A stretch of 64,000 bases of DNA, from contig OX597816.1 of NCBI GenBank assembly GCA_951406725.2, forward strand, positions 99,758,001 through 99,822,000. The letters are read 5' to 3'. The notes under the pieces are model-generated. The model worked only from the letters and a program-made list of their open reading frames with translations, had not been told where the DNA came from and made no database searches. A program made the position numbers and the translations under genes. Shown here one piece after another: positions 1 through 64,000 of this stretch. Positions within the stretch are counted from its first letter, which is position 1. The number at the start of each line of letters is the position of its first letter. Source of the DNA: Octopus vulgaris. Its lineage: Eukaryota.

Positions 1-47
1 ACATGCATGCATACATACATACATACATACATACATACATACATACA

Positions 48-78
<31 letters not shown>

Positions 79-82
79 GCAT
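1..82. repeat. (ACAT)n microsatellite
   Basis: Direct reading; one of dozens of (TA)n/(CA)n/(ACAT)n/(GA)n tracts in the window. Confidence 0.95.
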
Positions 83-1873
83 GAAAGTTCAAAGAATTCT
101 ATATTATCAAATGGTTAATTATAAAAATTTAAATTTGTTACCAAAGAATCTTTTGAAAGAAATTATTATTATTGTTTAGCATTTGTGTGAACAAAGAATA
201 TATAGCATACCATGTATATATAATTGTTTCTATGTATACAGCAATGCTCTACCTTCTTTATTTAATAGTTTAGCATATGATTTAAGGATAAGTTGCCTGC
301 TTTTTCTTGCAAATTGAGTGACTATGTAATGTTTCTTTCTAAACAATGTTGAAAATGTGTAGAATATAAAATGCTGTAAAAGATACTTAAAATACGAATA
401 CTTGAAAATGTGTGTCAATAGTAATATTCATTTTGTTGCAAATATTGAATACTCAACATCTGATTAGTTTTACGTAACAAGGCTGCATTTATTGCAAAAT
501 ATAAAACTATGATTTATTGTTTCTTTACATGCTCTCAAAACACTAACAGTATTGAAATTATATAAGTTTCATTTTAAAATGATTTGATTCTTTTTTCTAA
601 AATAAATTAAAACTGGAATTTAGAGAAAATATTTTCTCTATTTCTAATTAATTGTCAATAATTTTGAAGACAAGTACAGGTAAGTAGCTTCAATTGCCTG
701 TGTCACATCTAATATTGGAAACATTGTATATGAGAATTTAGCAGCTACATTAAGAAAAGGATGTGGAAGGAGTATAGGAAACTGCTGTCTGTTGACTGGA
801 GAGATTTTATCTCTCTAAATTAAAGGCAGAAAATATGGAACTTATGTAAGTGTAATGCTACACTTAGTAAGTCATGAAAATAAATATCCTAGATCTGTAG
901 ATAGTGGATGGAAATGAAGTACTTATAATGATTGGGGTGTATGATAATAACTTGCATTATAAAATGAAAATAGATTAAAGATTGGATGGCTATTAAAGAC
1001 ATTGACCAATGTATACTGAAGAGATAACTGCATTGGTGTAAATTATGTAAATGGATAAGTGCAGGATCAAAATATACTATAAACTGACAATGAAAGGTAC
1101 CTTTAGTGGAGGAAGACAATCTCCTTTACTGTAGGCTCCTTTCTTTGCCTCACAGATGAAATAGCAAAGTATCAAAAAGAGAGACGATATGATACATGGA
1201 AAACAATGATAATAACAAGGAATATGTCAAGAATGAATGAATGATGATGATGACGATGATGATGATCATCATCACTATGGCAGTTGAGAAATTGAGGATC
1301 AGGGAGAAGGAGAGGATGATGGTGTTGAAGAAGAAAGGGACAAGAGTGATAAAGGAGATGAATAATGATGATGAATACATCCTCATGACTCTCACACATT
1401 TCCACACTAATATTGCTGGTGCTGAGACCAAATCGTTTATCAATCTGAATTGACTGCACAAGTTAGTCTTCTCAGCTACTCTGACAAATACATTAACACA
1501 CCAAATATTCATGACCTCTTTCTAACCTCTAGATTCAATCTCTGGTCAGCTATGATTATCAGTAATGCCTGCTACTTTCAATCATCATTGGAGTTCACAA
1601 GTATTTGTTGTCTTAACCCATCGTTTAAAAATTAATTTCTTCAATTTCACCTTCTATTCCAAACACAAAGGAATTGATGATTGAATCTAAGGCACCAATA
1701 GAAAATAAAGTATACCTCACCTAATATTTAATAATTTAGCTACACCATATTCTAGAAGTATATTTTTGTGATACTCTATCCATTTATCCCATACCACATC
1801 ATCTTAGAGTGAATATAAGTGTGTGCGTGTGCACACACACACACACAAACATATACAGGTAATAATGTTTGTT

Positions 1874-2092
1874 TTTAAACTTTAGCATTGAAACCTGTTG
1901 TATCCAGCCCAAATATTCTACCTGTTTTATGCTCAAACAGGCCAGATCTAGCCTTTCACACCTAGCCATTTTACAAAATAAACAACCACATCATCAAAAT
2001 CTCAAAGCTATGAAATAATGCATAATTAATGTAAAATGAGGTGAATACATAAGCATTACATTTGACAGAGTAATCTGAATCCTTAAGAGATA
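1874..2092. mobile_element. Degenerate TTAA-type (piggyBac-like) MITE
   Basis: ttaaactttagcatt ... aatccttaagagataa are decayed inverted ends. Confidence 0.35.
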
Positions 2093-2264
2093 AGCGAAGT
2101 TATACTTAAAAACAATTTAGCATGAAATTGAAGACTCACTGAATACTTGTTAGCAGAGTACTCGTTAATTTTTTTCACGATAAAGGGTGACAGTAACTTC
2201 AAATGTTTCGTTGTACTAGCTGTCATCATTTTTTGTTTGTTTTTATGTTAATTTTCTATACTAA

Positions 2265-2599
2265 CACAGGTTCTCAAAGTGGACACTACCCCCACCCCCA
2301 CACCCAGTGGGCGTTGAGACAGCCCAGGTAGGCACTGGTGCCTAAGGGGACGGGGGCGGTAGAGAAAAAGGAGGCATTGGGAGGAAGGCAGTTGATTGGG
2401 GGACACTATGAATTTATTATAATATTATTATAGTATTGAATACAAATTATATAATATTATATTAAATATTAAATGATCCATAGTATATATAAATTAGTAA
2501 AATATAAAATATCTATTTATGCATAAAATTAGGAGGGGGTGCTGAAGGTATTATGTGGTCATGAGTGGTGGGGAGCCCAAAAAGTTTGAGAACCTCTTG
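2265..2599. mobile_element. hAT-like MITE
   Basis: TIRs cacaggttctcaaa ... tttgagaacctcttg; GC-rich subterminal regions. Confidence 0.65.
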
Positions 2600-3171
2600 A
2601 TTAGACCAATGTGTGACTGAGGCATTGTTTTGCAGATGGATGTCCTTCCTGCCACTAAACCTTATTTGTTTTCTTAGTAAGGCATCTCTTATTTCACTCC
2701 TCATCAAAGGTGCAAAGCTAGCAGATGATTTGCTGACAGGAGAATTGGAAGCAGTATCATCACTCGTAGCTCATGAAATCCAGAGAATATGTAAATAAAC
2801 ACATAGGCACAGGTGCACATACGCACACACCCATACACACATACACACACATGTAAACATACACACAAGCACAAACACACATACACAAACACACACACAA
2901 ATGCATATAAATGTATGTATACTCACTTGTATAGATGCTTTCTTATTACTCTCAGCAGATTTTTTTTATTTAGTAAGTAAACTATTTAGCAATCATCATG
3001 CCATTTTATTTTCCAAGCAATAATGATAATTATTCTAAAAGTCTGCTGATCAACTATTACACCTGTCTCATGAACATAATAGTTAATTTATTAATCTTTT
3101 AGTAAATAACAAATTTGTACATTTGTATGTATGTGTGAGTGTGTGTGTATGTGTCTGTATGTATGTATGTA

Positions 3172-3213
<42 letters not shown>

Positions 3214-3296
3214 GGTCCCGGGTTGATTCGGGGTTAACCACAGTAAATAAGGTACTCAATACATAGCAGAGTAAAATTAATTTATTATATAGAAGG

Positions 3297-3347
3297 AGCT
3301 TCTACAGGACTAGAACTGTTTCATTCAAGAGAAATCTTCAGGAAGCT
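3297..3347 (-). ncRNA. Type I hammerhead ribozyme in the PLE 3' terminus
   Basis: Minus strand reads AGCUUC-CUGAAGA-U UUC ucuu GAA U-GAA-ACAG uucuaguc CUGU-A|GAAGCU. Helix I is 6 bp and perfect, helix III is 4 bp, and the cleavage triplet is GUA. Confidence 0.85.
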
Positions 3348-3677
3348 AGTTAACAAGAATTGTATTGGCATTTATACATTTAGGCAGGTTTAAAGGGGTG
3401 GTGGTGGGGGACTTTTTGGGGGTAGGCATAGCACAAAATATCATACTTGGGGGAGTGGTCAAGGAGTCAGTGGTAAATTAGATAAAAGAATAAATAAAAG
3501 AATAAAAAAATATATAAAAGAATAGAGTTTTAGGTAAATAAGGAGATTCTCACTTATACCTATACACATATGTATACATATATACACACACACACACACA
3601 TATACATACACACATACATACACACACACACATATATATATATATACACATACATATACATACATATATCTACACAC

Positions 3678-3732
<55 letters not shown>

Positions 3733-4339
3733 TGCATACACATATACACACACACATGTATATATACACACACGACCACGCATACATATACACACAAAAA
3801 ATATATACATACACACACATACACATACACGCATACACACACATATCCACATACACACATGCACACACAACACACAAGTCCCTATATACACATATATACA
3901 CATACACACACATACATATATATACATATATATATATACATATGTGTACCTATACATACCTACACATACACACATATACATACAAATACAGACCCATTCC
4001 CTAATTTTAATTTTATTATCTTCATTTATTACTTTTGTTATCTTTGACCGCTGGTCACAAGCATCCTGGCTATGACAGCAAGTCCATTTATCTTTCTACT
4101 TGAAAACAAGCACTCATTCACGCACGCACACTCATTAGCACGCACACTCAGTCATTCGTACACTCATACACATACACGCACGCACGCGTTATATTCATAC
4201 ATACATCCATCTACATACATTCACGTATATACACATACGTACGCGTACCTACAGATTCATGTCTACACTCTTAGAAGGCTAGTCTATACATATACTCCAA
4301 TAAATATATATACACACATACATATACACCTACATACAA

Positions 4340-4390
<51 letters not shown>

Positions 4391-4395
<5 letters not shown>

Positions 4396-4589
4396 CCTTA
4401 AATCCTTAAAAATGTTTTAGCCCGAAGGCCGCGACATGCTGGGGCACCACCGCTGAATGAGCTACACTAGTTTGTGAATCCACCTCTGATATGTGGCACT
4501 TGATCAACAAGGGAGTTCGATGCTGCTGCCCGCATCCGTGTCTCCTGTCGTGAGGTAGGTTCATCTGGGACTCCCAACAAGAAGAGATC

Positions 4590-4594
<5 letters not shown>
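4391..4594 (-). mobile_element. ~200 bp retroposon 3' fragment inserted into (TA)n of the left arm
   Basis: Relatively GC-rich block flanked by (TA)n, with a minus-strand tail of (AAGGATTTA)2; absent from the equivalent (TA)n of the right arm (~9865-9903). Confidence 0.6.
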
Positions 4595-4638
<44 letters not shown>

Positions 4639-4785
4639 TATACACACATATACACGTATACATACATACATACATACATCCATACATACATATATACACA
4701 TACACACACCCACACGTATACATATACATACATATATATACGCGCATGCATACACATACAAATACATACACATACACATATTCAT

Positions 4786-4830
<45 letters not shown>

Positions 4831-5182
4831 CATACATATACATACATACATATACAAATATACACACACACATACATACACATATACACATACACGCACA
4901 TACACATGTACATGCATACCCATACACACACGCACACACGCGCATCCATATATACACATAAGTACACACATGCGTAAAAGTATACATATATCTATGCTTA
5001 CACATACACACACACACACGCGCCTCCTTATATTCATACTTACATGCATACTCAAAAAATAAATAATAAAATATATATACGCGCAGTTATTCATACATGC
5101 ATACTCAAAAAATAAATAATAAATATTAAGTATATGTACGTGCAGTTACCAATTATACAGACGGATACATACATATAAACTT

Positions 5183-5245
<63 letters not shown>

Positions 5246-5454
5246 CTTACACATATGTACATATACATACACACATACATAACTCTACGTACCTACATAT
5301 ACATAAACACACGAGCGTACACGTATATGTACATATACACATACACATACACACACATATATATACATACATACATATACATACACACACATATACATAT
5401 ATATATATATATTTATATATATTTTTATATATATATACACACATACACACAACT

Positions 5455-7208
5455 ACCCAAACGCGGCCGTAGCCAGTACCGCATCGACTGGCCTCCGTGC
5501 TATGGGCACAACAAACACCATCCGATCGTGGCCGTTCACCAGCCTCATCTGGCACCTGTGTCGGTGGCACATAAAGACACCATCCGAAGACCCGGCGACG
5601 TAGTCAGTCCACCTGTGCATACCTTCCCTCTTATGACACTTGTGAAGACCTGTTGAGGCAAGTGAAAATCAAACCAAATCAAAATAGATGAACATCAATG
5701 GAATTTGTATCTTTGTGGTTCCAGTACCGGTGGCACACAAGAAAACCATCCGAACGTGGCCGTAGCCAGTACCGCATCGACTGGCCTCCGTGCTGTGGGC
5801 ACAACAAACACCATCTGATCGTGGCCGTTCGCCAGCCTCATCTGGCACCTGTGTCGGTGGCACATAAAAACACCATCTGAAGACCCGGCGACGTAGTGAG
5901 TCCACCTGTGCATACCTTCCTACTTATGACACTTGTGAAGACCTGTTGAGGCAAGTGTGTGACACTTGTGTAGACCTGTTGAGGCAAGTGAAAATCAAAT
6001 CAAATCAAATCAAACCAAATCAAAATAGATGAACATCAATGGAATTTGTATCTTTGTGGTACCAGTACCGGTGGCACACAAGAAAACCATCCGAACGTGG
6101 CCGTAGCCAGTACCGCATCGACTGGCCTCTGTGATGTGGGCACATAACAAACACCATCCGATCGTGGCCGTTCGCCAGCCTCATCTGGCACCTGTGTTGG
6201 TGGCACATAAAAACACCAACCGAAGACCCGGCAAGACTAGTCAGGCCATAACCCGTAGCCCCTACTTGGGACGTAGTCAGTCCACCTGTGCATACCTTCC
6301 TTCCTTCTTGTGACACTTGTGAAGACCTGTGAAGACCTGTTGAGGCAAGTGAAAATCAAATCAAATCAAATCAAAATAGATGAACATCAATGGAATTTGT
6401 ATCTTTGTGGTACCAGTGCCGGTGGCACACAAGAAAACCATCCGAACGTGGCCGTAGCCAGTACCGCATCGACTGGCCTCCGTGCTGTGGGCACGTAACA
6501 AACACCATCCGATTGTGGCCGTTCGCCAGCCTCATCTGGCACCTGTGTCGGTGGCACATAAAAACACCATCCGAAGACCCAGCAAGACTAGTCAGGCCAT
6601 AACCCGTGGCCCCTACCTGGGACGTAGTCAGTCCACCTGTGCATACCTTCCTTCTTGTGACACTTGTGAAGACCTGTTGAGGCAAGTGAAAATCAAATCA
6701 AAAATCAAATCAAAACAAATCAAAATAGATGAACATCAATGGAATTTGTATCTTTGTGGTACCAGTGCCGGTGGCACACAAGAAAATCATCCGAACGTGG
6801 CCGTAGCCAGTACCGCATAGACTGGCCTCCGTGCTTTGGGGACGTAACAAACACCATCCGATCGTGGCCGTCCGCCAGCCTCATCTGGCACCTGTGTCGG
6901 TGGCACATAAAAACACCATCCGAGCGTGGCCGTCTGCCAGCCTTGTCTGGCACCTGTGTCGGTGGCACATAAAAACACCATCCGAGCGTGGCCGTTCGCC
7001 AGCCTCGTCTGGCACCTGTGTCGGTGGCACATAAAATCACCCACTACACTCTCGGAGTGGTTGGCATTAGGAAGGGCATCCAGCTGTAGAAACACTGCCA
7101 GATCTGACTGGCCTGGTGCAGCCTTCGGGCTCCCCAGACCCCAGTTGAACCGTCCAACCCATGCTAGCATGGAAAACGGACGCTAAATGATGATGATGAT
7201 GATGATGA
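5455..7208 (+). mobile_element. Tandem concatemer of RTE LINE 3' UTR (one partial plus four units) ending in a (GAT)n tail
   Basis: Units start gaagaccc at 5586, 5879, 6222 and 6573. The terminal unit ends ...aacccatgctagcatggaaaacggacgctaaat(gat)n, like the RTE 3' end at 12140-12204. Confidence 0.85.
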
Positions 7209-7231
7209 TATACATACACACACATACACAT

Positions 7232-7270
<39 letters not shown>

Positions 7271-7357
7271 TACACACACACATATATATATATACACATA
7301 CATACATACACATACATATACATATACACACATACACACACACACATACATATATAC

Positions 7358-7409
<52 letters not shown>

Positions 7410-7827
7410 GTGTGCAAACATACATACATACTCATACACACACACACACACACTTACATATACATATATACACACACTTACACACATATATACATACATA
7501 TATACATACATACATACATACACATATTCATACATATATATATTCACACATACACATATATATATATATATACATATATATATACACTTACACATACATA
7601 TATATATATACATACATATATATACATATACACATACATATACACACACATACATATATATATATACCCACACCTACACATATACACATATATACATATA
7701 TACATACATATACACACATACACACACACACACATATATATACATACATACACATACACATACATATATATATATATATATATACATACATATACACATG
7801 CACATACGTATAACTCTACATACCCAC

Positions 7828-7868
<41 letters not shown>

Positions 7869-8117
7869 TACATATACATATATATATGTATATATACACA
7901 CACATATATATACCCATCTACAATCTGTATATACACACACATACATGCACATACACATAACTCTACATACCTACATATACATCGACATACTCGCGTACAC
8001 TTATATATATATATATACATACATGTACACACACACATACATATACATATATACATATATACATATAAATACATACATACACACACATATATATATATAT
8101 AACACACACACACACAT

Positions 8118-8157
<40 letters not shown>

Positions 8158-8684
8158 ACAATTGAGGGTAAAGTTAATTAGTTATTAATCAATTTCACCA
8201 AGTATTCAGTATGTAAAAGGACCATTATTTTTTTGAGTAAACAATGTCTGATAGAAAATATTCTTTAAGTAGTGGAAGAGGCTAAAAAACTTTTTTTGGC
8301 TGCTATTTCTAGAAAGTTCAGTATGTGGCAAAGTAATTTATTTTACTAAGCCCTAATTATATAATATTTTATACATACATACACATACATACACACATAC
8401 ATATACACATACATATGCATACACACATATATACATATATACATATATACAAACACACACACACACACACACATACATATATATATTTTTTTTTTTTTAC
8501 ATACATACACACACACACACATAATACATGCGTATATTCCTACTATACCCATACATTTCTATACATATATACGATACACATATACAAGCGTGCACATACA
8601 ATATGTGAAAGGTCTTAGGAGAAAAGGTAATCGGGGGTGCTAGGGGAACGGTGGGATTGGGGGGGTTTTGTGGGTGGGGTGTCA

Positions 8685-9070
8685 TCAATCTGGTTGCCGG
8701 GTAGGTCTATAGTTCTTGTAGTTTGCATAATTCTTATGCATGCAATTTGGGGAGTGTTCTGAGATCTTGTTAAGGAGAGGGCCTTTGGCGAACAAGATCT
8801 CTAGGCTCTCCGAAATGCAAAGGTCACAGCAGGTATGGCCTCCAGTGTACGAACGCGCCTTCTGTAGTAGTTTCCACTTGGTCTTGAAGGGGATGGAGTT
8901 CCTTTTAAGGTACCAGATGTGGGCGGCGAGGGTAGTTTGGTTGGATTTATCCTGTCGCCGGAACGAGTGTGTGTGTGTGTACCAACGGGTCTTAAAGCTG
9001 TTTGACGTCATTCTGATGTAGGATTTTCTTTTATCGTCAGGGCCTGATCTTACCTCGCATGTATATACAT
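8685..9070 (-). pseudogene. Penelope GIY-YIG endonuclease domain and ORF C-terminus (5'-truncated)
   Basis: VYTCEV...KSYIRMTSNSFKTRWYTHTHSFR...TTLAAHIWYLK...KWKLL...CDLCISESLEIL...LLNKISE...CMHKN follows the PLE pattern VY..YIG.T..FK.R..H..SF..CxLC..E..LLN..E..CxH. Confidence 0.9.
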
Positions 9071-9071
9071 G

Positions 9072-9254
9072 TATATATAAAAATATATATAAATATATAT
9101 ATATATGTATATGTGTGTGTATGTATATGTATGTATGTATATATATGTGTGTGTATGTGTATATGTACATATACGTGTACGCTCGTGTGTTTATGTATAT
9201 GTAGGTACGTAGAGTTATGTATGTGTGTATGTATATGTACATATGTGTAGTATG

Positions 9255-9319
<65 letters not shown>

Positions 9320-9673
9320 AAGTTTATATGTATGTATCCGTCTGTATAATTGGTAACTGCACGTACATATACTTAATATTTATTATTTATTTTTTGAGTA
9401 TGCATGTATGAATAACTGCGCGTATATATATTTTATTATTTATTTTTTGAGTATGCATGTAAGTATGAATATAAGGAGGCGCGTGTGGGTGTGTGTATGT
9501 GTAAGCATAGATATATGTATACTTTTACGCATGTGTGTACTTATGTGTATATATGGATGCGCGTGTGTGTGTGTGTGTATGGGTACGCATGTACATGTGT
9601 ATGTGCGTGTATGTGTATATGTGTATGTATGTGTGTATATTTGTATATGTATGTATGTATATGTATGTATGTG

Positions 9674-9708
<35 letters not shown>

Positions 9709-9857
9709 ATGTATATGTGTATGTGTATGTATTTGTATGTGTATGCATGCGCGTATATATATGTATGTATATGTATACGTGTAGGTGTGTGTATGTGTAT
9801 ATATGTATGTATGTATGGATGTATGTATGTATGTATGTATACGTGTATATGTGTGTG

Positions 9858-9912
<55 letters not shown>

Positions 9913-10516
9913 TTGTATGTAGGTGTATATGTATGTGTGTATATATATTTATTGGAGTATATGTATAGACTAGCCTTCTAAGAGTGTAGACATGAATCTG
10001 TAGGTACGCGTACGTATGTGTATATACGTGAATGTATGTAGATGGATGTATGTATGAATATAACGCGTGCGTGCGTGTATGTGTATGAGTGTACGAATGA
10101 CTGAGTGTGCGTGCGTGAATGAGTGCTTGTTTTCAAGTAGAAAGATAAATGGACTTGCTGCCATAGCCAGGATGCTTGTGACCAGCGGTCAAAGATAACA
10201 AAAGTAATAAATGAAGATAATAAAATTAAAATTAGGGAATGGGTCTGTATTTGTATGTATATGTGTGTATGTGTAGGTATGTATAGGTACACATATGTAT
10301 ATATATATATATGTATATATATGTATATGTGTGTATGTGTATATATGTGTATATAGGGACTTGTGTGTTGTGTGTGCATGTGTGTATGTGGATATGTGTG
10401 TGTATGCGTGTATGTGTATGTGTGTGTATGTATATATTTTTTTGTGTGTATATGTATGCGTGGTCGTGTGTGTATATATACATGTGTGTGTGTATATGTG
10501 TATGCATGTATATGTG

Positions 10517-10570
<54 letters not shown>

Positions 10571-10957
10571 AGATATATGTATGTATATGTATGTGTATAT
10601 ATATATATATGTGTGTGTGTGTATGTATGTGTGTATGTGTGTGTGTGTGTGTGTATATATGTATACATATGTGTATAGGTATAAGTGAGAATCTCCTTAT
10701 TTACCTAAAACTCTATTCTTTTATATATTTTTTATTCTTTTATTTATTCTTTTATCTAATTTACCACTGACTCCTTGACCACTCCCCCAAGTATGATATT
10801 TTGCGCTATGCCTACCCCCAAAAAGTCCCCCACCACCACCCCTTTAAACCTGCCTAAATGTATAAATGCCAATACAATTCTTGTTAACTAGCTTCCTGAA
10901 GATTTCTCTTGAATGAAACAGTTATAGTCCTGTAGAAGCTCCTTCTATATAATAAAA
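9072..10957. repeat. Right arm of the ~2 kb inverted repeat
   Basis: Reverse complement of 3282-5430, lacking the 4391-4594 insert. Confidence 0.95.
10890..10940 (+). ncRNA. Type I hammerhead ribozyme in the inverted pLTR copy
   Basis: agcttc ctgaaga tttctcttgaat gaa acag ttatagtc ctgt a gaagct; same fold as 3297-3347 with one substitution in the helix III loop. Confidence 0.85.
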
Positions 10958-10975
10958 TATATATATATATATATA

Positions 10976-11326
10976 TATATTAGAAGAAATAAGGTACTCA
11001 GAAAATCGGATGGTTTATATTTACAGATATTTATTTGTATATTACATTTTTTTATATATATCATATAACTTAGATCATGTATTAGCGCTTTCTCCCATTC
11101 TAGTGGGGTTTTCAAATCAAACTAAGTCCCTGTGTGAGGAGTGACTATAAAATGGTCAAAACTCCTCACACAGGAACTTAGTTTGATTTGAAAACCCCAC
11201 TAGAATGGGAGAAAGTGCAAATACATGATCCAAGTTATATGATATATATAAAAAATGTAATATACAAATAAATATCTGTAAATATAAACCATCCGATTTT
11301 CTGAGTACCTCATTTCTTCTAATATA
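10976..11326. repeat. Near-perfect fold-back hairpin with ~167 bp arms and an 18-nt loop
   Basis: 10976-11142 is the reverse complement of 11161-11326 with only a handful of mismatches. Confidence 0.95.
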
Positions 11327-11380
11327 ATAATACCTGTACATCATCTCCAAACCTTCCAATATATATATATATATATATAT

Positions 11381-12204
11381 TCGACAGAGCATTAGTACCT
11401 TGAGAGAAATGTTGTACCTAAGAAGCATCAGTTGTGGTGTGCAAGAAAGACGATTACGCTAGTATGGTCATGTGGCGAGAATGGATGAAGATAGGTGTGT
11501 GAAAAAGTGCCAATCCCTAGCAGTGGAGGGAACCCATGGAAGAGGTAGACCCAGGAAAACCTGGGACGAGGTGGTGAAGCACGACCTTCGAACTTTAGGC
11601 CTCACTGAGGAAATGACCAGCGACCGAGACCATTGGAAATATGCTGTACATGAGAAGACCAGGCAGGACAAGTGAGCCCAGCCCACTTATGCATGCCTTT
11701 CCCCCCTTGGACACAAAGACCTGTTGAGGCAAGCGAAGTCGATATCGAACCTCATCTGACGACAGGCACCCATTGCCAACCCCCTTTGCTTGCGAAGACA
11801 TATTGGGGCAAGTGAAATCGAAATCGAAATTGAACCAATCCTATGACTGGCACCCGGCAGATGCCAGGACCCCTGGACTGGTGGTACGTAAAAAGCACTA
11901 TCTGAATCGTGGCCGATGCCAGCGCCGCCTCAACTGGCTTCCGTGCCGGTGGCATGTAAAATGCACCAATCCGACCGTGGCCATTGCCAGCCTCGCCTGG
12001 CACCTGTGCGGGTGGCACATAAAAAGCACCCACTACACTCATGGAGTGGTTGGCGTTAGGAAGGGCATCCAGCTGTAGAAACATTGCCAGATAAGACTGG
12101 AGCCTGGTGCAGCCTTCTGGCTTCCCAGATCCCCGGTCGAACCGTCCAACCCATGCTAGCATGGAGAACGGACGTTAAACGATGATGATGATGATGATGA
12201 TGAT
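11381..12204 (+). mobile_element. 5'-truncated RTE-clade LINE (ORF C-terminus, 3' UTR and (GAT)n tail)
   Basis: RLR*YGHVARMDEDRCVKKCQSLAVEGTHGRGRPRKTWDEVVKHDLRTLGLTEEMTSDRDHWK is a typical RTE C-terminus. Confidence 0.9.
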
Positions 12205-12208
12205 ATAT

Positions 12209-12398
12209 AGGGGAGAATTCACAAAAAAACATAAGACGAAGACAGGTAGTGTAGACAACAAACAGATGTATTAGTATAACACTTGGGAAGGGAAAAAGTC
12301 TTTAATGATTCGAGCCTACACTCTTCTACAGAAAGGAACACAGAAAGAAACAAGGAGAGAAAATAAAGAATGTGTAGTGGCTAGAGATCTATCATGGT
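12209..12398 (-). mobile_element. Penelope pLTR fragment, same family as 23290-23485
   Basis: Reverse complement aligns along its length with the 3' end of the PLE at 22855-23487. Confidence 0.75.
12300..12335 (-). ncRNA. Degenerate minimal hammerhead motif (CUGUAGAA core)
   Basis: Minus strand: cuuu CUGUAGAA GAGU guag GCUC GAAUCAUU aaag. Confidence 0.5.
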
Positions 12399-13233
12399 GA
12401 AATATGTGTGTGTGTGTGCACCTACATACATATATTCTATATTTGTGAATTTTCAGACTACCTTAGGTTTCATGCATTTACAGTTTGCAATCTTCAAGTG
12501 TTCCATTTAAAAGATAATGGTTAAACCATCTCTGTTTTAGAATTGGCTACATGAGATTTCATGAGACATCAAATATTATTAGGTGGAGCAAAAGTAAAAT
12601 CAAAATACCCAGGTAATAGGAGGTAAATATTCAGAGACTTTGGCAGTTTATACTTTCTTTACACTTATATTGATTTTGAAAGTGGTAGTAAAATGCTAAT
12701 ATATATTCTTCTCTGTTATTAGCAGTTTATGGCATACATAATCTTGCAGTAAGTGTGCATGCCCAAGCAAAACTAAAAGAAATATTCATTTACATGGGAT
12801 GTGTATTTCGGATTTCGCTTTGTACCATCTGATAACATTTGAAATCTTGTGAAATCTCACATAACCAAACCAGAATAGAGAGAAAGATTACCATCGTTTT
12901 GTAAGTGGAACACTTGAAAGTTGTAAATCTTATGTACTTGAAACCAAAGGTGGCATAAAAAAAAATGCACAAGTAAAGGAGGCATTTATCCAGCAGTGCA
13001 ATGTTGTGTACTTCTCAAGGTTAGCTGGTAACATATATAGGTATATATGTGAATGTGTGTGTGTGTAGATTCAAATGAATATGGTACTTAAGTTAGGGCA
13101 CCAGACTTTAGTAACTTCTATGCTGAAGTAGAGACAACATGTTCTTTGTCTATCTACTTAACTTCTTGGAGATTTTAGGTATTATTATACTAATGTGTCC
13201 ATCTGTTTCATTTTAATTAAATTCTATGTCTTT

Positions 13234-13322
13234 GTGCAGCTGAAGATTGCTCTACATTTTCAATTGATGTAATGATTGCATTGTCCAATTAAATGGAGTT
13301 GCATGAAACGATTGTACTGCAT
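13234..13322 (+). ncRNA. Type I hammerhead motif with extended helix II
   Basis: gtgcag CTGAAGA ttgc...(~50 nt, partly self-complementary)...gcat GAAAC gatt GTA|ctgcat; helix I is gtgcag/ctgcat; followed by a pLTR-like end and (TA)n. Confidence 0.7.
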
Positions 13323-13370
13323 TACCTCTGGATATCCTTGTTTCTTATTTTGATGTGTATATATATATAT

Positions 13371-13428
13371 GTCCAACCCATGCTAGCATGGAGAACGGAC
13401 GTTAAACGACGATGATGATGATGATGAT
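13371..13428 (+). mobile_element. Extremely 5'-truncated RTE 3' end with (GAT)n tail, inserted in (TA)n
   Basis: gtccaacccatgctagcatggagaacggacgttaaacga is identical to 12144-12182. Confidence 0.85.
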
Positions 13429-13437
13429 ATATATATA

Positions 13438-13755
13438 TAATACAAAGTAGAGGAAAATTAAAGTGCAAATCCTAGGCAGTCAACCAAATTCCCAAAAGCA
13501 TAAATGAAGATATTCAATCAATGTAATTGAATCATATATATTTATACACATCAACATAAATAATGCATGTATAGGTGTAAAGATTCTCCAAGGGTATAAA
13601 GAACAAAACCAAACACATAAAAATACAGGAGAGATATAAAACATATAAAAATACATATAAAATCACATATAAATAAGGATTACATGTAAAAAGTTAAGCA
13701 TGATACAGGTTGACTGCCAAGGATTTGTGTTTTCATTTTCTTCTACTTTGTATTA
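13438..13755. repeat. Element with ~48 bp imperfect terminal inverted repeats
   Basis: taatacaaagtagaggaaaattaaagtgcaaatcctaggcagtcaacc ... ggttgactgccaaggatttgtgttttcattttcttctactttgtatta. Confidence 0.75.
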
Positions 13756-13811
13756 TTTTGCTTTAGCTCTCTATGAGCACTCCATAAATAGCCCATACTT
13801 TCTATAACATA

Positions 13812-13855
<44 letters not shown>

Positions 13856-13894
13856 TTATATGTATATATGTAAGTATAAATATGTATGTATGTG

Positions 13895-13941
<47 letters not shown>

Positions 13942-13996
13942 GCATATATATATGTATATGTAAACATACATTCATATATATGTACAAACATATATG

Positions 13997-14035
<39 letters not shown>

Positions 14036-14036
14036 T

Positions 14037-14072
<36 letters not shown>

Positions 14073-14096
14073 GATATATATATATATATATATACA

Positions 14097-14800
14097 TATC
14101 ATTATCATCATCGTTTAACATCCATTTTCCATGCTGGCATGAGTTGGACGGTTCAACTGGGGTCTGGGAAGCCAGGAGTCTGCACCAGGCTTCAGTCTTA
14201 TCTAGCAGTGTTTCTATAGCTGGATGCCCTTCCTAATGCCAACCACTCCAAGAACGTAGTGGGTGCTTTTTTACACGCCACTAGCACAGGAGCCAGAGGG
14301 GGTAGGCATCAACCACAATCGGATGGTGCTTTATATGTGCCACTGGCACAGAAGCCAGTCAAGGTGGTGCTGCATCGTCCACATTCGGATGGTGCTTTCT
14401 ACATTCCACCAGCATGGGTATCACAATTACAATTTCCATTTGAATGTGATTTTATTTGATTTTGATGTACTTGACTCAATAGGTCTCCTCAAGCACAGCA
14501 TGTTGTCCTACGATCCAAGGAACTTTTGGGTGGGCTGGTTATGCGACACTGGTGTGGGTTACAGCTGTGAACTCACTTTATTTACCAGGTCTTCTCAGTC
14601 ACAGCATATCTCCAGAGGTCTCAGTGTTTTGTCATTGTGAGGCCCAACATTTGAAGCTCATGCTTCAGCACCTCATCGCAAGTCCTCCTGGGTCTTCCTC
14701 TACTCCGGATTTCTTCCTGTGTGTGGGAGTGGCACTTCTTCACACAGCTCTCCTCATCCACCTGTAGTACAAGACCATACTAACGCAAATGTCTCTCTTG
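14097..14800 (-). mobile_element. Degenerate 5'-truncated RTE LINE
   Basis: Reverse-complement homology to 11440-12204 and direct homology to 55989-56630; (CAT)n tail at ~14097. Confidence 0.85.
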
Positions 14801-15567
14801 CTGACATTGAAAACATGTAAAATGATGATGATGATGATATAAACATGCATTCTTACATACATACAGTGTAAAAATATACCTCGTACAGATATGTTCAAGC
14901 ATAAGATGTATTGAGTTACCAAACTAGTTTCCTTCAAATAAATTATCTACTTGAATAACGACTTTCCTAATGAAAGCCATGTAATTACTGCTTCAGGTTT
15001 AACAAAATAAACATGTTCCTCAGAGTTTTATTCTTTAGAATTCGGTTTACTATTTGTTTATCTTGTAATTGCTGCATTTTAATTGTTCATGTTATAATTT
15101 GTGTTTACACTTTGGTTCAGTTCAGAATATATGCATGAGTGTAAGTATATTTGCATGTTCCCATGCAAACACACACACTCAGAAATATGCATTTGTGTGT
15201 GAATATATGTATTTAAATTAATATGTATATATATCATAATATATAAATTTGAAAATACACAAAATCTTGTGTAAAGGATGTGTGTGTGTGCTTGTGGCTA
15301 TGTGTATGTGTGTTGTGTTTGTGGCTATGTGTGTGTGTGTCTGTACGTCTGTCAGTCTGTTTGTCCGTCTGTTTGTCTGTCTGTCCACATGTGTGTGTAT
15401 AGTAAGCAAGCATGTATATAAACAAAGATGAACCAAAAGAAAGAAAATTGTCAAATGCAAATGGTGATCAAATTGCAATCCTTAGCCAATGTTTGTTCAT
15501 GTTTACAATTAAACTTCCTCTTTGATACCAAATATTCCAAAAGTAAATATTGTAACAATCAATCAAT

Positions 15568-15629
<62 letters not shown>

Positions 15630-15775
15630 ATAAATATGCATATTTAAATATTTGTGCATATGTGTATGCACATATACAGATACATGCATGCACACACACA
15701 TACACACACACATATATATGTATATACGATATACTTAGGTATTTAAATATATATGTACATATATGTATGCATATG

Positions 15776-15823
<48 letters not shown>

Positions 15824-16217
15824 CATATATATGTGTGTGTGTGTGTATATACATACATACATATATACATATATATAAGTGTGTCTATATATATATATAA
15901 ACACATACACTCACACACACATATGCAATCTATAATTTATCTACCACCCTCACTCTCTCATTCTCTCTCACTTTCTATATTGTTGTCTCTGTCTGCCTAT
16001 GTACTTGTAGTGTACATGTACAACCATATCAGTATAGACATATGCCTTCATAATCATACTCAAAACATGTTCTATGGCTTTGTCTGGGAAGTAAGAAATA
16101 AGTTTCATTGCTTTAGATAGAGTTTATTTAGTACATTTTAGTTGAAAGAACACAATAATTCCACACATGCATACTCATATACAAATGTGTGTGTATGTGT
16201 ATATATTTGTACATATA

Positions 16218-16443
16218 CAGTAAACCCTCGACTTTACATTCCCAAACCCCTGCGATAGGTGAAAATTGGCAAAGTAGAAACAGTACTGTACTGTATATTT
16301 TCTTAATTTATTTTTATAATTTGTACATATTTATCTTATTATAAATGCAAAACAACACCACAGAGGAATCAACATAAACTTAAATAATAAACTGTGATAG
16401 GTGAACCATGACAGGTGAACCGTGATATGGCGAGGAATTACTG
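16218..16443. mobile_element. pogo/Tigger-type MITE
   Basis: TIRs cagtaaaccctcg ... cgaggaattactg, preceded by TA. Confidence 0.7.
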
Positions 16444-18004
16444 AGCCATATATATATGAACTATTGTACATGTTTTAATGGCATTTGGGTAAATGTCTTC
16501 TACTATAGCCCTTGGCTGACCAAAGCCTTCTGAGTGGATTTGTTAGATGGAAACTGAAAGAAACCCAATTCTATATAAATCTAATATATAAATCCCATTC
16601 TATCTGTCTGTTTTTTGTGCATTTATAACTCGAGTACTGTTCATCTGATCGTGCTGAAATTTTAAGCATGGATACATGAGAGAGCAGGGCATTCCATAAT
16701 TTAAAAAGATTTTCAAAATTGTCAGTTTCAAAGTGAGAATCGCTAGTTTTGTAATATTTTTGTCCTGTTTCTTCCACCATCTTGTTCATTAACTGACGTT
16801 CTAAACAATTCATTTCTACTTTTTCACATTTATATGACAGATATATACAAATAAAGCTTACTATTTGTAAATACAGTCTCATTTTGATTTAAATATTAGA
16901 CCACGAACAACTGTATTCATTTCTGCGTTTTCACATGTTTGTAAGCAGCTAAAAAAATTTATATCACTTTAACTTTAATTAACTGTAATCAACCACGAGC
17001 ATTCGCAGTCTTACAGCTGTTTTTCATACAATAAACCAGCTGACATGAAAATCTACAAGGAAAAGGCAGTTACCTTAAATGAGCAAAAAAGTGAAAATAA
17101 AGCAAATAAATAACTGGTGATTACTCAATTTTCTGAAGATATTCTCAACAAAATTCAATTGAAAGTAGAAAAGACTAATTGATTACTTATAACATGTGAA
17201 AAATTAAGGGGGCAGGGTTACATCTAAAACCTTGCCTAAAGTTTCTCATCCAACTTTAAAAAATAAGTGGTATTGTTCAATTTTTGAGATGAAATTGATT
17301 TGCAAAGAATATGCCTTATGTTATTTTATTGCACATTGTGTTATTTCACCCCCAAGTTTCAACTCTTTTTGTGTCAGTTTTTGAGAGAAGAGAGACTTCC
17401 CTAAGCATTTTTGCACCTTTATTGAATAGCAGTTTCTATTTGCCTGTCCATCGAGTGATTTTTTTATTTGAAATTAATGTTACTTATCTCATATTTCTAA
17501 CCACTACGCTAGTGAAATTTGAAATAAAATACATAAAGCAACAGTCATCAAATGCAAAAGCTAGAGAACTGTTTATTGCTTAAACATTACTTGCAATATT
17601 CACTTTGGAGATAATACAGTATTCAGTCTGACGTAAAGGTGTCAACATGAGGTATGTACTATGGAAGAGTATATTGTGCTTATCCTAATGTGAAACTGCT
17701 TGAGTGCAAAAACTTTAAGGTTAATTATGATGTCTGACTCCACTGGACGTTGTATATATTGTGGGCTGAATAGCTTTCCTTCATTTTATTAGCCTCATGA
17801 CAATTTTGAAAAGGTTCACTGCGTTAAGATTCACTATCAATCAATTTTCCATATTTAGAAGAAACAGTCAACAGTTTTAACGTCTCAGGAATCTTTAATT
17901 CCCTAACCAAAAGTAACAACTCCATACAAACACCAAACATCTCCACAACTTAACACGGTCCAAGTTAACCCTCTTCACCTATACAAACTGTCTAAATGAT
18001 GCGG

Positions 18005-18300
18005 GGGGAGGCGTTTGCTAGTATATACATAATATGTGTTTGTGTGTGTGTGTGCACGCACACATACACACACACAAGTATCTATATGTGAGTGTATCTT
18101 TGTGTTTGTTCCCAACCACAGCTTGACAACTAGTGTTGGTTTGTCTTCATCCCTATAACTTAGCACTTCAGCTAAAAAGACCCATAAAATAAATACCAGA
18201 CTTTAAAAAAAATAATTTCTGAGGTTGACTCAGCTAACTAAATCCCTTCAAGGCAGAACCCCAACATGGCCACAGTCGAATGACTGAAACAAGTAAAAGA
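18005..18300 (+). mobile_element. Partial SINE, 3' half of the 20491 family
   Basis: Homologous to 20650-20890 (catggccacagtcgaatgactgaaacaagtaaaaga). Confidence 0.75.
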
Positions 18301-20490
18301 TGCCTTCTCCTCATGATTTTCCTTCTCAAACTGATCCAGTTCACTTTACCTATTAAAAATATTTCGTTTTTATTATTTGAAATTTCAAGTTGTATCCCTT
18401 GTTTTCCTTCACCAGAATTAGCCATTGAAGATAACACTTCTTTTTTTCCTCATATGAGTGTACTTTCAACAGATCAAACATTATTTTGGTTCACTAAATT
18501 AAGCTACTAATAGCCCTACTATATTTAACTTTACTTTAAAAACTTGGATTGATATTTTCTAGGGGCTAGAACCCATATAAACCTAGTATGATTTTTAAAC
18601 TAATGTATCTATCACTAATTAAAATATATTTGAATACCCCATTGTTCATGGCATAATAGCAGTGGAGGTGTATACTAAGTAATAGTTGATGAGTTAAGTC
18701 TGTATAGATACACATGGTCACCAAGAGAGCAACAAAATTGATTAGATGTCAAAATATGAGATGTGTTGTTGTTATTACAGTTATGATTTTTAGGAGAATT
18801 AACCTTGTCACTGGATACAAAATATTATTTCGTATTTACTATGGTTTGATCTATATTGTACTGTTGCTATGCTGACTGCTATTTTTTGTGTTAGTGATCC
18901 ACAGTTGTACATTGAAGAAGACAATGAAATCTATTGAGACTTTTGACAAACAAACTTTTATTCTTTTTATACGCAAGCAAAAGTGAAATACTGTTGTTAT
19001 TATGAACGACAGATATTGAGAGAGAGTTGTTATGTTATTGTTCTTGGTGTAATTCTAATAGTATTCAAAAAGGTAACTGCTAATTGTTGTGTTGCTGTGG
19101 TTGGTAGTTCATTATGCTAATGTCAGCTTGGTTCAGCCACTGCCTGCATCTGTTCACTGTCCATCTACCATGTTATTTCATGCTTTTTCCTCTACTTCCC
19201 AAAGCTCTCTCTGGTAGTCATGGTTTGTCACTTTTATACAGATTGATGGCACAGAAAGAGGCATGCCAGCAGTTGAAATTGTTACAGGAGCCTATTCCAA
19301 ATGAGGTTATGCTTGGCCAGATTTTGTTGATCATGTGGGTAATATTCTAGTGAATCACAACATCAAGTAATTGCAGAATATTCCTGCTACATTTTCATCA
19401 CCAGTTGTCATGAGATTCGTATTCTTGGTTATGTAGATGATACAGGCATCAAAGGCTTAGTGAATAAGAAAATCATTACTCTTATTTTAGAAATAATGGT
19501 TCGTAATTCAATTCCAGACTGGTACTATGTACACATTCAGGAATAAAACATATAATGAAGATTGGAGAGCAAAATGATGAAAGTGTCATGCAATGTAAAT
19601 ACTGAATAAAAAAAATATTCTTTTCTAAAGATGAGGTGAACATACAAAAATGATTATTGAATCAATAGAAGAGATGATTTTTTTTCCTCAATACTTGATA
19701 AGAATAAATTTGAAAAGTATAGAGATATATTTCCTTATGTGTTATACCGAAGATCTTAATCCATAAACAGGTTTCACTTTTTTGAGCAAGATAACTGTGT
19801 AAAACTCAGATATAGAATGACATCTTGACATATGAAAAGATTTTTAGATTCTACATACTTTTACTAAAGTTGAATTTTGAACAGTCTTGTGTTTTTGCAT
19901 CAACAGATAAAAAAACATTGTATATGCATACATACAATACATATATATTTTACACCGATTTTCCTATGCTGGCATACAAAGAACAGACACTTGAGGCAGT
20001 ATTGTTGCATACTCATACTTGATTTTGAAGTAAGGGTTTTCTTTTTTTTTCACAAAACATTAAAACAGTACAGTTACAGAATGTAGTGTTCACTGGGAAT
20101 ATAAACATGGTAAAACCACTTTTAGCTGAGGTGGTTTCATGTGAGGAAGTGAAAATGACAACTTCATGCACACACACACATATACACATGCTTATAGATA
20201 CATACAAACAAGCACACACACACACACATATCATACTCTTCCTCATCATCAACATTTTAACATCTATTTTTCCATACACGTATGGGCTGGATCGTATGTG
20301 TGTGCATGTGTGTATGCATGTGTGTGCGTGTGTGTGTGTGTGTGTGTCTGCATGCATGCATGTGAGTATAGGTGGGTGTATGTGTGTACAGAAAACATTT
20401 CTAAATATCTATAGGAATTGTTCTTTAAAATTGTTCTTTAAATATCTATAGGAATTGTTCTTTAAATGTGTTTTAAAGTAAATGTTTTTA

Positions 20491-20897
20491 GGCATAGGAG
20501 GGGCTGTGTGGTAAGTAGCTTACTTACCAACCACATGGTTCCGGGTTCAGTCCCACTGCGTGGCACCTTGGGCAAGTGTCTTCTGCTATAGCGTTGGACC
20601 CACCAAAGCCTTGTGAGTGGATTTGGTAGACGGAAATTGAAAGAAGCCCGTCGTATATATGTATATATATATGTGTGTGTGTATATGTTTGTGTGTCTGT
20701 GTTTGTTCCCTCAACATCGCTTGACAGCAGATGCTGGTGTGTTTACGTCCCCGTAACTTAGTGGTTCAGCAAAAGATACCGATAGATTAAGTACTAGGCT
20801 TACAAAGAATAAGTCCTGGGGGCGATTTGCTCGACTAAAGGTGGTGCTCCAGCATGGCCGCAGTCAAATGACTGAAACGAGTAAAAGAGTAAAAGAG
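20491..20897 (+). mobile_element. Full-length tRNA-derived SINE (family A)
   Basis: tRNA-like head with A/B-box-like motifs (ggctgtgtggtaag...gggttcagtccc), ccttgggcaagtgtctt, internal (TA/TG)n and (gtaaaaga)n tail; second full copy at 52091-52529. Confidence 0.9.
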
Positions 20898-21336
20898 AGC
20901 CAACACTGAGATTACTAACAAAAATATAAACAAATGTCTTGTAGATATTTCTTCCAGAAGCAAAATAGAAGGAGTTGACATGATATAGCTTGAAACCTTT
21001 TTTGGTTCTCTCAGGAAGCCATAAAACACAAATTAAGTACTATAATGAACACATTTCAACTGTATACAAACAAGGATGGTCACTGCTTGAAAGTTTTTGA
21101 TTACAGGTCCACTCCTTCAGGATAAAACAACAACCAGAGCGTCATCATCTTACCAGCCATTTATTGCCGGCAGAGGTCATGAGAACTGCATCCATTACTG
21201 GACCTGAGTTAAACTAATAAAGATACTGGTGATACAGCACATGGTTAGAATCAATATCATGGAAATAATAAGGATCTATTATTTGATCGTAGACAAATCT
21301 ATACTCAAGAGTTATGTAAAACCTCTTCACATATAA

Positions 21337-21553
21337 TTGTTAGTTTCAAATCTTGGCACAAGGCCAGCCATTTTGGGGGAGGGGTTAAGTCATTTACATC
21401 AATCCCATTGTTCAACTGGTACTTATTTTATGGACCATGAAAGGATGAAAGGCAAAGTGCACATTAGTGAAATTTGAACTCAGAATGTACAGACAGACGA
21501 AATGCCACTAAGCATTTTATCCAGCATGCTAATGATTTTGCCAGCTCATCACT
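21337..21553 (-). mobile_element. tRNA-derived SINE, family B (Meta-domain-like)
   Basis: gaaaggatgaaaggcaaagt...atttgaactcagaa is shared with 29872, 32985, 36866 and 53600. Confidence 0.8.
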
Positions 21554-22403
21554 TTAGTCACATACAGTTATTAAGGACAAGTCACATGATCTTACCAGAC
21601 AGCCAGTAAGAAAGCTTAATTTTTTTTTTAGAATAGGGGTCTAATCTGCTTCAACTCACACAATAGATATGCTTCATGAAGATTGAACTGGGATTAAATA
21701 GCAAGAACCATACAGCTAATACGAATAATAACAAGAATCATACAGATTGAAAGCATTTGAAATTCATGAGGTCATCTCCAATCACTAAAAAAATTGTAGA
21801 ATCTGAAATCAGTCCCAGAATTTTGGGCTTTAAGATTTTAGAAAGATTAGCACTCAAATTGTTAACCTATACTAAAATTCAAGAATTCTATAGAAACTCA
21901 GGTTATCAAATTCTGTACTTATGGAAGCTGTAAAGTAAAACAACTTATTTTAGGATTTGGCCTGCAATTTCACCGCATAGAAACTCAGGGATGAATTATA
22001 ATTATTCTAACACAATTTCAAGAATATTTAAAAGCTAAAATCAACATGTGTGTGTGTGACTGTGTGTGCATGCATAAATGTATATATATATATGTGTGTG
22101 TGTGTATGTGTATATACACATACATATATATATTTATACATATACACACATACCATTTTCAACTTTTTCTATCCTGAAGCAATTTTCAATCCAATATTTA
22201 CATGCTATTATTTGAAGCCTTATATGTAATTTGTGATCCAGTTCTCTCAAATGATTATAAATTCTTACGCCATCAACAATATATTTATACACACACACAC
22301 ACATATACACATACATATACATTTACATATTTATATATCATTTTCATCATTGTTTAACATCTGTTTTCCATGTGGGCATGGGTTATAAATATATATATAT
22401 ATA

Positions 22404-22834
22404 TCTTTATATATATAAAACTGAGAATGTGTATCTGTCTGTCTGTGTGTTTCCCTAAAACTTGAGAACTACACAACCAATTTCATTCAAATTTTACACA
22501 TGCCTTACTTAGGGTTCATGTAGTTTCATGGGCAAAAAAAATTAAAAATACCCCTCCACCCAGAAGTAGAGGTAGGCTGGATTGTAGCCACACTTCTATA
22601 CAAGAGGGAGGACAAGATACAATTGATCGAAATTACAAGAGACGGGCTAACAATTCCGGTCTGTTATATATTTTGAGTATTGTTATCACTAGCGATATCA
22701 AGATATAACTTTGTATTTTGTATTTTATGTGTAGATGTATATATATAGATGTACATGTAATATGTACACATATATATACACATATGTACATGCACTAGCA
22801 CTATGACCCGGCAATGACGGGTCTTCAATGCTAG
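22404..22834 (+). mobile_element. Non-autonomous Helitron
   Basis: A|TC 5' start (tctttatatatataaaactg..(tctg)n), 3' hairpin gacccg-gcaatga-cgggtc, CTAG|T end. Confidence 0.8.
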
Positions 22835-22854
22835 TATAGATATATATGACATTC

Positions 22855-23487
22855 TAGTCTCACGCCATTTCCGCTCCACCGGTCACTCCTTGCAACACCT
22901 GTCTGTGTTTGGATTGTCCTTGCACAGAGGCCATCCGGATTCCTGCTTGCGCCGTGAACAGGGATTAATCTTCTCTCTTCGCTCTTTTACGCCATTTGGG
23001 CTCAACTCCCCCCCTTTTTTTTTTCATCTAACCTCCCCCCGACTCCTACTTCTCTTCAGTCCTTCATCTTTTCACCCCTACTCTCTTTCCCTCCTCTTCC
23101 CTTCTTTCTCTTCCTCTTCTCTCCCCCTCCCCTCCTCTCTTCCCCCCCTCTCACTCTCCCCACAACCCCCACTCTACCCCATCCAAACCCACACCCCACA
23201 CGTTTTGGAAGTCACTTGACTCTGTTATCTCCCCTACTGTCCCTCCAGTGTCTAACATCGACCTCTGACCTCTGCCTGAAGTCAGAATGCCATGATAGAT
23301 TGTTAGCTCCTACACACATTTTTTTCTCTCCTTGTTTTTTTTCTGTGTATCTTTCTGTCGAAGAGCATAGGCTCGAAACGTAAAAGACTTGTTCTATTTC
23401 TATTCCTGAGTGCCATACTCATACATTTGTTTTATTTGTACTCCACCTGCCTTTGTCTTTTGTTTATTTTCGTAAACCTTCCCGTTA
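22855..23487 (+). mobile_element. 3' end of a Penelope-like element (GIY-YIG C-terminus and pLTR)
   Basis: SRHFRSTGHSLQHLSVFGL...LRREQGLIFSLRSFTPFGLN matches the PLE H-F..HS..E..I..L..P.GLN terminus; hammerhead motif downstream; ends in (TA)n. Confidence 0.85.
23350..23387 (+). ncRNA. Minimal hammerhead motif with variant core CUGUCGAA
   Basis: tcttt CTGTCGAA gagc atag gctc GAAACGTA|aaaga; helix I 5 bp, helix II 4 bp. Confidence 0.7.
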
Positions 23488-23834
23488 TATATATATATGA
23501 GTGAGTTTGGAGGGATGTATTATCTGGCTGGGTACCGTATTAGTTCTCAGTTAAGTTCCAGTTAACAGCTAACCCCCAAAGATCAGTATTTAACATCTGT
23601 AACTACAATTAGTTGTTAGTCACTCCATAAATTCTTCTGATGGGTAATTCCATGTACTCTTCACTGGACAGTAAAAATTGTCTGGAGTATATATTGTATC
23701 AGTGGAGTATACATTGCAACAGTGTGTTGCTACAGTGGAAGCACATGTAGGTCATTATAATACGCTGCATGTAACTATAAAATAAATTTTGTGGATGTAC
23801 ATGTCTCCACATTCTTTATTATTATTAGTATATA

Positions 23835-23841
23835 TATATGC

Positions 23842-23880
<39 letters not shown>

Positions 23881-23989
23881 TGTATATATATATATATATA
23901 TATATATGCATGTATATATATATATATGCAAGTATATATATATATATGCATGTATATATATATATATGCAAGTATATATATATATATGC

Positions 23990-24026
<37 letters not shown>

Positions 24027-24058
24027 TGTATATGCATATATATATATATATATATATA
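23835..24058. repeat. Compound minisatellite (TA)n-TGCA(T/A)G
   Basis: Repeated tatatatatgcatg/gcaag units. Confidence 0.9.
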
Positions 24059-24334
24059 CACTCACACATATACATATACATTTCATGATTTTAGTTTTCA
24101 AATATAAAATTATAAAATTCATAAGGGTAAAATTATAGGACTCATTTCAGGAGTGATTATACTTTACAATTTCCATAATTACTATATTCCACAGCCAGAG
24201 TTTCCATAATGCAGGAAATTGTATTTTTGTATAGGCTTAGAATCTGAATGTCTGCTGTTAATATTTATATTAACATGTATATACATGCATCTCTCTCTCT
24301 CTCTCTCCGTTTGTATAGATATATACATATATAT

Positions 24335-26110
24335 ACCATATGTACTCAACTATAAAATGCCCTCGCCTATAAGACACTCTTAAAATCAGGAATTTTATCA
24401 TTGACCCAGCTATAAGTTGCAGCAACTTTTTTGATGTTGGAGAGCAAAGTTCAATTAGGAATCACACTGACATAGTTGTTGCTTGGTAACTGAGCTTTCA
24501 GTACATTGAAGATGACTCAGAACAACTGCTATCCCATTAAGTCCATGCATTTTAGAAACCTTTGTTTATAATGTAAAATCTTGTCCTTGATAACACTAGT
24601 TGGCTTGTTTATCATATTGAGACTTAATTGCCTCGATACTTTCCCTTTACTTTTTGATTTATGCCTTTCATTATTAAAACATTTTTGCAGCACTGAACAC
24701 ACAAAACCATGCAGTAATATGTGCCATGATTGGAAAAAAATGCAATAAGCTGTTTTAAATTGTAAGGAAGTGTATGAAACATTGTGACAAAAATCGAAAG
24801 AATAAATGAAGGAAGTATTGAGTTATACTAATCATCCCTTTCACCAAATAACTGGTAAAACTCCTCGGTTATGATGGTCTCGTTGTATACACTCTGAACC
24901 TTCTCTTCACTTGCCTGATCTTCATTAACTGACAAAGCACTGGGACTAGCATTTCTTGCACAGACGAAGTCATTATAAGTCATCTTCTGTACCATCCATG
25001 GAATTTGAGATCCCGCACTTCAAAAATGATTTCATCACAAGTCCACTCGGTATTTCAGCCAATGAATCTATCACCCACTAGCAAACAGTCTTAAGGTCAG
25101 GGTGTTCAAAGTTCCCAGTCTTTGTCATTTCCTTGTCACTATTAATCATCCATTCATTCCACTTGGCATGCATGTTCACCTTAGAAGGCTTGTTCACTGA
25201 CACGTCATGTGGCTGAAGCACAGATGTACATCTTCCTAGATTCACAGCTTGGTAGGTACAATGCTCCTTTAATCTATTTTTTTATGCTGTCAATCACATG
25301 AACCCTGAACATATCCCATACAAGAAGCAACTTTGAATTAAGCATAGTCCCTGGGTGCTTGAATCACTCATCGTTTAACCATTTCGTCAATATGGTTTCA
25401 TCTACTCACCCTTTCTCCTGAACATACACCACTATGCCCTTCGGAAACCTCTCTTTCGGGAAAGTCTTTCTTTTGAAAACAACAGCCAGGGTAAGTTTCA
25501 TGCCATCAGCTATACAAACTAAAACTGGTGTAGTGGGCCTTGTCACTGAAATTGTGTTTTTCCCTTTAACGACAACTTTCCAAGTCCAACCATATTGGGA
25601 AAAAAGGGGTGCCACGTCCATATTACTGATTGCTTCCAAAGCAAACTCATGGCTCTTTTGTAGGTCTTTTACATACCGATAGAAGGAATCAACTTTGGTC
25701 TCTACGTCGGCAGATAATTTCTGTGTAATATGAATCCTCTGTCTCAGCCTAAGATTGTTACATTTTATAAACCTTGTACACCAGCTAGGGGATGCTTTAA
25801 AGTTGGATATACCATCTTCTTTAGTCACTTGGAGAGCCCACAATCTAATGATGTTTCTTGTGACAAGTCCATTCGTGCACAATTCAGTCACCAAGTCTAT
25901 CAAAATAGTTTCCATCTCCTTATTGGGATTGTCATATTCTAATTTTCTTTAATGATTTGATGTCACCAGATTTCATTTTCGCTTCTTTCAAAAGTAAATC
26001 TGTGACCATTTTTTCTGCAGCTCAATTCGAATGTGACTTTGCATATTCAACAACTTTCAGCTTGAAAGTGATATCATACAAATGGCTATGAATTGTTATT
26101 ACTACATATG
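24335..26110 (-). mobile_element. Decayed pogo-family DNA transposon (Brinker-type DBD, CENP-B HTH and DDE_1 transposase)
   Basis: YDITFKLKVVEYAK..; FKASPSWCTRFIKCNNLRLRQRIHITQKL; ISNMD..PL; VLVCIADGMKL..VVFKRK..P..IVVYVQEKG; FKKCGISNSMDGTEDDL; stops and frameshifts; pogo-like TIR taccatatgtactcaactataa at 24334. Confidence 0.9.
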
Positions 26111-26859
26111 TTTCCTTAGCAATTTTTTATTTAGAACACAGTATATTATATAACACAACATTTAACAATATTCACCATTATGTAGTAATATACAAGTTTG
26201 TGTTTTTATAAAGTGCCATTTCTTCGAGTAATATAAATTTGAATACATTTTAGATGATATGCCACCAAAAATTTAGTAACATATGACAATTCAGAGAGAG
26301 AAATGAAGCTAGTGTATTCTGTTGAATGTGTAATGTTTGTGTGCATGTACGACAAAGTGCAAATATATTGAGAAAAAAGTTAAGTATAAGAGGAATTAGA
26401 TGTACCCCCTAGACCTCCCTCTCCACAGCTCCTACACCTTGCACATCATCCCACTATTTCTTGCTTTGTTCTCCTACCTGAGACACTCGTATTTATCCCA
26501 GTTTACCTCTCTACATACTGGTATTTCTCATTATCTGCACTCCCATCCTAGTTCATCATTCACTAAATTAACCTCTGTCGCTACCTTTTAACTGTCCCCC
26601 TTCATGCTTTTATGAAAGCATCCATTCTCTCATCCCCTTCCATGACCCAATGTCCAAGTTTTCTCTTATACTATCCTTGAGAGTTTGCTCTCGCACCCCA
26701 CCACTACCTTCCTTTTATCTCCTTTAGCTATGTATCTCCTCTATAGCAAGATATCTATCTTTGTTCCTTTATCATATTTGAGCCTTTCAGTACCTAACAA
26801 AACCACTCACCTCCACCTTCTTCTTTTTTTTCCCTTTCCTTTCTCCCCTGTTCTTTTCT

Positions 26860-27075
26860 GTCTTGCAAGTTACATGGCAACTTCACTAATGCCAGTGCCA
26901 AATAAAAAAGCATCCAGTACACTCTGTAAAGTGGTTAGCATTAGTAAGGGCATCCATTCATAGAAATCATGCCAAAGATGACATTGGAGCTCAACACAGC
27001 CCTGCAGCTCACTGGTTCCTTGTCAAACTGTCCAACTAATGCTAGTATGAAAAGCAGGCATAATCATGATGATGG
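26860..27075 (+). mobile_element. Old RTE 3' end
   Basis: gtggttagcattagtaagggcatcca...gtccaactaatgctagtatgaaaagcagg..(gat)n. Confidence 0.65.
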
Positions 27076-27359
27076 TTGTGGTGGTGATAGCGGCAGCGGC
27101 TGCGGTGATTTTGGTGATCATGGTGGTCGGGGTTAATTCTCACACACACACACACAAATTCTGTAGGTACTGGTATGTACCAATATGTTCAGATATACAG
27201 AGTGTATTTATATGAAGTAAGACAATATATAGTTGGTATGATTTTTCTTCTTTATCACTTCTGCCAAGTGAATTTCTTATTTATCACTGCTATTGTTGGA
27301 TTTGACTTTTGCAAACATAGAATACACACAATATAGTGCATAACTCTTATTGAAACTGA

Positions 27360-27670
27360 CTAGAAAAGGCTGTCAAGTGGAAGGGAAAGCAATAATGTGA
27401 AAAGGAGTTGCCAGGAGATTATGCTGGCTGTTAGAAAGCTTTGGTGTGGGGGAAAAAACTATGCCATATGCAAAAAAACTTTGAAGATTGTAAAGTTTAC
27501 AGTAGGAACAATACATAATAATGATAAAATGAGGTCAAGTTCTCTTGAAGCTACTCCAGTAACTATTCTCACCTTGTTTTCTCGTGGCTTTGATATCATG
27601 CTTGATGTGGAATGGCTCCTGAGTGTGTGGCCCAGTGTATAAACATGGCAAAATGTACCGATAAATACAA
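27360..27670 (+). mobile_element. Tigger-like transposase N-terminal remnant
   Basis: AICKKTLKIVKFTVGTIHNNDKMRSS...IMLDVEWLLSVW resembles the Tigger psq-HTH to CENP-B HTH junction. Confidence 0.55.
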
Positions 27671-28199
27671 AGCAAATACTTGAATAACCATTGCATTTAC
27701 TTTTATTTATCCCATAACGTATCTCTCTTCAAAAGATTTTTTTTCTATGCTATATGGGTTTTAAAGTAGTTATTTTTTTACGCATGAAAGTTTGTAGAAC
27801 ATTTTTCTTCCCATGAAAATTCAGTAGGGACATGCCTTAATTTATATCATGGAAATCAATAGGAAAACAGATTTCATGTTACAGAATTTCATTTATGTTT
27901 AAGCTTCCAGGACTGTAAACTACTGTATAAGAAGAAAAAAAAGTCTTTGAACAAATTTACTGCTCAGTGTCAATGTATCATATGTGAACATATGTAGGAA
28001 TGGTCATCTGTATATGCACAAACCCATGCGTACATAATTATATGTGTGCATATATAGTGGTGTGTACATCTCATATATATATGATCACCCATTCATAAAT
28101 ATATGTGCATTTGTCAGCATCGAAAACAGACGTCAAAATGATGATGGTGATGATGATATATATATATGTGTGTGTATTAATAATTTGTCTATACATGTA

Positions 28200-28243
<44 letters not shown>

Positions 28244-29113
28244 TATATATATATGTGTGTGTGTATATATATATATATATTTATATATATAAACATACAT
28301 ACACAGACACACACACATTCTTGTATGTAGTAAAGCAAAATGAGAGGAAAGGAGTAAGAGAAAGTGAGAGGGGCAAGAAAGTCTATAGGTGAGTATGTTT
28401 AGGTAACCAGATAATTACATATATACCTTATTCACGACTTCCTATGAACATACTTAAGACAATTTGATCCCACACTTACTAAGAGAGGAAATATGTATCA
28501 AAATTCAGAAGTAAAAGTTGCGAACGGATGAAATAACATCTAGAGGTTATTAGTTAAGACTGTAGATCACTATGAGCGATAAAAGAAAGACAAAGTACTG
28601 CAATATTGAAAGAAGGATAAACGAAATTTGGGAAATTTTCCTTCGCCCGAGATATAGTTATTTAATATGATAAGCTATAAATTCACTATCGATTCTTATC
28701 CACGCAAAACGAATAAAACAAAATAAACCAAGAAAAGCGTTCTGTACATTAAAAACACGTGCGTTAGACTAATTCTTCGTCTGTATATTATAAATAATTA
28801 CTACACATGTGTTGTTGTTTCAAGAACTACGCAACACTCCATCCCATTCCACTAGCGATCGCTGCTTACTATCACACGAACTCAGGAATTACGCCTGTTA
28901 GTGTGACGTAAGTGCAGACTGTTAACACACCTGCATACACACACATTCTTATGGAGTGAACAATGGATATATAATACATAATATATTACATAATATCGTT
29001 TGTGTGTGTGTATGTGTGTGTACATGGAACATTAAAATACTTTGAAGTTGAGAATTACGTATACACACGCATACATACATACATACATACAAGGCGGTGC
29101 CCCAACATGACCG

Positions 29114-29199
<86 letters not shown>

Positions 29200-29871
29200 A
29201 ACATATATATACACAAAGAGAGACATACACACACATATATGCATTAAACAGATATTTGGTGATTGCGTGTGTGCGTGTTTGTGAAATTCTCATGCTCCAA
29301 GTATTTTAATGTTTATCGTCTGTTTTTATTTTAGAAGCATAGTCATATTTGTGCCAATTAAAATTTACTTTTATTTTATGTTATTATCCTTGATGGATCC
29401 GTCTTCATAACTACAAACCCGTTTCAGTTTCTGAAACACTCCTACGTGTTGCAACTTTACACCTAGACACAAAAGGGGCAAAAACTTTACTGTATGTAAG
29501 TACGTACGAACTGGAGTCAACTAGCTCGATCCCAGAACTTTATCAACTCCGTAAAACTTATATGCGAAACGAACCGAGGTAAGATTTGAACTCGGTGCAT
29601 ATCCAAATACAGTGGGAGATATGTGTTGTGTTCTTTCGAGTGTGCCGCTGTCGCCCAGTTTACTCCACCTTTATCATTTTTGTAATGCTGTCGCTATGTC
29701 CAGGTAGATTACACCCAAGTGAAAAGAGCCTGTATATTACAGGATACAATTTATTGACCTCTGTAGGTATAAAAAGTAAAGTCGTCACCAGTGAGGCGAG
29801 ACAAAATACTTTTATTATACATTTAGTTTGGCTCCCAGCTAATCCATTCCTCAGCGAAAAATAATAATTGT

Positions 29872-30120
29872 TTTAACTTTTGGCACAACGCCAGCAGTGC
29901 TAGGAGACGGAGGTTAGTAATTTACACTGACACCAGTTTTTGACTGGTATCTTTTCTTTTTTTTTTCACCGATCCCGAAAGGATGAAAGGCAAAGATGAC
30001 CTCAGAGGGATTTGAACCCCCTTACAGCGTAAAAGAGCCGAAAGAAAACTGCTAAGCATTTTGTCCGGCGTGCTAAACGATTCTGCTAGCTAACCGCCTT
30101 CCGAATAGTAATAATAATAA
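29872..30120 (-). mobile_element. SINE family B
   Basis: cccgaaaggatgaaaggcaaagatgacctc...gatttgaacccc...gctaagcattttgtccggcgtgctaa. Confidence 0.85.
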
Positions 30121-30421
30121 TTCATAATTTTGGCTCAAAGCCACAAATTTGAGGCGACAGGTGTATCTAATGAATATGCACAGGTATGCGATTGGTGCTT
30201 ATCTTATCAACTTTGAAAAAGTTGGTTCGGGTAGAAATAGAACTCAGAATGTAACGTGATGGCACTAATTATTATCAGGCTTTTAATCCGATCGCCACTG
30301 TATCAGTCTCTGTAATCTCGGTTATAATTTCCTTTGGTTATACATGGAATTCTTAATTTATAGGAGATGAGAAACTGCATGTTGTGGCGTTCAAGAATAT
30401 GCGAAGAAGATGAGTGTCATA

Positions 30422-30578
30422 CAGTGCTGGGATTTAGATTTGGTGAGGCCATAAGCTGTATAAAAATTCTAAAAAAAAAAAATTACGCATATATATATCC
30501 CTCAATTATTTTGAGGCTCCAACATTTTGCAATGCCCTAAGTTGTAGTTTGATTATTTCATACGCAAAAGCGGCACTG
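30422..30578. mobile_element. MITE
   Basis: TIRs cagtgctgg ... cggcactg. Confidence 0.5.
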
Positions 30579-30892
30579 GGATACAATAAGGATTTCAAGG
30601 TATAACCGAAACCGGTTCGCGAAGTTTTCTTTCACTGGAGTTTTGCATCAACTCAGCATCTCCCACCACTTTTTAACAGCGCAGTACTAAGTTTTTTGCG
30701 CCTTTTTCTTTATTATTATTATCATTATCATTATTATTTATTGACGCGTTAATTTCCACAAAGAATTCTTTTCTAATTATATCTATAAAGAATTGCGTGT
30801 GTATGTGTGTGTTATAGGAGCGAGAAGTAAGCTTTTGAAAGAGAAAGAGTTACAAACAAAAAGTTTCGCTCGGATATCCAAAACTTCGAAAG

Positions 30893-30944
<52 letters not shown>

Positions 30945-32132
30945 TTCGGCTACATAAACTGTTGCTGCAGCACGGTTGTTTGTTTTTCGTGATGATGATG
31001 TTGATGTTGTACTTGTAAGCATTCACAAGCTTTACAGTAGATGGTTTTAATATATCGATGTTTATTATTTGTTATTACAAAACAAAGCAATCCAAAAAAA
31101 TTCCCAACATTTCGTTCTAACATTACCAGCTTAGGAGATTTCTTAACAACAAAAGCGAAAAGTAAGTTATTCTTTCGTTTTCTCTTCCCCATGCTTTCCA
31201 CACACACTTCACATCTGCATGCGCGTACACACCCACCCACACATATACACTGCTCGATATTATTTGTACCTGTATCTCACTTTCTTCCGTTTGTTCCTAA
31301 TTCATTTTTCTGTCTTTCATCATCTGGCTCTATATATTTTCATTTTCATTTTAAAATAACAGTCTTTTATAAGTGGTAACTAAAACTGCCATAGTACGTA
31401 CGTACGAATGTCCCTTTTCTTAAAAAAAGTAAAACAAAACAAAACATTGATTTAACTCTACCTATTACGCGTGTATAAATGTTTATATATTTACGTATAT
31501 GTAATGTGTGTATGTGAGGGTATAAATACTGTGTGGATTGATTTTTTCGATTTCTTGAGATAAGTGATAGTTACAGGAAAGAAATAGTTTGTCCAGTTAA
31601 TGCACCTTCGCAGAGTAGTACTGGTTACTTGTGTACTATATCGATATTCTTGGTGCACTCCATCACACACACACACACACATTCTACATAAGACTGAATC
31701 CTCATTTTGGGTGTGTCATATTTCTCACCACACAACAACAACTTCAACAACAGCAACGCAACTGTTGTTGTTTTACTTTAAAGCGTGAGAATATATTTTA
31801 AGAAATCGATTGACAGACCATTGTAAATAAAAGGAAAGAAAGAGAAAGTGTGTGGTTGAGTGAATGAGGAAAATCAATGACTGACGGGGAGGGGAAGGTT
31901 GTTGGAGGGATGTCTTGGTTTCTTATATATATATATATATAGATAGATAGATAGATTGATAGATACATATATACATACATATATATATAGATACATATAT
32001 ACATACATATATATATAGATACATATATACATACATATATATATATACATATACATACATATATATATACATGCACATACATATATACATATATATATAT
32101 ATATGTATACATATATATATACATACAAATAC

Positions 32133-32201
<69 letters not shown>

Positions 32202-32984
32202 TACATACACACACACATACATACATATACCATTTAATGTTCACTAGTTCTTTCAATTGAAGCTCCACGCACACAGACTCATCCATTTGCAAAGATAAAT
32301 AAATACCCGTTAATACAGATATGTACAAGTACAAACGTACACGCCTACAGGAAGCATACTCGTCCATATATACACACATATGAGAGAAAGATGATACTCA
32401 AAGAAAAAGAGAACCCAGTTAAGTAGGGATACATGTCCAAAAGGGTATGGCACAAATATATAGAAATTCATGCTTTAACACACCCGGGTGGTACATTTAG
32501 ACATACAGACTTGTTGACATTAATACGCAGGAACTTGTAAACATAAACACAGTCCAAGAAATACTAACATGCTGTCACTAACGAACACACATACACATAC
32601 TATCTTTTACCTATGTACATAAACACATACACTTGCATTAAGAGTGCTGCAAACAGATATACTGACAGAGATACAGACACACACAAACACCGTCGAGTAA
32701 TTTCTAAAACAATTTACGGATAACTACCGAAATACTTAGGAAGCGGTCACTGCACTGTCGTTTATACTACTATGAAATAGGGTGGACAGCGATTACACTT
32801 CAATAGAAGTAGTGGTCACTACTGTTGTTGTTTAGCCTCAGATCGGCCCTGAACTCAGGAGTCCCAGGATCTAAGATGTTCCAGATGTGACAGTCGTCGT
32901 TTTTCATTGTGACCTAATATAGATTAATTTTGACGATGCAGAACACCGCCAGTTTCCTCGGATTTCGGATTTTACCATAATGTA

Positions 32985-33203
32985 TCTTATTTCTTTATTG
33001 CCCACAAGGGGCTAAACATAGAGGGAACAAACAAGGACAAAGGGATTAAGTCGATTAAATCGACCCCAGTGCGTAACTGGTACTTAATTTATCGACCCCG
33101 AAAGGATGAAAGGCAAAGTCGACCTCGGCGGAATTTGAACTCAGAGCGTAACGGCAGACGAAATACCGCTATGCATTTCGCCTGGTGTGCTAACGTTTCT
33201 GCC
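32985..33203 (-). mobile_element. SINE family B, young CpG-intact copy
   Basis: tcgaccccgaaaggatgaaaggcaaagtcgacctcggcggaatttgaactc. Confidence 0.85.
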
Positions 33204-35040
33204 ATAATTAATCTAAAGTTACCTTATGCATGGAGACTGTTTTATATTTAAGTTGGTTCGAGCCTCCTGTTGTTTTTGGTGTTTTGTTTAACGCCTGGTC
33301 AACTTTGATAGGACGATTCAGTTTGTTCATCAGACTTAGTATTCAGACCACATTATCTAATATTCCTTCCCTTTTTTGAACACGGTGTTGTGTGATTTGA
33401 AGGAGATTTGATTCCTATCTGCAGGTGAATCCTCCTTCATTTACTTGTCAAGCTCCTAGTAGTCATACTTTGGAGTCCATAGACAGTGGACTATGCATTC
33501 ACTTGTTTGAGGAGTGATCTTGTAGTAATTGAAGCTGATGAAGAATGATTTGTGCATTGTAATTGAGGTCGAGTTGGTGAAAAGTGATCTGGAGACAGAT
33601 GTTACTATCAGTGGGCTGGTCAAACTGCTCTCCCAACTCACCAATAGCAAGTATTAGTGAAATTTTTGGCCCCATCCTCCTCTGTTACTAAGAAGGCAAT
33701 AAAGTGTTCACATCCATATAATTCTTTCTTTGACATGATAGTGGACAAATTTAAAAAGTTTAAACCCATTTTAATTTTATTAAACATGCAAATTTGTCCA
33801 CCTACTTTTTAATCTTTATAGCCTCACACTGCAAAACACTGGATTAGACCACACTGAAGGTGGATTGATGAGTGTATTGCAGTCAGGTTCTTGAAAAGAT
33901 CAAGTGTCAAACATGGACCTCAGTCCAGGCTACTCATTTAGTAGCCAGAGATAAATACAGATACTATATTTAGCTACAGGCTGCAGGTTATATACATGTT
34001 TGAGATGTACCTACAAGTAACAGAACAGGACATAAGAATTTGACTGATTTTTAAAAAATCTGGTCCTTTGACTTTTAAAAGGAGAAGTAGGCACCTCTGA
34101 AAATTGCAAGCCATTCCAGATGGCCTGCTTGCGAACAATCCTTCAGTTTGATCTCTGTTCTCTGTTAGAGAAAGTGCTGAGTGAATATGGTCAAAAGTGG
34201 TCCAGTGTATTATGGTTACACTAGTAAAGTGGTAAGTACAGTTGGAAGAAGTTGTCAGTGTAACTGTTGTTGCTAGGTATGGAATTGTTAGTCTAGTGTA
34301 GTAACTCTTCCAAGAAAATATCTTGATTGAAGTTTATTGATCTTTTGATACACTTATACTAAATGTGGCTATGTTTGTTTGTGTGTGTGTTGGGGGAGAT
34401 ATTAGGTGTAACATATTGGGACTACACACAATACAATAAAAGCTCTATATGTTGACCTAACACATATCATTGTGTGTGTGTATTAATCGTCATTTATCTG
34501 TGAGTGCATGTTTGACTAAGGCAGAGACCTAGATATTTGGCAGAACTGAAAAGAGTACAATGCATGAAAGAAATAATAAAATATATTTTCTGTCACCAGG
34601 GTACTGATGTCTTTGAGACTAATTTATATTTTCAGAATATCAGTAATAATTTGAGTGTTATATGAGAAACAGGTGATAATTCACTGCCAAGTAATTGATT
34701 GGAAAATCAGTCTAAATTCTTATGATGCAGAAATCTGATGCTTGATAGGGTTTGAAAGCGTATTCTTTCTCTTGAGTAACTCCTCTTGTAGGTTTGTATA
34801 TTTTAGGTCATTGAAACAATCATGCATTTGGCTCCTTAATTTTTGACTTTGTTTTCACTCTCACAATGCATGTTAATTGGTAATTAGGTGTTTGTACATG
34901 AAACAGATACAATGTGGCTGAAAGAGAAACGATTTCAACAAATGGTTTTATTTGAAGATTTATGTTGACTATTTTCCAGTGGGTTTATTTTGACTTAACT
35001 ATGTAGTAATTATTACTTACAAAATGACATTTTTGCCGAC

Positions 35041-35430
35041 ATCATCATCATCATTTTACTATCCACTTTACCATGCTTGCATGAGTAAGATGGAATTTGT
35101 TGAGACAGATTTTCTACAGTCAGATACCCTTCCTGTTGCCAACCTTTACTTGTTTCTAAGCATGGTAATATTTCTTCATGACCAGACATGTTTTCACAAA
35201 AAACTGGAAATAAATGGTGCCAATTGTATGACACTGACTCTCATTTACAACTATTACACAATGTTAAGGCATGAAGGTACTCTCTCTCTCACACACATGC
35301 ACACACATTATATGACAGGTTTCTTTCACTTTCCATCTACCAAATCCACTCACAAGGCTTTGGTCAGCCGGGGGTTATAGTAGAAGATACTTACCCAAGG
35401 TACCATGCTGTGGAACTGAACCTGAAATCA
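35041..35430 (-). mobile_element. Old RTE-type 3' end and SINE family A fragment
   Basis: (CAT)n-ttttactatccactttaccatgcttgcatg; tttccatctaccaaatccactcacaaggctttggtc. Confidence 0.6.
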
Positions 35431-36579
35431 ATGATTATGAAATATATCAAAAGATATACTGACCTCTCAGCCAAAATATTGACAGATAAATAGAAGTGTT
35501 TTAGAAGTTCAATTATTGTGAGGGTTAAAGAGCACATCTCAACTCATATCCCTTTGTCTGAGAATAAGGAAGAAAGTGTTTTTATTCCGATGCAAACGCC
35601 TTATGAATTCAATCCATTAGGCTTTTAAAAAAGTATTACAGAAGACAGTACACTGTTGTAAGCTAAAGGAGATGACAGGTGAGCTCTGTACAAATAAGTA
35701 TCCTGTCAGCATATTATGATGTGATGAAATCATCATGTGAGGATGGAAGTATCAGTAATATATTGAGGTTGATTCAACTGATTGTACAGATTTGTGGTTG
35801 TGTGTTGATGCAGAAGTTATGATTTAAAATATACTAAAAAAAACAGATGTCCAAGAATTCTTCAAGTTATAGAATGAAGGTATACTAATGTTAAGCCAAA
35901 TGTTTTATAAAGGAAAATTTCCTTCAAATTTTACTACCTACCAATGTAATACCAATTCATTTATAACATTTTGTTTACCTAATGATGTAAAAAAAAAATT
36001 ACTGAGATTGTTATTTATCAAACAATTTCTTAAATGCATTTTGTTTTAGAGAGATTCTGAAATATTAAATGATGCTTTGATTGAAAAAGGTTATTGTAAA
36101 TTAATTACCTTGTTTGATAACAGAACAAAATATCTTCATCAATATTTCAAATAGGAAACTTATAGATCAATAAAAAAGACAACACCAATGCAATTTTCTG
36201 TACTAGTAACAAGATTAGTTGTATGAATCAGTTAGAAAATGTGTATAGAAAACCTGTAGTGACTGAAAACTTTTAAAATGCAAGAGAGTGATTAGATGTG
36301 AATAAATTGAGAAAGCAGTATTCTTTACTTAGTCAATAAAGCAGTACAAAGGTTAGATAGCTTCTCCAAACTACTACTGACTCTCTATAAACAACAATTA
36401 CACTTTCCAATGAACACACTTAACTCAATTGCTTTTCTCTTCTCCTGTCTCCTTTTCTGTGCTTCTCTCTCTATATTCCTCTTGAAAAGCAATTTTCTCC
36501 ATTTCTTCTTTACCACAACTTCATCCTCCATTATTCTCTTCTGGTCTATGCTTTTCTTTCAAACTGTGACCTTCTATAG

Positions 36580-36717
36580 CAGGCATGGGCAACCTTTTTC
36601 AAGAAGCAGGCCACATGAGACATTATTCATCACAAGGTGGGCTGCACTACTAAAAACTGTCAGAGTATTTTTTTGTGCCATTTGGAAGTCCCATAGACTG
36701 CTGTTTGTCCATAGTTG
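36580..36717. mobile_element. hAT MITE with perfect 8-bp TSD
   Basis: ttctatag|caggcatgggcaacc ... gtttgtccatagttg|ttctatag. Confidence 0.85.
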
Positions 36718-36865
36718 TTCTATAGTTTCAACTGACCAATGATTAATTTAAATTTACCTGGTTGTACCTTTGCCACAGATGAAGTCTTATCTCATTTCTC
36801 CCTCAGAATAAATGTAAGAGTATTTTATGCAATCGTTTACATCCATTATATAAAGACATACATAA

Positions 36866-37085
36866 AGTGGTGAACTGTCAAAATAATTAAATGATCAGAT
36901 AAATGCTTTGCAATATTGGTTCCAGTTCTTTACATTTTGAATTTAAATCCTGATGAAGTCAGTATTGCCTTTCATTCCAGTGGGGGTCAATAAAATAAAG
37001 TACTGGTTACGTTTTTAAGTATATAGCATTGACCAACACCCTACCTTCAAAAATACTGGCCTTGTTGCTAAATTAGAAACTATTA
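36866..37085 (+). mobile_element. Old SINE family B
   Basis: ttgcctttcattccagtgggggtcaataaaataaagtactgg. Confidence 0.65.
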
Positions 37086-37399
37086 TGTATTTAGACTTAG
37101 CCCTAAAATTGATATCAATTTAGTACTAGTATTTTTTTTATCAACCAGTGATTGTTGAACTGATGTGTTATTAGATATGAAAGGTCATGCCATAAACAAC
37201 ACATTTTTGATGGCACAAACAAAGACACAGACATATGTGTATGCAAGAGATTTGCACACAGTTTCTGTTTACTGAATTTCTCTAAGTTATTTTCATCACA
37301 AGGCTTTAGTAGAAGTTGCCTAAGATGCAGTGCGAATGAATCTCAAATATTGTGCTGGTGAAGCAAACATCTTAAACATGTAGCATTGCCTGCACTTAT

Positions 37400-38478
37400 T
37401 TCTGGGCTGCAGCTATCAACACTGAGTCAATAAAAGGTAGATCTGGAGAGATTTTAGATGTGCTAGATTAGAAGTATATGTGTGCTGTAAAAACCTGATG
37501 AAGAAAGCCTTAGCCAGAATTTTTATGGGAAAAGAAAACAAAAGCAGATTATTCTGGATAGGCTAAAGTTGTGGAGAGAGTTTACTGTTGGTAGAGAAAT
37601 GGATAAAGTAACTTCATCTCTGAATAACTAAGGTATGGGATGCTCTGGATAACAAAGCAATGTCTCAATATGATTCAGGATGTCATTAGTAATGAAGGTG
37701 TATATAAAGATAATGTTACATTCACCCTCCCTGCTTTTGAGTGCCAATAGTATTGAGATGCTATTATGAGAGCTTACTGAATGAGGTGAATAGTTGGGAG
37801 AGAGAGAGAGACTACTCTAAGTTACAGGGACCAACTGCTGCGATTGACAGCTATACAATTGAAATGGAAATAAAGGATACGAAGCCAGGAAGGCTGCTTA
37901 CTAGACCATCAGAGATAGTTGATCTGGTGAAGACATGAAATAGTCACTTGCATAATTAATTAGTTAACACGAGGAGATTTTACTGATAACAGTTTAATCA
38001 ACCACTACAAAGTAAAAGATATGCTCTAGAATGAAATCACTGGAGAAGGCATCAAAGTGATGGATCAAGTCACGGAAATTATAGGAGTTGCAGCATGACT
38101 AATTGGGAAGAAAATAAGCTTAGATGAGATACAGTTTAGTTTTGTGTCTGGCTGGGACACTTCTGATGCTGTCTTTCTCGCAAGACATTTACAAGAGAAG
38201 GTCTTAGAAAAGAGCAACCCACAATACTTTGCATTCGTTGACCAGGGGAATACATTTAATAGAATACCGCCCTCTGTAGTCTGGTGATTGCTGATAAATT
38301 TATATATATATATATAAATGGCTTGTGAGAGTCGTGCAAACCATGTATACAGATGCTCTCTGTTAGAAACAAGTTCAGCAAGGAATTTTTAACATGCAGG
38401 TAAATGTCTGTAAATGTCTATCAGAACTCGGTTATCATTCTCCAGTTATTAAGTTTCTCCAAGCTATAACAGGAGATT
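37400..38478 (+). mobile_element. Ancient RTE LINE reverse-transcriptase remnant
   Basis: ISLDEIQFSFVSGWDTSDAVFLARHLQEKVLEKSNPQYFAFVDQGNTFNRIP resembles the RT motif QFGF..G..T.DA.F..R.LQEK..FAFVD..KAFD; many stops. Confidence 0.8.
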
Positions 38479-38706
38479 AACTCTTTTTGGTACCAACATA
38501 CCTGATTCTGCCTTTGTTTCTATAATAAAAACTTTCTGTGATAAAGTGATCTCCATTAAAACCTTCCATCCAAATTTTATATCAATTTATATTCTAAAAC
38601 CCAGTTTAATAATGACAAAGTTTATTTATTAAATTCTTCATTATTTTTAAAATTAATTACCCAAAGGCAGTATATTTCAAAAGAAATATGTTAATAAAAG
38701 TGTTAC
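38478..38706. mobile_element. Degenerate TTAA-type MITE
   Basis: ttaactctttttggtacc ... gttaataaaagtgtta are decayed inverted ends. Confidence 0.35.
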
Positions 38707-39819
38707 ATAATAAACATCACCTTCAGATATAGATGAACAACACCTTTTTGTAATTTAGAAAACAACTCATCAGCAAACATGTCCATCAATCCTACCTCTT
38801 CTCTTCTTCCCCATTCTTTTTAATATCTGATTCTATATACTGAAATTCTTCTGCTTCATTAGACTAAACTTTACTTATCTTATAAAGCCTATCTATAACT
38901 TGGGTCTGAAAGATCTTTGAACCAGCAATGCAAATATCATCAACATAAGTAGCAATGATACTAAGTAGTTTCTTTCCAAAATACCATGTAAATTGCCTCA
39001 TCATATTTTGAGGCTACTGCTCCTAACTTCGTTCATTTTTCCTTGTTAGATACCAGGATTTTCAAGCATCAGTCAAACCATGTACACATTTTAAAAGTTT
39101 CTATATATGACCTGGAGATGCAGTTGCCTCTTGAGGAGGATCTAAGTAAACTAATCACTTGTGCTGTGAAAATGCAGTCTTAATACCCATTGATTTACAT
39201 ATGTAGCTATAAGGTACCATAATTCCTAATGTAGACCTATGTGCAAATGTGGGATGTTGTAATTCCCAAGACTACATATAGACACTTTTTGAACAAGTGG
39301 GTGAGTCATTTCTGATATCATTAGCACCTCTATCCTAAAAGCCTCTGCCATGAATCTCACTTTACAAATTTGTTATCATTCAATATTCTATTTGCAGTAA
39401 ATTCATCTTGCGGATATCTTTGGTTGACCTGCATATAAATTTGATTTTCAAAATTCTAAGTTACCTTCACTTGGCCAAGTTACTATTGGAGGAAGAAGGT
39501 GAAGTGAAGAGAGAAGCAGGATGGGAAGGCAGAAGATAGAAAGGAGGAGGAGGTTAGCAGATAGGAGGGATGATGATTCTTCTAAGGACAAGGATCTGCC
39601 TTTGTGGAAGCAATTGTAGCTTCCTCATTAGATGGGATCAACTTGAGGGGGAATTGTTTTTAGGATCATAGAGCTGTACATTTCTGAGGCTAGATGTGTG
39701 AGTGTAATTCCTCAGTTGTTCTGAGGCTGGTGAAGATGACTTCCAGCACACAGAGACATCCACACATGTCTCTGTGTACTGTAGGTGGTAATGTGTTTTT
39801 CTATGTGTATGTATGGGCT

Positions 39820-39889
<70 letters not shown>

Positions 39890-39913
39890 CATATATATAT
39901 ACATATATGTATA

Positions 39914-39951
<38 letters not shown>

Positions 39952-40260
39952 CATATTTACCTCACAAAATATGTCGTCTAGGGTCAGTTTGAATGTCAGG
40001 TTGCGTTTTTGTGTTTGCTCATTTCATCCGTGGTTATTTTATTGTTTTATGATTTTATTTAACATATTTCATTATCAGTGTAAAGCATATTATTTGATAC
40101 ATATTTATTTTATACTAATTTTGTTTTTGCTTATTTGTAAGTAAATTTACTGCTTATAAGAGAACTGTTCTTCATTCCAACTCATGCCTTTTCCTGTATA
40201 CCACTAGCTACAGACAAATAGCAGGATGTATTCTAGTTAAAATAAGTGAAATAGAGATTA

Positions 40261-40297
40261 AATAACGAGGTACCTTTCGACAAGTCACCAGATGATT
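40261..40297 (-). ncRNA. Degenerate minimal hammerhead motif, inverted relative to the adjacent PLE fragment
   Basis: Minus strand: aaucau CUGGUGA cuuguc GAA AGGUACCU C guuauu, with palindromic helix III. Confidence 0.4.
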
Positions 40298-40399
40298 GAA
40301 TGATGCACCACAACTATTTGTACAGAATCTCACCTGCCTGGGATCGAGGCACAATGGGTCAGAACGATTGTAGTGATGAATAAAGAATCTCATGAATTC

Positions 40400-40735
40400 C
40401 ATTCTCTTTCCTCTATCTCTCATATGTTATAAGTGTCTCCTTAAAATAGTAAAAATGGTTTCTAAAAAGGACAATAGTTATTCAAATATATTTTCTAATA
40501 AAACCATAAGAGTGGGATATTCAACATTGAGAAATGTAGGCATTATCATTTCCTCTATAAATAATAAGAAATTGAATAATTATTATTATAGCATAATAAA
40601 TAATAGCTCTAGCCATAATATAACTGATAGTGATATAAGACTTAATCAACATATAGAAAACTGTTCATGTTGTGATAAGACTAAACATAAGCTTTCTAAT
40701 ATTTGTAATATAGATAATGTAATTTTTTTATGGTT
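40400..40735 (+). pseudogene. Penelope RT-endonuclease linker fragment
   Basis: LLKIVK..YSNIFSNKTIRVGYSTLRNVGIIISSINNK...CSCCDK..LSNICNIDNVIF resembles the PLE motif KIFNRNTVKVSYS..N...I...N..CNC..C..C...VVY. Confidence 0.75.
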
Positions 40736-41099
40736 TTAAGCTGTAAGGCAACAAAAATCATTTATTAGCAAGAAAATAATGTTTTCTTCCTTGAATAAAA
40801 AGCAATCAGTGTTTTCTTTTCATTAAAAAAATAATTAAGCATGCCTTTATTTCAATAAAACTTTTGGTTTTGTTAAACGAAGTTAAGGCAAAAAAAAACT
40901 TCTTGAGAAACCAAAAAGTCTTTCCTTCCTTCATGCCAAGTTTGAAGAAAATATCTCTTTTGCATCTTACATTTTTTGGTCTCTTAAATATACTGCATTT
41001 TGTGGCATTATTTCAAGCCCGCTGGCTTTTTTTGTGCAAACTGCACGTGCATTTCTCTTAGGTATGCATAGTATCAATCATAACAGCTGATGTACTTGT

Positions 41100-41291
41100 G
41101 TGTACAAATGCACGTTCCTACGGCTTTATTGATCCCATTCTCACATGGAATCGATTTTTGTAATTTTTTCAAGACTTATACATGCCCTGATACTGTCGGT
41201 ATCTACATATCAAATTTGAGCACAATTGGATAGAGGATGCCCGAGATCCTAGAAGACACACAGACAGACAGAACAGATTTTATATAATAGA
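41100..41291 (-). mobile_element. Helitron 5' portion
   Basis: Minus strand starts a|tctattatataaaatctgttctgtctgtctgtgtgtc...ccaattgtgctcaaatttg, similar to the 22404 start. Confidence 0.6.
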
Positions 41292-44200
41292 TATACATAC
41301 ATACGGTGCAGTCAGCTGAAAATTCTGTGTACCAGATGTGATCATGATAGAATGCACTCCATTTCAGAACCTTTGTCTCAATGGCTTTACAGTACACCAG
41401 CAAGTGTAAAATAGTAATTGTAAATTATTAATATTATTTTCAGATGTCATATGTATGAAATTTTCTAATTTATATAATAAATATTTTACAATTTGTAAGA
41501 GGTGAATTATAAAGTTGGCTATGTTTGATGCATCCCATTCTCATGAGACTGATACTAACTAATGTCTGTTTTGAACATTTGTAAAGCAGTTAGGACTAGG
41601 GGAGGGTAAATTCCAGAAAACTGCAGTCTTTGATATAATGGAGTTTGTTAGGAGCCACACCACTGGAGACTACAATGAAATCTGACAGGAAACTTCTGAT
41701 GAGAAAAGATGTACCTGTTGGTGAGTAACTTAGGTAGGAAGTTCATATGTCAGATGTGCTTGATGGCTTTGAACATGTCAGGAGTAATAACTCTACATCC
41801 ACTAAAGTTTTCAATGGTTACACATTTGGAAGCCAGTCTCTGATATATCTACTTTATAGAAACTATATTAGTTATCAGCAAGGAGTATAAGAGACTCAAA
41901 TCAAGGAAGTGGTTGTTTATAATTCTTTCCATCATTTTCATGTCTTCAAGTTGTTGGAATCTATATCAGAAAACCTCAACTAATACTGATCATAAGCAGA
42001 ATACACACACACACACACACACACACATAGGACCCCCTGGGTCAAACATGCTCATTATTCAAATGACCTCATTAATCACATGATCAATGCAAAATGCTAT
42101 ATTAGCAAGCCCAACCATACTCTCATTCTTTTTATCCTCTAATATTTCCAGGAATGGTCATTTGTATTAAAAGTTATCCCAGATTTCAAGGTGCTAAATA
42201 ACTGAGACACACAACTTCCTTTTGGTCTGAGGTTTGACAGTTACAAGTTTTACTTATGAGAAGATACTCAATCAGGCATAGTAAAAATAACAAACTACAA
42301 AGTAATTATGTGATGTTGATTACTTATAGTGATAAACAGTATATCACTGAGACACTTACTTACAACTGTACACCACAATAGTGAAGATTATATGTTTGCT
42401 AAATGTACAATTCAGCTTCAGTGTTAATGCACAGATTAACACTGTTGATGCAAACAGTTGTAATGCTGATCAATAGGTACCATCTTATAAGAAAAGTTTT
42501 ACTAGGGGAAGAAAAATCCTGCTTAAAATAGTAACAATAATGATGATCCCACAACAGATTGTGTTGTAGAGTTGCAATTTAAGATCCCTGCACACCACCA
42601 CCAGGGGCAGAGATAGCTACCCACAAGTGTCAGCCCTCTGAGTCAGAGTGGCTGTTCCAGCACATCTCCCTTGCCATCTTTCAGGGCAGCACCTTCTCCA
42701 TTTTGTCTGCTGTGACCATGATATAGTTTGACAAGCCTTTTTTAATTTTTCTCTCCTGTGAGGTTATGCTTGTATTCACCAATTTAATTGATTTGTTTGC
42801 ACATTTACTCATGTTTAGACAGTTGAAGATATTGTCATGGCTACAATGATGTTTGATCTTACATCAATCTGTTCAATCAGGACTGACCTGGGATTAAACA
42901 GACAAGTTTTGGTCGCCAAGTTTCAGAGTGTTGGAAATCACTGCCATGCAAAGCACATTCTCATCTTTCAGCATTTAACAATTGTTTTAACAACTTCTTA
43001 CGCAAACCAAACTGAAGATGATATGTTTTATACTTCTTCCACCTGAGGAATTCAGGTCAATATTGCAGTATTGTTTGTAAAAATCATCATTAGCTTTAGA
43101 GTGCTTTCACTGTTATTAGTAGCAAGCTGTACCATAGTGATGTGCTTTTTATACATAAAGGAATGAGCTATTGAGTGCTGTATATCTTAAATATGAAGAC
43201 CATTATCATAATATGGATTATTAACCTTTTTGTTGGCTGTCTACCACCAAGTATAGATTTTTAAATGAGTAGATTATCATGCACATGTTTTAATAGATGT
43301 AAATAAATTTTAATATTAAATATTGTCTATAAATTGATGGTAATGTTATATGCATGTATACACTATGAAAACTTTCCAGACTCAAGGATAGTTCTAATTG
43401 TTCCATATTTCAGTTGCAATTCTCTGATAGATGAATTACATGAAATTGTACCAAACAAACTATGATTAAATAGTATTTCCTCCCCAATACTACATTTAAC
43501 CTTCTCCCCCAGACCATAATCTAATTTTCTATTACTATACTGACAGACGTACACTAATCATTATTTTTGCTCAGCTTTTCATTGTTTTTTTCCTCTTTCT
43601 TTTCCCTCCTGTTTCCAATTTTGATAACAAAATACTGAACCATTGAAATTTCCCATGATATTTCTTTAAATCATGACAAATTTGTAGAAATTTTTTTAGC
43701 CATTTATTTGATGTATCTTGTAGTTTTAAATCTTGACATATTACATTAACTCAAAATACAGATTGCTGAATAAAATTGTTCCAGTTTTTACATCTTTGTT
43801 ATTGACAATTTCTGACATTTTTTTCTGCTGGAAAACTAAGTTATTTGTTAACAATCAAGAATCATTTTTTTTTTCAGTCTATTCCAATGGCTTTCAAGTC
43901 TTAAAAACCATATCCTCAATGCTGTTAGAATGACATTTCTATCAATGCAGAATAAATAGATGAGAAACTTCAATAAATAATATTAATAATAATAATATAA
44001 TGATGCTGATGATGTTGATGATTTCTTGCGTGATGATTATGAGGTTAAATCATGCTAACAATAACAAAAGGAATTTCATGCATTGATGCAAGGCTTTACA
44101 TTTATAGTGGAGAAATACAATCAGTGACTTCCAGTACTCGAGTAATAATTATTTTAGTAATACTAGAAAGATTAAAGGAAAATTCCCACACACAGACCCT

Positions 44201-47039
44201 CCCCCACCACCATCAAGCAGGATTTGAACTCAGAACATAGAAGAATGTAAGCAAGTATTTATTTTCCAGAAATCCTGCTATTCACCACTTTACACAAATA
44301 ATATTGATGATCTGTTGTTTATTAAACATGTGTTATACAATAGAGTTAAAAAACATGTGGGAATATACATACACATATCAAATGATAGTGGTGGGGCTAC
44401 AAAATATAATGCAATATCTTGAAAGAGGTTACAAATTTAACAAACATAATAACTAAACAACTTACGCACAAAGAGGTGGAAACCTTCCACTGAGACACCT
44501 AGATAGATTCAGGATTATCTTAAGATTCTAATCATCTTCAATTCTAATCACCTTCAGTAAACTGAATTCTTTGAAAGTGCCTATGAACAACTTCAGCCTT
44601 AGTCAAGACATGCACAGTTCAGCTTTCTTTGGGTAATCATCTCTTACCTGTTTACATCATGTATTTGTACATGTTTGAGTATATGTACATACATGTATGT
44701 ATATAGTCATTTACATGTAGGTGCATAGGTATATTTTGTTTGTGTGTGTATCTGTATATGAAAGACAAATTCTTTATATCTAGGTATATGTGTTTGTTTA
44801 GATACTTGTTTGTATATCTATATAAATGTCCCTGTATAAAGATATATGTGCAAGTACTGCTCTGTGTGCTTGTATGTATAAGCTTGCATACGCAGGCACG
44901 CTGTGAGTTTGAGAAGGCACATGGTCAAGAGAGATAAAACTTTGTCTGAACATGAAAGATTCTACTGAGGTTTTCTATTGTTTTAGTTTTTGCTTATGTG
45001 GTGGCCAATTATTGCAACACCCATAATATACTAGAAATCACTGCAATTCATTTGCTAAAAGAAAAATTCAGGATGCTGATGTATTAATTGTTATTGTTCA
45101 AATGTTTTTTTTCTTTTATTCTTAAACATGTCAACGAAGAAATAAAACTATTGGAGGCAGGCTTGAAAATAGTGAACCTTACAGTTTAGACACAAGGAGA
45201 GATGCACTGTTCTAAACCTAATCAATCTTGTGAAGAAAGTAAAACAAATATCCACAGAAATATCTCTGATTTCTGCTATTATGGCTTTAACTTAACCAAT
45301 CTCTCCTGAGCCTTCAGCTCTCACCCATGACCTAGCTGTCATTATTTATAACAAATATTTCATATCCAGTTATCTGATAAGAACAGGGCTAAAATATTAA
45401 ATCAGAAAATTGCTCTGAAGTGAGTCTCAGAAATGAGATGACACATGTTCAAGGGAATCAATAATGAAGGTGCTACTGTTAATGAAGATAATCATGGTAG
45501 TGGGGGAATGTTAGTGGTGATGATAATATTTAACTGACCTATGGAAAAATTCTTTCCAGCTTTAACTACTATCTCCTATTCAGACAAAATATATTGAAGA
45601 CAACATTATCCAAAATATTCTGGTTTCAAGATGATAGGCTCTGGTTTCAGAGATTTGACTATTATTTATAGCAGGTTGCATAACCACATAGAGACTCTCT
45701 CATGATATAATCTTCACTACTGCTCAACATCCCATTGAACTCAAGCATCAAGCATACATTCTTAAGACAATGATTGATAGAACCTATCACCATTTTGATC
45801 TGGTAGTGAGTGACAATCAGAGCTATAAAAAGTCAACACTTGAACACAAATATGCATACACATACATACATACACACGCACGCACACACACACACACACA
45901 CACATGCACACAGAATCAAGCTCCTCCATTCAAGCATTCTCATCCCACTCATCTCTCTTCCTTCTATCATCCAGGCCCTACTCTAATCATTATACCCATT
46001 CCTTACTTTCCATAATATCAGCCCACTGGAATTCCCAGCTTGTTTACAAAGGGAACATTATTGGCATTATTCGTGCTAGTCTAGGAGGGTATGCAAATGC
46101 TGTGGATACTCCACCTTACTCCTGACCCAACAAATGAAAAATTCATACATTATCTATCAACTAATTCTACCCATTAAGATATCGGTTGACCAGTGTTGTA
46201 GCAGAAGACACTTGCTCAAGGTGCTGCACTGTGTAACTGAATCCATACTCATGTGGTTGCAAAGAGAACTATCTGATCATACAGCCATATCTGTACCTAC
46301 ACACACACATTATGATTGACACTGATTAGAAATTAGGTGATAAAGTATACAAAATACCTGCTTTTACACAGGTATGGATTGGATGAGTTTGCAAATTATT
46401 ATTCAGAAAAAATTTAATCTAAATATGCAAACATATTTAGTAATGTTTAATCACTGCTGCCATTCTACTCTATGTCAGTAGTTTTAGCAATAACTTGTAC
46501 TCACTATAATTTATTGATGGAAGAGATGATAAATCTGTGGAATTATCTTTGTGTGACATTCGAGGTATCGATTTCATAAATGTTAAATTTAAATACATTT
46601 AGTCAATGGAGCTAGAATATTCCCTTGGAACAAAAATACATACTGATATATAGAAATACTGTTACGTTATCCTTTGTTAATAAAGACAAAGCAACTGGAT
46701 AATTATTTACAGAGCTAATGTTAAATGTTATATGGAACTAAAAATATAAGTAAAGATCTATGTCATTTTTATTTTGTTCAATCTGTTTCTGCTGCAACTA
46801 GCAAGAATATTTGGAATAAGTTCACTGAATTTAATGTCATGTCCTGAAATATCTGAAGTCATTATATGAAGCCTAATGGCTATATGATTAAAGTATTTTT
46901 CTGCTGACCAAATGGTTAGAGTTCAGATCTCACTATTACTACTTGCTGTGCACCTGATTGAAGTATCTAAATGTACTGGTTCCCATTTGTCTAACTCTTT
47001 AAAACAAAGGGATAAAGGGATAAAGCTCTTTCCCAAGTC

Positions 47040-47232
47040 ATATACATGCATACGGCTAGTTTTCTGATTCTGTGGCATATATGCTCCCTTCCCAGATGGG
47101 TTGCCTGTGCATTGCAGGATTATTCAATTTTACTGAGTGGACTGGAGCAACACATCACCTGGTCCAGGTATCAAGACCATAATCTTACAATCATGATCAC
47201 AACACCCTAATCAGTAAGCCACATGCCTCCAC
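47040..47232 (-). mobile_element. Old tRNA-derived SINE family C (related copy ~50190-50350)
   Basis: Minus-strand head gtggaggcatgtggctta..ttagggtg..ggtcttgatacctgg. Confidence 0.55.
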
Positions 47233-48108
47233 GTTAAAACACAGGATTTACTCTTATTTCACATTCAAGCAGTAACAATGTAATCCAACTGTTATGACAA
47301 TAATTAAGCTTTCCAGAACCCAACACTCCACAATGACCAACATATACATTACAGTATATGCATTCAACATGATAACTATATATGCTTCCAAACATTATAG
47401 CCCATAAAGCAACATAAATACAACTCTCATTCACAACCATATATAAAAGCGGTGGTAACTACAAAGGTCCATCTGTCCATTCATTCTGTACTTACACAAC
47501 CCTTCCAGATTTCCTTAAAACAATTATGCAAACACACATGCATTCACATAATTTAACCATTCCCCAGATATAACTGCTCTAACAAGGAAGCCTGTATGTG
47601 ATAACTCAACCTGCCAAAAATAGTAGCCAAATTTTGATCAACCTGATCAAATTTTGATTCTGCTATCTTCCAAAAAGCCACATAAGTTAAGGTAATCTAG
47701 GATAAACAATTTCTGTAATAAAGCAAAATAGTCAGAGTTTGAATGTCTTAGTCATGGGACTAATAAATCAAGGATGAATTTGTATTAACCAACAATTTCT
47801 TTAACCTTATATCAAATGTATGACTTTAAAAAAAATACTGGCTGAATGTAGCCACTTACTAAATCCACCATTTTTCTCTTACTAGAAATACCAAAGACAT
47901 CACCTACACTTGCATAACAAAATAAAAATACTGAAAATGCATGATTACCTGGATCTACAAAGAGTACTGATTGTAATTGCAACAAGCCTCAATCACTATG
48001 CTGAGATACACAACACAAATAATCCATGCAGAGGTGCAGCAGTTGCCACTTTCTGATGAAACTCCTCATTTTCTATGCCTCTGCTGTTGCTACCACCAGT
48101 ACCTATAA

Positions 48109-48282
48109 GCTAGGGTAAATGGCACCCAAGGCAAGCCTCAAAATTGCACCCCCACCCAGGCAAAAAGTGAAAACTCTCATAGAAATGACATAATTAGAAA
48201 ATGATCTTGGTCAAAATTATGCCCCCCTCAAAGTGCTGCCCAGGGCATGTGCCTTGTCTGCTCCACCCTAGCTATGCCCCTA
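48109..48282. mobile_element. GC-rich MITE flanked by a tacctataagc duplication
   Basis: gctagggt ... accctagctatgcccct inverted ends; tacctataagc at 48100 and 48281. Confidence 0.6.
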
Positions 48283-50999
48283 CCTATAAGCATACAGAAA
48301 CTGACGGGACAATGAAGACAATGAATGTCTAGACTGTAACATTGCACTTCCATACAATTAACCTCTACATGACATAATGGGAAGTATTTCTCCCACTTGT
48401 ATAGATATATGGTAGATATGATTAGCTGATTACATATGCCTTAGGTTTGACCAGATAAAAACAGCATTATTTTAAGGATATATATTCTTCATGCAAGCAT
48501 GCAAAAAAAGACATAAAACAACACCAAAATATTTGTGCTTAAAAATTGATAAAATGTTTTCATTTCCACCACGTCCATCATCATCCTCATTACTACTACT
48601 GCTGTTACCAACCACCAGAGACATCAGTATTGTTATCATTCAAATGTTTATATTTTTTATGGTTAAGTTAGTTCAAGGATTTTAAAATATTGCATCTCAT
48701 TTTATCAGTAAAAGTTAGTGTTCCCAGATCTAAAGACTTCTTTCTGGGTTTTCCTTTTGTTTATCTATATTTTAACTACATTCAACCATAAATTCTCAAC
48801 ACATTTTCATGCAATTGCATCATCTATTCACACTACATATCCATACTGATGAAAGGTCTCTCTCTCATTCTCTCTCTCTTGCATACACTGATTGATGCTT
48901 CTGATACTCAACTACTTTTTCAAATGCTTTAAATCAATCTTTTAAGTTAACATCACACATCTAAGACATGATACTAGATGAATTCATTTCACATACTTCT
49001 AGCTTTTACATTTATAGTCCATGTTTTACAGGGAAACATTAATTACATTTCTTGAACAAACTTCATATGATTTACTTTTTGCATGGGAAGAAATACCTTT
49101 TGTTTTGTTATCGTTGAATAGCTGTGATGCCTTCTGCTTGAACAGGTCTGTAGCATAGAAGAAGCCAACTAAATGATTAAGATCAACCTAGAAGTCCAGA
49201 ATCTAGAGATAAGTAAATATAAGATGTTCTGTATATCAATGAGGGCAGAACTTCAGTATTTAACCAACATTGTAAACATAGCAGCCTTGTTTTTATTGTT
49301 GGGTGGGTTGTCATGAAATTTTATAACTTAAAATAGGAAGCTTATTTTTAAAGATAATAGGGTGTTTGTTAAGGAAGTGTTAGCTGCTACCCTGAGATTA
49401 TCAAAAAATAGATACACAATCCATTGCAAAGTTATAGAAAAGAATTTGTTGCCATGAAGTCGGAGTTCTCAAAATTTCAATTATATTTGATTATATCAAT
49501 TGAATAGTTTTTTAATGTCTGAGGTATTACTTAATTAATTGAAAATTCATATCAGAACATTTTCGTGACAATAATTAGTTAGTATGTTAAATACTAACAT
49601 ACAAGATATTATTAGAAATACTAAATTTACATGAAGTCTTTAAATCTGTGTTAGATCTAACTTGGAAATATTGTCGAACTGTCAGTTTAATTGAATCTTC
49701 AGTTGTCAAGTGCAATAATACATCTTACTCTTCAGCTGAAACTAATATTTGGTTCTTCAAATATGTATTGGAAAGCATGAATTTCCATTATATGACTATC
49801 TGTCATTTTATATATATTTAGTATTATTTTGAAATTGTCTGGCTGGTGTATCAACGAATCTGGTATAAAACATTCCTTCTGTGTTCTGGGTTCAAGTCAC
49901 ATCTACTTAATTTAAACATTTGAGTTTGTTGTTGTGTAGCCTTACATTAGCTCAAAGTGACCTGAGTTATGGTACATAATTTGACTGTAAAATTGAAAAG
50001 TTCAACCCACAGATTTATTGATCCATGTATATGTGTGCATGTATATGAATATCACTGTATTGACCAAACTCTCAATGTTGTTAAACACTGTTGATCACAA
50101 TGCACTTACATTGTTGTAGCTTTCAAATGATGTCACTCTGTTGCCCAAGCAGACAAGTTTATGGCATCTAAGTAGCTGAAATTATGATATTACTCCTATA
50201 CAGAACACCAGTCTGTTGCAAGGTATCTCACTTGCAGGTAGGTGAACTGATGTGTTTTGTTCAAGAACCCAACACACTGTCCTAACCAGGAACTGAAACC
50301 ACAATCTTTCATTTATGAGTGCAGCCCCTAACCACTACACCACATACCTCTATATATATACACACGCACACATTTAATTAGAGGTTAAATTATCCTCATG
50401 AAGGGGCGGTATCATCCAATGAATTACTGGTTCAATACCTAATATTTGTTGTGAATAATAATGTTCATAAAACAATAGGTTTATATATAGATCAGGATGC
50501 TTATACCTGTCTCCTTTCATAAGCTCTTCCTCCCAGCTTTCATAACAATTTTTCTATCGTCTTGGCTTCACAGCCATCACCATTTGTTTTTACTATCTTG
50601 TTCTCACTGTCCTGTTCTTGTTACCACTTTCACCCTCAAAACATAAGGATAGACAAAATGCCACTAAGCATTTTGCCCAACATGTTGACAATTCTGCCAA
50701 CTCACCACTTTTGTTATTGATAATATTAATAGATAATCTAGTGTCAGCTGTTGCCAGCTTAGTGATCTGATAAAGTGTACTCTATAAGATATAATGTTAC
50801 ATGCATCAGGATTGAACTAAAAATCGAGCCCTACTGTATGGTCTGTTGTGCATAATTAACAATATTTGGCTTGTAATCTACCAGTCTAAGTTTATAATCA
50901 CAATGACCCTAAACCTTAACCTTTTAATAGACATTTTCATTCATTGATTATTTTAGCTGACAGCTCAATATTCATTTACCTTGCACCTTAACATTCTTT

Positions 51000-51413
51000 G
51001 GATCTTTTTGGTTTGAACGGCAGTTTTTTCTAGCGGTGTCATATGAAATTGTCACCCATAGTTATGACCCTAGTATCGATCTATTGCATTTCAATCTGTT
51101 TTAGAGTTAGGGTTAGGGTGGGGGAAGAGTATCTTTTTTTCTTCACAAATGTAAATAAACCCAATCTGTTTCTTAAACGAGGGACATATTCATACGGCAC
51201 AGAATGTTTTTTACCTCAATAGACGTCAGTGATTTGTTGAAATTGCCGAAATTGAAGAAAAAAACAACAAATATCTTACAAACTATAGAATTTTCTCAAT
51301 AAAGCCAAGAGAAAAAGATGTTTTATAAACACATTCTACCAGTATACGAAGTTTAAAATTTTTTAGTTACCTAGAAATTATGTTAAAAACTGCTGTTCAA
51401 ACTGAAAAGATCC
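51000..51413. mobile_element. MITE with ~29 bp TIRs and 8-bp TSD
   Basis: cattcttt|ggatctttttggtttgaacggcagttttt ... aaaaactgctgttcaaactgaaaagatcc|cattcttt. Confidence 0.85.
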
Positions 51414-52090
51414 CATTCTTTTACTATATACCGTTAATTCTTTCAGTGATGTCTTCATATTATATCATGTCTTAACATTCTTTCACCTGATGCATTCACA
51501 TTCCTTTACTGCTCACTTTAAACATTCTTTTACTTAACACCATAACATTCTTTTACTTGATATCTTAAAATTCTTTTACTCGATATCTTTGTGATAACTG
51601 CTGTGTATCTTCAACAATTCTCCCTTTACAACAATTTCGTAGAAACTTTGTCATTAAATGCATTTTAATTTTGCCTCTCTCTCTGTTTCTGAATCACAAC
51701 TATCCATGGGATCACTGCTTATCTCCAGTTTCCATGAGAGCATGAGAGACAAAAATTTCTTGATCTTATAGCAAATTGTCCTTTATGTGGGGGTTGGAGA
51801 TTGAACTCTGCACACTAAGTCAATAAATCCCAATCACAAAGTAATTCAATTGTTTACAGTGGGGAATTATATCACCTTCAGTAACAACTTGTAGCTCTGG
51901 AGATTGTACTATAGGGAGTAGATGTCTTGGCCATGACAACACAGTACATCTGAATGGGCTTGTCTACTGGTTACTTGATATTCAATTGACTTGGCTATTG
52001 AGACTCATACTAATCCCTTTTTTAAAAGCAGAAAATTCCCATCAACTGATATCACTGAAAATCCCAACCATTTTGCTTTTCTCTATTACC

Positions 52091-52306
52091 CTTTTACTTG
52101 TTTCAGTCATTTGACTGCGACCACGCTGGAGCACTGCCTTTAGTCAAGCAAATCGACCCCAGCACTTATTTTTTGTAAGCCTAGTACTTATTCTATCAGT
52201 CTCTTATGCCGAATCGTTAAGTACGGGGACATAGATGTAAACACACCAGCATCGGTTGTCAAGCGATGTTGGGGGGACAAACACAGACACACAACCATAT
52301 ACATAC

Positions 52307-52365
<59 letters not shown>

Positions 52366-52529
52366 TACAACGGCTTCTTTCAGTTTCCGTCTACAAAATC
52401 CATTCACAAGGCTTTGGTCAGCCTGAGGCTATAGAAGAAGACATTTGCCCAAGGGGCCATGCAGTGGGACTGAACCCGGAACCATGTGGTTGGTAAGCAA
52501 GCTACTTACCACACAGCCACTCCTGCACC
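52091..52529 (-). mobile_element. Full-length SINE family A
   Basis: Reverse complement of 20491-20897. Confidence 0.9.
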
Positions 52530-53599
52530 TTTTGTAAAGAATTATTAATCCTAACATAAGGTAGTAGGTTTTTGTAGTACGGTTGGAATCCACAACCTTA
52601 TTTCAGTTCATGTCAGAAACTAATTTAATTCAATTACACTGTTACTGACCTTCAGAAAGACATGAAACTCACAAAATTTCATACAAACATTGCTAGGTAT
52701 GTATAAGTTACAAATCCATATTTCAGTGTAAATTATAGATATTGAAACACCCTATGTTTCCCTTTAAAAGATTTCTGCATTCAAGCTTCTGTAAGAGACT
52801 GCTGTGCTGTTTCTAAAGATATTGCTATAGGCCACACTTAGTATAAATGCATGCATACATATGTATATGCATGTATGTATGCATATATGTATGTACACAT
52901 ATATGTATGTACGCATGTATATATGTATGTAAATATTCATGTATGTATGTACACATGTATATATGTATGTACGCATGTATGGTGGAGGTGTGGTTGATGT
53001 AAATATCTGTATGGTTGGGGAAAGTGAAAGAATAAGAGTGATTTAGGAAAGAGTTGTTAAGTGGCAGTACAGAAAGAGAAGAGATATGCTGTATAACAGA
53101 CCTGTAGGTAGATCAGAAAATAAGTAGATTATGTACAGGCTGGAAGAGTGAGTGTAAGAGGTTGAGAGAGAGAAAGAGTGAGAGATGTATAGTGACAGCG
53201 ATAGTTATCTGAGGTATTGTAGCAGTGGCTATAGTAAGTGGGGATCAAAGATGGGAGGGGAGACCTCCAACAGCAGACATGATAGGGTAATGAGAATGAC
53301 AGCAGATAAGAGAGTGTTAAAAATAATGTAACGGTAGTTCTTTAGGTAATTATAAACAGTTATATTTTCACCAGGAATGTGTGAATGACTGAGTCTACAG
53401 GGTGTTGAGCAAGTGGTTGAGACAGGCGTTGGTAATTTGTTTTACTACCACCAGAACTGTTAAATGTTCAAAGCCAAGAAACATAGCCCTCAAATATTCA
53501 GTTCACTAGCTGAGTGATAAAGATCAATAGAGTAAGTGGTAACAGCAACACTATATACTTGGTCAGTGGTTTACTTGCTTGTAGTGCTAAGTTCACTTC

Positions 53600-53770
53600 G
53601 CTCATACAGAAACAGTTGTAATATTTTGGACATTCTGAGTTCAAATTCTACCAAGGTTTACTTTGCCTTTCATCTTTACGGAGTTGATAACATAAGCATC
53701 AGTTGAGCACTGGGGTTGATGTCATTGACTTACCCACTTACCCAAAATTGTACAAAAATTTAAAACTAAA
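53600..53770 (+). mobile_element. SINE family B
   Basis: ttctgagttcaaattct...ctttgcctttcatctttacggagttgataa. Confidence 0.7.
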
Positions 53771-53889
53771 AATTCAGCATCCTGCCCAGGGACAAATTTT
53801 ACTCTTATTCAATTGATACCCATAGAATACTCAAAAAAACTAAGTCATATGTACTAAGCTATGGGACTCTTGAAGTTCGTGAAAGGTTT

Positions 53890-54780
53890 TACCATTACCA
53901 CCACCACTATAAGTGCTAATGTTTCCTCCATAATATCATTGCAAATCGCAATGCTATTGCCATCAATTCTTTGATCACTATGAATATCCTCATTTGTTCA
54001 GCAAGTCTACTGTTACCCCTCACTGTAGCTATTATCATAAGCTCTAACATCACCACTTCCAAGATTTCCATCATCCCAGCTATCAATACTAACTCTATCA
54101 CTTCTTCCACTACTACTCTTACTACTAACACCATCATTACTACCACATTCATTAATTTGAGAAAATCACCAGAAACAGTATCAACAACAACAGTAAAAAT
54201 ACTGCTTTTAGAGTCAGCACTTACATATTATTGATGACAGTAACAGCACCAACACTACTTCAACTACTTTGTTCATTACTCCTGTGTATTGAAGCATTCG
54301 CCACCACTACCAACAAATGTACTAACCACATCACTGCAATAACTACCACCATCATCAACATTACTAGCCTCCTCCAGTACTACTACTACTACTACCACTA
54401 TTACTACACTACTACAACTACTACTACTACTGCTGCTGCTACTACTACTACTACTACTACTACTACTGCTACTACTACTACTACTACTACTACTAATAAT
54501 AATAATAATGATAATAATAGAACCACCACTCCCCATCACCATCAATATCATCACCACCACTATAACCATCACTACCAGCACCACCACCACCACTATCATC
54601 ATCACCAGCACAACCATCACCAACACCACTATCATCATCATCATCACCACCACTACCATAAACACCACTACTATCATCACCATCATCACCACCAAAAGCA
54701 CCTCAGCACCAACACCAGTACCTCTATCATATCACCAGATACCTTCAGCATCAAGATGATTACTATCTCCGTCTTCATCA
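53890..54780. repeat. Compound trinucleotide low-complexity tract (ACT/CAT/CAC/AAT)
   Basis: Runs of (act)n, (aat)n, (cat)n and (cac)n. Confidence 0.9.
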
Positions 54781-55284
54781 TTGATAAAACTATCTCAGCA
54801 CAGTTTCATGTATCAGGTTACTTGGTAGATACACGAGTGCATACATAGTTGCATAAAATCAGGATGGCTGCAGCAGTTTACATCAGGGTGCAGTGCATAT
54901 GGACAGTAAGCTTATATATCACAGACTGTTAAAATTAGAGATGTTCCTTGTCTCTGAATGTACTATCATTGGAAGTTATATATTAATAGAAGCTAGTTTC
55001 ATATGTATGTTTATATATGCGTAAATAGATAAGTATATGTAGGTATATATTTATGTGTGCGTATTTGAGTGTTTGTATGAACAAATACATATCTAGACAT
55101 ATAATAAAATGCATGCATATATGTATATATATCTACATAAATAAATAATATATACATGCATAAATAATATGTATGTAAGAATGTATGTATTTATGTATGT
55201 ATGGAAATATATGCATCCATATATCTATATATGAATATATCTTTCACTTTCCACCTCTCTCTCTCTCACTTTCTCTGTCTCTGC

Positions 55285-55340
<56 letters not shown>

Positions 55341-55724
55341 GTGTGTGTATACATGCATATATGTGTGTGTATGTATATATATGTGCATATATTTAAATAT
55401 ATATGTATATATGCAATGTATACATATGTACATGTGTGTGTGTGTGTGTGTGTATGTGTTAGACATGACAGCAAACATTAAAGCAAGACAAACATCTCAA
55501 GTCGTATACAATATTATTATAGGAAGAAATTCAAAATCTTACAGCTGTTTCTGGGATATCCCCAAGTATGGATATTCCATCATCAGAGACAAATAGGGAA
55601 AAAAATAGGGAAAATGAGAATGGTATATATTAATGAGATGACGACATAGAGAAAGGGAGTGAAAGATTAAGGAGATGGAAGAAAAAGAAGCATAAAAATT
55701 CCTAGTTCATCATTCCTATTTCAA

Positions 55725-55984
55725 CATTCCAGTTATTCAGGTCTCTGTACAAAATTCTTCATGGTAAAAATTTCAATTCCTTGGATGACGCAAAAAAGAT
55801 ACCTTGATGAATTCTTTGCCATGAAACCACCTCAATTCTGAGAAGAGGGTATTTTCAAGTTAAAGGAAAGATGGAGACACATTGTGCAACAAAATGGTTC
55901 ATATTTGGTTGATTAAAAATGTAATAGCAAGTATTTATTGACCTTCTTCTTTCCATTGGCACAAACTTTCTGGACAACCCAATA
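55725..55984 (+). mobile_element. Mariner transposase C-terminus and right TIR
   Basis: LHGKNFNSLDDAK/YLDEFFAMKPPQF*EEGIFKLKERWRHIVQQNGSYLVD*; ends actttctggacaacccaa|ta. Confidence 0.85.
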
Positions 55985-55988
55985 TCAA

Positions 55989-57135
55989 CATCATCATCAT
56001 CATCATCATCGTTTAACATCAGTTTTCTGTGCTACCACTGGTTGAACAGTTCGACCGGGGTCTGGGAAGCCAGGAGGCTGCACCAGGCTGCAGTCTGATC
56101 TGGCAGTGTTTCTACAGCTGGATGCCCTTCCTAACGCCAACGACTCCGTGAGTGTAGTGGGTGCTTTTTATGTGCCACCAGCACAGAAGCCAGTCAAGGC
56201 GGCACTGGCATGGCCATGTTTGGATGGTGCTTTTTATGTGTCACTGGCACAGGTATCACAACTACTATTTCCATTTGATATTTATTTCGATGTTCATGTA
56301 CTTGACTCAATAGGTCTCCTCAAGTACAGCAGGTTGTTCTGCAATCCAAGGTACTTTGAATGGGCTGGGGCTATGCAAAACTGGTGCAGGAAGCAGCCCG
56401 GTTCTTTGCAGTCACAGCATATCTGCAGAGATCTTGGTCCTTCATCATTGCCTCTGTGAAGCCCAATGCTCGGAGGTCATGCTTGACTACCTCATCCCAT
56501 ATCTTCCTGGGTCTACCTCTCCCCCTGATACCTTCAACTGTTTGGGAGTGGCACTTCTTCACACATCTCTCCTCATCCATCCGCAGTACATGACCATACC
56601 ATCGCAAGTGTCTCTCTTGCACACTACATCTGATGCTTCTTATGTCCAGCATTTCTCTCAGGGTGCTTATACTCTGTCGTGCATGTACACTGACATTACA
56701 CATCCAGCGGATCATGTTAACTTCATTTCTTTCAAGTCTATGCATGTCCTCTGCAGTCACAGCCTATGTTTCACTACCGTGAAGCATGGCAGTTTGCATA
56801 CATGCATCATACAATCTACCTTTTACTCTGAGCGAGAGACCCTTTGTCGCCAGTAGGGGTAGGAGCTTTGCCCAGGCTATTCGTATTCTAGTGGTGACAC
56901 TCTCTGAGGATCCGCCTCCACTACTAACTTGGTCACCTAGGTAGCGTAAACTATCAACTACTTCTAGTTTCTCCCCCTGGGGTGTGATGGAATCTGTTTT
57001 CTGAGTATCTGTGGTGTCTATTGTCCCTGTGCATCTGCCACACATGAAAGCTATCTTATCAGTTAATTTCCCTTTGATGTTGCTGCACCTCTTATGCATC
57101 CATAGCTTACACAGGGTACATCTTATGGAGTTTAT
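55989..57135 (-). mobile_element. 5'-truncated RTE LINE with PHD-like finger, RT C-terminus, 3' UTR and (GAT)n tail
   Basis: [18 protein letters not shown]; [12 protein letters not shown]; [26 protein letters not shown]; LRWYGHVLRM..RGRGRPRKIW. Confidence 0.92.
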
Positions 57136-57154
57136 GCATATATATGTATGCATA

Positions 57155-57206
<52 letters not shown>

Positions 57207-57320
57207 TATATGTATGTATATATGTATGTATATATGTATGTATATATGTATGTATATATGTATGTATATATGTATGTATATACATGTATGTATGTATATA
57301 TGTATGTATATACATGTATG

Positions 57321-57357
<37 letters not shown>

Positions 57358-57473
57358 TTATGTGTATATTTATGTATGTATATATGTATGTATATGTATG
57401 TATATATATATATGTGTGTGTATATATAATATATGTATGTATGTATGTATATGTATGTATATGTATGTATATA

Positions 57474-57830
57474 TGAGGACAGCTGATATCTTGAGTACTG
57501 AGGCAATGGTGCACAGGCACCAGTTATGTTAGACTGGACACCTTGTTAGAATGAAGTGTAGCAGGATTCCTAAGCAGATGCTATATGGGGAACTTTGAAT
57601 GGAAAAAGACCCTAGCAGAAACCAAGTCTGCAATTTAAGGACAGAGTCAAGTTTTCATTGAAGGCTTGTGGTATGTAGGAGACTAACTGGGAGAGCAATG
57701 CCTGTCATCACCACAGATAGAGGAGGTAGGGTAAGGAGGGGGTCGACAATTTTGAGAGAGCACATATTCTGCATGAAGAACTTAAGCATGTTAGAAAGCG
57801 CACTGCTGGTGTACTCTTCTATTTGTAGTT
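57474..57830 (+). mobile_element. RTE (BovB-like) LINE C-terminal fragment
   Basis: [37 protein letters not shown]...KACG...NWES. Confidence 0.8.
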
Positions 57831-58039
57831 TTACAAATGAGACAACTTTTTCAGTATATTTGCTACATTCTCCATGCATATTTACATATACTGAGAGATG
57901 CATGACTTTGGAGAGTTTTAACTCTTTCTAGCAAACAAGTGCATATTGTACACTAATTTTTAATATATATTTTGCATATTTTGCCTATCTGGTTATGCTT
58001 GCTGGCCACTTTATCATTATGTTTTCAAAGATAATGATA

Positions 58040-59330
58040 ACCTACTTGAATTTTGTATATATATATACTTAATGGTAATTAAAAACAACACCACAATCAC
58101 AACTGATATTTATTACAAAAGCACAGATACACACCATTGCCTAAATTTCAAATCATGCCAACCAGCACACACAAAACACAACATCCCGTCCTGTCATCAC
58201 CACAGATAGAGGAGGTAGGGTAAGGCGAGGAAAATTAGTGCTATAGTTGATGATCCAAATACCAGAAGCACTTGACTTATAGAACTCAAAGGATTTCTGC
58301 TCAAGCAACATTACCCTCACCTACTTATAGAAAATAGCATACAATGAGCAAAAGAGGTGCCTATAGAACAACTTGGAGTAACACAAAAAACACAAACCCA
58401 TCAAAGGAACACAATACCATTTCTAGTAACACACAATCCACATCACCAAAACATTTTTAACAGCATCAAAACAAATTTGCTAGTCACAAAACAAAATGAA
58501 GAACTAAAAAACATAATAACTAATCAAACACTTATCTTAAGCAAAAGGTAACCACATAACCTAAAGAAACTATTTACAAAGGCAAAATTCAACATGTACA
58601 ACTGGGACGACACATTCACAGAATCCAAGTGTAATGATTACAAATGTGGAATGTGTCAATACATGCATCCAGGTAGATCCATTAGAACAAAAGATGGACA
58701 GATTTTCACAAATGCAGGAATGAACTGCAAAAGCAGAAATTTGAACTATTGCATTAAATGCCTGAATTGCAAGGAATTATATATAGGCAAGACAAGGAAT
58801 GCATTTTCAGAATGTTCACAAGACCACAGACAACAAATCCAGAACTCTAATGTTCGCCAAATTCCATTGAGTGAACGTATAGAGACATGTGGTCAGAAAA
58901 TGTTTCTAATTTTTCCTTTCCACAAATTATTTGACACAAGGCAGTCTAGAAGAAAGATAAAAGAAAAACGGTTTATTTAAATATTCAAACCTGTTCTGAA
59001 TGGAAATAACAGCAATAATATAACAGCCAGTTAATGATGTGGATTAATAAGTATAAACAAGTTACAGAATATTGGTATGCCTGGCAAACCGTGATGTTTA
59101 AGAGCATGTGAATTGATCAAAAAAATATTCTAAAAACTCAGCTGATTGGAGTGTTCTATGAGGTACTAAAGTTGTCAAGAACTCAACTGTTTGTTATACA
59201 CATTTGAAATCTGATGAGTACACTATGTATGAAAGCGTCAATTTTATTAAAATACCATAATAAAAAACACAAAATCCAGACTATGTTTTAACTTTATTCA
59301 ACTGATATATTATTCTATACACATTCACAC
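58040..59330 (+). mobile_element. Decayed Penelope-like element (RT thumb, GIY-YIG and pLTR)
   Basis: TDIYYKSTDTHHCLNFKSCQPAHTKHNIP; CNDYKCGMC; MNCKSRNLNYCIKCLNCKELYIGKTRN..HRQQI; hammerhead motif downstream. Confidence 0.9.
59205..59246 (+). ncRNA. Minimal hammerhead motif
   Basis: tgaaat CTGATGA gtac actat gtat GAAA gc GTC a atttta. Confidence 0.6.
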
Positions 59331-59356
59331 AAAATCAAAACAAAATATATATGCAT

Positions 59357-59649
59357 GCCATCCGTTCGTGTCCGTTGGCAGCCTCGCCTGGCCCCCGTGC
59401 CGGTGGCACGTAAAAACACCATCCGTTTGTAGCCGTTTGCCAGCTCTGTCTGGCACCTGTGTAGGTGGCACGTAAAAAGCACCCACTACACTCACGGAGT
59501 GGTTGGCGTTAGGAAGGGCATCCAGCCGTAGAAACACTGCCAGATCTGACTGGGCCTGATGAAGCCTTCTGGCTTCACAGACCCCAGTTAAACCGTCCAA
59601 CCCATGCCAGCATGGAAAACGGACGCTAAATAATGATGATGATGATGAT
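59357..59649 (+). mobile_element. RTE 3' UTR fragment with (GAT)n tail
   Basis: Homologous to 6920-7208. Confidence 0.9.
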
Positions 59650-59656
59650 ATATATA

Positions 59657-60521
59657 CAGGATGTGATAGTTAAAGTGTTGCCATTGTATATTTTTAATTT
59701 TGCATATGTGCATTGTTTTTAATTTTCTCAGTTACTAGTCAACACTAGTAGGATCAGTTGGGTCCCATCTGTGAGAAAAACAGCACTATGACACAATTCA
59801 TTCTGCCAGAAATTTGGAACTGACCTACTGTACTGCTTGGCATTTGTACAGAAAGCTCCAATATGAATATTTGAGAGTGTTTAGGTGTCAATTTGAGGAT
59901 AGTGCAATCTGAGGACATGTACTGAGAGTGATAAAAACCAACCATTCAGTCATCATGGTATTTGAAGTGATCACTAGTGATGGTGACATTATGCCTCCAC
60001 ACAGCCTCAGACTCAACACAGAAGCCTGAATCAAGTGCCTAGAGGAGGTAGTGCTGCCCTGGGTCAAAAGGGTGGCTGCTGGAAAACCCTATGTCTGACA
60101 GCAAGACTCTGCACACAAGCAGGAGACCCCAGTCATGGCTGTCAGAAAATTTTTGCAACCACTTCACCCCTAACATCTGGCCATCTAACTCCCCAGACTG
60201 CAACTCCTTTGGTTATAATGTGTGGGATACAGTTGAGCATGAGACCAACAAAACTCCTTGTAACACCAATGATGAGCTGAAGGCAAGTATTATGGCAGTA
60301 TTCACCAACTTAAACAAGGAAACTATCCAGGAGAGTTTCAGGAGATCCAGAAGTCGTGTGGAGGCCATGGTTGAAGGCAGTGGTGATTTATTGAATAAAT
60401 TTATTCTTTTGTATTTCAAGATATTTTTATGTAATTTTAATAAATATATCTGTTAAAATGAGATGTCAGTGTTATTTTCATTTTTGCATAACTTAAACAA
60501 CATTTTATTCACTGCACCCTG
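59657..60521 (+). mobile_element. Internally deleted Tc1/mariner-superfamily element
   Basis: TA|caggatgtg ... cactgcaccctg|TA; WPSNSPDCNSFGYNVW catalytic-region motif. Confidence 0.85.
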
Positions 60522-60589
60522 TATATATATATATATATATATATATATTCATATAGCTGGTGAAAGAGTGACCAATGATTTCACTTTTA

Positions 60590-60760
60590 CAATCTTTCCT
60601 TTCCACAAACTACATGGCTCAAGGGAGGTTGGAAGAAAGATAAAAGAAAAATGGTTTATTAAAATGTTCAAACCTGTTCTGAATGGAAACAACAGCAATA
60701 ATATAACAATCAGTTAATGATGTGGATTAATAAGTATAAACAAGTTACAGAATATTGGTT
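60590..60760 (+). repeat. Direct repeat of the PLE ORF end and 3' UTR (58905-59077)
   Basis: ttcctttccacaaa...gttacagaatattggt is shared. Confidence 0.9.
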
Positions 60761-60833
60761 TGCTAAATACATTTCTGCTCTATGCTTTAGAGTGTGCTTC
60801 TTTTTTGGTTATGATACATTAACAATATATATA

Positions 60834-61430
60834 CAGGGTGCGATGGGTAAATTGATGCCATTTTATATTTTTAATTTTGCACATGTGCCTTGTTTGTTTT
60901 TGATTTTGGTTGATTGGGCACCATCTTTGAGGAAAACAGCACCATGATTTAATTCACTTTGCCAGGAATTTGGAAACAACATGCTCTATTGCTTGGCATT
61001 CATGCTGGAAGCTCTAATATGAACATTTCAAAGTGTTTGGATATTAATCTGAGGATGGTGCAATCTGCAGACATGTACCAAGTATGATAAAAATCAAACA
61101 TCCAGCCAGCATCATGCTTCCATTCATCTTCTCACATGACCTCAGATTCAACATGGAAGCCTACATCAAGTGCCTGCCAGGAAGAGCTCATGCTGTCCTG
61201 GGTCAAGACAAGAATTGCTGGAAGAGGCTATGTCTGGCAACATGACTGTGCACCATGCCACACAAGCTGGAGAACCCATTCATGACTGTCAGACAATTTG
61301 TGACCACATTACCCCTAACGTCTGGCCATCTAACTCCCCAGACTGCAACCCCCTTGATTAATGTGTGGGACACAGCTGAGCGAGAGACTTACAAAACTCC
61401 TTGTAACACCAAAGATGAACTGGAGGCAAG
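60834..61430 (+). mobile_element. Second, 3'-truncated copy of the 59657 Tc1/mariner-like element
   Basis: TA|cagggtgcg TIR; WPSNSPDCNPLD; colinear with 59657-60285. Confidence 0.85.
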
Positions 61431-62409
61431 CTTTGGTGCCAAGCTACCCTCAATAATAATAGTAACAACTTCTTTGATATAACCATGGGCTCCTCTGACT
61501 TCGCTTTGGTTGTAGATCCGGTCAGACTATACCTCCTCCAGTAACTCCACATATATTTTCCTAACATCAAGGGGAATTTGTATAGGGATGATGCATTGTT
61601 GGTTACTATAGGCCTAACTAAATCCATATTAGAGAAGACTAGAAAAGATTTACATAAATTCTTTGCTAATTTCAATTTATCTATAGATTTAAAATCTTCA
61701 CTATACTACCCCTACCATAAGCCTAATCAATACTTCAGATACATTAGCACAAACTCTAATCACCATAAATCTACCTTTGATAGTGTAATCAAAAGCATAT
61801 CTATTCAGATATTTGATCTCTCATCTATGGAGGAAATCTTCAATCACCATGCTACATACAACCAGGCACTAGCTGCTAGCAGCTTTTCCCAGCAAATTAA
61901 ATTCATAGCTAACACTAGGGTTAAAAAACACACATGTAAACTCAGTTCCAGTGGGACATGCCCCACTACTAGACATATTAACCCATCCACTATAGACAGA
62001 CAAAACTAAAACCCTGCTAGAAACCTAGAAGGACCATGTGTGAGACGCTCTCATTCACCCTGTGCTCAGCCCTATAACACTCAATCAAAATTCAAACTGA
62101 TAAACAACAATGAATCCTACAACTCTCCTCAAACAAATACTGTAGATTATATTTCCTCTATATTGCCTAATAAACATGGGGAAAGGCCAATTCTCTGGTT
62201 TACGCTCCTATTCACTTTAAACGTTAAGAGCTTAGCCAAAATCTTTTTTCAAATAGTAGACTCTAACTTCCCACATCTCCATAAGTACCATTCAATCTTC
62301 AACAGATCTACTCTGTAATTATTCCACTCCTCTCCACCCAATATAGAACCTATTGTTACCTCTTCCAATAAGTGTAAACTTAATTCCTACTACCTATATA
62401 TATATATAT

Positions 62410-62630
62410 AATTACGGTAATTCAAAATGTGACTGCATGTGTACCATTGGTGATTTTTTTTCCTCTGTCTTCCCTTCCTTGGATCTTTCCTTTTCCTATG
62501 TTTCTGACGAAGAGCTCTACTTGAAACATTAAACCCTCTTCTTTCCTGAGCGTCCAATAATACTATACTTGTTCCCCGTCCTCGCGTTGTTGTGTTTTCT
62601 CTTTGTGTTTTCATGTTTGGATTAACTATA
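62410..62630 (+). mobile_element. Solo pLTR nested in TA sequence within the PLE
   Basis: Similar architecture to 23290-23485; flanked by (TA)n. Confidence 0.65.
62500..62534 (+). ncRNA. Minimal hammerhead motif (CUGACGAA core, decayed helix II)
   Basis: gttt CTGACGAA gagc tct actt GAAACATT|aaac. Confidence 0.6.
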
Positions 62631-63750
62631 TATAATCCTAACATGGGTCAATACAGTGAAAACACTAACACCGAACATGATAGTATATACCACACCCATA
62701 ACCCTAGCACTATAACCAGTATAACCAGGATACAAGCATGTCCACTTCCAAGGTAGGTCAGAGTACAGCTAAAACGAATGTTAATGCTAATAGCACTACT
62801 AATGCTAATAATTCTAATACAACCAGTACTACCACTACACTAATACTATTACTATGACTAATCATAATAATAATAATAAAACAAGCCAATCCCCTAATAC
62901 CACCCTAAACTTTAACTTGTCCATAAATGGTACAGCATCTTCCCAATCCACAACTAACCTACATAAGACAGATAGTTGCAACTGCCAGTCCAGGACCAAA
63001 TGCCAACTGCATAAGGTTTAACATAGTATACAAATGCATTGTCCACAACATATAATTCTACTAGCTACTACATCAAGTCTACTATTAATTTTAAACAGAG
63101 ATATTCTGCACATCTAAACTCATTTAAATATGAAGAGCATAGCAAATCCATGTCCTTAGCCAACCACATACACCATCTGATAAATAGGAGAGTATCATAT
63201 AGGATATCCTGGGCTATAATAGATTCTGGCTTACTAAGGCCAGTGCTCTACATGTAGACTCTGTCTGAAAGGGCCTTCCAAATATTAATTCATAATTTGC
63301 CACAATTACTCAATAAACAGCATGAAGCATTTTCTACAAGCAAGCATAAGTTCTTTTGCACCTGTAGATTCTTCCATTGATCCAAATGCAAGCAAAACCA
63401 ATGCACATAACACTTGCCTATATGCATCCATGGTCATTACAATATATGTACGTTTTTCCTTTCCTTTTCTTCTCTATCAACATAAGTATCTGAGAAGCTA
63501 GCTAGCTTTAATTCATAAATTTTTAATTTCTAACTTTCAATTTTAAATTTTTAACTTAACTTTTTTAATTTTTAATTCTTTAATTCGTATCCTTTATCCA
63601 TTTAATTGTAATTTCATCCTATTTATACCCCTTAAGCTTGGTATCTATTTTTAACTATTCCTACTGGCCACTGGCCACACCCAATCTAGATTCCATCTAT
63701 TTAATAAGCATAAATATCTTTCCACTTTCACTTTATCAAAACCTTTATAT

Positions 63751-63802
63751 GCCAACTGTAGAAGAAGGATTAATGAAAATGCTTTAGCTTGAAAGTTTTG
63801 GC
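63751..63802 (+). ncRNA. Hammerhead-like motif (CUGUAGAA core) downstream of the PLE ORF
   Basis: gccaa CTGTAGAA gaagg...gctt GAAAGTT|ttggc; helix I gccaa/ttggc. Confidence 0.5.
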
Positions 63803-63939
63803 CATACTGAAGCACTGCCAATTGGTATAGCTACATTTTCATTAATCTTTTTTTACTAGTTGGCATTTGGTGAATGAGGGAGCTTGATGTTGCAGCTCTA
63901 AATTATACAAACACATGTATACATATTCTTATATTCTTT

Positions 63940-64000
63940 TTTTTTTTCTGTTTCAATTATCTTGACTATGGCCATGCTGGAGCACCACCTTTAGTCAAAC
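63940..64000 (-). mobile_element. 3' end of SINE family A, running off the window
   Basis: ttgactatggccatgctggagcaccacctttagtc. Confidence 0.75.

What the first reader, a model, noticed from the sequence alone, without database searches (positions are those of the whole stretch)
3211..10957. Penelope element with ~2 kb inverted arms, each capped by an intact outward-facing hammerhead ribozyme
Seen: 3282-5430 and 9072-10957 are reverse complements, the inverted copy is fused almost exactly at the GIY motif where the ORF is truncated, and each arm carries a complete type I HHR with perfect helix I, 4-bp helix III and a GUA site. Established: PLEs form inverted pLTR structures and carry HHRs, usually minimal ones. 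Inference: these HHRs are non-minimal and may cleave as monomers. A read-through transcript in either direction would fold into ~2 kb dsRNA and be self-cleaved at its distal end, giving a ribozyme-delimited long hairpin that could be an ADAR or Dicer substrate. The arms differ by SNPs, indels and a 200-bp insertion, which argues against a fold-back assembly artifact.
Basis: partly seen in the sequence, partly recalled or inferred. Interest (0 to 1): 0.75.

Follow-up and report, generated by a model that had tools for sequence, protein, structure and literature searches.

The report
Ordinary back-to-back Penelope retrotransposon insertion
This is one of thousands of young, back-to-back insertions of a known jumping-gene type that carries a predicted self-cutting RNA motif at each outer end; the proposed ribozyme-trimmed long hairpin is unlikely, but the family's many copies suggest that its RNA likely starts at the motif's first base and is likely copied from two fixed points at once.

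Summary
The inverted arms (99% alike), the endonuclease fragment and both hammerhead motifs are real. The locus is a 5'-truncated Hydra-clade Penelope-like insertion in (TA)n, with an inverted truncated copy and a 71-bp tail on one end. That layout is published (Craig 2021, including a Hydra element with a hammerhead on each strand). It is also the family norm: 7,695 exact hammerhead matches in the genome, 60 of the first 100 in diverging pairs. The 4-bp helix III is typical of Hydra hammerheads; only the 8-nt loop differs, and it keeps a palindrome that suits dimers. The long-hairpin idea is unlikely: the ribozyme lies inside the arms and would pair with its own antisense copy (-128 versus about -7 kcal/mol). 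Transcription and cleavage are untested. The family-level pattern is more interesting: a tail on one arm only in 30 of 30 pairs, both arms from one subfamily, 666 exact joins at the first bases of helix I against 15 and 6 at other palindromes, and a TATA box 29 nt upstream. This likely marks the RNA start. The scan noted the tail rule (this genome) and the TATA reading (another genome) before.

The parts
3176..3210 (.). (TA)n run, left target flank
   Evidence: sequence; family copies end in (TA)n
3211..3281 (-). 71-bp tail, on this arm only; equals the start of the 5' leader in copies that continue into the ORF
   Evidence: loci L038 and L087 run from the tail into the ORF
3282..5441 (-). left arm: 3' part of the 3' UTR of the main copy
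3297..3347 (-). type I hammerhead motif, family-majority sequence; predicted cut after 3303
   Evidence: 41 of 69 copies identical
3370..3376 (-). TATA-box-like TATAAAT, 29 nt before the first base of helix I (predicted promoter, firing outward)
4393..4638 (.). later insertion in the left arm only: about 205 bp of another repeat inside a TA run
5452..7207 (+). later insertion: tandem array of another repeat ending in (ATG)n, related to the 3' end of an RTE-like LINE (RTE label recalled from the protein motif)
   Evidence: its left junction occurs once in the genome
7208..8684 (-). 5' part of the 3' UTR of the main copy, mostly degenerate microsatellite
   Evidence: aligns with three other copies at 89-90%
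8685..9068 (-). C-terminal GIY-YIG endonuclease fragment, 5'-truncated at LVY; YIG reads YIR in this copy; CxxC..E..N..CxH motif present
9058..9071 (.). 14-bp palindrome at the head-to-head junction
   Evidence: sequence
9060..10959 (+). right arm: inverted, 5'-truncated copy ending at the short end, no tail
10861..10867 (+). TATA-box-like TATAAAT, 29 nt before helix I (predicted promoter, firing outward)
10890..10940 (+). type I hammerhead motif; private C>A change at 10924 breaks the loop-3 palindrome; predicted cut after 10934
   Evidence: 1 of 69 copies
10931..10949 (+). predicted 8-bp hairpin that competes with helices I and III
10958..10980 (.). (TA)n run, right target flank
   Evidence: sequence

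Best explanation
The locus is a 5'-truncated, non-coding copy of a young, high-copy Hydra-clade Penelope-like retrotransposon inserted in a TA repeat as two head-to-head arms, likely made when two reverse transcriptions were primed from the two cut target strands on one RNA, one from a short start point and one from a start point 71 nt further on. Shown: element identity, target, layout, one-sided tail, same-subfamily arms, two later insertions in the left copy. Inferred: the two cDNAs stopped early (one at the GIY motif, one in mid 3' UTR) and were joined at a short palindrome. Inferred: the family RNA starts at the first base of hammerhead helix I, 29 nt behind a TATA box, so each arm end would carry an outward-firing promoter. 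Predicted: the hammerhead is a weak, Hydra-type motif that folds only briefly at the RNA 5' end or as a dimer, and it would be blocked in any transcript that spans both arms.
For: Clade: family ORF has DKT, YRDD, CxCx5C linker, CxxC..E..N..CxH, an RWR motif, and 888 homologues at E<=1e-20, of which 105-120 of the 120 listed carry each motif; these are the Hydra traits in PMC8557442 section 11. Commonness: 7,695 exact matches to a 31-nt hammerhead pattern; 60 of the first 100 lie in 30 diverging pairs within 10 kb against 2 converging neighbours (hand count of the list); 24 of the other 40 also have an inverted family piece directly upstream (by eye); 19 of 36 loci picked by likeness to this arm are paired. 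Tail rule: 29 of 30 pairs have the full tail on one arm only and the 30th a partial tail on one arm (P about 2e-9 for 30 of 30); in the likeness-picked set 22 of 23, the exception also duplicating its flank. The tail is on the longer arm in 12 and on the shorter in 9 of 21 pairs by physical length, which a fold-back of one cDNA does not explain. Same template: loop-3 allele equal in both arms in 29 of 30 pairs (P about 1e-5); the partner arm is the nearest or co-nearest sequence for 28 of 34 arms. RNA start: exact joins number 666 at the AGCT of the helix I 5' strand, 15 at the AGCT of the 3' strand, 6 at the loop-3 palindrome; of 100 arms 22 begin at +1, 63 in +1..+21, 13 in -1..-45, 24 reach further; TATA-to-helix spacing is 29 nt in 28 of 30 arms that hold it, across subfamilies whose spacer differs. 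Duplex blocking: -128 kcal/mol for 78-nt sense and antisense ends against about -7 for the hammerhead fold.
Against: No transcript, cap or cleavage data. Twin priming is read from DNA ends only; in vitro, Poseidon RT showed no difference in start site between strands (PMC11167929). The 666 joins could partly come from re-amplification of ready-made mini palindromes. In D. virilis Penelope the promoter is TATA-less and the start lies upstream of an intron that ends at helix I (PMC2377424 passages; PMC4209133), so +1 here could be a splice acceptor (YAG is present). Only 2 of 3 published Hydra consensus sequences whose upstream part I could see have a TATA-like run about 30 nt before stem I. The search pattern cannot see arms that start after +21. 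No tree was built, and Pfam and PDB gave no RT or GIY-YIG hit.
Confidence: 0.72

Rival explanations
1. One reading: a read-through transcript forms about 2 kb of dsRNA whose far end is cut by a monomer-active hammerhead, giving an ADAR or Dicer substrate with a defined end.
For: Arms are 99% alike over 1.9 kb. In the isolated 51-mer helices I and III form with probability about 0.7 and 0.5-0.7. Loop 3 has 8 nt, against 1-3 nt in all 26 Hydra rows of Craig file S2. The only recurrent core variant among 69 copies is at the free position 7 (11 copies). An earlier unchecked note reports an A-to-G hyper-edited Penelope array in this genome.
Against: The ribozyme lies inside the duplex: if the hairpin forms, the ribozyme is blocked. 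Helix II forms in about 5-7% of the ensemble, and the full fold drops from about 2e-2 to about 5e-4 once 10 nt of natural flank are added on each side. The loop-3 palindrome is kept in 100 of 100 listed matches and a subfamily variant (26 of 100) lengthens it; self-dimer energies are -12.8 and -15.2 against -1.4 kcal/mol for the monomer hairpin. The 17 arm differences show no A-to-G run. The loop between the arms is 3.6 kb.
Confidence: 0.07
2. The inverted arm arises by fold-back or self-priming of one cDNA, or on an antisense template, as proposed for Adineta elements.
For: Palindromes sit at junctions here (14 bp) and in the mini pairs; PMC3846280 reads such palindromes as self-priming; 29 asymmetric joins pair the two helix I strands; same-subfamily arms are expected.
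Against: Copying back one cDNA cannot put the tail on the shorter arm alone, seen in 9 of 21 pairs, at least 6 with clearly unequal arms.
Confidence: 0.13
3. The join hotspot at helix I marks a splice acceptor or a protein-bound RT stop, or reflects re-amplified mini-palindrome masters, not the transcription start.
For: YAG precedes helix I in all subfamilies; the D. virilis intron ends at helix I; a mini pair could be copied whole.
Against: No recurring extra exon sequence in the 19 mini-pair junctions; exact joins occur in several subfamilies; TATA spacing is fixed while the spacer diverges.
Confidence: 0.3
4. The inverted duplication is an assembly artefact.
For: No read spanning the junction or both arms was obtained.
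Against: Arms differ by 17 substitutions, 14 small indels and a 246-bp insertion, have different ends and flanks, and follow a family-wide end rule.
Confidence: 0.02

Closest known systems
Hydra clade of C-terminal EN+ Penelope-like elements, e.g. Hydra-1_Obim and Penelope-13_HM (Craig et al. 2021, PMC8557442; passages, section 11, supplement files S1 and S2 and short sequence passages seen)
   Same: RW(K/R), DKT, CxCx5C linker, CxxC and CxH around E and N, (TA)n target, hammerhead with 4-bp stem III and often U.U closure; Penelope-13_HM is listed with a 5'-truncated inverted copy and a hammerhead on each strand; Fig. 2 legend describes the inverted copy and one-sided tail.
   Different: A separate family from Hydra-1_Obim (different hammerhead row; proteins compared by eye only); 3' UTR about 3.3 kb and microsatellite-rich where listed Hydra elements are about 3 kb or less in all; tail 71 bp rather than 30-40; loop 3 of 8 nt rather than 1-3.
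Poseidon PAc of the green anole (Frangieh et al. 2024, PMC11167929; parts 1-2 of 4 read)
   Same: Two RT start points define the tail; both target strands are cut and extended; uncleaved RNA is the template; predicted dimer.
   Different: Other clade; tail lies in the ORF there and in the 5' leader here; no strand coupling of start sites was seen in vitro, whereas here one arm always has the tail.
Minimal hammerheads of metazoan PLEs (Cervera and de la Pena 2014, PMC4209133; parts 1-2 of 4 read)
   Same: Hammerheads in PLE repeats, pairs on opposite strands 100-700 bp apart, palindromic loop 3, low activity.
   Different: This motif has a real 4-bp helix III, a short helix II and no G10.1-C11.1 pair.
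Adineta Pen2a and relatives (Arkhipova et al. 2013, PMC3846280; passages)
   Same: Head-to-head inverted pLTRs, tail on one of them, palindromes at junctions, a putative TATA box in the pLTR.
   Different: They interpret the inversion as self-priming on an antisense template; the tail pattern here fits two priming events better.

Membership tests
Penelope-like element, EN+ | single ORF with RT and C-terminal GIY-YIG endonuclease | tested here: met
   family copy L097 has an open frame with YRDD followed by the endonuclease; the window keeps only the endonuclease part. Pfam gave no RT or GIY-YIG hit, so this rests on motifs and homologues
Penelope-like element, EN+ | partial tandem or inverted copies with a tail | tested here: met
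   L087 is a direct tandem
Hydra clade | RWK and DKT motifs | tested here: met
   RWR and DKT in L038 and L097
Hydra clade | CxCx5C linker; CxxC and CxH flanking E and N | tested here: met
Hydra clade | absence of the CCHH motif in the endonuclease | tested here: inconclusive
   not seen by eye; no alignment to a CCHH-bearing endonuclease was made
Hydra clade | insertion into (TA)n | tested here: met
Hydra clade | grouping with Hydra reference RTs in a tree | not tested
   reference sequences were only seen as text in a supplement
Type I hammerhead ribozyme | CUGANGA, GAAA and NUH core with three helices | tested here: met
   helix II weak; no Rfam hit
Type I hammerhead ribozyme | G10.1-C11.1 pair | tested here: not met
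   U.U here, as in 14 of 26 Hydra rows of Craig file S2
Type I hammerhead ribozyme | self-cleavage | not testable with these tools
   needs an in vitro assay
Minimal hammerhead (min-HHR) | helix III absent or 1-2 bp | tested here: not met
   4 bp with an 8-nt loop
Non-LTR retrozyme | tandem non-coding units, each with a hammerhead | tested here: not met
   one hammerhead per arm and an ORF remnant; definition from bioRxiv 10.64898/2026.07.22.740005, part 1 of 5 read

The most novel reading that the evidence does not exclude
The thousands of copies of this family are an in vivo footprint of the Penelope cycle: the mRNA starts at the first base of hammerhead helix I behind a TATA box, two RTs start on one uncut RNA at two fixed points, one per target strand, and cDNAs that run off the 5' end anneal through the AGCT palindrome built into helix I. 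The hammerhead's first helix then doubles as the joint for second-strand synthesis, and a downstream hairpin keeps most templates uncut.
Probability: 0.45. Interest if true: 0.6.

Novelty: new member of a known kind. Interest (0 to 1): 0.33.

Why it matters
The locus itself matters little: it is one of hundreds of multi-kilobase pairs of this family (9 of 30 sampled pairs span more than 1.7 kb). How Penelope elements make inverted repeats and one-sided tails, and what their hammerheads do, are stated as open in PMC8557442. If the family-level reading holds, it gives sharp predictions: the start base, two RT start points, one template, and the joining site. It would also mean that several thousand outward-firing promoter-plus-hammerhead ends are scattered through this genome.

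Tried and rejected
Rfam scans gave only microsatellite-driven miRNA hits and no hammerhead (in one search the 32 lowest-scoring rows were not shown). The repeat finder was swamped by microsatellites. Pfam and PDB sequence searches gave nothing useful; the Atlas gave no answer. Read tests were no test of the junctions: simple repeats were skipped at 9062-9240 and 10943-10989, and the one raw-read run laid no reads. Contigs of two runs guessed to be RNA cover the family hammerhead region, but they cannot be tied to this locus or shown to be RNA. The idea that the tandem array at 5452 was already in the source element found no support: its junction occurs once in the genome. The upstream GTTAAC join (1 match) and the 1,090 read-through ends apply to one subfamily only and were not used as fair controls. 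The RT_up labels were wrong (index error) and were ignored. The automatic long/short tally (10 to 11) had anchor errors; I recounted from the physical lengths (12 to 9). Loci L099 (duplicated flank) and L097 (used as reference) were left out of that count. A link between the GIY motif and the truncation point was rejected because break points scatter. Paper searches for octopus, Penelope and hammerhead, for inverted, tail and twin priming, for editing and for promoter and TATA showed no paper on this family or on a start at helix I; most of those papers were seen only as listings, and subscription papers are not covered.
Full report
Observation. The two arms are real: 3278-5441 on the minus strand pairs with 9060-10959 on the plus strand at 1864 matches to 17 mismatches, with 14 small indels and a 246-bp block only on the left. 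About 60% of each arm is alternating purine-pyrimidine repeat. Each arm ends in a type I hammerhead motif (10890-10940 plus, 3347-3297 minus) with a 6-bp helix I, a 4-bp helix III and a GUA site. Helix II has only 3 bp and a U.U closure. Rfam did not score the motif.

What the locus is. The window lies in a 2.8-Gb animal genome; earlier notes call it octopus-like, and I did not test that. The minus strand holds a GIY-YIG endonuclease fragment (8685-9068), a 3' UTR of about 3.3 kb that aligns with other copies, the hammerhead, and a 71-bp tail (3211-3281). Copies L038 and L087 show that the tail is the start of the 5' leader that leads into the ORF. The right arm is an inverted, truncated copy without the tail. 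Both ends sit in (TA)n. The array at 5452-7207 and the block at 4393-4638 are absent from three other copies aligned and are best read as later insertions. The family protein carries the Hydra-clade motifs listed in section 11 of PMC8557442. No tree was built.

How common. A 31-nt hammerhead pattern has 7,695 exact matches. Of the first 100 listed, all on contig C1, 60 lie in 30 diverging pairs within 10 kb and 2 neighbours converge (hand count). Of the other 40, 24 also have an inverted family piece directly upstream (by eye). Nine of the 30 pairs span more than 1.7 kb. Among loci picked by likeness to this arm, 19 of 36 are paired, and 3 of 20 other pairs have a shorter arm of 1.75 kb or more. 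The layout is in print: Craig 2021 describes the inverted truncated copy and one-sided tail and lists Penelope-13_HM with a hammerhead on each strand. Cervera 2014 mentions opposite-strand pairs, and Arkhipova 2013 and Schostak 2008 describe inverted ends.

The hammerhead. In Craig file S2, 23 of 26 Hydra rows have a 4-bp stem III and 14 of 26 the U.U closure, so these are clade traits. The 8-nt loop 3 is the one difference (1-3 nt in all 26 rows). It could allow monomer folding, but it keeps a CUAG palindrome in 100 of 100 listed matches, a subfamily variant lengthens the palindrome (26 of 100), and the self-dimer is far more stable than the monomer hairpin. The right arm has a private change that breaks this palindrome (1 of 69 copies). 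The full fold has a probability of about 2e-2 alone and about 5e-4 with 10 nt of natural flank on each side, because an 8-bp hairpin takes the cleavage site. For an RNA starting at helix I, that helix is likely (0.7) only between lengths of about 51 and 58 nt. These are equilibrium predictions without tertiary contacts or protein; a Poseidon hammerhead needed its protein to cut.

The long-hairpin idea. A transcript across both arms would carry the antisense copy first and the sense ribozyme last, inside the duplex. The 78-nt ends pair at -128 kcal/mol against about -7 for the hammerhead fold. Either the hairpin forms and the ribozyme is blocked, or it does not form. Editing of such a duplex is possible for any transcribed inverted repeat (general knowledge), but nothing shows that this locus is transcribed; the read tests could not address it.

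How it was likely made. In the 30 pairs from C1 the tail is on one arm only in every case (29 full, 1 partial). In the likeness-picked set it is 22 of 23, and the exception duplicates its flank too. The tail is on the longer arm in 12 and the shorter in 9 of 21 pairs (recounted from physical lengths). Both arms share subfamily alleles (29 of 30) and are nearest neighbours (28 of 34 arms). Two priming events on one RNA, one at each of two start points, fit all of this and agree with two start sites and cutting of both strands in vitro. Fold-back of one cDNA does not explain short-arm tails. This step is inference from DNA ends.

Where the RNA likely starts. Nineteen of the 30 pairs are mini pairs joined at or near the AGCT that opens helix I. 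Genome-wide, exact joins number 666 there, 15 at the AGCT of the other helix I strand, 6 at the loop-3 palindrome, and 29 pair the two helix I strands. Of 100 arms, 22 begin at +1, 63 within +1 to +21, 13 within -1 to -45 (some of these are internal deletions or chance matches), and 24 reach further. A TATAAAT or CATAAAT lies 29 nt before +1 in 28 of 30 arms that hold it, in subfamilies whose spacer differs at about half of its positions. Two of three published Hydra consensus sequences seen have a TATA-like run about 30 nt before stem I. I read this as the transcription start (about 0.6), with a splice acceptor, an RT stop or re-amplified mini elements as rivals. If right, the arms here carry promoters that fire outward, not through the hairpin.

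Earlier notes. After my own tests of each point, the scan's notes showed the same short-end/long-end rule in this genome (e1-8669363), twin priming for retrozymes here (e1-8669888, e1-8672319) and the TATA reading in another genome (e1-9231625). They are not independent support.

Verdict. This is a new family of a known clade in a known layout. The locus is ordinary; the family-level footprint is of moderate interest to specialists and has been noted before in this scan. Supplements of PMC4209133, PMC11167929, PMC3846280 and PMC2377424 were not read and may bear on end positions.

Noticed in passing
window 10976-11360: A second high-copy family (1,954 candidates) forms a small head-to-head pair in the same TA run, with an extension of about 37 bp on one end only, as in L106 and L109. 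Its ends share a 13-nt motif with the middle of this family's tail. No hammerhead was found in it.
   Followed up: partly
window 5441-5452: The later tandem array starts within about 10-15 bp of the point that matches the inner end of the right arm. The junction is unique in the genome; the coincidence is unexplained.
   Followed up: partly
L166 and L134: Two arms begin exactly at helix I +1 with a G in front where the family has a pyrimidine, as a copied cap might leave; two cases only.
   Followed up: no
L099 (G000:C9:48354500-48364499): Inverted pair with no tail whose two flanks are also alike: a later DNA-level inverted duplication or an assembly issue.
   Followed up: no
window 4393-4638: About 205 bp of another repeat in a TA run of the left arm; also present in L095 at 95%.
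   Followed up: no
window 61545-62315, 58552-58977, 25409-25948, 56374-56763: Remnants of other mobile elements: an older Hydra-like RT, another GIY-YIG-like piece, a DNA-transposase-like piece and an RTE-like ORF end (labels recalled from motifs).
   Followed up: no
family 3' UTR, window 3550-8684: About 3 kb of degenerate microsatellite travels inside the element, with an internal repeat (about 5250-5330 and 7950-8030), so the family spreads simple repeats.
   Followed up: no

What the first reader, a model, noticed from the sequence alone, without database searches (positions are those of the whole stretch)
12300..63802. Family of hammerhead variants with a non-canonical CUG(U/A)NGAA core and covarying helix I
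Seen: four motifs (12300-12335 minus, 23350-23387, 62500-62534, 63751-63802) share CUG-U/A-N-GAA, helix II, GAA(A)..UH. Helix I differs but stays paired: cuuu/aaag, ucuuu/aaaga, guuu/aaac, gccaa/uuggc. Three have U at core position 6 and all have an extra A after A9. Established: A6 is highly conserved in canonical HHRs, and minimal PLE HHRs with very short or palindromic helix III are thought to act as dimers. Inference: the same A6U change in at least two distinct PLE families suggests a functional lineage-specific core variant that standard CUGANGA searches would miss.
Basis: partly seen in the sequence, partly recalled or inferred. Interest (0 to 1): 0.7.

Follow-up and report, generated by a model that had tools for sequence, protein, structure and literature searches.

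The report
Penelope hammerhead with altered core letter
A very abundant Penelope-type jumping gene in this animal genome carries a minimal hammerhead RNA motif with U in place of the nearly invariant core A6, and the rest of the motif has stayed conserved across the element's subfamilies, so it likely still works as a slow self-cutting RNA, though cutting is untested.

Summary
Three of the four motifs are real minimal hammerheads; the fourth (63751-63802) is a chance look-alike in a local inverted duplication. Motifs 1 and 2 are copies of one family; motif 3 belongs to a sister family with canonical A6. So U6 occurs in one lineage, not two. The extra A after A9 is the published trait of Penelope minimal hammerheads.

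U6 is not copy decay: 10,247 of 10,681 genome matches carry it. It sits in both pseudo-LTRs of autonomous Neptune-like Penelope elements (968-aa RT plus GIY-YIG ORF), and the closest relatives have A6. Across subfamilies defined by flanking sequence alone, only 3 of 38 motif columns changed (N7, H17, outermost helix I pair), against 23-29 of 91 in the 3' flank (p 0.003-0.02). That is the pattern of a hammerhead under selection.

Cleavage is not shown. Insertion ends do not pile up at the cut site, in this family or the A6 sister, and published A6 mutants are weak. I found no natural U6 core in the papers searched; one key paper was unreadable. Verdict: new variant of a known kind.

The parts
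22846..23486 (+). 5'-truncated copy of the U6 Penelope-like element: end of the GIY-YIG coding region, 3' UTR and pseudo-LTR end, between TA runs
   Evidence: tblastn to residues 910-968 of the full-length protein, 88% identity; sequence; blastn to L003
22848..23024 (+). C-terminal piece of the endonuclease coding region
23350..23387 (+). Motif 2: intact minimal type I hammerhead. Helix I 23350-54/23383-87, core CUGUCGA 23355-61 with U6 at 23358, extra A 23362, helix II 23363-74, GAAA, palindrome ACGU 23378-81; predicted cut after 23382
   Evidence: family counts
12210..12400 (-). Short (about 190 bp) copy of an older subfamily of the same U6 family; ends approximate
   Evidence: 76% to motif 2's surroundings over 182 nt; alignment
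12300..12335 (-). Motif 1: decayed hammerhead, core CUGUAGA with U6 at 12328; A15.1 and the palindrome are mutated
62420..62627 (+). Short copy of the A6 sister family; ends approximate; its parent ORF was not reached
62500..62534 (+). Motif 3: canonical-core (CUGACGA) minimal hammerhead, with helix II and palindrome decayed in this copy
63749..63866 (.). Imperfect palindrome from a local inverted duplication of an old unrelated repeat; holds motif 4, which is not a hammerhead

Best explanation
The U6 motif is the pseudo-LTR hammerhead of an autonomous Neptune-like Penelope element; it carries one inherited A6-to-U change and likely still acts as a slow self-cleaving ribozyme, predicted to work only when two copies pair through their ACGU palindromes. 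Shown: position in both pseudo-LTRs, U6 as the family state, A6 in relatives, and conservation of the rest of the motif across subfamilies. Inferred: the transcript starts about 110 nt upstream of the cut site; a lone motif does not cut, so short copies keep it whole; rare double-hammerhead cleavage and re-ligation between 5' and 3' motifs (or tandem units) would give a circular template that yields more-than-unit-length copies and tandem arrays. U6 would lower the rate further.
For: U6 in 10,247 of 10,681 exact matches; in 107 of 111 copies picked by sequence outside the motif; in 24 of 24 motifs found downstream of 30 ORF-anchored hits; and in 76 of 76 motifs found at 86 pseudo-LTR/5' UTR junction loci. 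L233 has a 968-aa ORF between two U6 motifs 4,380 bp apart; L234, L235, L239 and L245 also have two. Among five flank-defined groups only N7 (all four bases), H17 and the outer helix I position vary: 3 of 38 columns against 23 of 91 in the 3' flank (p 0.018). Other groupings and a label-free count give p 0.0025-0.025. H17 group states are A, U or C, never G. In four runs under four organism labels no other letter reaches 5% at position 6, while position 7 shows all bases. Many contigs match only over 23351-23390 and diverge on both sides. Tandem arrays with an intact motif in each unit exist. Natural A6C is slow but active (PMC3088659, PMC7151607).
Against: No cleavage data. No pile-up of 5' ends at the cut site: 0 of 67 resolved ends in near-full-length copies (15 ran off the fetched stretch, 4 unresolved). 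Among 30 ends directly joined to a TA run, 5 fall in the five positions around the cut, about 5 expected (counted by eye from 44 distinct loci). The raw list has about 6 of 100 ends at +1 to +4, which A-rich microhomology could explain. A saturation study reports low activity for all changes in the CUGA turn except the C3-G8 swap, with no rescue by a second change (PMC9901934). Loop II, expected to be free, is also invariant, so the conservation is not purely catalytic in pattern. The subfamilies are not very old (3' flanks differ by 2-23%). A sister subfamily spread with U4C, which suggests loose constraint on the U-turn. Template jumping explains the arrays without cleavage.
Confidence: 0.5

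Rival explanations
1. The motif no longer cuts to any useful degree but its fold or sequence is kept for another job, such as a signal for the element's reverse transcriptase, a dimerisation site that aids template jumps, or part of the internal promoter.
For: Whole 38-nt block conserved, loop II included. No cut-site footprint. 59 of 79 copies end between -120 and -40 with the motif whole. 6 of 8 mini-unit junctions rejoin at -92 to -102, not at the cut. A6 mutants are weak in vitro. U6 allows the core to close on the palindrome in the U7 subfamilies (pair probability 0.4-0.5).
Against: The positions that changed are the ones a catalytic hammerhead leaves free, and H17 avoided G at group level. 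The A6 sister shows no footprint either, so its absence says little. The closed-core fold is rare (0.06 or less) in the C7, A7 and G7 copies.
Confidence: 0.3
2. The ribozyme died once in a master element and hitch-hiked; its apparent conservation reflects the short history of the family and the fast decay of its low-complexity flanks.
For: One origin of U6 only. The flanks are T/C-rich and indel-prone. The test against the 3' flank alone is modest (p 0.0025-0.025). Naiad elements spread without canonical hammerheads (PMC8557442).
Against: N7 took all four states across groups while its neighbours took one; 3 of 3 variable columns in a 7-of-38 permissive set has p about 0.004, with the set chosen by me. 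The endonuclease region of an old-subfamily copy is 79% identical to a young copy (includes decay after insertion).
Confidence: 0.13
3. One reading: a U6 core that arose in several independent Penelope families as a lineage-wide functional variant.
For: Only the two window motifs; 643 further U6-type matches with a different helix II start.
Against: Of 30 such loci read, 29 have the flanks of the same family and 1 is a stray copy of an A6 family. The pattern required CGAAACGT, so families with other palindromes were not covered.
Confidence: 0.07

Closest known systems
Minimal hammerheads (min-HHR) of metazoan Penelope-like elements (Cervera and De la Pena 2014, PMC4209133; read: parts 1-2 of 4 of the main text, parts 1-2 of 3 of the supplement)
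   Same: Type I, 4-5 bp helix I, extra nucleotide after A9, G10.1-C11.1, palindromic 15.2-16.2 with no loop III, position in both pseudo-LTRs, thousands of truncated copies.
   Different: Their consensus is CUGANGAH and every core in the Fig. S3 rows returned has A6 (variants are U3-A8 and U3); this family has U6.
Hammerhead of the Neptune element printed in Fig. S3 / Table S1 of PMC4209133 (GCU CUGACGAA GGGC UAAC GCUC)
   Same: Matching motif (identical apart from N7 or 16.2 in single copies) beside close RT relatives of this element (L259, L263, L290; 57-59% identity); same 4-bp helix II with a 4-nt loop.
   Different: A6, helix I GCU/AGC, helix II GGGC rather than GAGC.
A6C natural variant of phage Bcep176 (PMC3088659, passages; PMC7151607, parts 1-2 of 4)
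   Same: Natural change at core position 6; a weakened but active precedent.
   Different: C rather than U; one phage sequence rather than a family of over 10,000 copies; a full hammerhead rather than a dimer-dependent minimal one; activity was measured.
Short-stem-III hammerhead variants of Penelope-like retrotransposons (Lunse, Weinberg and Breaker, RNA Biol 14:1499; seen only as a reference entry and one review sentence in PMC6765202)
   Same: Same class of element and dimer model.
   Different: Not readable here; whether it lists a U6 core is unknown.
Animal non-LTR retrozymes (bioRxiv 10.64898/2026.07.22.740005, part 1 of 5 read; PMC7229834, search listing only)
   Same: Tandem units of a few hundred bp, each with one hammerhead, derived from Penelope pseudo-LTRs; L423 and L424 look like young examples.
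   Different: Here the arrays are single insertions of internally deleted copies of the autonomous element; no spreading array family was shown.

Membership tests
Metazoan PLE minimal hammerhead | Helix I closing the motif (type I) and helix II starting G10.1-C11.1 | tested here: met
   helix I 4-5 bp, helix II GAGC/GCUC
Metazoan PLE minimal hammerhead | Extra nucleotide between A9 and G10.1 | tested here: met
   A in 110 of 111 copies; trait described in PMC4209133
Metazoan PLE minimal hammerhead | Palindromic helix III stub, A15.1-U16.1 and H17 | tested here: met
   ACGU in the family; H17 is A 83, U 25, C 1, G 0 of 109. Broken in window motif 1.
Metazoan PLE minimal hammerhead | Core CUGANGA with A6 | tested here: not met
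   U6 in 10,247 of 10,681; of the first 100 non-U matches 68 are C, 21 A, 11 G (counted by eye)
Metazoan PLE minimal hammerhead | Located in both pseudo-LTRs of a PLE | tested here: met
   L233, L234, L235, L239, L245
Metazoan PLE minimal hammerhead | Self-cleavage as a dimer | not testable with these tools
   needs an in vitro assay; the genomic footprint test was uninformative
EN+ Penelope-like elements | [quoted passage not shown] | tested here: met
   RVT_1 E 6e-8; homologues carry PF00078, PF26215 and PF01541; NIIY...YIGQT read from L235, L238, L247. Pfam did not hit the endonuclease piece itself.
EN+ Penelope-like elements | Pseudo-LTRs, partial tandems, inverted 5' copies | tested here: met
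Neptune/Nematis clades | CX2-5CxxC linker before the endonuclease; microsatellite targeting | tested here: met
   CSRPRCRTC; TA-run flanks; definition from PMC8557442 passages
Neptune (as against Nematis) | RT phylogeny groups with named Neptune elements | tested here: inconclusive
   no tree with named references was built; close relatives carry the hammerhead printed for a Neptune element
Naiad/Chlamys | N-terminal endonuclease | tested here: not met
   the endonuclease is C-terminal
Hammerhead (motif 4, 63751-63802) | Core and helices shared by other copies of its repeat | tested here: not met

The most novel reading that the evidence does not exclude
A highly successful autonomous Penelope lineage carries a hammerhead that A6U has all but silenced, yet keeps its fold under purifying selection in both pseudo-LTRs. 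It would be a natural knock-out showing that Penelope hammerheads have a job other than cutting, for example pairing the two RNA ends or guiding the reverse transcriptase.
Probability: 0.3. Interest if true: 0.7.

Novelty: new variant of a known kind. Interest (0 to 1): 0.5.

Why it matters
The role of hammerheads in Penelope-like elements is described as unclear (PMC8557442), and A6 is treated as fixed in search descriptors. This family offers a natural pair: a U6 lineage with over 10,000 copies and intact ORFs, and an A6 sister in the same genome. If U6 cleaves, the core rule needs an exception that saturation mutagenesis did not predict, and descriptor searches undercount these ribozymes. 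If it does not cleave, the element spreads without cutting while still conserving the fold, which points to a non-catalytic role. Either result comes from one simple assay.

Tried and rejected
Second U6 family with helix II GGCUG/CAGCC: rejected, 98 of the first 100 matches have A6. Motif 4 as a hammerhead: rejected. Cut-site footprint of 5' ends: no peak in the U6 family, and none by eye in 100 rows of the A6 sister, so the test cannot tell active from dead. One search used 79 of the 100 rows; I left out 21 rows, mostly truncated, deleted or duplicated ones, so it under-counts ends near the cut. Closed-core hairpin as the reason for U6: holds only for U7 copies. Parsimony counts on a tree of short flanks were noisy, and that set of 250 copies included loci picked for motif variants; only its group table was used. 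Parent ORF of the A6 sister: not reached in 56 upstream stretches. Expression: no RNA holder listed; the runs laid were contigs. One search listed no letter differences at all on the 56-nt stretch, so it gives no allele counts. Folding energies of the short motifs do not beat shuffles (z -1.2 to 0.8). In one search the row for L149 was given on the wrong strand and was ignored. Literature: ten full-text searches, including 'A6U' and 'CUGUNGA', listed no paper describing a natural U6 core; I read passages or parts of ten papers, none in full. Lunse et al. and one further review were not held. In the supplement of PMC8557442 I saw 2 of 5 hits for one U6 word, both in coding sequence. The mutagenesis values behind PMC9901934 were not seen; its supplements and bioRxiv supplements may bear on the A6U rate. 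Earlier findings by sequence and by U6 words gave nothing on this variant.
Full report
Observation. The window is a microsatellite-rich stretch of a 2.8-Gb animal genome. Motif 4 fails the scan. It lies in a 118-nt imperfect palindrome, and other copies of that old repeat lack the core at the matching place. Motifs 1 and 2 share 76% identity over 182 nt and are one family. Motif 3 belongs to a separate family in which all 33 copies in the 30 best loci have A6.

U6 is the family state. A pattern with positions 6 and 7 left free has 10,681 exact matches in the genome and none for the reversed control. Only 434 lack U at position 6, and by eye 68 of the first 100 of those are C, as expected from decay. 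Samples chosen without reference to the motif agree: 107 of 111 copies anchored on the 3' flank or the ORF, 24 of 24 motifs behind 30 endonuclease hits (6 had none within 900 bp), and 76 of 76 at 86 pseudo-LTR/5' UTR junctions. In four sequencing runs under four organism labels, position 6 shows no other letter at 5%, while position 7 shows all four. An apparent second U6 family turned out to be A6.

The host element. Motif 2 ends a 5'-truncated copy that begins in an endonuclease coding region at 22846. Searching with that region gave L233, a 968-aa ORF between two U6 motifs 4,380 bp apart; L234, L235, L239 and L245 have two motifs as well. [quoted passage not shown] With TA-run targets this fits the Neptune/Nematis definition in PMC8557442 (passages). 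Related elements from metagenome records carry A6 motifs: 5 of 5 on the coding strand, found among 80 loci, most of which do not reach the 3' end. Three loci carry the motif printed for a Neptune element in PMC4209133. The A6 sister shares the 3' flank and helix II stem with the U6 family. So A6 is ancestral and U6 arose once, by inference. The extra A after A9 and the palindromic stub are the published traits of these ribozymes.

Is the U6 motif under selection? I grouped the 111 copies by flank sequence only. Between group majorities, 3 of 38 motif columns differ: N7 (C, U, G, A, U), H17 (A or U) and the outer helix I base, which adds a U-A pair in young groups. In the 3' flank 23 of 91 columns differ by substitution (p 0.018), and other groupings or a label-free count give p 0.0025-0.025. 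N7 and H17 are the free positions of the hammerhead consensus (PMC7151607), and no group has G17. Contigs of older copies match across the motif and diverge on both sides. Against a purely catalytic reading, loop II is invariant too, the family is not very old, and a subfamily of the A6 sister spread with U4C (about 12 of 100 rows by eye; 12 of 54, five of which I picked for it).

Does it cut? This is not shown. 5' ends do not pile up at the predicted cut: 0 of 67 resolved ends in near-full-length copies, and about the expected share among TA-joined short copies. The A6 sister shows no peak either, so the test is uninformative. Short copies mostly end between -120 and -40 (59 of 79), with few beyond, which suggests a transcript start near -110 and an uncut motif in the template. 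Upstream pseudo-LTRs run from under 100 to over 1,000 bp. There are tandem full units at 4.47-kb spacing and arrays of 465-493-bp units with an intact motif in each. These need a more-than-unit-length template. A ribozyme-made circle is one source, as proposed in PMC4209133; template jumps from the RNA 5' end are another, and 6 of 8 mini-unit junctions rejoin at -92 to -102. Biochemistry is cautionary: all changes in the CUGA turn were low in a saturation study except the C3-G8 swap (PMC9901934, passages), while natural A6C is slow in Mg2+ and good in Mn2+.

Reading. Most likely (0.5) this is a slow, dimer-dependent ribozyme that tolerates U6 and is still selected for cleavage. A fold kept for a non-catalytic job (0.3), neutral hitch-hiking (0.13) and several independent origins (0.07) are the rivals. 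It works like a Penelope minimal hammerhead but fails one defining feature, A6, so it is filed as a variant.

Novelty. Ten full-text searches listed no description of a natural U6 core, and every core in the Fig. S3 rows of PMC4209133 has A6. The most relevant survey of Penelope hammerhead variants could not be read, so the claim is provisional. What remains is one lineage-fixed core change in a very successful autonomous element, with an A6 sister beside it for a direct test. Interest 0.5.

Noticed in passing
L382-L386, L002, L024, L148, L216 (A6 sister family of motif 3): A subfamily carries U4C in the core (CCGACGA), tied to a 3' flank variant; a second U-turn change that spread in a related lineage.
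   Followed up: partly
L423 (G000:C8:18598500-18604500), L424, L401, L406, L407, L411, L412, L429, L456, L470: Internally deleted mini-units in which the 5' UTR rejoins the pseudo-LTR, mostly at -92 to -102; L423 holds five motifs at 492-493 bp spacing plus an inverted piece. They look like retrozyme arrays being born from the autonomous element.
   Followed up: partly
L425-L426 (G000:C6:117389500-117407900): Three head-to-tail full-length units at 4.47 kb spacing with four motifs.
   Followed up: partly
L233 near 2900; junction pattern (166 matches): The pseudo-LTR end is followed by TATATA inside the element, which could prime reverse transcription internally at a nicked TA run and so produce the many short copies of about 210 bp. 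Inference only.
   Followed up: partly
window 57976-58980 (+): Decayed second Penelope-like element, RT to GIY-YIG region, about 25% identical to the U6 family protein.
   Followed up: no
window 61545-62318 (+): Broken reverse-transcriptase fragment with YRDD and YYPYHKP; resembles Naiad elements from recall, untested.
   Followed up: no
window 60052-60456 (+): Open frame that resembles the end of a Tc1/mariner transposase, from recall, untested.
   Followed up: no
window 3278-5436 and 9069-10959; 5666-6923: Large inverted duplication (96-97% identity) around a 351-bp tandem repeat of 3.6 units.
   Followed up: no
window 11085-11218: Near-perfect 134-nt hairpin, probably a small inverted-repeat element; its Rfam microRNA hit is below the curated threshold.
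   Followed up: no
L104-L123: A further abundant minimal-hammerhead family with canonical A6 and a longer helix II, 3,779 exact matches, several in close inverted pairs.
   Followed up: partly
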